Assembly: GCA_052055015.1 (NCBI GenBank)
Contig: JBQJIT010000076.1
From: Malassezia furfur
Lineage: Eukaryota
Length of the DNA: 34,671 nucleotides
Reading direction: 5' to 3' (one strand)
Part shown: one piece after another, positions 1-34,671 of the stretch
How the letters are laid out: every line of letters begins with the position of its first letter
How positions within the stretch are numbered: the stretch's first letter is position 1
Position numbers and translations under genes: made by a program
Notes under the pieces: generated by a model
What the model was told of the DNA's origin: nothing
The model's input: only the letters and a program-made list of their open reading frames with translations
The model's database searches: none

Positions 1-1
1 G

Positions 2-160
2 GGGGGGGGCGGGGGGGGGCGCGGCGGTGCACGCGACTCCGGTTGGGGTGGTCGCGGCGGTGCTCGTGGCGGCCGCGGCGGTGGGCGTTCTGCCTCTACT
101 GGTAGCGCACGGACCGGTGCCATCACACAATCGACTGGCAAGAAGATGACGTTCGATTAG
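2..160 (+). CDS. NSR1: C-terminal fragment of nucleolin-like protein Nsr1/Gar2 (5' truncated by window start)
   Basis: Frame 2 reads GGGGGGRGGARDSGWGGRGGARGGRGGGRSASTGSARTGAITQSTGKKMTFD* (TAG 158-160). An RGG/GAR box followed by a GKKxTFD terminus is typical of fungal Nsr1/Gar2 and nucleolin. Not in the ORF track because the start is missing. Confidence 0.85.
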   Translation, partial: GGGGGGRGGARDSGWGGRGGARGGRGGGRSASTGSARTGAITQSTGKKMTFD

Positions 161-384
161 GTCATTTCTTCCAAAAAAAAAAGCGTCAACCCATATGGAT
201 TAGCGCTACCATAGCGCGTCGGTAGCCTCCGACAGTCTCGATGTACGATGTGAAAGCCAATGATGGATTAGTAACTAAAAAAACCATAAAAGGACGTTTG
301 CATTAAATTGGCTATTTACTGGAGCGGTCACCCGGACCACAGGTGTTGGAGTGATGGTGGGTATATGAATTGCGCCGGGATGAA

Positions 385-1626
385 TTACTCGTCGAGGAGC
401 CAATCATTCGGCGAGAAGAGCTCAAAGTAGACACGCTCGTCAGGCACCTTCATATCCTTCAACTGCTTGCGCATGCGCTGCAAGAACTCATTACCGCCAC
501 ACAGGTAAATTTCAGCATCGGCTGGCAACTGGACCGTACTGAGGTCAAGGTAGCCTTGCAAGACATTCGGACCAGCTTGGCCTTCAGAGTGCCATGTCTT
601 TGCTTCGCCGGAAGGCATCTTTGACACCAGGTTCGTGCGCTCGTCAAAGAAGGCATCTGTCGACGCATTCTGGTCGGCGTGCAGGCTCAAAGTAGGGCGC
701 GACGAGTTCGACGCAGCCAGAGAGGACAGGATACCGAGCATGGGAGTAATGCCAATCCCCCTCGAGACAAGGACCACGGGCCTCTGCGACTTTTCGTTCA
801 GCACCAAGTCACCAAACGGCAGCGTAATTTCCAAGTCATCGCCCTTCTGGATGTTGTTGATGAGCCAGTTGGACACTTCACCAGCTGGCGCATCCTTGGT
901 GGCCTCCACACTCTTGACAGCAATGGTCAGGCGACCCGGGTTGATCCCCGCATCAACCAGACTGTACTGGCGCAGCTGACGCGCGCCATCAGGGAGCTTG
1001 GCACCAACCGAGATGTATTGACCTGGTTGGTGTGCAGGAAGCGGCTTGTTGGCATCTTTGCTCTCGACCGTGAACTCGACGATGCCACCGCTCAAATCCT
1101 TGCGTTCCACGACCTGGGTGTTAACAAACACCTCGCCGGGTTTCACGCCGGCCTTCTCGTAGAGCTCAGCCTCAAATTTGATCAGCAGGTTGGCCATAAT
1201 CCAGTACACATTCTCCCAAGCCTCTGCAACAGGGGGAGTCACGACATCAGCACCAAGAATCGCAACGATGGCGCCAAACAAGTAGTCATGCACAATTTGA
1301 TATTGGTCGCGGGTAATACCAAGCGACACGTGCTTGTGGCCAATGCGACCAAGAAGACGTTCGGGTGTCTCTGCGCCAGGGGTCACTAGCATGGTAGCGA
1401 AAGTGGCCACTGATGCAGCAAGTGCACGCTGCTGCGCACCCTGCTTCTGGTTGCCACGATTAAACAGGTTGCGAATCAATTCGGGATGACCTTCAAACAT
1501 CGACGCGTAGAATTGTTTCGCAATCTTGTCAATGTTAGCACCCACCAACGGGAGCGTAGCACGAATGACTTCGGCATGCTCGGGGGTTAGCTCGGAGCGA
1601 TAGTGTTCGACGTTGGCAAAGCTCAT
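385..1626 (-). CDS. YHB1: Flavohemoglobin / nitric oxide dioxygenase, actinobacterial-type, intronless, 413 aa
   Basis: Globin domain (FYASMFEGHPEL, FNRGNQ, RIGHKHVSLGI), FAD-binding region (PGQYISV, RQYSL, GEVSNWL), NAD-binding region (GIGITPM, IYLCGG) and C-terminal FELFSPNDWL. First ATG at 1626; the track start at 1632 is a TTG. The paralog class (YHB1 vs YHB101) cannot be decided by eye. Confidence 0.95.
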   Translation of the reverse strand: MSFANVEHYRSELTPEHAEVIRATLPLVGANIDKIAKQFYASMFEGHPELIRNLFNRGNQKQGAQQRALAASVATFATMLVTPGAETPERLLGRIGHKHVSLGITRDQYQIVHDYLFGAIVAILGADVVTPPVAEAWENVYWIMANLLIKFEAELYEKAGVKPGEVFVNTQVVERKDLSGGIVEFTVESKDANKPLPAHQPGQYISVGAKLPDGARQLRQYSLVDAGINPGRLTIAVKSVEATKDAPAGEVSNWLINNIQKGDDLEITLPFGDLVLNEKSQRPVVLVSRGIGITPMLGILSSLAASNSSRPTLSLHADQNASTDAFFDERTNLVSKMPSGEAKTWHSEGQAGPNVLQGYLDLSTVQLPADAEIYLCGGNEFLQRMRKQLKDMKVPDERVYFELFSPNDWLLDE

Positions 1627-2433
1627 GGTCAATAGTACTATTGCGACAAGAGGTACACTTCTCTCTTCTTATAGGTGCAGTTTGTGCGAGTGGGCGTTCC
1701 CGGCATCGGTGTTTTTCGGCTGGCAAAGCGAAGAACAGCTCGCACGGACCTTGGCACGCCCCTGGAAATCTGCCCAGATGTCCATCTTTCCGTAGAAACC
1801 CGACCAATGAATGTTCTAGTTTTACAAATCCATGAATCTACGACACCACCTGAATGCCAACCAATCATTCCTCATTCTGACCGAGCGGGGCGGCACGTTT
1901 GTGCTCCGATCCCGATCAAGTAACGGACCTAAGCGGTTTTTATGGGGACGACCCTGATTGCGCTTGTTTGGGCACTTCGATCCAGGTCACATGTGCCAAG
2001 TCACGGGTGGCAGGATGACTGGCCGGCGTGACGATCGTGTCGCGTGCCGCACTGGACGCGACCCAGGCACAGCACCCCAGTCTTCCACAGATAAGGGCCG
2101 CGACGCGTTACCAGGGGTGAAGGAAGGGCGACACGGGGATTGGATCTCGAGGAATGCAATCAGACAAGGCCCATTCTGTAGCTCAGCAACAGTGAAGTTC
2201 CCGACTGGCATGCATATTGCACGTGCATCATGCATATGATGAAACACAATGTAATAGACAATAACACAGTGATTATTCAAAAGTGTGTTTGTGTTGCGGG
2301 GCAGAATTAGGGCGCGTATGCGTGCCAAAAGCCACTCAAGCAACACAATGCAGGCAGAACTGCCGAGGGGCGCTTTCTGTGCTTTTCCGGGTACGTGGTG
2401 TCAATTGGCATTTGCACCGCCGGTCAGGGCAGG

Positions 2434-2439
2434 TATATA
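2434..2439 (+). promoter_or_regulatory. Putative TATA element of the GH128 gene
   Basis: GGTATATAG about 95 bp upstream of ATG 2532, followed by a pyrimidine-rich leader. Confidence 0.45.
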
Positions 2440-2531
2440 GTTACGGACGCGTATTTTCGTTACTCTCAACCCTTCATTCGTCACCACCTCACAAGGCGCT
2501 GGTCGTCTTTCCCGCTATTGCTCTAATTACG

Positions 2532-3419
2532 ATGAAGTTCCTTTCGACTGTTACTGCCGTTACTTCGGCTCTCGCGATCATTTGCGCTGACTCGGCTTCG
2601 GCCAAGTTCGGTTTCGGTATCCCTTGGGGTGCCGACAACCGCTGGGCTAAGAACATCCCCGATGGTGTTATTAGCTGGTACCACCACTGGCAGTTGGGCT
2701 ACGTGGCTGAGATGCCCAAGGACGTTGAATACGTCCCTACTTTCTGGGGTCCGCAGAAGTGGCTGGACTGGGAGTTCCGCAAGGCGGAGATTTCCAAGCA
2801 CAACTCGAGCCACATTCTCGCTTTCAACGAGCCTGACGTGGCCTCGCAGGCCAACCTCGACCCGAAGACCGCTGCTCACCTTTGGATGAAGGAACTCCAG
2901 CCGTACGCGCTGAAGGGCAAGAACGTTAGCTCGCCTCAGATGGTGTACAACATGGACTGGCTCGAAGAGTTCATGGACGAGTGCAGCGAGTGCAAGATCA
3001 GTTTCATGGCCCTTCACTGGTACGGTTCGTACAAGGACATGGACAAGTTCAAGGCATGGGTTCAGAACGTTCACAACAAGTTCAAGCTCCCCGTTTGGGT
3101 TACCGAGTTCGGTATCACCTCGGCCTCGAACCCCTCGCAGGAGCAGGTGAATAACTTTGCGTCTGAGGCCATTCAGTGGCTCGAGGGTCAGGACTACGTT
3201 GAGCGTGCTGCCTGGAACGGTGGCTACGACATCTCTAACCCTCCCGACGACTACGCGACTCCTCTCAACGCGCTGTTCTCGAACGGTGGCCAATTCCGCT
3301 CGCTCGCCAACGTCTGGCTGCCCCAACTCTCGATCAAGCTTGCTCAGCGGAACCACCAGCGCCGTGGTCACTCGCTTCACATGGTGAAGCGTGCCCGTGC
3401 TGAGGAGCGCTCGGCTTAA
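2532..3419 (+). CDS. Secreted glycoside hydrolase family 128 (Asl1-like beta-1,3-glucanase), 295 aa
   Basis: Signal peptide MKFLSTVTAVTSALAIICADSASA. GH128 motifs SWYHHW, YVPTFWG, AFNEPD (acid/base Glu), ALHWY, PVWVTEFG (nucleophile Glu), YVERAAW. Strong C/G-ending codon bias. The upstream extension to 2283 in the track is not credible. Confidence 0.9.
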   Translation: MKFLSTVTAVTSALAIICADSASAKFGFGIPWGADNRWAKNIPDGVISWYHHWQLGYVAEMPKDVEYVPTFWGPQKWLDWEFRKAEISKHNSSHILAFNEPDVASQANLDPKTAAHLWMKELQPYALKGKNVSSPQMVYNMDWLEEFMDECSECKISFMALHWYGSYKDMDKFKAWVQNVHNKFKLPVWVTEFGITSASNPSQEQVNNFASEAIQWLEGQDYVERAAWNGGYDISNPPDDYATPLNALFSNGGQFRSLANVWLPQLSIKLAQRNHQRRGHSLHMVKRARAEERSA

Positions 3420-3851
3420 AGAAGCAGCGCAATGACCTTTTTGCGCTTGCTCCTGGCGAGAAGCCCTAGGTCTGCATTCCGTTGCCGATGAAGAATAAGA
3501 CGGGTAACACTTGCCATACGCAGCATTCGACATATTTGCTGTCAGAGTATCGAGCGAGAACCCAAGTTGCTCCCTTGCGCGAAGTAACAACTGAGTTGTC
3601 TCTTTTGGGCAAAGGGACCTTTTCTACCTTATCTACTCTGCGCGTGAGTCTGATCCTGGACGAAAAACTTTTCTTGTGCCGTTCGTAGGATTTTCCTTCC
3701 TGTTTCATTTTCTTTCATATGAATTAGTAGGCCTTTTATTCATATACGACCTTTTCTATGATCAGGATCTCTGCGATGGAGAGCTAAGCCTAAATACGTG
3801 CAACCGGAAAGTGTTAAAAATTGTTAGGCCAAGAACTGGATCTAAAATTCT

Positions 3852-3862
3852 AAAAAAAAAAA
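3852..3862 (-). terminator. RNA polymerase III oligo(T) terminator of the tRNA
   Basis: Run of 11 A on + (T on -) directly 3' of the tRNA discriminator base. Confidence 0.85.
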
Positions 3863-3964
3863 CTCCCAACGTGGGGCTCGAACCCACGACATTCAGATTA
3901 ACTCTTCGCAACCGAAGAGACTCTTATTAAGAGTCTGACGCTCTACCGACTGAGCTAGCCGGGA
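3863..3964 (-). tRNA. tRNA-Lys(CTT) with a 29-nt intron (3899-3927) at the canonical 37/38 position
   Basis: Minus strand: TCCCGGC TA GCTC AGTCGGTA GAGC G TCAGA CT-CTT-A [intron] A TCTGA ATGTC GTGGG TTCGAGC CCCAC GTTGGGA G. All four stems pair and the mature length is 73 nt. Confidence 0.96.
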
Positions 3965-4022
3965 TATGCTCTTAATAGAAATTTGATGCTAGGCGTATAT
4001 GAAGGCAAGTACTTGACTCGCG

Positions 4023-4090
4023 ACGCGTGGAGTACTCAACGCGCTGCTCGCGTTCTTCTTTTGTACCACGCGTCCCGCTTGGTCGACGCG
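4023..4090. promoter_or_regulatory. Cluster of MCB (ACGCG/ACGCGT) elements upstream of CTF4
   Basis: ACGCGT at 4023 and 4068, ACGCG at 4039 and 4086, CGCGT at 4049, all within 70 bp of ATG 4093. Confidence 0.7.
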
Positions 4091-4092
4091 CG

Positions 4093-7000
4093 ATGGCTTC
4101 GCTAGAAAGCGATGATCTGCGTGTGCAAGTAACGCATACGAGTGGGTCAACACGTGTTCTCTATTTGCCTATCGGTGCACCTGTCGAGTACGCATGCCTT
4201 TGATCTAACCCCTAGACGCCTTGTCACCGCCGGTGAGGACCATCTCGTCCGCGTTCTCCCCACTGAAGCCACTGCTTCTGATGTGAATCCTATCGTAATT
4301 GAGGATGCCACACGTCCAATGACCTGTATTGATGCCGATGCAGAGTATCTCGTGACGGCCTCCGAAGATGGGTCGGTGCGGCTGTACAAGCATGGATCTG
4401 CTGAGCTAGTCCAAATCATTCGGCGCGAAGTACTCCCTGTGCGTTGTGTTGCAATTGAGAGCGCTAGTCGCCATGGAGCACTCCCACGTACTGCGGTATG
4501 CTCGGACGAACTCATTGTTCGTGTCGTCAACGCAGCGGACCCTCGCAGTATCGTGCTGCTTACCGGTCATTCTCGCGGTGTCCGAGCCGCCAGCTGGAGT
4601 CCGGCTCTGCCGCTTTTGCTTACTTCTGGGTCGGACGGGGATGTACGCGCATGGGATATGTCAGACACTGAGCCTCGGTGTGTCAAAGTCCTACAGAATA
4701 TGCTGCCGGCGCTGCGGCCCGAGAGCGAATTTTCTTCCTCCGTGGTTTGGCATCCATCCGGTGCCATTTTCGCCATGCCTCTGCGCACTCAGGAGATTGC
4801 TTTGGTTCGCGCTCCTATCGCAGCTGCCGAGATGAATGGGGAACATGTCTGGGAATCGGTGGTGATATTCGGGAGCGCCAGCAACACGACATCCGCGGAA
4901 CAGAAAGTGCCGAGCGGCCTGGTTTCTGCCCTCGCCTTTTGTCCTAATGGGCGCTACCTTGCTGCGGCCACGGAGGACATGCAGGTGACTGTTTGGGCGC
5001 TCGATTCTCGTCGCGTGCTTCGGGTGCAACAGGCTGAGGCGCTCGTCACTGGGCTCAGCTGGCACCCCACTCAAGACACACTCGCATGGACCGACGCACA
5101 AGGCCAGCTTGTTCGCTGGGAATCGGTGATAGGAGCCACGCTTCCGAGCCCGTTCGAACACCTCCAATTTGCCCATGCCCAAGCGGAACCAGACGCTCCT
5201 GCGGAGGAGCTGGAGGAAGACCTCGGTGACTTATTTGATGACACGCCCATTGATGAACCCGTGAGCCACAAACCGGTGACGCGGAAACGCCTCGCACCTC
5301 GTGCAGATGCTGATGTACTCAACCAGCCCAGCTTCCAGCCGGGGTCTACTCCGATGGAGGCCCAGCGACGATACCTGAGTGTCTCCACGTTGGGCACTTT
5401 GACGGCGGTCGACCAGGACACGCACCAGACGATATCTTTTGAGTCGTATGACACTTCACAGCGGCGCAATTTCCGGTTCACGGACCACTATGGATACAAG
5501 ATGGCCAGTATGGCACCGCAGGGAATTCTGTTTGCATGCGAGGCGGAGTCGGAAAACCCCAGCACCATCTTTTATCGTCCATTTGAAGACGTTCCGGGTA
5601 TCCAGACGGAATGGTCCATCAATTTGGCACCGAATGAGAATGCTGTGGCAATCACGCTGGGCGGTATCGTCAACGCAGGCTCATATGCGGATGTACATGT
5701 TGGCTCGACCAACATGGTCGACGAAGGCAAGACTTCCGCAGCCACTGCGGTCGTGGCCACGTCACAAGGTTACTTGAGGTTCTTTGGAATGAGTGGGATG
5801 CAGCGCTACGTTTGGTCGCTGGGTCTTCCGGTCGTTACGCTAGCAGCCAGTCCCTCTGCTGTCTTTGTGGTCTACCGCACTGCGAATGTGTCCCCCAATC
5901 ACGTCCATCTTGGGTACCTGCTGATCGATCTCACGCAACTTGCGACGCTTCAGCAAGGGCCGCTTCCCCTGGTTCCCGACGCGACCTTGACCTGGGCTGG
6001 CTTCAATGAGTTGGGTGCACCTGCGGTTTTTGATTCAATGGGTACGTTGTTTGTACTGGACCGCGCTTGGCGTCCTGGCCAAGCACGTTGGGTGCCAGCG
6101 CTGGATACCTCCCATGCACTGCTTCCGACACGAGCTGGGGCCGCAGAGGAGAGTGAGACGCGAGCTCCTCGGGTGCGTTGTTGGCCTATCAGTGTCACAG
6201 CAACGCACTTGCTGGGTCTGTTGCTTCCTATGTCGAGAACATATCCTCAAGTGACCACCGCACGACCGGTTGTCCAGGAACTGGCTATGTCGATATGCGT
6301 TACCCAGCGGGAAAACGCAGCTACACCTTTGGAAGAAGCAGCTCTGCGCTCATCTCTGCTTGCAAATGCGACGCGGGATGCTCGTGCTGCGACTGGCGAC
6401 GAGACACTTCGCGCATCCCGTTTGCCAATGGAGCAGAGCGATCCGAACGCACTCGAGATTGAAGCTGATAAAGCCCTATTACAGCTCGTTCAGCTTGCTT
6501 GCAAAGCCGATCGGTATGCCCGAGCATTGGACGGAACACGTGCGTTGCATTCTGAGACTACCTTGGATGCTGCGCTGAAGATCGCGTCCTTCTTCCATTT
6601 ACCGAGCTTGGCGGACCGCCTAGAGTTGGTCCGTGCACCTTTAGCGGTTCGCAAGGAGCTTGAGGAAGAAACCACAGACCGTGCTTGCGGTGTGGATGCA
6701 TTACTTCGTAACACGGCGCGACTCCCCGTGCCTGTCGCAGAGCAAATGATAAGCACAACGACAACTGTTCCGTCGTCTCAGCGACTCCAAGAAAACTTCT
6801 TGCCCCGACGTCCCAGCGAAACGCATGGGCGTTCTGCGCTTGCACAAGAAGGTCTTGCACAAAAGCAAGCCATGGACTCTTCTCAAACCGCCCCCTCGAG
6901 CGGCACCATTTCTACACAGACGCCTCCTCCCACTAACGACTCGTTACCTACGCCAGCGCCGCCGACTCGTATCAACCCGTTTGCACGAACTCAGACGGTG

Positions 7001-7213
7001 GCCAAGGAACGCCAGCTGCACAAGAATCCAGCGGCTTTCGACCGCAACGACGTGCCGCAAAAACGCAAGGCTACCGAAGCCGAGGCTAATTCAAGCGACA
7101 AACGAGCTTCTGGCAAACAGGCCACGCTTGCCAAGTTTGCGTACACGCCTTCTTCGAATGCCTCTGCCGAAGACTTTGCAATGCCTTCGTCGGACGATGA
7201 AACCGAGTCATAG
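4093..7213 (+). CDS. CTF4: Replisome hub Ctf4/Mcl1/AND-1 (WD40 + SepB domain), about 1030 aa; exons 4093-4187, 4216-7213
   Basis: N-terminal WD40 repeats and SepB motifs QPSFQPGSTP, RRYL, FTDHYGYKMASM, DKALLQL. A 28-nt intron (gtacgc..ctaac..tag) joins MASLES..HTSGSTRVLY in frame to the long ORF. Confidence 0.9.
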
Positions 7214-8437
7214 CTAGAGGTTCTGTTTTGCGAATTGAGCTACAACGTGCACAAAGGTCTCTGCCTGTGCAACAGTGATGGCGTTGTAGAGAGAGACACG
7301 CAAGCCACCGACCGAGCGATGGCCCTTGACGTTGAGAATGTGCTTCTCACCACAGAATTTGGCGAACTTGGCCTCCAGGTCTGGCGATGGCTCCTGCGAG
7401 ACAGGGTCCAAGATGCGGAAGGTGACGTTCATTTGGCTGCGGAACTCTTCGTGCTGAACCACCAGGCGGAACAGCTTCGGTTCTGCCAGCAGTGCATCAT
7501 ACACCAGCTTGCTGCGCTTTGCTGCACGCTGCTGTGCACCGTCGACACCACCTTCCTTGAGCAGGTCGCGGAAGACCAACGCAGAAATGTAAATGGGGAA
7601 CATGGGGGGCGTGTTGTAGAGCGACCCGTTGTCCATCGCGTTCTTGTACACTAGCGAAGTTGGAATCACTGGGGTGTAACTTGCACGCACTGCATCCGGA
7701 TCCACAACCAGTTCGCGCCGCACAATCACGACCGCTAGCCCGCTAGGGCCAATGTTCTTCTGCACACCAAAGTAGATGGCGCCATGCGCACGGACATCAA
7801 TTGGGCGACTCAGAATGTTGGACGAGCAATCCGCCACAATGGGAACACGCTCGCAGTAAGCTTGCGGCAGGCGTTTGATGAAGTCCGAGGGGAATTCGAA
7901 TCCGCCGATCGTCTCGTTGTCACAGTAATGGAGCATGGCAGGCGCTTCTTCCACGGGGCTCAGCGACCATTCTTCTGGGGGCGTGATCGGTGAATCCTTG
8001 TTGGTGATCGAAGCACGCAGATCGGCTACCACATTCACACGGGGCGCCAGGCGCTGAGCTTCCTTGCATGCCTTGTTAGACCAGGCGCCGCTGACGACGT
8101 AGTCGACTGGCGGAGTCCCATGGTGGGATGGATTCCGGGCGGCATGCGCAGCCAGCATGTTGAGCACAGTCGCAGAGAACTGCTCCGTTCCGCCGCCCTG
8201 CAAAAAGAGTACCGCATACTCTTCGGGCACATCCAACAGTTTGCGAAGATCGTTCTCGGCCTCTTGCAGCAGCTTCTGGAAGTTCGGCGAGCGATGGCTC
8301 AGCTCGGTGAGACCCATGCCAAGGTTCTCATAATCCAGCAGGCCTTGTGCTGCCTCAAGCAACACCGGAGTTGGTAGTGTCGAGGGCCCCGCCCCCAAGT
8401 TGATTGTCTGCTCGCGCGCAGCCGTGGACCTAGTCAT
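7214..8437 (-). CDS. SER1: Phosphoserine aminotransferase, 407 aa
   Basis: INLGAGPSTLP, ELSHRS, FLQGGGTEQF, YCDNETIGG, VADCSSNILSR, GVQKNIGPSG (PLP Lys), YNTPP, KGHRSVGGLRVSLYNA. Confidence 0.96.
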   Translation of the reverse strand: MTRSTAAREQTINLGAGPSTLPTPVLLEAAQGLLDYENLGMGLTELSHRSPNFQKLLQEAENDLRKLLDVPEEYAVLFLQGGGTEQFSATVLNMLAAHAARNPSHHGTPPVDYVVSGAWSNKACKEAQRLAPRVNVVADLRASITNKDSPITPPEEWSLSPVEEAPAMLHYCDNETIGGFEFPSDFIKRLPQAYCERVPIVADCSSNILSRPIDVRAHGAIYFGVQKNIGPSGLAVVIVRRELVVDPDAVRASYTPVIPTSLVYKNAMDNGSLYNTPPMFPIYISALVFRDLLKEGGVDGAQQRAAKRSKLVYDALLAEPKLFRLVVQHEEFRSQMNVTFRILDPVSQEPSPDLEAKFAKFCGEKHILNVKGHRSVGGLRVSLYNAITVAQAETFVHVVAQFAKQNL

Positions 8438-8455
8438 TGCTAGCGGAGAAGCGGT

Positions 8456-8466
8456 GCTGACTCAGC
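8456..8466. promoter_or_regulatory. AP-1/Gcn4-type site GCTGACTCAGC in the 48-bp SER1/TFG2 divergent gap
   Basis: Perfect TGACTCA core at 8458-8464, about 20 bp from the SER1 ATG. Confidence 0.55.
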
Positions 8467-8485
8467 GTGCGCGTTGGTCACCGTC

Positions 8486-9700
8486 ATGCCCCATTCGGAC
8501 GCGGAGGACACGACGCCCGAGCCGGTGCCCGAGCCCAGCACTTCGGCGCTGCGCAACGCCCGCCCGGATCGAGAGTTATCCCCAGAGCCTGACCAAGACT
8601 TGAATACGGCGCGGGGCGCTCATCAGGTTTGGCTGGTCAAAGTCCCCAAATTTCTCATTGACGGTTGGAGTCAGGTACACCAAGACGACGTGCGACTTGG
8701 AACCGTTCGGGTATACGAGTACGTTGGTCGGCTAACCCAGTCCCGATCAGAATGGAAATCAGCGCATGGAGCTGCTGCTCCCGGATGCACCGGAGCCAGC
8801 CATCCCGGTCACCGATCCTTCGGAGCGGGCTCAGTTTGCCAACATACCACGCACGTATGACATGCGGCTCACGTCGAGCACGCAGGATACCTACTTGAAA
8901 AACCTTTATGCATTCCAAGAACAACTACTGGATGATGAAGATTCCATTGATGCTGGCAACGACGACGACATTGACGAAATGAGTGCAACCGACTTTTATC
9001 GGAAGCGCAATTTGGGGGCGGGGCCCGCACGCATTCCAAACAAGAAGAAACGTACGCAGTTTCGACTGACACAGGCGTTACCGCACTGACGGGTACAGTC
9101 ACCAACGAAACCGCCCTCAAGCCGCAGCACACCGTGGCGGAAGACAGGAAGACCGACACCAAGAAGCCCATGGCCTTGGGGTCGCGCTCGTTGATCACTC
9201 CCGAGTACCGCGAGATTCTGCGCAACCGACACAAAAACTCTACTACACCCAAGCGTACCGTGAAAATGATGGAGGAGACAGATGCGGGCGTGAACAACAT
9301 GCTTGCTGCCGGTGTGGGCAAAGGCCACGTCAAGTCGCGTGCCGCGAACCTTGTGTATCAGGCGTCGCAGGCACGGTCGAACCAACCACCAGAGAAGTTT
9401 GCTCGTATGCCGCGCAACGAGCTGCTCGATCTTCTGTTCTCGCTCTTCGATCGATACAAGCACTGGTCGCTCAAGCGCCTTCGCGAGGAGACGCAGCAGC
9501 CCTATGCTTATCTCCGCGAGGTACTGCTTTCCATTGCGAACCAGCACCACAATGGACCCTATGCGGGCTCATGGAGCCTGAAGCAAGAATTTGCTGATGC
9601 ACGGCGCGATTCCGGCTCCTCGCAGGCCGCTGGGCCAAGCATTAACCCACCGGAACCTGCCAAAGACGAGCCGGACGCGGAGGAGATGGACGACGTTTAG
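8486..9700 (+). CDS. TFG2: TFIIF beta subunit (RAP30), 389 aa; exons 8486-8718, 8741-9051, 9075-9700
   Basis: VWLVKVPKFL N-terminal motif and winged helix ARMPRNELLDLLFSLF..WSLKRLREETQQP.AYLREVL. Introns of 22 and 23 nt join three track ORFs in frame. Confidence 0.92.
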
Positions 9701-9713
9701 CTATTTACATATG

Positions 9714-10532
9714 TCATACAAGATCATCGTACTGAAGCCAAGGGCTCGTGTCGTATTGGTCGAGACCAAGGCCCCCGCGTCCGCTGCGAACGAAGAGCTC
9801 CATTTCGTGGACGAGTTGATGGGCGTCCTCCGTGCTGCCAATCCACTCGGTGAGTCGCTGTAACACCATGTCTGAACGGATGTCGACGTGGGACAGTAAT
9901 GCAGGAATGTAATAGGAGAGAAATGCAATGTCCAGGTGGGGCCACACTTGCAGTTCCCGTTGCAAAAAGACAGAAAGGAGGCGCGCGTGCGTTGCATTGC
10001 TCTGGAAACCGACAGGGCCTGGGTAAGGCCGGTATTTGGTGTAACGGTTTGAAGCGACATGCTTGGCGTAGCGTCGGTAGCGGTACACACGTCGGCGCTT
10101 CTCGAGCGCCGCATTCAGCTTTCTTCTGTGCCGCTGTTCTTCTCGTCGCCTCACCGTTTCGAGGTCGGGTCGAGGCGCCGGACATGGGTCACGAAGATGC
10201 GGGGTTGAAGCCTCTTCGTCCTCTTCGAGTTCTTCCGCCAGCTCCTCGAGCTGTTTCTGCATGTCATCGTCTAGGTGATGCACAGTGAAGTTTTGTACCG
10301 ATGGGTCCAGGTTATGTAGGACGACGCGACCCACTGGGGCGACACAGAGAGGGCACGTCTTCTTGGTTTGCTGTGTCCGAAGCCATTCTAAAATGCACGG
10401 GAAACAGAAACAAGAATGAAAACATTGCGGCAGGACACACCGATCCAGAACAGGTTCTAGACAGATGGCACAGTTTTGTTCTTCGAAATGCACCGCCGCC
10501 AAGTCAGGGGCGGCTGACGGTACTGCCGCCAT
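9714..10532 (-). CDS. C3HC4 RING-finger protein, putative E3 ubiquitin ligase (fungal Topors-like), 272 aa
   Basis: CAICLE..CFHSCFCFPCILEW..CPLC RING, followed by a C-terminal region with RRRVY, YAKHVASNRYT and FLQRELQVW. First ATG at 10532. Confidence 0.8.
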   Translation of the reverse strand: MAAVPSAAPDLAAVHFEEQNCAICLEPVLDRCVLPQCFHSCFCFPCILEWLRTQQTKKTCPLCVAPVGRVVLHNLDPSVQNFTVHHLDDDMQKQLEELAEELEEDEEASTPHLRDPCPAPRPDLETVRRREEQRHRRKLNAALEKRRRVYRYRRYAKHVASNRYTKYRPYPGPVGFQSNATHARLLSVFLQRELQVWPHLDIAFLSYYIPALLSHVDIRSDMVLQRLTEWIGSTEDAHQLVHEMELFVRSGRGGLGLDQYDTSPWLQYDDLV

Positions 10533-10614
10533 GCAGGCTCTGGCACAACCCACACGACGCCACAAAGCGCGCGTATGACTAAACTAAATTTTTGAACTCG
10601 TCTTTGGCACCACG

Positions 10615-11911
10615 ATGCGCGCAGGCCACCGCCAGTCGACCCAGGCACAGTCTGGGCGACAAACCCGCAAGCTTGATAAAAAAGGGCAAGAAAATATGCA
10701 TGCATCGTCCGAAGATGAAGAGTCGAGTCCCGAGATTGTTGAGTCGCTGCCAAGTGTCAGTGATCAGGACGACGAAGCTGCTGAGGAGGCCAGCTTGGGC
10801 GAAAGCGAGTCGGACGACGAGGATGTCGGCCCGTCATATGCACAGTTTGTGGATGAAGACGACCTGGACGAGGAAGATGAGACTTCGGAAGAATCAGAGC
10901 CGCAATCAGATTCCGACGACGAAGAGGTACGTTCCATCCACTGATCCAAGGCAATGCTCCGGCAAGGTATGCCTGTAAACCATTTGTTAACCCAGAAATC
11001 GAAGCAGTTCCTTTCCATGACCTCATGAAAGCCAAGCGTAATATGCGGAATTCCAAGGAAAAGCAGGAAATGGACACTGACGTACTACGTGCTCGACGCG
11101 AAGAAGCTAAGCAGCAGCTGCGCGAATTACGCCCAGATGGAGATCGTGGACCCAAAAAGACACCCGAAACGAAGAAGGAACAGCACATTGAATCGCGAGA
11201 GCACAAGAGTGCACCGACCGTGATGTCTTCGCGGCGGCCAGTTTCTCGGGCACGTACAGTCGTTCAACCGGTGCAGCCATCTAAAGGCCGTGACCCGCGC
11301 TTTGACTCCCTCTCCGCGGGTCCCGTGAATCTCGATCTCTTGTCCAAATCGTACAAGTTCTTGCCTGAACTCTACGAAAAAGAACTCAAATCACTCAAGG
11401 CGACCCACGACAAATTGAAGCGAATGGAGGCGCACCATGCTGGTCCGCATGCCAAGAGCGAGCAAGCACTAAAAATACGGGAAGAGAGACAAAACGTGGA
11501 GTTGGCGCTCCGCCGTGCAGAAAGCCAGCGCAATGAGAGACTCCGTCGCGAAACGGAGCGCAGTGTCAAGTCGGAGATCAAGAAAAACAATCAGCGCCGC
11601 GTCGATGCGGGGCTGCGTCCGTATTTCCCGAAAAAAGGTGCGTCGAACATACTCTGACATCAGCCGAACGCACTGCACAGGTCTTGCGACACAAATACGA
11701 ACGCCTTTCACACGAGCACGGTAAGGACGGCGCTTCTGGTGCTCTTAAGAAAGCAATGGAGCGCAAGGTACGCAAAGACGCACAAAAAGACCGCAAATCT
11801 TTGGACGCCGCTTTAGGAGGAGGGTCAAGGACAGACTTGGCTGCGTCTAAACGAAGCGGGGTGCATGATGCAGCAGATAGACCGCCGCGCAAGCGCGGGC
11901 GCCGTGGGTAG
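10615..11911 (+). CDS. RRP36: rRNA biogenesis protein Rrp36, about 405 aa; exons 10615-10926, 10951-10966, 10996-11637, 11664-11911
   Basis: Acidic N-terminus, then KSAPTVMSSRRPVSRAR, RDPRFDSLS, SYKFL, PYFPKK. Introns of 24, 29 and 26 nt restore the frame. Confidence 0.88.
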
Positions 11912-11986
11912 CGTTCTAATTGAACAGAGGACTGTGGCCGTGCGACTGTCGGTAGTCATGTGGAGGTCCTACCGCTCTTGACGAGC

Positions 11987-12713
11987 ATGGGTGCCTCGAG
12001 TTCGAAGGGTCCTCGGATCACAAAGCACGACCGTGCTGTATTAGAGTGCGTATGCTTCATTGACACAGCCTTAAATTGCAACGTGATAAACTGCGTCAAT
12101 ACCAGACCAAGGTTGGTCTATCATGACTCACGCAGCTTCAAATCGTGCTTGATAAGGAATACGAAATCACGCGTGATGCAATCGCGGCAGGCCGGAAGAC
12201 ACAAGCCCGTCTGGCATTGCAGAGAAGAGCGTACCAGCGTGGTCTTATAGATCGGACCGAAAACCAACTCACGACGCTTTTGGAACTTGTCTCTACCATT
12301 GAGTTCGCGCAGCTCGAGCAGAGTGTCATGCATGGCCTGGAGCAAGGCAATCAGGTATTGAAGGAAATCCACAAGGAGACCAACCTTGAGCGTGTCGATG
12401 CACTCATGGATCAGACTGCTGAAGCACAATATTATCAACGTGTATGTCACTACTCTCACACCAGGAAATCGACGATCGTCTGGCGTCAAAGCTGTCAGCG
12501 GATGAACAAGAGGAAGTGGAACGAGAGTTGGCGGCACTGGCTGCAGAGGCGCAGCCTCAGGCCGAGGCCGAGACAAAACAGCAGACAATACCCACTATGC
12601 CATCGGCGCCTACCACTGTGCCCTCGGAAGCACAGGAGACGAACCCGATCGGTCAAGCCCAACTCCCTCTCGACAATCCGAGAAAACAATTGCACACCGA
12701 AGCAAGCACATAG
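11987..12713 (+). CDS. VPS20: ESCRT-III subunit Vps20 (CHMP6), 218 aa; exons 11987-12045, 12069-12111, 12136-12441, 12465-12713
   Basis: Myristoylation-type start MGASSSK, ITKHDRAVLDLKLQRDKLRQYQ, LVSTIEFA..GLEQGNQVLKEIHKE. Introns of 23, 24 and 23 nt. Confidence 0.92.
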
Positions 12714-12783
12714 ATTACATTACTGTATAAGAGGGGAGGAGGTCTCAAAAATGGAAACCACTAAATCGTAGCGTGTTAAAACA

Positions 12784-13392
12784 TTACACGGTACCAGAAC
12801 CAACGTGTGCCGTGGCAGTGGTCTGGCCCGAGGCGACATCCTGGGTCACATCGATGTGTCCCTGCTTCGTGTTACCGGTCTCATCACGCTTCTTCTTGTA
12901 GTCGCGGATGGCACTCTTGATCGCATCCTCCGCAAGCATCGAGCAGTGAAGCTTGACAGGGGGGAGTGAGAGTTCCTTGGCGACCTCGGTATTCTTGATC
13001 GCACCGGCCTCCTCGAGGGTGAGGCCCTTGACGCGCTCGGTCATGTAACTGGAGCTGGCAATGGCGGAGCCACAGCCGAACGTCTTGAAACGGACATCTT
13101 CAATAATGCCCTTGTCATTCACCTTGATAGAAAGTTTCATCACATCACCGCAAGCCGGGGCACCGACAAGGCCGACACCGACGTCCTTGTCAGTCTTCAG
13201 AAAAGATCCGACCTGCAAGGTTAGCATCCATCAAGTTGTTCATGCACATACATTACGGGGATTGTTGTAGTGGTCCAATACCTTCTCATGGTACATACGG
13301 ACCTGACGCGGAGCGGCCATCATGGCCGTTCCCGTCGCACGCATCATGCGGCCACGAAGGGCAGAGCTCGCAATCGAAGTAAGCATCGTCAT
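12784..13392 (-). CDS. ISU1: Mitochondrial Fe-S scaffold IscU/Isu1, 189 aa; exons 13392-13252, 13212-12784
   Basis: Arg-rich presequence, YHEKVLDHYNNPRN|VGS, GLVGAPACGDVMKL, FKTFGCGSAIASSS, LPPVKLHCSMLAEDAI. The 39-nt intron contains an in-frame stop. Confidence 0.96.
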
Positions 13393-13564
13393 TGTAGTAG
13401 AGTGGTGTTCTGGTGAAGGTGTGGCAACGATTTGACTATCGCTTAAGAATCCCTTGCTCCCCCGCGAGAGTACTATTTTCCGCCCAGTTTCACCGCTGCC
13501 AATCAGACAAGCTGCGCACGACCATTTGTCACATAGGACCTCCAGATTGGCCGACGATACAATC

Positions 13565-13758
13565 TGACGTTAATGTTACGTAAACGATCGCATGAACGAT
13601 CGGATAGAAATCGACTAATCCGCACGGGCTTGGGCGTTGCCCAGGTACCGGACTCATGACGTCATAGTCCGCATGGAAAGTCGCCGTAATTCGTTTCGTG
13701 GGGTCCGAGCGTCGCTGTCTTCCCGTCGGGGACACGGGCCATTGTATGTCTATATAAA
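13565..13758. promoter_or_regulatory. bZIP/CRE elements and TATA box in the ISU1 / mannitol dehydrogenase divergent promoter
   Basis: TGACGT 13565, TTACGTAA 13576-13583, perfect ATGACGTCAT 13656-13665, TATATAAA 13751-13758 about 40 bp before ATG 13799. Confidence 0.6.
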
Positions 13759-13798
13759 CCAGCGATCTACCACATTTGGCCCTTTACGCCGTTTAATC

Positions 13799-14621
<823 letters not shown>

Positions 14622-14792
14622 AAGACATCTTGCTATTATAGTCTCTGTCATGTAGAGAATTACACGCATACACGGACGTGAACGACTCTCGGTGGTGCCA
14701 TTCCGTTCTGGTTGATAAATGGTACATCATACATAACATTCCGCTTTATGTATGGCCCTGGGGATGACCCTGCACAGGACTTCAGCTGTACT

Positions 14793-15256
14793 TTACCGCA
14801 CGATGCGGAGACCCAAGCTACGCGCGCTCCCTGCCACGACCTTGCACATTTCTTTCTCGGTGACATCCACGTCCTTCATTTTGATTTTGGCAATCTCGTA
14901 GACATGCTTGATGCTGATGGTACCTGTGACCTCGGCACCAGGCTTACGCGCGCCAGTGCTAATGTTTGCAGCGCGCTTCAATAGCAGGGAAGTCGGGGGT
15001 GCTGAATGAGGACATTTTACGTACTCAAAATATTAAACGAGAACGTGCGGTCCGGCTGGATGGTGACCACTGCGGGGGTCAGAAGACCGGGTTCCAGCTC
15101 AGCTGTCCGCGCGTTGAATTCTTTGGCAAAGTCCATTGCCTTCACACCCTTCGCACCAAGTGCAGGACCCACAGGAGGCTGCGCAGAAGCCTTCCCTGCA
15201 GGCACCATCAGCTTCACGATCGTTGCGGCCGCGGCCTTTCCGCCGGCCTTCGACAT
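14793..15256 (-). CDS. MRPL19: Mitochondrial ribosomal protein uL11m, 146 aa; exons 15256-15025, 15001-14793
   Basis: [57 protein letters not shown] (joined by a 23-nt intron), [17 protein letters not shown]. Confidence 0.93.
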
Positions 15257-15352
15257 GCTGGACAGGGAAAACCGCCGACGACGTAGACCACGTGATTTCC
15301 ACCGGCCGCAAAAAAAGTGGGTGGAGGATCTTTTGACGCTGTGCGCGGTACG

Positions 15353-17684
15353 ATGTCTGCGACGCATGAGCCCGCGCGGGCTTATGTCGTGTCCGGCGGC
15401 TCAGGGTCAGGACCAGGAGAAGCTTCATACAACTCCACTTCGCTTCCAGATATCCTGCGTCGTTCAGGATCATCCAACAAGCGGAAAAAGCGGCGTGCAG
15501 CGATCGAAAATGACAAAATTCTCTCTAAAATCGAACTGATTCAGGACCTAGAATTTCCTGAAGCCAGTAACAAAATCCGCTTCACACGGGATGGTCTCAA
15601 TATTATGGCAACCGGGACGTACAAGCCGCAAATTCGTGTATGGGATTGCGAGCAGCTCAGCTTGAAATTTGAGCGTCACACGGACGCTGAAAACGTCGAC
15701 TTCCAAGTACGTCTTTTGCACCCTGACTCAGATCTTGTCGGACGACTGGACCAAATCCTTGCACCTACAGAGCGATCGTTCGCTTGAGCTCCAGGGCCAG
15801 GGGGGTATTTTGACGACGGTGCGCCTTCCGCGCTTTGGTCGCGCTTTGGGCTATCATTTTCCCAGCGCCGACGCACTGGTCGGTGCATCTAGCAACGAAA
15901 TTTACCGCCTGAATTTGCACCAGGGACAATACTTGGCGCCCTATGTGCTAGGACAGCGGGGAAACTTGGTAAATGGCTGCAATGCGATTGACGTGAATCC
16001 GGCGCACGGCCTTTTGAGCTTTGGGACGGATGGTGAGGGCGTCGTCGAGCTGTGGGACCCACGCATGCGACGACAGGCAGGTGCCCTCAGTATTGCGACG
16101 CAGACAGTCTTGGATGCATCACTGCTTGCATCTCGGCGTCAATTACCCGGCCTCTTCAGCAAGGATGCCGATGCGGATGCCGTTTCGCGTGCGTCTCAGT
16201 CGCTGGCGACCACGGCGCTGGCAAGCGCAGAAGATGGTTTGAATATGGCTGTGGGAACAAGTACGGGCCATGTCCTCTTGTTTGACTTGCGTATGGACCA
16301 GCCTTACTTGTGCAAGGACCAAGGTTTCGGTCTCCCCGTGCATTCGTTGTCCTGGCCGGGCGACCGCAACGCTGCTGCCGCCGCGGGAACAATGGGCGCC
16401 GATGCACACGCACGCTCCGAATCGATGAACAAGGTACTTAGCGCCGATGCTAAAGTCATCAAAGTTTGGGACAAGACGACAGGCGAGAATGTGGTTTCGG
16501 TGTCACCACCCTCTCCGTCGACAAACCTCAACGATGTGCAGCAGTACCCTGGAAGTGGTCTGATCTTTGCGACCGTCGAGGCAACGCAGATGGCTGCGTG
16601 GTATGTGCCTGCTCTGGGGCCTGCACCACGGTGGTGCAGCTTCATTGACAACGTCACAGACGAGATCGATGCAGCCGATGCCGCTGGTGCAGGGGGCGGT
16701 ACGAATGCCTACGAGGATTTCAAGTTTGTGGACCAAGCAGAACTGGAACGCCTCGAACTTACGCACTTGGTGGGCACACCCTTGCTGCGCCCCTACATGC
16801 ACGGCTACTTCTTGTCGCTGCGCTTGTATGAGCGTGCGCGGCTCATGGCTCACCCCACGGCCTACCAGGAGGCCAGGCAGCGCGCGATCCAGGCTAAGAT
16901 CGAACGCGAGGCCGAGAGCCGTGTTCGGAGCGTGGCCAATGCACCCAAACTGCACAAGAGTGTACAGGTTAACAAGGCACTAGCCGAACGATTGGCCAAG
17001 GGTCAGACCAAACACAAGGAAGATACCAAGCTACTGGAGGACCAACGGTTCAAGGAGCTCTTCACAAACCCCGAGTTCCAGGTGGACGAAACGAGCAAGG
17101 AGTTTGCGATGCTCAACCCAAGCACGGCGCAGAACCAGACGCAAAAGCCAGCGCTGCGCGAGACCAGTCGCCGCATGGTTCCTGCCATGGAGGAGGAGAT
17201 CGAAAGCGATCGCGAATCCCTCGATCCAGACGAAGAAGAGGCGCGAGAACTGAGCGACGAGATCCGCACCCCCTCCACTCCCCCGCGGTCGATTCCCCAA
17301 GCCAAGGCACCCAAGGTTGCGAAGCATACACCACGCCTGCTGGACGACGACTCCATGGCGCTGGACGAGCGCGTACAAACGCTTGGCGAACGCGCCGGTC
17401 AGCAAAAGCCCCGGACCTCATCGGCGCGCGCTTCGCAGGACGATGGACCGCAGGGTGCAGCCAGTCTTGCGTGGACGCCGTCGTCAGCGCCGAGCAAGAA
17501 GCCCAAGGCGGGCAAGCGCGCGTCGAAAGAAGATACATTTGGTATGGGTCTGTCCAAAGGTGCTGGCGCGGATCAGGGCTATGGAGCGGATGCACTGGAC
17601 GAGGAAGCACGGTTCGGTCGCACCCAGCGCCGCAAGCCTGGACGCAGTGCGAGCCGCAACGTCATGCGCTCTACCACCAAGTAG
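15353..17684 (+). CDS. ENP2: Ribosome biogenesis protein Enp2/NOL10, 768 aa; exons 15353-15706, 15732-17684
   Basis: [86 protein letters not shown]. One 25-nt intron. Confidence 0.93.
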
Positions 17685-17690
17685 CAGGAA

Positions 17691-18468
17691 TCACAAAGCA
17701 AGGCTAAATGTTAGTATAGTTGACGTACTAGTCCTTGATTTCCTGCTCGGTGAGCCGGCGGAATACGGGCTGTTGCTCGGTCGAGGCGCCAATCACACCC
17801 TTGGTGGCCTGGCCGATAATGCCGATTTCGAGCGTCTTTTCCGTCATTTGTCCTTCGAATCCTTCCTTGAGCGTGAGGATGGCGGTGTGAATCGCGTCCT
17901 CCAAAGAGATATCATCGCTGTACCGCTTCTCCAAGAACGTCTTGGCGTTGGTCATATTCTTGCCCATGGCGCTGGCCTTCCACATGAAGTAGCTCCCGCT
18001 CGGGTCGACTTGGAAGAGGGCAGGGCCGCTTGCATTGTCATAGCCAGCCACAAGAAGCGACACGCCATACGGACGGACACCACCGCTCTGTGTGGCATCC
18101 TGCATAATGGTTGCGATCTCCTGCACCAGGACCTTAATCGAAGGATATTCACCGTAAATCTTCCAGTACGACTGCGCAATTTTACGCGCCTTAGCCAGAA
18201 GCACACGGAAATCGGGGCTCATACCAGAGTACACAATACCAATGTTGGGGCATACGAGCGCGACCTTCTCGAGCGCTGCGTCGTCCACAAGCGGCGACGG
18301 CGCACGCTTCTCGGTTGCGATCACCACTGCGTTTGACGCCTTGATGCCAAGACTCGTAGCTCCCTGGCCAACGGCTGCAAGCGCATGCTCAATCTGAACC
18401 AGCTTCCCGCTCGGGGAGAAGGTCGTAAGCGAGAAGCTGTATGCGCCCTCGCCTGCACCAGCACTCAT
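17691..18468 (-). CDS. PRE8: 20S proteasome subunit alpha-2, 250 aa; exons 18468-17729, 17703-17691
   Basis: [43 protein letters not shown]. Removing the 25-nt intron 17704-17728 restores the usual EIKDYL.. ending (EIKDYLAL*). Confidence 0.95.
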
Positions 18469-18555
18469 CGTTGGTACCAACTGCGAACGTCGCGCGCTAG
18501 GGCCGCGCGGCCGACCGACATGTGTCACGTGACAGTGCTATGCTGGGGCCCCTGT

Positions 18556-19336
18556 CTACGGGTTCTTGTTGGTAATGATGTCGGCCTCGGTCACCTTGCC
18601 GGAGATGAGCTGCGTCAGCGAATTGAATACACACATCCTCGAGCATTTTCTTCGGAATGGTCCAGTCCTTGAACAGGTGGTAGCCGATTTTGTTGTTGTC
18701 ACAGTAGGTAGCCAGGTCATTGTCCTTCTTGTCCTTCACAAACAGCACATCGGCATGACGCGCGGCCGACATGTCCGAGATACCGTCACCTGCAAAGAAC
18801 AACAGTGGCGGGTTAGCCATCTTGCGGTAGGGCAGGATGCTTTGCGACTTGTCGTGCCCGAACGCATTGTCAGGGTGACGGTAAACCAGCTCCCACGTCT
18901 TGCCAGTCTGCTCGGGATCAGTGAACTTAACATCGTTCGAGATGACCTCAATCTCGTTGGCATCTTTTTCACCGATGAGGTTCGAGAAGATGGAGCGAAT
19001 GATGGGCGTCATGCCGGACGAGACCACAATGACAGGAATGTTGTTGGCCTTGGCGAAAGCATAGAATTCCTTGAAGCCGGGATCAAGCTTGACATCACGG
19101 CGGACAAGCTCCTCCATCTCGTGGAAGGGGTGCTTGACGGACTGCATCATAGTGCGGAAACCGTCACGGAAACCGATGCGCTCGGCGACAATCTCGTCGT
19201 TGATCTTGCGGCGCGCCTCGTAGCCCATGCCCACGGTGTCGACCATGTGGTCGTTCGAATCGAGCAACGTGATCGTGCCGTCGAAATCCGTCAGGAACAC
19301 GTACTTAGCGTCGGCGTGCTTAGGATTGGCAGACAT
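18556..19336 (-). CDS. HAD-family phosphatase, MtnX-like / Pyp1(YNL010W)-like polyol-phosphate phosphatase, 251 aa; exons 19336-18635, 18609-18556
   Basis: FLTDFDGTIT (HAD motif I), LDPGFKEF, VVSSGM, FGHDKS, GDGISDMSAA. A 25-nt intron lies near the C-terminus. Confidence 0.82.
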
Positions 19337-19474
19337 ATTCAGGTAGGAGACAAAGCTTCGCTCGGCGCGATGAACCCTACACGTGCATGGACCCGCGGCT
19401 GTATCCCCACCGGCCCCGGCTGAGTCAGCCGCGTGCTTCTCCACAACAGTGTGGAGGTGCACGGCAGGTTGACG

Positions 19475-22060
19475 ATGGCCGACGTGCACAACCGTCGAGC
19501 TCGTCTAACATCCGCATATCATGAGCTTGGGCGTCAGTTAACGTCAGGGAACTTCACCGTCATAGGTAACTACACCCTACAGCGGAATATCGGACAAGGG
19601 ACGTACGGAAAAGTACGGCTGGCAACACACCGTCTGACCAACTCACGCGTTGCCGTGAAGCAAATTCCGAAAGAGCATGTCGCCAGTCTCACGCGCGAAA
19701 TTCACCATCACCGGAGAATGCACCACCAAAATGTACTCCAACTTTATGAAGTAATACAGTCGGAGTCCTGCATCTGGATGGTGACTGAATTGTGCGCAAA
19801 TGGAGAATTGTACGATTATGTCGTGGATCATGGGAGTTTAAGCGAGGCGGAAGCCAAAGAGCTATTTGGCCAACTATGCCTTGCCGTATCCTATATCCAT
19901 TCTCACGGCGTTGTCCACCGCGATTTGAAGCTCGAAAACATCTTATTGGACTCCAACAATCAGATTAAACTCAGCGATTTCGGCTTCACGCGGGAATTTG
20001 AGCCGCATCAGCTGCTTCGTACGCGATGTGGTACCACGGCCTATGCAGCGCCTGAAATGCTTGCAGGAAAACCATACCAAGGCCCGGAAATCGACATTTG
20101 GTCGCTGGGTGTAATCCTCTTCGTGCTGGTATGCGGCTACTTGCCGTTCGACGACGACAACGAGCCTGCAATGCAATGGAAGATTGTGAATGACCCTGTA
20201 TTGATCCCTGATACCCTTTCGGACAATCTACAGGATTTACTTACATGGATTCTTCAAAAGGATGGGTCAAAGCGCCCAACCATTTATCAAATTCTTTGCC
20301 ACCCATGGTACCAAGCCCCGTCACCATCAATGGTACAGCGGTCGTCTTCCGAGCGCCTACAGCATCCTTTTCTGCATATGCGCCCACTATCCCCAAACGA
20401 GATGGAGCTAAATTATACTCAACCCTCCAACTTTGTTGCGATGCTCACGCAGCCAGCTTATATACCCTTTGAGAGCCCTGTGGAGCAACAACTTTTCCAT
20501 ATGCTCCAGACACTTGGCTTTGCGGTGGGCCAAATTCGCTACAGTGTGCAGACCAACGCTTGTGATGCGGCGGGTGCACTCTGGTGGCTGTTGTTGCACC
20601 GTGCTAAAAGTTCGCCGCTGGAATCGAATGCGCTTGGTATCATGTCGGACGATTTCAACAAACCTTCCCCTTCTTCTGACTCTCAGAGTGCGGTTAGCTC
20701 GCGACGTACATCCTTATCAAGAGGCACTCATGATGGTACCTCGCCGCATCCACGCATGGCTCCTATTGTTTCCCTTGCCCCCGTCGCATCCAGTGACCGC
20801 GCTGCGCCTCCCATTCACGAACATACTACCCAAGGTACGCAGTTCCTGGTCCCGAATCTCTCGTATGCAACAAACGAGCAAGCTGTGTCGCCTAAGCGAA
20901 ACTCCTCTGTGATTTCCTCGGTCAAGTCATGGCTCAAAAGGGATCGGCGCGAGTCCAGTGTCGATGCACGACTCTCTACTCCCATCTCCAGCACACCCAC
21001 GTCCCACCCGACTGGAATGTCTCAGCCTCTTGCAAAAGGAGAAGAGCAGTCGGACTCACCACTGGCTCCACCCTTGCTGCCGGCCACGCTCGTTGCGAAC
21101 AAATCGTCTTTCTCGCTTGCACCGACGGCATCGACTTCCAGCGGCGTGTCTCCTTCCCCCTCTTTCCGTGAACTCCCGCAAGTCGAAAAAGCATTGTCGC
21201 TGGAACAACATTTTCGCATGCCATCGCGACACTTTGACACACCCGTCCTGCGGCGCACTTCAAGCATGGCGCGTCCCGGAAGCGCCTACGGCCGACGTTT
21301 GTCGGTGGGTAGCGTCGCATCTGTCTCCTTGCAGCGCAATCGCTCGTCAAGTCTGAGTAGCCCGCGCTCGGTTACACCTGCTTCTCATTCCCGCATGAGT
21401 CGTCAGTCATCATGGGCCTCACTGCACCACCCTCGCCCACGTCGTCGGTCAGAATCTACGGCCCAGCGCAAAGCATTCCGACAGGGATCAGCACTGAGCC
21501 CCGACATTGGTTTGCTTTCTAGGCGTGCCTCAGGACGGAGCGATTCTTCGGACGTTCCTCGGAGATCGCGGCCTGTTTCGATGGATGAACAGGCATTTGC
21601 TGCTTTTCAGCGCCAGCGAAGCTTCTCAAGTGACGGCGGTACCGTGCTGGGACCGCGTCTTGCGCATTCGCCCCTGCACAGTCCACGTGTGCCTAGAGTT
21701 GTCTCGCCAAGAGTCCGTGCCTCGCTGGTGCAGAAACATGCGCACAAGGCGCATTCCACGCGGCCATTGCGGCAGCGCACGAACCGGGTGAAGCTGAGTG
21801 CGGAAGATGACTGGATCGATGAGGAGGTTTCTTACGCCGGGGGACTTGGCCAACCCAACGAAACTGCCAACGACGTTTCGGACTGGATGGAGCTGGGCAA
21901 GCAACGCCGTCGGCGTGGCTCACCATGCCCACCTCGGATGCTGCATGCGAACAAAACATTTATGGAGGATGCACGTCCTTTAGATACTTCGGCGGCGCTA
22001 CGCACCAAGCTTATTCGCAGGGACCAACATACACCCGTCATTGAAGAGGAAGAGCCGTGA
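19475..22060 (+). CDS. Ser/Thr protein kinase, CAMK-like (MARK/SNF1-related) with a long Ser/Arg-rich tail, 861 aa
   Basis: IGQGTYGKV, VAVK, HRDLKLEN, DFGF, TRCGTTAYAAPE, DIWSLGV, LPFDDD, plus a UBA-like segment (LQTLGF..ALWWLLL). First ATG at 19475. Confidence 0.9.
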   Translation: MADVHNRRARLTSAYHELGRQLTSGNFTVIGNYTLQRNIGQGTYGKVRLATHRLTNSRVAVKQIPKEHVASLTREIHHHRRMHHQNVLQLYEVIQSESCIWMVTELCANGELYDYVVDHGSLSEAEAKELFGQLCLAVSYIHSHGVVHRDLKLENILLDSNNQIKLSDFGFTREFEPHQLLRTRCGTTAYAAPEMLAGKPYQGPEIDIWSLGVILFVLVCGYLPFDDDNEPAMQWKIVNDPVLIPDTLSDNLQDLLTWILQKDGSKRPTIYQILCHPWYQAPSPSMVQRSSSERLQHPFLHMRPLSPNEMELNYTQPSNFVAMLTQPAYIPFESPVEQQLFHMLQTLGFAVGQIRYSVQTNACDAAGALWWLLLHRAKSSPLESNALGIMSDDFNKPSPSSDSQSAVSSRRTSLSRGTHDGTSPHPRMAPIVSLAPVASSDRAAPPIHEHTTQGTQFLVPNLSYATNEQAVSPKRNSSVISSVKSWLKRDRRESSVDARLSTPISSTPTSHPTGMSQPLAKGEEQSDSPLAPPLLPATLVANKSSFSLAPTASTSSGVSPSPSFRELPQVEKALSLEQHFRMPSRHFDTPVLRRTSSMARPGSAYGRRLSVGSVASVSLQRNRSSSLSSPRSVTPASHSRMSRQSSWASLHHPRPRRRSESTAQRKAFRQGSALSPDIGLLSRRASGRSDSSDVPRRSRPVSMDEQAFAAFQRQRSFSSDGGTVLGPRLAHSPLHSPRVPRVVSPRVRASLVQKHAHKAHSTRPLRQRTNRVKLSAEDDWIDEEVSYAGGLGQPNETANDVSDWMELGKQRRRRGSPCPPRMLHANKTFMEDARPLDTSAALRTKLIRRDQHTPVIEEEEP

Positions 22061-22087
22061 TTCTATTGCCTTAATACTATACTGTGT

Positions 22088-23725
22088 TTATTTAGCCACT
22101 TTATCGAGCAATACCGCCAAAATGAGGAAGAGCAAGGCGAGTCGCTTCAAGTTAGGTGCCACCAACTTCAGAGTCTGTTACGTTAGATCTTCTGGCAAAT
22201 TAAACAAGTAACTTACTGATCTTTTGATCGGTGCGTCAATCGAAGTCGCCGAACGGGTCGGGTTCTTCGGGCGGCCAAAGAGCATCCATTTGCCCAGTAT
22301 CAGTTGGAAGAGGGACAATTTGGTCGTCGTGTACGGCGGATACCGCATCGCCATAATCTTCTCGACCAGATTACCAACAATGCCCGAGGCAGGAGCATCC
22401 ACATATGCTCGCTCGTGAGAAAAGCAGACAAAGCCTTTCTTGCCATGGTATGAGCCATAGCCTGCAGGGCCAGTACCACCAAACGGCAGGTCGTTAATCA
22501 CGAAGTGCAGCAGCATGTCGCCACGCATGGCAGCTCCGCTACGCGTATACCGTAAAATGTAGTCCTTTGTTGCATCCGACTTGGTGAACATATACAGCGC
22601 CAGTGGCTGGTCATTCGCATTCACAAAGTCGACCGCCTCACGAATGTGATCATATGGTACCAATGGCAAAACTGGCCCAAAGATTTCTTCCGACATGGTC
22701 GAGTCAGAACCGTCGACATCTTTGACAACGGTTATCGGCAAGAATTTCGTCGCCTCGTCTGCATCCTTGGTGCCTCCGAACACAACAGTACCTTGCGTCT
22801 TTTCCATGAGAGAATAAACGCGCTTCCAGTGGCGGTCATTGACGATACGACCGAGATCTTTGACATTCTTGTCCATTGTCGGCCAGCGCTCCTTGGCAGC
22901 TTTAATGATTTCAGTCACAAATTTGTCTTGCACCGATCGCTCGATGAGAACATAGTCCGGAGCAATACAGGTCTGTCCGGTGTTGAACGATTTTGCCCAG
23001 AGGACACGCTTTGCTGCGATGCTCAGGTCTGCCGAGCTGTCGATGATCACCGGTGATTTTCCGCCCAGCTCTAAGGTCGTGGGGCAAAGCCATTTGGCCG
23101 CCTTTTCTGCAATGATGCGGCCTACTGTGCCATTTCCCGTGTAGAAGATATGCTCAAAACGCTGTTCAAGCAACGCAGTTGATTCCTCAATACCTCCATT
23201 TACCACTCGTGTCATTTCAGGGTCCAAATACTTGGGCCAAAGGTCCGCAATAAGTTGTGCCGTGTGCGGGGCAAGCTCGGATGGCTTCAATACCACCGTA
23301 TTACCAGCGGCAATGGCACCCACAACAGGGCCCAACTGCACTGCCATAGGATAATTCCATGCGCCAATGATCAGAACAGTGCCCTGCGGGTCCTTGAGAA
23401 CCTGCTTCTTGTGAAGCATGTAGGCAGCCCCCCCGGAAACAGACTTAGGCTTCGCCCACTTCGACAGGTTGTTGATGGCATCAATAATCTCGTTCTTTAC
23501 TGTAATAATCTCGCCGAAGCCCGTCTCCATCGGCGGACGCCCAAGGTCTTGCATAATTGCCTTGGTGAAATCCGCTTCATGGTCCGCGATGAGAAATGCG
23601 AATTGTTTCAGCTGGTTCTTCCGATACTCCAAGCTGCGTGTTTTTCCTGTCAAAAAAGACGAACGCAGCCCTTCGACGATCTTAGGGATGTCTCCCACAG
23701 GCGTATTCTTCACAACCGAGCTCAT
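22088..23725 (-). CDS. ALDH3-family fatty aldehyde dehydrogenase (Hfd1/FALDH-like); exon 1 is 23725-22217, last exon is either 22174-22088 (tail anchor, 531 aa) or 22191-22183 (-SKI, 505 aa)
   Basis: IIGAWNYP, KPSE, FYTGNGTVG, LELGGKSP, GQTCIAPDY (catalytic Cys), EEIFGP, PFGG. Donor GTAAGT at 22216 with two branch/acceptor units. Confidence 0.9.
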
Positions 23726-24304
23726 GTTCAACGGAGATCGAAGCGTAGTGTACGAACCCCCGGATCCCCACACAAAATGAGCCCAAGGACTATTGGTTGC
23801 GGCTCGCTACAGGCCACGTGGAGGTCTCTTTCACGCGAATTACGGCCGTGCTCAAGCAGCACAGGGCGATGCACGGACGAAAAGTTTGCGTAGGCAGGCA
23901 CGGGGTACCGCCTGCAGGTGTGACATACGAATCCTTTCGACCCAGAGAAGCTAGATTTAACTATATGCGGATGCGTAATCGGCAAGAACAATGAAAGTAT
24001 AGCGGTAGCTGGTTTTCATGCCGAAGAAAATATCCTGTAAAGCAGTCCCAGGTGAGCGTGTTCAAGTGAACACTATATGTTAAGCTCTATACGAATTTGG
24101 AAAGTGTTACAATTGTCTGTTCCTACTTTTCAATCCCTGTCGATACCGAGTGTTGGCAGAGAGGCATTGAGCGAGTAGGAGAAAAACTGTTCCTATTCAA
24201 AAGTAGAAAACATAAAGTGAACACCCGCAGTTCACTCCACGTTTAGGTAACTACAATGTCGGGTGGGTATGACGTTGATTTCATCATGGGTCCAATGAAC
24301 GGCA

Positions 24305-25311
24305 TCAAGCGGTGGCGTTCGACACCTCGGCAGGCTCCTCCGTGTTCGCAGGTTTCTCCGTCGACGCGGACTCCTCGGGCTGTAGCGCGACCGAAATTGC
24401 GATCGTACGGCCGTGCACTTCTTTGCCATTGTTTTCCGCCAGCGCCTTTTGCTGCGCCTCTTCGTTGGGGAACTCGACGAAAGCAAAGCCGCGCGAGTGT
24501 TTAGGCTGCTGACGGTGGTAGACAATGTTGGCACTGATCGCAGGGTACGCCGAAAAGAGCTCCATCAGATCCTCGTTCTTCACCGAGTACGAGAGATGCG
24601 AAACAAAAAGCAAAGTCTTGCTCGGCACTCCCTGTGCCTCCTTCGCCTTTTTAGGTGCCTTGGGCTTTTTCGCACGGCCGTTGTTGGCCTTGGCCGGCGC
24701 ATTAGGCTGCGCAGAGACATCGATTTCGGTTGCCCTGGCGTCCTCAGGTTGGGCAGATGGCACCGGTGCCTCAGGAAGAGCCGACGTGCCTTCCTCACCC
24801 ACATCTTCGCGAGGCTGACGCGTCAAGTTCTGACCACGGGTCGAAGTCGCACGACCGCTCGCGCGGCCACGACCACGCGTAGCAGTGCGCGGGTTGGTAC
24901 GTTTGGGGGAACGACCAAACAGTTCCACAGAGAGCGTCGTATCTTCCAACTTCGTGTTAGCAAGCGATTCGACGGCCTTTTGGGCGACCTCGTGTGACTT
25001 GTAGGCTGCGACGGCGGAGATTTGTGACCGGTTCTCCCGCACAGTGATACGCAGTTCCGAGCTGCTGGTCAGCGATATAAATACGTACATAGGCCCTGTG
25101 CTCTCCAGCAAGGACTTCAAGTCAGCCAGGCGAGCGGCGATAGGGATGTTATCAACATAGACCTGCGATACGTGTTAGAATCCAGCTTGATTCCGGGCAT
25201 GCTACGAACCTTGTTTGTACCCGTCGCAGGCGTAGACTCCGGCACAGGAGTCACCACAGCTTCCACTGGGGCATCAGTGACGGAAATGACTTCTGCGTTT
25301 GTAGCTGCCAT
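24305..25311 (-). CDS. Two-RRM RNA/ssDNA-binding protein with an RG-rich linker (Sbp1/Tcg1-like), about 310 aa; exons 25311-25210, 25162-25089, 25061(or 25064)-24305
   Basis: RRM1 VYVDNIP..., linker TRGRGRASGR, RRM2 PSKTLLFVSHLSYSV..SRGFAFVEF..NGKEVHGRTI. Introns of 47 nt and 27/24 nt (CAGCAG tandem acceptor). Confidence 0.75.
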
Positions 25312-25451
25312 GCTGATCGAAGGTAAACGGAATGCAAAGGATCACTAAATGAACGAAGAACCGGAACGCCTTTCCAACTGGGGTTCAAGTATTCGCGCAT
25401 CCACACTGCATGTTGCGCCCCGTATCCCTCTGCCTAGTAGGTCCCCAGTGA

Positions 25452-25786
25452 CACGTGCGGTACACGTGCCCACTGTACGTCACCATACCAGAATGACGTC
25501 ATAATTGTTATAGCCGCGCCAAGCTTGTGGCGAATGTGGCGTTGTGGGCTGCCCCAGGGGCACCCACCGATTGACTACGTTTCCATTGCGGAACCGCGAC
25601 GGTGTATTGCACGACACTCCCGTTGACATTCGTCCTTCTGCATACTGTCGTCTGTAAGCTAATCTCGGGCTGGTAAACGAAAAGCCAACCCTGGTGCATT
25701 TCTTCGCGACCCGTGTGTGTGCCCCGCACCTCAATTAACTTTGATCAAACACGCTCGAAGCGAACAGTGTTGACCATCTGACGTCA
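25452..25786. promoter_or_regulatory. CRE and E-box cluster in the RRM / bZIP divergent promoter
   Basis: CACGTG at 25452 and 25463, TACGTCA at 25476, ATGACGTCAT at 25493-25502, TGACGTCA at 25779-25786. Confidence 0.6.
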
Positions 25787-25888
25787 CCACTTAGTCTTTT
25801 GCGCATCTCACTAGGCACTCCTCTCGCGAGGTGGACCGTGCGCTTGTTCGTCCTGCTTGTCCTTTGATCCATTTGTCTCTGTGACCCG

Positions 25889-27328
25889 ATGCAGCACTTT
25901 AGCGACGATCACGCGCATCGCTCATCTGCAGCTCCCACCACGAATTCGATTAAGGATGCTCAACACACACGCAATGGGTCCGGCTCACGCGTCGATGGGA
26001 ACACAGGCATGGATGGGCCAAAGGCATCCTGGTCATCTGGCAATGGCAAGGACAGTCGGAGTATGGCGCAACCGTCGAGCCCACCGAGTTTGACGTCACG
26101 GTTCAACGCACTGTCGTCGCCCCCCAGAGGGAAGGACCTACAGGCATCCCCTATGCTCACATCCGGACCTGGGCCGACGCCTTCTTCACAGCCTCCTGTG
26201 GCTACTTCGTTCACCGACACGGCGCCGATGCCTCTAAGCGGGACAACATCTTCCATGACGCCTGCGCCCTTCTCGCAGCCGCCAACATCTGGTTCTCTGT
26301 TCTCGTTGTCCGTACCCACCAATATTGCCGAGATCATGGGGTCAGGGAACATGAACAACGGACTGTCTACGGGCCCGTTCCTTTCACCGCTACCTAGCGG
26401 CGCGACTGCCCAAGCCGCTGGTAATGGCCAAGTTGGACCGTCTAGCGGACGCGCTCCATCACCGAGCGCTTCACGCCCACAGTCTCCCGGCGATGATCGC
26501 CACAATATACACGGAGGGAAAGATCATCGTGGCGTAGGGGAGATTGGCGCAGCGTCGGGGTTATTTATGCTGAGTCAAAGTCAGCAGGAAAGCAAACCCC
26601 AGCTGGACGACAAGGCCAGCGAGGCGCCGAAGCGCAGCCGTAAGGCACCGGATGACGATCCTGCATCCGCACCGCAAACCAAGGCGCAGGTGCTGGATCA
26701 TGAATCTGACCACGACACCAGGCGCGACACAAGCAAGGCAAGCGAGAAGGACGAGAACCAGTCGGACGAGACCGACAATGATTCGAAGCGCAAGAGCTTC
26801 CTGGAGCGGAATCGGCAGGCTGCCTACAAATGCCGCCAGCGTAAAAAAGCGTGGCTTGCCTCGCTGCAGGCTAAAGTGGAATACCTGCAATCGGACAACG
26901 AATCGTTGCAAAGCACCGTTGAGGCGTTACGTGCCGAGGTACTCTTCCTCAAATCCCAGCTAATGCAGCACCACCAACACGAGTCATCCTCTATGAGCGG
27001 CGAGCGCAAAGAGCCGCCGTCCGAGCAGGGCCGCGGACTCCCGACGTCATACCCGCCGATGAATATCAACGTCACCAACGGATTTGTCGGTTACCCTACG
27101 CCGGCGAACAGCTCCATAATGCCCAACATGCCAAATGCAGGGCAAGTACCTGCCCACTCCTCGGCTCCAAGCATGACGTCTGGCGTGGACAACCCCATGA
27201 CGAATTCGCTGTCTGCCTATGCGGCGCACGGCATGCCGCGCATGACGCAGCTCCCTGCGTCGCAGCCAATTCTTTCCTCCTACGCTCATTCTCCCTCCAA
27301 TTACCCCCAGGAACGCGATGCCGACTAG
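25889..27328 (+). CDS. ATF/CREB-family bZIP transcription factor (Atf1/AtfA-like), 479 aa
   Basis: Basic region KRKSFLERNRQAAYKCRQRKKAWL plus a leucine zipper, an AASGLFMLSQ motif reminiscent of Atf1 proteins, and many SP/TP sites. Confidence 0.85.
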   Translation: MQHFSDDHAHRSSAAPTTNSIKDAQHTRNGSGSRVDGNTGMDGPKASWSSGNGKDSRSMAQPSSPPSLTSRFNALSSPPRGKDLQASPMLTSGPGPTPSSQPPVATSFTDTAPMPLSGTTSSMTPAPFSQPPTSGSLFSLSVPTNIAEIMGSGNMNNGLSTGPFLSPLPSGATAQAAGNGQVGPSSGRAPSPSASRPQSPGDDRHNIHGGKDHRGVGEIGAASGLFMLSQSQQESKPQLDDKASEAPKRSRKAPDDDPASAPQTKAQVLDHESDHDTRRDTSKASEKDENQSDETDNDSKRKSFLERNRQAAYKCRQRKKAWLASLQAKVEYLQSDNESLQSTVEALRAEVLFLKSQLMQHHQHESSSMSGERKEPPSEQGRGLPTSYPPMNINVTNGFVGYPTPANSSIMPNMPNAGQVPAHSSAPSMTSGVDNPMTNSLSAYAAHGMPRMTQLPASQPILSSYAHSPSNYPQERDAD

Positions 27329-27444
27329 CCGCCCATAACGACCTTTGTAGTATGGATCCATTTCTTCTCCCTATCAATCAATCGTACCAGAAACGAAACC
27401 AGTTAATAAAATAAAAACTACGTTCCGCAGAGCGTCGTGACCGC

Positions 27445-30189
27445 CTAGTCCAGGGTATCGGGTTCGATCAGATGCTCGTCGAGGTCATCCTCGTCCATCA
27501 GGTCCTCGTCGCCCTCCCCCGCGGGCACCGACGGCTCGTGGTTCGGCTTAACGAGCAGCGCATTGCGGTGCGGGTCAAACGTCACGTGGATCTCGGCGTC
27601 GTCGTTGTGGATCTCACCGCGCAGCAAGAGCAAGCTGAGCGGGTGCAGCAACTGCTCCTGGATCGCACGGCCCAGTGGACGTGCACCCATGGTCGGCGAG
27701 TAGCCCACGCTGCCGAGCCATTCCTTCGCCGACTCGTCCACCACCAGGCGCGAGCGGCGGCCATTGTCGCGCAAGCGCGCCTGGAGCTCCTTGAGGCGGA
27801 TGTCCACAATGCGGCGCACGTCGGTACGTGCGAGCTTGCGGAAGGTGACGATACTGTCAATGCGGTTGATGAACTCGGGCGGGAAGTGTGCCGCAATCGC
27901 GCTCTGAACCAACTCGCGCACCTGTGGCGTAAGCTCCTCGTCTTGCGACTCGTTGATGAAGCTCGAGCCGAGGTTGCTCGTCATGATAATGATCGTGTTG
28001 CGGAACGACACCTGGCGGCCCTGGCTGTCTTGCAGGCGACCCTCGTCGAGCACCTGGAGGAAAAGCTGCACAAACTCGCGCGCGGCCTTCTCGATCTCGT
28101 CGATGAGCACAATCGAGAAGGGACGGCGCCGCACGGCCTCGGTTAGCACACCGCCCTCATCAAAGCCAACGTAGCCGGGCGGCGCACCCACGAGGCGCGA
28201 GATGCTGTGCTTCTCAGAATACTCGCTCGCGTCGATGCGCACCATCGCATCAGGGTCGTCAAACATGTACGTCGCCAGCGACTTGCTCATGAGCGTCTTG
28301 CCGGTGCCCGATGGACCACAGAACAAGAAGCTCGCAATCGGGCGCGACTGGTTCGACAGACCACTGCGCGACAGGCGGATGGCCTGCGCCACCGCACGCA
28401 CCGCATCATCCTGCCCGACCACCTCGCGCTGCAGGATCTTCTCGAGCTTGAGCAACTTGGTACGCTCGCTCTCGAGCATGCGCGACACGGGAATGCCCGT
28501 CCAGCGGCTCACGACTGCAGCGATGCTGTCGTTCGTCACCGAGTTGGTCGTGTTCGTGCGGCCCTCTTCCTCGTCGCGGCGCTCCTGTTCTTGGAGCGTC
28601 TCGAGGCGCTTCTCGAGGTCGGGGATGGCATAGTAGGTTAGGTCACTTGCCGTTGCCAGGTCGTAGCGACGCTCCGCCTCGGCCGCCTTGGCACGCAGCT
28701 CATCAATCTTGCGCCGCACGCTGTTCACTTCGTCGCCCTTGGCTTTTTGCGCTTCAAACTCGGCCTTGAGCGGCGCCAGCTCGTCGTCGAGGTGTGCGAG
28801 CTCGCGCTTCGTCTCGGCCAGACGCTCCTTGCTCTGCGGATCCTTTTCGCGCTCAAGCGCGTGCGTGGCAATCTCCAGACGCAGCTTGCGGCGCTCGAGG
28901 TTGTCAATCGCTTCGGGCACCGTCTCGCGCGACACAGCGACATCGGCACAGCTCTCGTCAACCAGGTCAATCGCCGCATCGGGCAGCTTGCGCGCGGTGA
29001 GGTATCGCTTTGCCAGCTGCGCAGCGGACACGAGCGCACCATCCATGATGCGTACACCATGGTGCACCTCGTACTTCTCGCGGATGCCACGCAGGATGGC
29101 GATCGTGTCCTCCACGGTCGGCTCCTCCACGAGCACCTGCTGGAAGCGGCGCTCCAGCGCCGCATCCTTCTCGATCGAGGTGCGGTATTCGTTCAAAGTC
29201 GTGGCGCCAATGCAGCGCAGCTTACCACGGGCGAGCATGGGCTTGAGCAGGTTGGCAGCGTCCATGCCCGAGTCGCCGCCCTTGCCGGCCATCATGAGGT
29301 GCATCTCATCAATGAACAAGATGCACGGCGTGCCGTCATTGGTCATCTTCTCAATGTCCGCCAGTACCGACTTGACACGCTCCTCGTATTCACCCTTGTA
29401 CTTGGCACCGGCCATGAGCGCACCCATGTCCAGCGCGAAAATCTTGCCGAGCAGATTCGGCGGCACGTCGCGGTTCACGACGCGCTGTGCGAGACCCTCG
29501 ACTACCGCCGTCTTACCCACACCGGGGCTACCGATCAGCACCGCGTTGTTCTTGGTGCGGCGCGACAGCACACGCACCACACGGCGGATTTCGTTGTCAC
29601 GACCAATCACGGGGTCCAGCTTGTTCTCCGCAGCAAGCTCCGTGAGGTCCGTGCAGTACTTGCTGAGCGCATCGTAGCCCGCCTCGGCCGTCTTGGAGTC
29701 GATGTGACGGCCACCACGCGCTTGGTTGATGGCGTTGCGCATCAGCTCTGTGTTTGCCAGGCCGCACTCCTTCAGCATCTTTTCGATTTGCGAGTCATCT
29801 AGCAGCGCAAGAAGAATGTGGTCCTGCGCGATGAACGAGTCCCGCTGCGTCTTTTGGTAGTGCTGTGCCTGCTTCATCACCTTGCTTGCGGCACCCGACA
29901 ATGTCACGTCATCGGGCGCAGGCGACTGCTGCGGGATCTTGGCAAGGGCCTGGCGGAGCTTGTTGGCCAGTTCATTGTGGTTGACCCCGGTCTTTTCACA
30001 CAGGCTCTTGAACAACGACTGCGAGTCCTTGTTGGTGCTTTGGACGCCCGTCGAGTTCGACGTATCGTCGTTCAGCAGCGCGAGCGCAATGTGTAGGGGG
30101 GAGAGTTGGGGATTTGCGTAATCCTTAGCCAGCTGGAAAGCATTTCCCAGCGATGTCTGTGCACGATCTGTGAAGTCAAGACCAGACAT
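27445..30189 (-). CDS. HSP104: ClpB-family AAA+ disaggregase Hsp104, 914 aa, intronless
   Basis: Clp-N domain, NBD1 [29 protein letters not shown], coiled-coil M domain, NBD2 [18 protein letters not shown], acidic tail ending TLD. No mitochondrial presequence. Confidence 0.96.
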
Positions 30190-30225
30190 GATGTCTGTAG
30201 ATTAGGCTCAACGTGGCGTGTTGCC

Positions 30226-30316
30226 TATATAAATGTCACGGACCGTACCGGGTGGACCGTGCACCCGATTCCGTCCCGCGGCTTCTAGGAACGTCGCCAC
30301 GTTTCTAGAACACGTG
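30226..30316. promoter_or_regulatory. HSP104 promoter: TATA, heat-shock-element units and E-box
   Basis: TATATA about 40 bp upstream of ATG 30189. TTCtaGGA at 30283 and TTCtaGAA at 30303 (20 bp apart, in 5-bp phase). CACGTGAC at 30311. Confidence 0.6.
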
Positions 30317-30344
30317 ACACTGACGCCTCGACCGACGCGCCTGG

Positions 30345-31735
30345 ATGAACGCGCAGCTGCTCAGTGCGTGCGCGCCACTTACCCAGATCCTTTTGCGCGC
30401 GATACGCCGGAGCGCGTAGAATCGACGCTTGATAACGCATACGCAAACTGCCTCGCGTATAGCTCGAAAAAGGGGCTCTTTCCAGGGAGTTACCTCGCGG
30501 TTGGGCGCACTGATGGATTCGTGACTGTGTGGGATGTGGAGACGCGCAACGTGCTGCGCTGGTTCGGGGGGCATGTCAAAACAGTGACAAGCGTGAGCTG
30601 GTCGCCGTACAATCGATACCTTGCGACCTCGTCGCTGGACTGGAACGTGCACATTTTGGACCTCGCTCAAGGTCGCATCGTGCGCTCATTGCACTTTGAC
30701 GCGCCGGTGGTGCAGGTGCTCTTCGCGCCGGACACGAGGTACGCGTCTTGCTGATACAGCTGTCGCATGGTGGTTCTCCTGGACTCACGCGAGGCCGTGC
30801 TGGTGTCGGTCAGCGCCAACGAGCCGACACGCGTGCCGCTGGCGGTGGGTGAAAGTGCAACGGCCGCGTGCTTTACACCATCGGGCGCCTACCTGTTTCT
30901 TGGCACGACCAAGGGAAATGTTCTCATGTTGGATGCCGTGTCAGGCACCATGCAGGGTGAGCCTGTGCCGATCGGTGGCTCATCGGTCCGCCAGCTCGCG
31001 TTCGATGCAACAGGGCGGCACTTGGTCGCTAACTTGAACGACCGCACCTTGCGCACCTTTAGCGTGACTGAAACGCGCGGCAAGCCCTCACCCTATGCGC
31101 TTACGCAGCGATCCAAGTTTCAGGACCTCGTGGGGCGCACACCATGGAGTGGGATCTCATTCAGCGCCGACAGCGAGTACGTCATGGGCGGCGCAGCACA
31201 GGACGCGGGGCATCATATATACCTCTGGGACCGGGACGCGGGCGTCTTGGTCAAAATTCTCGAAGGCCCCCGGGAGCCGCTAATCTCTGCGCAATGGCAT
31301 CCCGTTCAGCCACAGATCGCCTCGATCGCGGCGTCCGGCGACATTTACTTGTGGAAGACGAAGTGGACCGAAATTTGGAGTGCCTATGCGCCCGGGTTCG
31401 AGGAGCTCGAGGAAAACGTCGAGTACGAAGAGCCAGAAGACGAGTTCGACTTGGTAGGTGTCCATTGCTCACCACAGGAGGACGAAAGTGAGCTGAGCCG
31501 CAAAAAGCAGGATGAGGAAGAGGCGGTCGTGAATGTCTTTTCTACAGGCCCTGCCTCGGATGCGTTGGTGCTGCGGAGCATGCAACCCTACGTGCCGCCG
31601 ACGCGCCGCTCCATATGGGCGCCGCGTTTGGGTGGGGACACCCAGGATGTGTCTATGGAGGACGACGATGACCAGTTTACCTTTTTCCTCGCGCCGCTCC
31701 TCGAGCCGGCCGATGCATCCGAGCGCCATGTATAG
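30345..31735 (+). CDS. SWD1: COMPASS subunit Swd1/RBBP5 (WD40), about 440 aa; exons 30345-30363, 30387-30738, 30760-31453, 31478-31735
   Basis: Spliced start MNAQLLNPF..PE, YLAVGRTDG, GHVKTVTSVSWS, KFQDLVGRTPW, LVKILEGPRE, WSAYAPGFEELEENVEYEEPEDEFD. Introns of 23, 21 and 24 nt. Confidence 0.92.
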
Positions 31736-31745
31736 CACTATACCA

Positions 31746-32240
31746 CTAATCATACACTGTGTTGTCAGTCGCACGACGTACCATGCACAATGGCATACCA
31801 GAACGTCCACCACAGCAGGAAACTGAGAATGTTTTCCTGTGCGCCTTGCAGAAGCACCCACAGGCTGAGTTGGCGCGCGCGCTGCGCCGGCGTTGCGGGC
31901 GTGCGCAGCTGGGCCGCCTTAGCAGGCACGAGGCGCTCGCTCGCATCGGTGGTCATCGGCGCACTTCCAAGTACAAAGTAGGCATGCGGCCGCCCCTTAG
32001 CGTTCACCAGAAGCAGCACCGTGTTGAGAAAGACGACTGACAGCACAAAGAAGCCAAAGCCGGCCAGATTTTGGAGTCCCAACACACCGGCGATGGAGCC
32101 GGCGATGGACAAAGTGAGTGATCGGAAACTGAGTGAGACGATTTCACGTACGAGTGCGCCTGGGCCAGGTTGAATCCGACGTTTTCCGCGTTGAACTGCT
32201 GCACCCACGGCGTGGGCTCGGACCGCGCTTGCACCACCAT
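31746..32240 (-). CDS. EMC6: ER membrane protein complex subunit 6, 148 aa; exons 32240-32152, 32128-31782, 31756-31746
   Basis: ENVGFN..FRSLTLSIAGSIAGVLGLQNLAGFGFF and ENILSFLLWWTFWYAIVHVYD* after removing introns of 23 and 25 nt. Confidence 0.9.
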
Positions 32241-32276
32241 CGTCGTTACGGGGTCACGTGCACCACCGCGGTCGGC

Positions 32277-33641
32277 ATGAGCGTCGTGACGCTCGAGGAG
32301 TTCCTGGAGGTGCGTCGGTCGCGGCATTCACGCAGCTCCTGAATGAGGAACAGTACCTTGACCTGGCTAAGTTGCGAAACTATGCCCGACATGGCATCCA
32401 CCCGCAAGTGCGAGGCGTACGTGGCACGACTCACACAGGAAGTCTGGTTGTACCTCCTCGGCGTGCTGTCGGCGGACAAGAGTGCGTTACGTTGCTGACC
32501 GCAGGCCAAGAAATAACGGCAGTGCGCAACAAGTTCCTTGAGTACGAGTCTGTGAGCAAGCGGATACCGGTGATGGAAAAACAGATCCGCACCGAGGTGC
32601 TGCGCTACTACCGCCAACGGCTGCACCCCAAGCTCGGCAATCACCAACGCTTTGGCGTGTCTAGTAGGTGCATTATCTCACGCAGTCATACGTGGTCCGC
32701 GTGCATCGCGATCGAGTATGGAGGACGAGGAGGAGAAACAGACACTCAAGCGCGAGGTGCCCTCCCAGCACCAGCCGACATACCCCCGCATTTTGCCCTC
32801 GACGCAATACGGCGTGCTGACGATGCGATCCAACCCCACGGTGGACGATTCGGAGCTGGTGTACGAGCAGCGCCGGCTCTCTCAGATCGTGGAAAACGTG
32901 CTGTGCGCTTACTTGAACCGGCACATTTTGAATCCGCCGCGCGACGGCGACGACCTGCACAACCCCGCGCCGACCGACCAGCGCGACGAAGAATATGCGG
33001 CGCTGCAGGCCACGATGGAATCGCGCATGCCGCGTGCGTACCAATGGGCGCCGCAAGCGAGTCTGCTGCCCGGTACCAACCTGGGCGACTTTCACCCGTC
33101 GCTGGTGTACCTCTGTGCACCGTTTGCGCAGTGTGTGCGCGCCGAGGCGGGCATCTATTTCGCATTCGAGCGTCTCATGGCGATGATCGAAGACTACAAC
33201 GTAATCCACCCGCTGCCGCAGCGCGTTGCGTCGTTCCTTACGCTGTTCCGTCGGACGTTGCCGGAGCTGCACGCGTATTTCGAGGCGGAAGAGGTGGATC
33301 TGGTAGCTGTCATCACGAGTTGGCTGCAACACCTGCTCGCGCGCGAGATGCAGATGAACGACCTGATGCGGCTCTGGGGTACGTTAGGCCCGCTCACCCA
33401 GACACCTACTTTGCGATGCCCGATCTGCTCGATCTGCACCTCTACGTGTGCCTGGCCATCCTGACCAACTGCAAGGACGCGCTCGAGGAGCTCGATCGGT
33501 CCGAGACCACCGGCATGCTCTTCTCGCTCCCGCCATTGGACGTCGATCGTGTATGTGCGCGCGCTCACACAGATCATTAGCGACGCCATGAACCTGCGCC
33601 TGTCCATTGAGCAGGACGAGCAGGAGCCGCTGTACGAGTAG
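32277..33641 (+). CDS. TBC/RabGAP-domain protein, about 408 aa; 7 exons (32277-32309, 32336-32416, 32439-32481, 32505-32663, 32686-33378, 33402-33550, 33573-33641)
   Basis: LDLAKLRNYARHGIHPQVRG|EVWLYLLGVL, FRRTLPELHAYF, SWLQHLLAREM, MRLWDTYFA, HLYVCLAIL. Six introns of 26, 22, 23, 22, 23 and 22 nt each restore the frame. Confidence 0.85.
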
Positions 33642-33745
33642 TGGTCCGTGCGCCGGCCGAGGCGCGTGACCGGCGGCCTGGTAGGTCGTAGGCGTGTGGC
33701 CGTGTTGTGTGTATTTCCCGATTACGGTGGCCTTTGTCGACCTCG

Positions 33746-34671
33746 ATGCGTGAAGCGCCCGTGTCGCCCCCCACGCTGCGTGGACCGCGCGACGCACCTG
33801 AACCGCGTGGACTGAACCTGGCCGCGCAGGTGGCGGCGCAGCGCGAGGTGCAACGTACGACGCGCGCCGCTTCCGATACCGATGCCGCGGCCGCCGCTCA
33901 CGCGGTCGCCGACCGCATCGACGCCGACGCCGACGTACTGCGTGCCGCGTCACAGATGCGCGAAGAACGCGCGCGTGCCGCCGAGGCACGTCGTACACGC
34001 CTGGATGGGCGTGCGCGCGTCCCCTCTGCGGCGACGAGCGAGCCCGAGCAGGGGCCACGCTCGCAATCGGCACCGGCCGCGCGTCCGGCGCGGGCATTGC
34101 CGCCCGTGCCGGGGTCTGTGCCGGCTACCGCGCCGCACGAGGCTGTGACAGACCTGCCCAATGCACAGTCGATCCCTGCGCTCCTTGCCCAACGCGCGGC
34201 GCTCGCGATGCCCCGGCGCTCGAGCTACGACGCCCCCAGTCCTGCCGCGGTGCCCAGCGACCCTGTACCTGTGCCCGCGCCTGCGCTCACGCCCTCGCCC
34301 GAGCTTGGTGGCGTACACGGCTGGGGCCTGGGCGCCGTGCTGTCGGCACCTGCGACGCGGCAAGGCACCCCGCCTGCCGATGCGCCGCGCGCGCATACAT
34401 CTCTCGACGAGACGCCCGAGGCACGCGACGCTCGCGAGGCGCAGGAGACGCGCGTCGCACAGGCCGCACTACATGCGCGCCTCGCACGCACCGCACAAGC
34501 CGCGCCGCGCGCGAGCCGCACCGCCGACACGCCTATGGCACGTGGCGATGCGGCCGAGGCCCTGGACCCGGCGGCGGGGGCAGCGGAGGCGGCGTCGGTG
34601 CGCCCTGCATCGCCGCTCGTGGTGACGAACATTCCCCACTGCGCCTGCTCGCATCCCACGCGCTCGACACA
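33746..34671 (+). CDS. N-terminal part of an unknown Ala/Pro/Arg-rich low-complexity protein (3' truncated by window end)
   Basis: Stop-free frame from ATG 33746 (MREAPVSPPTLRGPRDAPEPRGLNLAAQ...VVTNIPHCACSHPTRST) to the last base. Missing from the track because no stop is reached. No recognisable domain. Confidence 0.6.
   Translation, partial: MREAPVSPPTLRGPRDAPEPRGLNLAAQVAAQREVQRTTRAASDTDAAAAAHAVADRIDADADVLRAASQMREERARAAEARRTRLDGRARVPSAATSEPEQGPRSQSAPAARPARALPPVPGSVPATAPHEAVTDLPNAQSIPALLAQRAALAMPRRSSYDAPSPAAVPSDPVPVPAPALTPSPELGGVHGWGLGAVLSAPATRQGTPPADAPRAHTSLDETPEARDAREAQETRVAQAALHARLARTAQAAPRASRTADTPMARGDAAEALDPAAGAAEAASVRPASPLVVTNIPHCACSHPTRST

Follow-up and report, generated by a model that had tools for sequence, protein, structure and literature searches.

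Housekeeping genes in a Malassezia furfur contig appear to be interrupted by spliceosomal introns of mostly 21–29 nucleotides

How short can a spliceosomal intron become and still hold its splice signals? The question is raised by a 34,671-nt stretch of Malassezia furfur DNA from contig JBQJIT010000076.1 (hereafter, the window), for which a first-pass annotation had proposed 29 introns, 25 of them 21–29 nt long with a mode of 23 nt. Upon rebuilding the gene models, we recovered all of these introns at the same places and with identical lengths. The window contains 29 GT..AG introns in 15 housekeeping genes, and all 15 genes become ATG-to-stop frames once the 29 segments are taken out (Table 1). 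The introns measure 21 nt (one), 22 nt (four), 23 nt (eight), 24 nt (four), 25 nt (four), 26 nt (two), 28, 29, 39, 40, 42 and 47 nt (one each), giving a range of 21–47 nt, a mode of 23 nt, a median of 24 nt and a mean of 26.4 nt; within the window, the majority (25/29) are at most 29 nt long. With about 23–24 genes in the window, intron density is about one per gene. Twenty-two lengths are not divisible by three, and five of the seven that are include an in-frame stop codon. At the level of the sequence, the ultra-short introns of the window are confirmed as real. In our view, the segments are very probably genuine spliceosomal introns of the U2 type (GT-AG) in a Malassezia-lineage yeast, reduced to roughly the smallest size that accommodates the three splice signals; we presume that they are removed from the RNA.

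Table 1. Introns of the window, with positions, lengths and the evidence for each junction
Gene	Intron	Position	Strand	Length and remarks	Evidence at junction
CTF4/WDHD1-like		4188..4215	+	28 nt	reading-frame logic
TFG2 (TFIIF beta)	1	8719..8740	+	22 nt	Pfam TFIIF_beta_N coordinates
TFG2	2	9052..9074	+	23 nt	reading-frame logic
RRP36	1	10927..10950	+	24 nt, in-frame stop if retained	contiguous in L005
RRP36	2	10967..10995	+	29 nt, 3' of micro-exon	contiguous in L005
RRP36	3	11638..11663	+	26 nt	contiguous in L001 and L005
VPS20	1	12046..12068	+	23 nt	gapless vs Malassezia, Pleurotus, Choiromyces Vps20
VPS20	2	12112..12135	+	24 nt, in-frame stop if retained	gapless vs M. japonica, CBS 17886, Pleurotus, Choiromyces
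VPS20	3	12442..12464	+	23 nt	gapless vs 6/8 aligned proteins
ISU1		13213..13251	-	39 nt	contiguous in L004 and L005
Short-chain dehydrogenase (MtDH-like)		13858..13897	+	40 nt	contiguous in relatives
Mitochondrial uL11 (MRPL19)		15002..15024	-	23 nt	contiguous in L001 and L005
ENP2/NOL10		15707..15731	+	25 nt	same-site introns in relatives
PRE8 (proteasome alpha 2)		17704..17728	-	25 nt, ahead of last 3 codons	contiguous in relatives
HAD-family hydrolase		18610..18634	-	25 nt	contiguous, 0 gaps in L001, L004, L005
Fatty-aldehyde-dehydrogenase-like (ALDH)		22175..22216	-	42 nt	same-site intron in L005
RRM protein	1	25163..25209	-	47 nt	reading-frame logic only
RRM protein	2	25065..25088	-	24 nt, or 27 nt (25062-25088) at tandem CAGCAG acceptor	RRM_1 profile
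SWD1	1	30364..30386	+	23 nt	gapless MNAQLL/NPF...
SWD1	2	30739..30759	+	21 nt, in-frame stop if retained	gapless vs 9 orthologues
SWD1	3	31454..31477	+	24 nt, no in-frame stop	gapless ...EDEFDL/EDE... in orthologues
EMC6	1	32129..32151	-	23 nt	gapless vs M. obtusa EMC6 and more distant homologues
EMC6	2	31757..31781	-	25 nt, ahead of last 2 codons	spliced C-terminus matched
TBC/GYP1-like	1	32310..32335	+	26 nt	gapless vs Ustilaginomycotina orthologues
TBC	2	32417..32438	+	22 nt	gapless ...VRG/EVWLYLLGV...
TBC	3	32482..32504	+	23 nt	gapless
TBC	4	32664..32685	+	22 nt	frame change required, motif present
TBC	5	33379..33401	+	23 nt	gapless ...LMRLW/DTYFA...
TBC	6	33551..33572	+	22 nt	gapless ...LDVDR/IISDA...

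For 21 of the 29 introns, alignments to orthologous proteins or to intron-less coding DNA of syntenic relatives run gapless through the junction. The junction of SWD1 intron 1 aligned in this way to M. sympodialis, CBS 17886, Violaceomyces and Ustilago. Residues 1–260 of the MtDH-like dehydrogenase, whose GGNRG-I-GLG nucleotide-binding motif is interrupted by the intron, are contiguous with 0 gaps in the relatives L001, L002, L004 and L005, and in PRE8 the relatives read unbroken to ...KDYLAL-stop (residues 1–250, 0 gaps). The MRPL19 intron falls between the Ribosomal_L11_N and Ribosomal_L11 domains, the ISU1 intron (55 nt at this site in L001) between Pfam NifU_N positions 1–15 and 20–125, and RRP36 intron 3 between positions 127 and 132 of the Pfam RRP36 profile. 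In EMC6, the exon 2 frame has no ATG, and the spliced C-terminus, ...VHVYD, equals that of P0169, P0173 and P0182 and closely resembles that of P0189; read-through forms start ...VHG. The first RRP36 intron has a 28-nt counterpart in L001, where the 16-nt micro-exon (10951-10966) likewise recurs and is followed by a 29-nt intron. At the three VPS20 sites, relatives carry introns of 29 nt (L001) and 25 nt (L005), of 65 and 31 nt, and of 37 and 39 nt, respectively; the two proteins that depart from the gapless alignment at intron 3 are P0140, which reads through, and that of M. psittaci (P0142), which is deleted here.

A further five junctions have weaker comparative or Pfam support. The introns of ENP2 and ALDH have same-site introns in relatives: with conserved flanks, 112 nt in L001 and 30 nt in L005 for ENP2, whose exon 2 frame is without an ATG, and 31 nt in L005 for ALDH, with a hydrophobic C-terminal tail like that of the window coming next. 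TFG2 intron 1 and RRM intron 2 are backed by Pfam profile coordinates. TFIIF_beta_N positions 2–35 close TFG2 exon 1 and positions 40–90 run from residue 3 of exon 2; in RRM exon 3, residue 6 corresponds to RRM_1 position 30, consistent with 24 residues from exon 2 and a split codon upstream. The sequence around TBC intron 4 is poorly conserved, and the alignment there is plausible, not decisive.

Three introns (CTF4, TFG2 intron 2 and RRM intron 1) were placed solely by reading-frame logic and the motif. CTF4 exon 2 has no ATG ahead of the upstream stop and begins at position 20 of profile PF24817, and the intron has a donor and a CTAAC branch motif. A frame change is needed between the TFIIF_beta_N exons of TFG2 and its HTH-domain exon, the frame of which has no upstream ATG; in a PDB search, this third exon aligned to yeast Tfg2 from residue 39 on, short of the junction, and exon 2 gave no match. 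Unless RRM intron 1 is removed, no ATG lies upstream of the first RRM strand. A Pfam search of ten short exons or exon ends gave a match for one, RRM exon 3 (its first 60 residues), and for none of the other nine (CTF4 exon 1, the start of TFG2 exon 3, RRM exon 2, EMC6 exon 1 and five small TBC or ALDH exons).

The signal counts bear out the layout proposed initially, a GTRYGY-like donor followed by a short spacer, a branch motif and AG, without a polypyrimidine tract. All 29 introns start with GT and end with AG, and 24 have a GTRYGY donor; among the 25 short introns, G occupies +5 in every case and T occupies +6 in 21, in keeping with an extended fungal donor of the GTRNGT type, which would be able to pair with U1/U6. 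A [CT]TNA[CT] branch motif is present in 29/29, its A, a candidate branch A at the sequence level, lying 4–12 nt from the 3' end. CTCAC (8), CTAAC (7) and CTGAC (7 of the 29) are variants of this 5-mer that differ at the variable third position of CTNAC. In the short introns, the candidate branch A is at position 16–24 (median 18). Exactly 5 nt follow it in 16/25, equivalent to 2 nt between CTNAC and AG; this spacing is 3 nt in five others and 1, 4 or 5 nt in the remaining four. The linker between donor hexamer and branch 5-mer measures 6–8 nt in 17/25, C immediately precedes AG in 22/25, and the G+C content of the short introns is 52%. A typical intron would therefore read, if the presumed branch-point adenosine is the one used, as a 6-nt donor (GTACGT, GTGCGT or GTATGT), 6–8 unconstrained bases, CTNAC, usually two bases and AG, and would form a lariat loop of about 17–18 nt (the A lying about 17–18 nt from the donor G) with a 5-nt tail. 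Because the signals occupy more than half of the intron, recognition would have to proceed by intron definition and, with the branch site anchored to the 3' splice site, a polypyrimidine tract would have no part in it.

A composite donor-spacer-branch-AG pattern matched 36 times on both strands of the window, which exceeds chance (200 second-order Markov resamples: mean 8.6, sd 2.9, maximum 17). The model introns account for 23 of the 36 matches and 13 are something else, one of these non-intron matches lying inside a flavohemoglobin-like coding sequence; the motif alone is not specific. We rejected a candidate intron at 1525-1549 (minus strand) because it is in frame within the flavohemoglobin-like coding sequence; another, at 11904-11927 (plus strand), lies past the RRP36 stop codon, and no gene model requires it.

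Very short Malassezia introns were already known, because published annotations give means or medians of about 30 bp. For M. sympodialis ATCC 42132, 4493 genes and 5350 introns averaging 30 bp are reported, 99% of the introns with RNA-seq support (PMC5389616), and for M. restricta KCTC 27527 a mean of 37.2 bp (PMC6473144, PMC9241646) and a median of 30 bp (PMC9241646); gene finding in the genus has been run with a minimum intron of 15–20 nt (PMC6473144). The accessible text of these reports upholds the first-pass remark that Malassezia introns are known to be short (PMC5389616, PMC9241646), and by the same figures the novelty claimed for the observation was overstated. These yeasts share with the window the genus-level lineage and GT-AG introns of a similarly very short kind, and M. 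sympodialis also the density of about one intron per gene (PMC5389616), but the window sample (n=29) is shorter by median and mean. Our literature search found no paper stating a 22–25-nt mode or this intron architecture for Malassezia. The genus does not figure among the lineages with sub-30-bp introns listed in 2026 (PMC13644364) or, as far as searchable, in the comparative literature on such introns.

The proposed match to known size extremes also holds: the window equals Paramecium, with an average of 25 nt (PMC8997360, as far as its accessible text goes), and comes close to the extremes known from microsporidia, dicyemids and myxozoans (PMC13644364). Ciliate introns resemble those of the window in size class, GT-AG ends and intron definition. 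Stentor introns, as described in the available part of PMC9505925, measure 15–16 nt, are 75.6% AU and have a branch A with a 5-nt tail, the tail length of most short introns here. In contrast, ciliate introns are AU-rich with a weak branch consensus, whereas those of the window combine their higher G+C content with strong CTNAC and GTRYGY signals and belong to a culturable basidiomycete yeast. In microsporidia (Encephalitozoon), dicyemids and myxozoans, short introns likewise have canonical ends and measure less than 30 bp, with myxozoan medians of 22 bp being of the same order as in the window, but these organisms live as obligate parasites and their genomes are strongly reduced or evolve fast, and microsporidian short introns are spliced inefficiently (median about 25%; PMC13644364). 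The 3' ends have another parallel in Yarrowia lipolytica, Trichomonas vaginalis and Giardia lamblia, in which the branch point is anchored at a fixed short distance from AG and a polypyrimidine tract is missing (Irimia and Roy 2008, PMC2483917). The window introns show this same anchored structure, and the 2-nt branch-to-AG distance of Y. lipolytica is that of 16/25 short introns here; however, those species have few, much longer introns (median 204 nt in Y. lipolytica) and a strict ACTAAC (PMC2483917), whereas position 3 of CTNAC varies in the window.

Can a conventional spliceosome handle such introns? One reading accepts them as real and holds that the donor-branch geometry, with about 5–8 nt in between, bars a conventional pre-spliceosome of U1 plus U2, which would imply altered early assembly or altered factors (U2AF, SF1/BBP, Prp40, Slu7/Prp18 or snRNAs). 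The common 6–8-nt linker and 5-nt tail favor it and, taken together, leave no space for a polypyrimidine tract. In other systems, U2 proteins contact the region upstream of the branch site, which here would overlap the donor. In Stentor, moreover, some regions of branching factors that face the active site are described as non-conserved in the accessible text of PMC9505925. The window itself, however, says nothing on the machinery, as no snRNA or splicing-factor gene lies within its 34,671 nt, and the same source reports that Stentor, with introns equally short or shorter, keeps all snRNAs and most spliceosomal proteins. Myxozoans retain U2AF (PMC13644364), and in Yarrowia, where the branch site likewise sits at 2 nt from AG and a polypyrimidine tract is missing, a constrained intron structure was described, not a new machine (PMC2483917). 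We found no paper on a Malassezia spliceosome in our literature search. We regard altered early assembly or factors as improbable, and the first-pass inference of a modified spliceosome as unsupported by the window. Equally doubtful in our view is the stronger formulation, that at this short extreme of the genus, with more than half of the modal 23-nt intron being splice signal, the 6–8-nt linker and 5-nt tail keep U1 and U2 snRNPs from sitting side by side and enforce a changed assembly order or changed early factors.

The reading as genuine U2-type introns gains from the comparison with relatives, in which some of these introns are conserved, some lost and some changed in length. Two syntenic relatives share 12 of the positions, and there their introns differ from those of the window in length and are unrelated in sequence, but carry the same signals; the window has the shorter intron at 10 of the 12, and the relatives' medians at shared sites are 46 nt (n=8) and 31 nt (n=6). 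The prediction that standard gene finders would mis-annotate such genes is borne out by relatives' public predicted proteins at these sites, including VPS20 and EMC6. The NCBI Vps20 proteins of M. yamatoensis and M. psittaci contain eight extra residues at the intron-2 site, and two of the four aligned NCBI Malassezia Vps20 proteins have a translated intron or a deletion. All ten automatic Logan/ENA calls checked in the P0140 (VPS20) and P0168 (EMC6) clusters read through an intron, and P0237, the one protein in the M. obtusa EMC6 cluster that is not from NCBI, is also an unspliced genomic read-through; no spliced cDNA-derived protein was found in these clusters, all members checked being unspliced genomic. 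As public proteins of Malassezia relatives are wrong at these sites, comparative protein work should allow introns down to about 20 nt.

The extra residues could alternatively mean that a minority of segments are not constitutive introns, but in-frame coding insertions, alternatively retained segments or introns with other boundaries, the possible cases being SWD1 intron 3, RRM intron 2 (24/27 nt), the ALDH intron (42/25 nt) and TBC intron 4. SWD1 intron 3 and RRM intron 2 are multiples of three without an in-frame stop, so retention of either one would keep the frame; the end of RRM intron 2, CAGCAG, makes either acceptor frame-preserving, and the ALDH intron has an internal CAG at 25 nt. However, the eight residues that retention would add to SWD1 are present in 0/9 orthologues, RRM_1 profile coordinates have no space for 8–9 added residues, and the extra Vps20 residues are missing from M. 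japonica, CBS 17886, Pleurotus and Choiromyces. We rejected the 25-nt ALDH alternative, which stops after two codons, has no branch motif and drops the hydrophobic tail conserved in L005. Such a minority thus seems unlikely to us. Errors of assembly, frameshift mutations or decay into pseudogenes are a highly implausible source of the interruptions and conflict with what was observed: all 29 share one GT...CTNAC..AG layout and no interruption lacking splice signals was found, the interruptions sit exactly where orthologue alignments resume, and independent assemblies of relatives carry introns at shared sites.

Reading the segments as genuine, near-minimal introns leaves the general picture unchanged, because it is already accepted that Malassezia genomes have very short introns. 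The genus could nonetheless serve as a test of how a spliceosome copes with a lariat loop of 17–18 nt. Malassezia is a culturable yeast for which transformation has been reported (PMC5654937, in its accessible part) and, should changed assembly prove true after all, it would be the first culturable, transformable fungus for bench study of the lower size limit of spliceosomal introns. As a separate observation on the RNA genes of the window, ARAGORN called no tRNA and Rfam called one.

Both strands were scanned for GT...AG segments of 17–80 nt connecting open frames, and the genes were then rebuilt by hand. All 15 interrupted genes gave a complete ATG-to-stop frame with exactly the 29 introns proposed in the first-pass annotation, reproducing its mode of 23 nt and its count of 25 introns at 21–29 nt (short introns, ≤29 nt). 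The individual lengths are 21, 22 (four introns), 23 (eight), 24 (four), 25 (four), 26 (two), 28, 29, 39, 40, 42 and 47 nt, with a median of 24 nt and a mean of 26.4 nt. Length is not a multiple of three in 22 of the 29, and five of the other seven carry an in-frame stop; the two without one are SWD1 intron 3 and RRM intron 2. Judged from the sequence and its alignments, the 29 introns are very probably genuine.

Protein searches were conducted with single exons, and the spliced models were then aligned to full-length matches. Alignments to orthologues or to intron-less relatives are gapless at 21 of the 29 junctions. In the TBC/GYP1-like gene, junctions 1, 2, 3, 5 and 6 are gapless in orthologues from Violaceomyces, Testicularia, Ustilago, Pseudozyma, Sporisorium and Kalmanozyma (for example ...VRG/EVWLYLLGV... 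and ...LMRLW/DTYFA..., junction at the slash), while junction 4 lies where the sequence is variable and is no more than plausible (1 of 29). SWD1 junctions 1–3 show no gap against nine orthologues, among them the curated M. sympodialis protein, and retention of the 24-nt SWD1 intron 3 would add eight residues that none of the nine contains. Both EMC6 junctions are likewise without gap; after splicing the protein ends in ...VHVYD, an ending shared by M. obtusa and by homologues farther away. VPS20 junctions 1 and 3 are each gapless in six of eight aligned proteins, the exceptions being a call that is truncated or reads through, an Epithele protein (21-residue gap) and M. psittaci (deletion); at junction 2 the proteins of M. 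japonica, CBS 17886, Pleurotus and Choiromyces align without a gap, so that all three VPS20 junctions are supported by these alignments. Pfam profile coordinates back TFG2 intron 1, RRP36 intron 3, the ISU1 intron and, more weakly, RRM intron 2; in the overall tally two junctions (TFG2 intron 1, RRM intron 2) are assigned to this class and two more (ENP2, ALDH) to same-site introns in relatives. The remaining three (CTF4, TFG2 intron 2, RRM intron 1) follow from reading-frame logic only: going upstream in the frame of the downstream exon, a stop is reached before any ATG, and parts of conserved domains would therefore be lost without splicing. A tandem CAGCAG closes RRM intron 2, giving two possible acceptors that both keep the frame and differ by one serine.

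A composite pattern (GT[AGT]NG[TC], 5–13 nt, [CT]TNA[CT], 1–4 nt, AG) matched 36 times over the two strands of the window, as compared to a mean of 8.6 matches (sd 2.9, maximum 17) in 200 second-order Markov resamples. Model introns make up 23 of the 36 matches, and 23 of the 25 short introns fit the pattern. The 13 matches outside the models are about at chance level, and one, lying in frame within the flavohemoglobin-like coding sequence, is a false positive. The motif alone is therefore insufficient to call an intron; the motif and frame restoration combined suffice. Three of the matches lie ahead of the start codons of ISU1 and the RRM gene and may represent introns in the 5'-UTR or have arisen by chance.

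The donor hexamers (n = 29) are GTACGT (10), GTGCGT (5), GTATGT (4), GTACGC (3), GTAGGT (2) and five singletons; the branch 5-mers are CTCAC (8), CTAAC (7), CTGAC (7), CTGAT (2) and one each of TTAAC, TTGAC, CTCAT, TTCAC and CTTAC. In the short introns, the linker between the two elements measures 6–8 nt in 17 of 25, the branch-motif A lies at positions 16–24 (median 18), 2 nt separate the branch 5-mer from the AG in 16 of 25, and a C directly precedes the AG in 22 of 25. Donor, branch 5-mer and AG together occupy a median of 57% of a short intron. No space is left for a polypyrimidine tract, and the short introns have a G+C content of 52%, compared with 57% for the window. The earlier description of a donor, a short spacer, a branch and a nearby AG without a polypyrimidine tract was accurate on each point. 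The geometry of a putative lariat follows directly from the intron sequence: it would consist of a loop of ~17–18 nt and a 5-nt tail.

A metagenome scan with VPS20 exon 3 yielded five syntenic loci (L001–L005) from two relatives, with G+C contents of 51–52% (L001/L002) and 52–55% (L003–L005). Both keep the gene order RRP36-VPS20-ISU1-MtDH-MRPL19-ENP2-PRE8-HAD, followed by ALDH in L004 and L005. L001 and L005 were inspected in detail, and four loci were inspected for five genes. Wherever a relative lacks an intron, its DNA equals the spliced product of the window. Introns at the same site differ in length and, except for the signals, are unrelated in sequence. The MtDH, MRPL19, PRE8, HAD and third RRP36 introns are missing from both relatives, and the window in turn lacks two introns that the relatives have, an additional one in VPS20 and one close to the C-terminal end of MRPL19; intron presence thus varies within the lineage.

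Features of the window and their counterparts in the syntenic metagenome loci (lengths in nt)
Feature	Position (strand)	Window	L001	L005	Remark
tRNA (Rfam)	3863-3964 (-)	102			52 bits
Composite match, rejected	1525-1549 (-)				
RRP36 intron 1		24	28	none	uninterrupted in L005
RRP36 micro-exon	10951-10966 (+)	16	16	contiguous	AMLRQ plus one base
RRP36 intron 2		29	29	none	uninterrupted in L005
RRP36 intron 3	11638-11663		uninterrupted	uninterrupted	
VPS20 intron 1		23	29	25	
VPS20 intron 2		24	65	31	
VPS20 intron 3		23	37	39	
VPS20, additional intron		none	66	38	
Composite match upstream of a start codon	13496-13519 (-)				
ISU1 intron		39	55	none	uninterrupted in L004, L005
MtDH intron	13858-13897				uninterrupted in all four loci, 0 gaps/260 residues
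MRPL19 intron	15002-15024		uninterrupted	uninterrupted	residue 77
ENP2 intron		25	112	30	
PRE8 intron	17704-17728				relatives ...KDYLAL-stop, 0 gaps/250 residues
HAD intron	18610-18634				uninterrupted in relatives, 0 gaps
ALDH intron		42	locus without ALDH	31	
ALDH last exon	22091-22174 (-)				
RRM intron 2	25062-25088 (-)	24 or 27			
Composite match upstream of a start codon	25670-25689 (-)				
Composite match upstream of a start codon	25739-25765 (-)				

At 12 positions shared with L001 or L005, the intron of the window is shorter in ten, equal in one (RRP36 intron 2) and longer in one (ALDH). This pattern suggests, as a lead from 29 introns, that the introns of the window's species may be among the shortest in the genus. 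The RRP36 micro-exon is flanked by the 24- and 29-nt introns in the window and by 28- and 29-nt introns in L001. The last ALDH exon codes only for a tail that is first basic and then hydrophobic (...KRLALLFLILAVLL...) and probably serves as a membrane anchor; a like tail lies downstream of the ALDH intron in L005.

Nucleomorph introns are 18–21 nt long. Ciliate introns resemble those of the window in overall size and in the 5-nt tail (PMC9505925, PMC8997360), and the 3' half is like that of Yarrowia, with an anchored branch-point-AG distance of 2 nt and no polypyrimidine tract (PMC2483917). The first-pass annotation had reasoned that U1 and U2 could not bind such short introns side by side in the usual way, and had taken this to imply a modified spliceosome. 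Organisms with shorter introns have a full snRNA set and mostly conserved proteins (PMC9505925, PMC13644364); we therefore consider a modified spliceosome in the window's lineage unlikely. No snRNA or splicing-factor gene was found within the 34.7-kb window.

Very short introns are already known for Malassezia and are described as such in print (PMC7426719). M. sympodialis has 5350 introns with a mean of 30 bp and RNA-seq backing for 99%, the size curve being given as an image in supplementary Fig. S8 (PMC5389616); M. restricta introns have a median of 30 and a mean of 37.2 bp (PMC9241646, Table 1), and the annotation of this species set the lower limit for intron length at 15–20 (PMC6473144). 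The introns sampled in the window (n = 29) fall somewhat below the published means. Mode, motif and branch-site spacing are absent from the available passages of these four papers, and a literature search turned up no paper on the spliceosome of Malassezia or the architecture of its introns; supplements and other papers may hold more. A 2026 paper names ciliates, microsporidia and dicyemids as exceptions to a rule of no introns under about 30 bp, its available passages on such introns not naming Malassezia (PMC13644364), and in the accessible part of a fungal intron survey M. sympodialis appears only as intron-poor (PMC8476143).

The expectation that such genes would be mis-annotated is borne out. 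Two of four named NCBI Malassezia Vps20 proteins (M. yamatoensis P0141 and M. psittaci P0142) contain eight extra residues at the intron-2 site, and P0142 additionally has a deletion at intron 3. Both read ...KVRVARLT... at the intron-2 site, from which we infer a translated, retained GTGCGT...CTGAC intron. Among further public predicted proteins, the P0140 (VPS20) and P0168 (EMC6) clusters have five members each, every one of which reads through an intron; P0001 is missing TBC exons 1–3 and continues through the final intron, and the Swd1 proteins P0020, P0022 and P0025 begin with a false N-terminus. The Logan/ENA proteins look like intron-blind ORF calls and therefore have little bearing on eukaryotic gene finders; the two NCBI Vps20 cases do bear on them.

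The window (34.7 kb, G+C 51–63%) is tightly packed with eukaryotic genes, and its encoded proteins place it in the Malassezia lineage; the best named matches are M. obtusa for EMC6 (82%), M. japonica, M. yamatoensis and M. psittaci for Vps20 (72–74%), and Malassezia sp. CBS 17886 (71%) and M. sympodialis (59%) for Swd1. Beside the 15 interrupted genes, eight or nine further genes seem intron-free, including flavohemoglobin-like, glycosyl hydrolase, class-V aminotransferase, RING protein, kinase, bZIP and ClpB/Hsp78-like genes and an unassigned frame at the right end. The resulting density, ~1.2 introns per gene, is like that of M. sympodialis (5350 introns in 4493 genes; PMC5389616, Table 2). 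A tRNA detected by Rfam, and not called by ARAGORN, probably contains an intron.

Follow-up and report, generated by a model that had tools for sequence, protein, structure and literature searches.

A Malassezia fatty aldehyde dehydrogenase gene with a candidate second 3′ splice site and a PTS1-like reading frame in its tail-anchor intron

Peroxisomal PTS1 signals that are switched on by alternative 3′ splice sites are known in fungi, as the preliminary description of the DNA analyzed here had maintained. The MDH2 gene of Y. lipolytica (YALI0E14190g) offers a choice of 3′ splice sites separated by 4 nt; use of the longer intron gives a protein ending in -AKI (Kabran et al. 2012, PMC3372373). 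That report counts both forms by RNA-seq, with 1181 and 648 junction reads in a first experiment and at a ratio that depended on the carbon source, and it states that no alternative 3′ site was found in A. adeninivorans at an intron in the same position; thus, restriction of such a site to one lineage does not exclude a function. In U. maydis, a fraction of the glycolytic enzyme pool acquires a PTS1, by alternative splicing or by read-through (Freitag et al. 2012, as reviewed in PMC3798809). Alternative splicing also sorts members of the fatty aldehyde dehydrogenase (FALDH) family. Alternative splicing of Y. lipolytica HFD2 gives HFD2A, located in the ER and in peroxisomes, and HFD2B, located in peroxisomes (reviews on Iwama et al. 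2014). Human FALDH-ER and FALDH-PO have a common transmembrane helix and tails that differ in charge, with the peroxisomal form binding PEX19 (PMC5450235), and the A, B, and C isoforms of C. elegans ALH-4 differ only beyond their common helix (PMC8291716).

We analyzed a window of 34,671 nucleotides from Malassezia furfur (NCBI GenBank assembly GCA_052055015.1, contig JBQJIT010000076.1), and the features discussed here are listed in Table 1. Judged by its predicted protein, the gene is an ALDH3/FALDH ortholog of the ALDH3A2/Hfd1 type of a Malassezia yeast and would be expected to oxidize long-chain fatty aldehydes. The aldehyde dehydrogenase domain (Pfam PF00171, Aldedh) was matched at residues 12 to 436 with an E value of 1.2e-76 and covers nearly the whole protein, as expected of an ALDH3 member. 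The top solved relative was human FALDH (4QGK; E value of 3.3e-124; aligned residues 18 to 471), with the ALDH3A1 entries ranking behind it, an order that points to a class 3 enzyme of the FALDH type. The ELGGKSP and GQTCIAPDY blocks, which we take to be the carriers of the catalytic Glu and Cys, are identical in the 4QGK alignment. As for the homologs, model P0003 is 100% identical to the window protein as far as the donor; the nearest named ones come from M. obtusa (77%) and M. psittaci (76%), and other close relatives are P0004 (90%), P0123 (a fragment; 89%), and P0005 (88%). Since the list of 120 homolog models holds one model per named Malassezia species, the gene looks single copy in this yeast. 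With the Pfam domain, the top solved relative, and the Malassezia homologs all pointing the same way, the earlier assignment as a fatty aldehyde dehydrogenase stands.

Table 1. Features of the 3′ part of the predicted FALDH gene, in window coordinates
Feature	Position	Strand	Remarks
FALDH exon 1 (ALDH3A2/Hfd1-type)	22217..23725	-	503 codons, from ATG at 23725 to last codon TCA (Ser)
5′ splice site GTAAGT	22211..22216	-	Common to both candidate introns
Proximal branch-like motif TTTAAT	22199..22204	-	Putative branch A 17 nt from donor, 8 nt from proximal acceptor
Proximal candidate acceptor CAG	22192..22194	-	25-nt intron, 22216-22192
AAG ATC TAA after proximal splicing	22183..22191	-	K, I, stop; protein end S-K-I
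Distal branch motif CTAAC	22182..22186	-	Branch A 34 nt from donor, 8 nt from distal acceptor
In-frame TAA ending the unspliced reading	22178..22180	-	Intron-retained frame of 12 further codons
Distal acceptor CAG	22175..22177	-	42-nt intron, 22216-22175
Exon 2, candidate C-terminal tail anchor	22088..22174	-	28 codons plus stop (22090-22088)

Exon 1 ends with the codons AAA AGA TCA (K R S; 22225-22217, minus strand), and the 42 bases that follow (22216 to 22175, minus strand) read GTAAGTTACTTGTTTAATTTGCCAGAAGATCTAACGTAACAG. The layout proposed previously was confirmed in the sequence: one GTAAGT donor is followed by a CAG at 25 nt and by another at 42 nt, of which the former would end the protein in S-K-I and the latter would join it to a hydrophobic tail, TLKLVAPNLKRLALLFLILAVLLDKVAK (22174-22088), followed by a stop. 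Two acceptors behind one donor thus change the C-terminal frame as they do in Y. lipolytica MDH2 (YlMDH2), here at the sequence level only. The TAA that terminates the S-K-I reading sits within the distal CTAAC, and each of the two branch-like motifs lies 7 nt before the end of its intron. An additional AG, absent from the earlier account, is found at 22190-22189, where splicing would remove a 28-nt intron and lead to S-I-stop.

Compared with YlMDH2, the locus has the same combination of one donor, two acceptors, a position in the last intron, and a frame change by which one product would end in an x-K-I PTS1. The spacing differs (17 nt versus 4 nt), and so does the choice, which would lie between a membrane anchor and a matrix signal rather than between a cytosolic and a peroxisomal form. 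Moreover, cDNA and RNA-seq provided counts for both YlMDH2 junctions, whereas the acceptors of the window are known here from sequence alone. HFD2A/B are fungal and belong to the same enzyme family, a comparison that is based on localizations described in reviews and not on the signals; Y. lipolytica possesses four HFD genes, whereas the named Malassezia species have a single model each in the list of homologs. HFD2A/B and MDH2 are closer precedents than mammalian ALDH3A2 and went unnamed in the preliminary description. The parallel with ALDH3A2 that was drawn there is a loose one. The family is the same, and C-terminal alternative splicing sets the organelle both for human ALDH3A2 and for C. 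elegans ALH-4, but the transmembrane helix is common to all of the animal isoforms, which differ only in the tail after it, and their peroxisomal route depends on tail charge and PEX19 instead of PTS1 and Pex5; thus, both mammalian isoforms retain the anchor, and neither has a PTS1. The cryptic PTS1s described for U. maydis come from the same subphylum, and they differ from the present case in that they belong to soluble cytosolic enzymes. In the collection of papers searched, we found no report on a peroxisomal fatty aldehyde dehydrogenase in Malassezia, and this case seems not to be described there.

The tail that distal splicing would add has a 12-residue core with a mean Kyte-Doolittle value of 3.47, located between K-R and D-K and with 5 residues after the core. 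This is the layout of a tail anchor, i.e., one hydrophobic segment at most about 30 residues from the C terminus and flanked by charges, with a core that is short for a bilayer span. When 29 full-length Malassezia-level clusters (P0004-P0032) were aligned, a V (GTN codon) was found straight after the end of exon 1 in 26/29 models, which reveals an intron that is missing from the annotation and conserved in position. The other three comprise two NCBI models that are spliced to a hydrophobic tail (P0014 and P0015) and P0010, which ends differently. Hydrophobic tails, defined as a 12-residue window with a mean Kyte-Doolittle value of at least 2.8 within the last 35 residues, were present in 4/29 Malassezia-level clusters and in 11/34 clusters of other Ustilaginomycotina (P0033-P0066), and the models that have none mostly stop a few codons into the unannotated intron.

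Three close relatives, P0004, P0005, and P0123, are read in frame through a 14-codon intron (VCRLLNARKDLTLQ, VCHLLNPREGLTWQ) into tails near-identical to that of the window. All three retain a Q (CAG) at the place of the distal acceptor, and the D/G-L-T read-through in P0004 and P0005 is compatible with the distal CTAAC motif. Where the window intron has its in-frame TAA, the sister species have L or W, and their 42-nt introns are therefore stop-free. A metagenome scan yielded four loci, three of which (L001-L003) represent the same gene from one species at 65% identity, with a 34-nt intron, GTACGTACCTAACTTGTTTTTGTTGACACGAAAG, followed by an exon that encodes the tail anchor TALLRIVCRKKLFLAVLLLAVVLRVYG. 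The fourth, L004, is a partial match of only 25 residues. A genome scan gave only L005, a Streptomyces aldehyde dehydrogenase of 43% identity that was discarded as irrelevant. Equivalents of the hydrophobic tail are thus found in P0004, P0005, P0123, P0014, P0015, and the L001 species, in agreement with the earlier claim that the distal acceptor leads to a tail anchor. Given the conserved intron position and the hydrophobic tails across Ustilaginomycotina, the tail-anchor reading of the predicted protein is well supported. Since introns at the same position and similar tails occur in the relatives, the distal acceptor would yield the ancestral product.

To judge the two candidate introns by local standards, we used 15 introns curated by eye out of frame-joining scans of the window, the unfiltered scans being too noisy at 57% G+C (129 candidates in one of them). 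Thirteen of the 15 are 21 to 28 nt long and two are 39 to 40 nt, so that 25 nt is a usual intron size here, as had been stated. Branch A lies 14 to 32 nt from the donor (14 to 21 nt in the 13 short ones) and 5 to 10 nt from the intron end, and the proximal candidate falls within these ranges at 17 nt and 8 nt, respectively. The curated annotation of M. sympodialis, as tabulated in Table 2 of PMC5389616, contains 5350 introns with a mean of 30 bp, of which 99% are supported by RNA-seq. A 25-nt intron is credible at this locus.

Branch-site strength separates the two candidates. C-T-N-A-Y is carried by 15/15 curated introns, a figure that, along with the other branch-motif statistics, is partly circular because the introns were chosen by eye. 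Scored with a 7-mer matrix built from these introns (training range of 5.2 to 9.3 bits), the distal ATCTAAC reached 7.15 bits, which is typical of local introns, and the proximal GTTTAAT reached 2.18 bits, which is below the local range, with a T where 15/15 local introns have a C. Since the score of GTTTAAT is reached by 2.2% of all window 7-mers, the proximal unit amounts to no more than a 42-nt intron would contain by chance. The notion of two branch/acceptor units held for the geometry (7 nt in each) and for the distal consensus but not for the proximal motif, which is at chance level, and for this reason we rejected the two units as a meaningful duplication. If the proximal site is used, it should be the weaker one.

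We then back-translated exhaustively the in-frame intron read-through of the relatives and searched all codon combinations for an AG followed by a PTS1 end. For P0004 and P0123, which have R-K-D-L at the homologous codons, 0/144 combinations produce an AG in the corresponding position; in codons 6 to 12, no AG can give a PTS1-like end, with only K-S-I or K-S-T being possible. In P0005 (R-E-G-L), GAG is the sole possible acceptor at the homologous place, and it leads to an end with A, D, G, or V after S-K/R, which is not a PTS1. The 34-nt intron of L001-L003 has no internal AG. Thus, the SKI/SKL frame, whose presence in orthologs had been set beforehand as a test of the proposal, was absent from the P0004, P0123, P0005, and L001-L003 species, which are all of the relatives that could be examined for it. 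The PTS1 end is not kept in these orthologs; one relative, P0010, ends in -SRL. Conservation of the cryptic U. maydis signals is said to extend to many fungi, in contrast to the site in the window. Protein identity is 0.90 between the window and P0004, 0.88 between the window and P0005, and 0.86 between P0004 and P0005; since the latter two are less alike than either is to the window, a single gain in the window lineage is the simplest history. Protein searches with short C-terminal fragments (8 and 5 matches) revealed no spliced form. All that these searches added was P0123, a further relative read through the intron, and P0124, an odd model from M. brasiliensis.

The S-K-I end itself was evaluated by scanning both strands of the window for YAG sites followed by [KRH][LIM]-stop. 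Such a frame followed 2/1681 YAG sites, and the proximal CAG was the only one that also had a GTRNGY donor 18 to 45 nt upstream and an S, A, or C codon before that donor. The PTS1-like frame is therefore rare by chance. A C-terminal [SAC][KRH][LIM] tripeptide appears only in the hypothetical proximally spliced product. Basic residues before the tripeptide favor PTS1 function, and such residues stand directly upstream of S-K-I. In O. polymorpha catalase, -SKI is a weak PTS1, and swapping it for -SKL resulted in more complete import (PMC13343957); -SKI as a fungal PTS1, which had been put forward for this locus, is thus documented, though as a weak signal.

Among the 120 homolog models, 9 end in [SAC][KRH][LIM], versus about 0.5 expected from composition. 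They include five short proteins of Mortierellomycota, two Tilletia tails (-SKL or -SRL), P0046, whose end is probably due to intron read-through, and the Malassezia-level P0010 (-SRL). These ends represent few independent events; still, taken as models, they show that fungi possess FALDH forms with a PTS1 end and no anchor. The Mortierellomycota ALDH3 proteins (P0098, P0099, P0113, P0120, and P0122) lack a hydrophobic tail and consist of the catalytic domain, the RYPPY helix, a short linker, and a final -AKL or -SKL, which is the architecture that the short form of the window would have. They are, however, only 46 to 48% identical to the window protein and occur as separate short models (487 to 492 aa) alongside longer ones. 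We regard the S-K-I end as a candidate PTS1, short of an established second targeting signal, and the PTS1 reading as mechanistically credible.

On balance, we favor, with moderate confidence, a working product that is made from the distal acceptor and is tail anchored, with the proximal site silent or at noise level. The stretch would then be the last intron and the last exon of a single FALDH gene. The 42-nt intron, with its consensus CTAAC branch site, would be removed via the distal acceptor, and the enzyme would gain the ancestral C-terminal tail anchor, by which it would be attached to a membrane and exposed to the cytosol. The proximal CAG, which is specific to this lineage, lies in the spacer between donor and branch site with no more than a weak branch motif to serve it, and most likely it is silent or spliced at noise level. 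The acceptor chosen by the spliceosome and the frequency of that choice are what we infer here, unlike the layout, the family, the conservation of intron and tail, and the lack of the proximal site in the relatives. Counted against a distal-only product were the rare PTS1-like frame, the modal intron size, the typical geometry, and the peroxisomal forms of the family.

The rare frame and the typical size and geometry of the proximal intron would be better suited to a gene in which both acceptors are used, giving a tail-anchored FALDH and an anchor-less S-K-I form imported by Pex5, that is, a recent lineage-specific dual targeting. We consider this possible but unlikely. Fungal precedents speak for it: -SKI works, if weakly, in O. 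polymorpha catalase; YlMDH2 acquires -AKI by an alternative 3′ site, with both forms confirmed by cDNA and RNA-seq; Y. lipolytica HFD2A and HFD2B differ in localization according to the reviews; and ALDH3 proteins with a PTS1 end and no anchor occur in Mortierellomycota, with P0010 ending in -SRL. What counts against it is that the P0004, P0123, P0005, and L001-L003 species do not share the acceptor or the PTS1 end, that the proximal site has a weak branch motif (2.18 bits), and that the fragment searches produced no spliced short form. The weakness of the motif can also be read the other way, since a weak splice site beside a strong one is the usual arrangement in regulated alternative splicing, and this arrangement is seen here.

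Slightly more doubtful still is the specific scenario in which a point change in the spacer made the second acceptor and the 17-nt shift swaps the tail anchor for the weak PTS1 S-K-I. Since the site is absent from sister species at 88 to 90% protein identity, this would, if true, be a very young dual targeting near its origin. We treat the peroxisomal form as a coherent lineage-specific candidate that would depend on a weak branch site. If it is real, a lipid-dependent skin yeast would distribute the product of one FALDH gene to two compartments by the choice between acceptors 17 nt apart, and a single FALDH would serve the cytosolic membrane face and the peroxisomal matrix. A switch from tail anchor to PTS1 would be added to the known sorting modes of the FALDH family; the mechanism would be of a known kind, and the locus would provide a further case of it and a datable example of how a cryptic peroxisomal signal originates.

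A second product could also arise by intron retention, in which case the TAA at 22180-22178 would end a soluble, anchor-less cytosolic enzyme and splicing would give the anchored one. We judge this improbable. The in-frame stop of the window intron, set against the stop-free 42-nt introns of the sister species, which are a multiple of three in length, would be in keeping with it, and so would the early stops in the retained frame of most relatives. Early stops, however, will arise in retained introns by chance and wherever a branch motif includes TAA or TGA, and the retained tail has no recognizable signal. Finally, a main 25-nt intron with a mainly peroxisomal enzyme and a relic tail exon would match the modal intron size of the window but is very improbable with a consensus distal branch site and a weak proximal one, and the tail exon as a relic was rejected because its frame is intact, its product is close to the tails of the relatives at 88 to 90% identity, and its core is strongly hydrophobic.

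Whether the proximal acceptor is used or, as we favor, the distal one serves the working product, most public models of the FALDH ortholog in Malassezia and related fungi lack the tail anchor. Since these models end inside an unannotated ultra-short intron, a localization inferred from them would be wrong.

Public models of the FALDH ortholog (ALDH3A2/Hfd1-type) are mostly truncated. When the window's last FALDH intron (22175-22216) was compared with the 29 Malassezia-level clusters of homolog models (P0004 to P0032), 26 clusters were found to read into this unannotated ultra-short intron, and the tail anchor is missing from 24 of these 26. P0003, the window's own model, terminates at the intron's in-frame TAA. 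An NCBI model from M. brasiliensis (P0124) has only 172 residues, with an unrelated C-terminus after ...RPKNP, and its length and ending suggest that the FALDH ortholog was annotated with wrong splicing or as a fragment.

The in-frame TAA, at 22178-22180, is present in the window alone versus its closest relatives, P0004, P0005, and P0123. In these three models the 42-nt intron is stop-free and a multiple of three, and therefore its retention would keep the tail and add a 14-residue insert. A run of ACTTGTTT lies soon after the donor both in the window intron (22205-22210 region) and in the intron of L001, a metagenome locus from a species with 65% identity (3019-3026); the L-L/F-N read-through in P0004 and P0005 is compatible with the same T-rich stretch. 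The shared run may reflect conservation of a U-rich element, or it may have arisen by chance.

The preliminary description had proposed that the proximal acceptor yields an S-K-I PTS1 end and the distal one the tail anchor. Among the Malassezia clusters, the protein sequence of P0010, which is 66-71% identical to the compared Malassezia orthologs, terminates in ...R-K-S-R-L, a canonical PTS1-type end, and at this end position 26 of the 29 sister clusters carry V, the donor read as a codon. The P0010 end could stem from a genome that has lost the intron and the tail, or from a model of a proximally spliced transcript; if the latter holds, another species would parallel the proposed switch. Across ALDH3/FALDH homolog models (P0003 to P0122), 9 of 120 end in [SAC][KRH][LIM], versus about 0.5 expected. 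Five of the nine are short, anchor-less Mortierellomycota models ending in -AKL or -SKL, and two are from Tilletia, in which -SKL or -SRL terminates the hydrophobic tail itself.

Ultra-short candidate introns occur across the window, 13 of them being 21-28 nt in size. All 15 tabulated introns were picked through frame joining and by eye and are sequence-level candidates. In the 13 short ones, the CTNAY branch motif is separated from the acceptor by 5-10 nt, and its distance to the donor is no more than 14-21 nt.

Candidate introns in the window and the gene convergent with FALDH
Feature	Position	Strand	Remark
Intron, 21-28 nt	4188-4215	+	
Intron, 21-28 nt	8719-8740	+	
Intron, 21-28 nt	9052-9074	+	
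Intron, 21-28 nt	11638-11663	+	
Intron, 21-28 nt	11904-11927	+	
Intron, 21-28 nt	12442-12464	+	
Intron, 21-28 nt	15707-15731	+	
Intron, 21-28 nt	30739-30759	+	
Intron, 21-28 nt	33397-33374	-	
Intron, 21-28 nt	31781-31757	-	
Intron, 21-28 nt	18634-18610	-	
Intron, 21-28 nt	17728-17704	-	
Intron, 21-28 nt	15024-15002	-	
Longer intron, 39-40 nt	13858-13897	+	
Longer intron, 39-40 nt	13251-13213	-	
Convergent gene, open frame	19424-22060	+	kinase-like by sequence

Only 27 nt (22060-22088) separate the stop of the plus-strand kinase-like frame from that of the FALDH tail exon, and the 3' untranslated region of each gene must overlap the coding sequence of the other.
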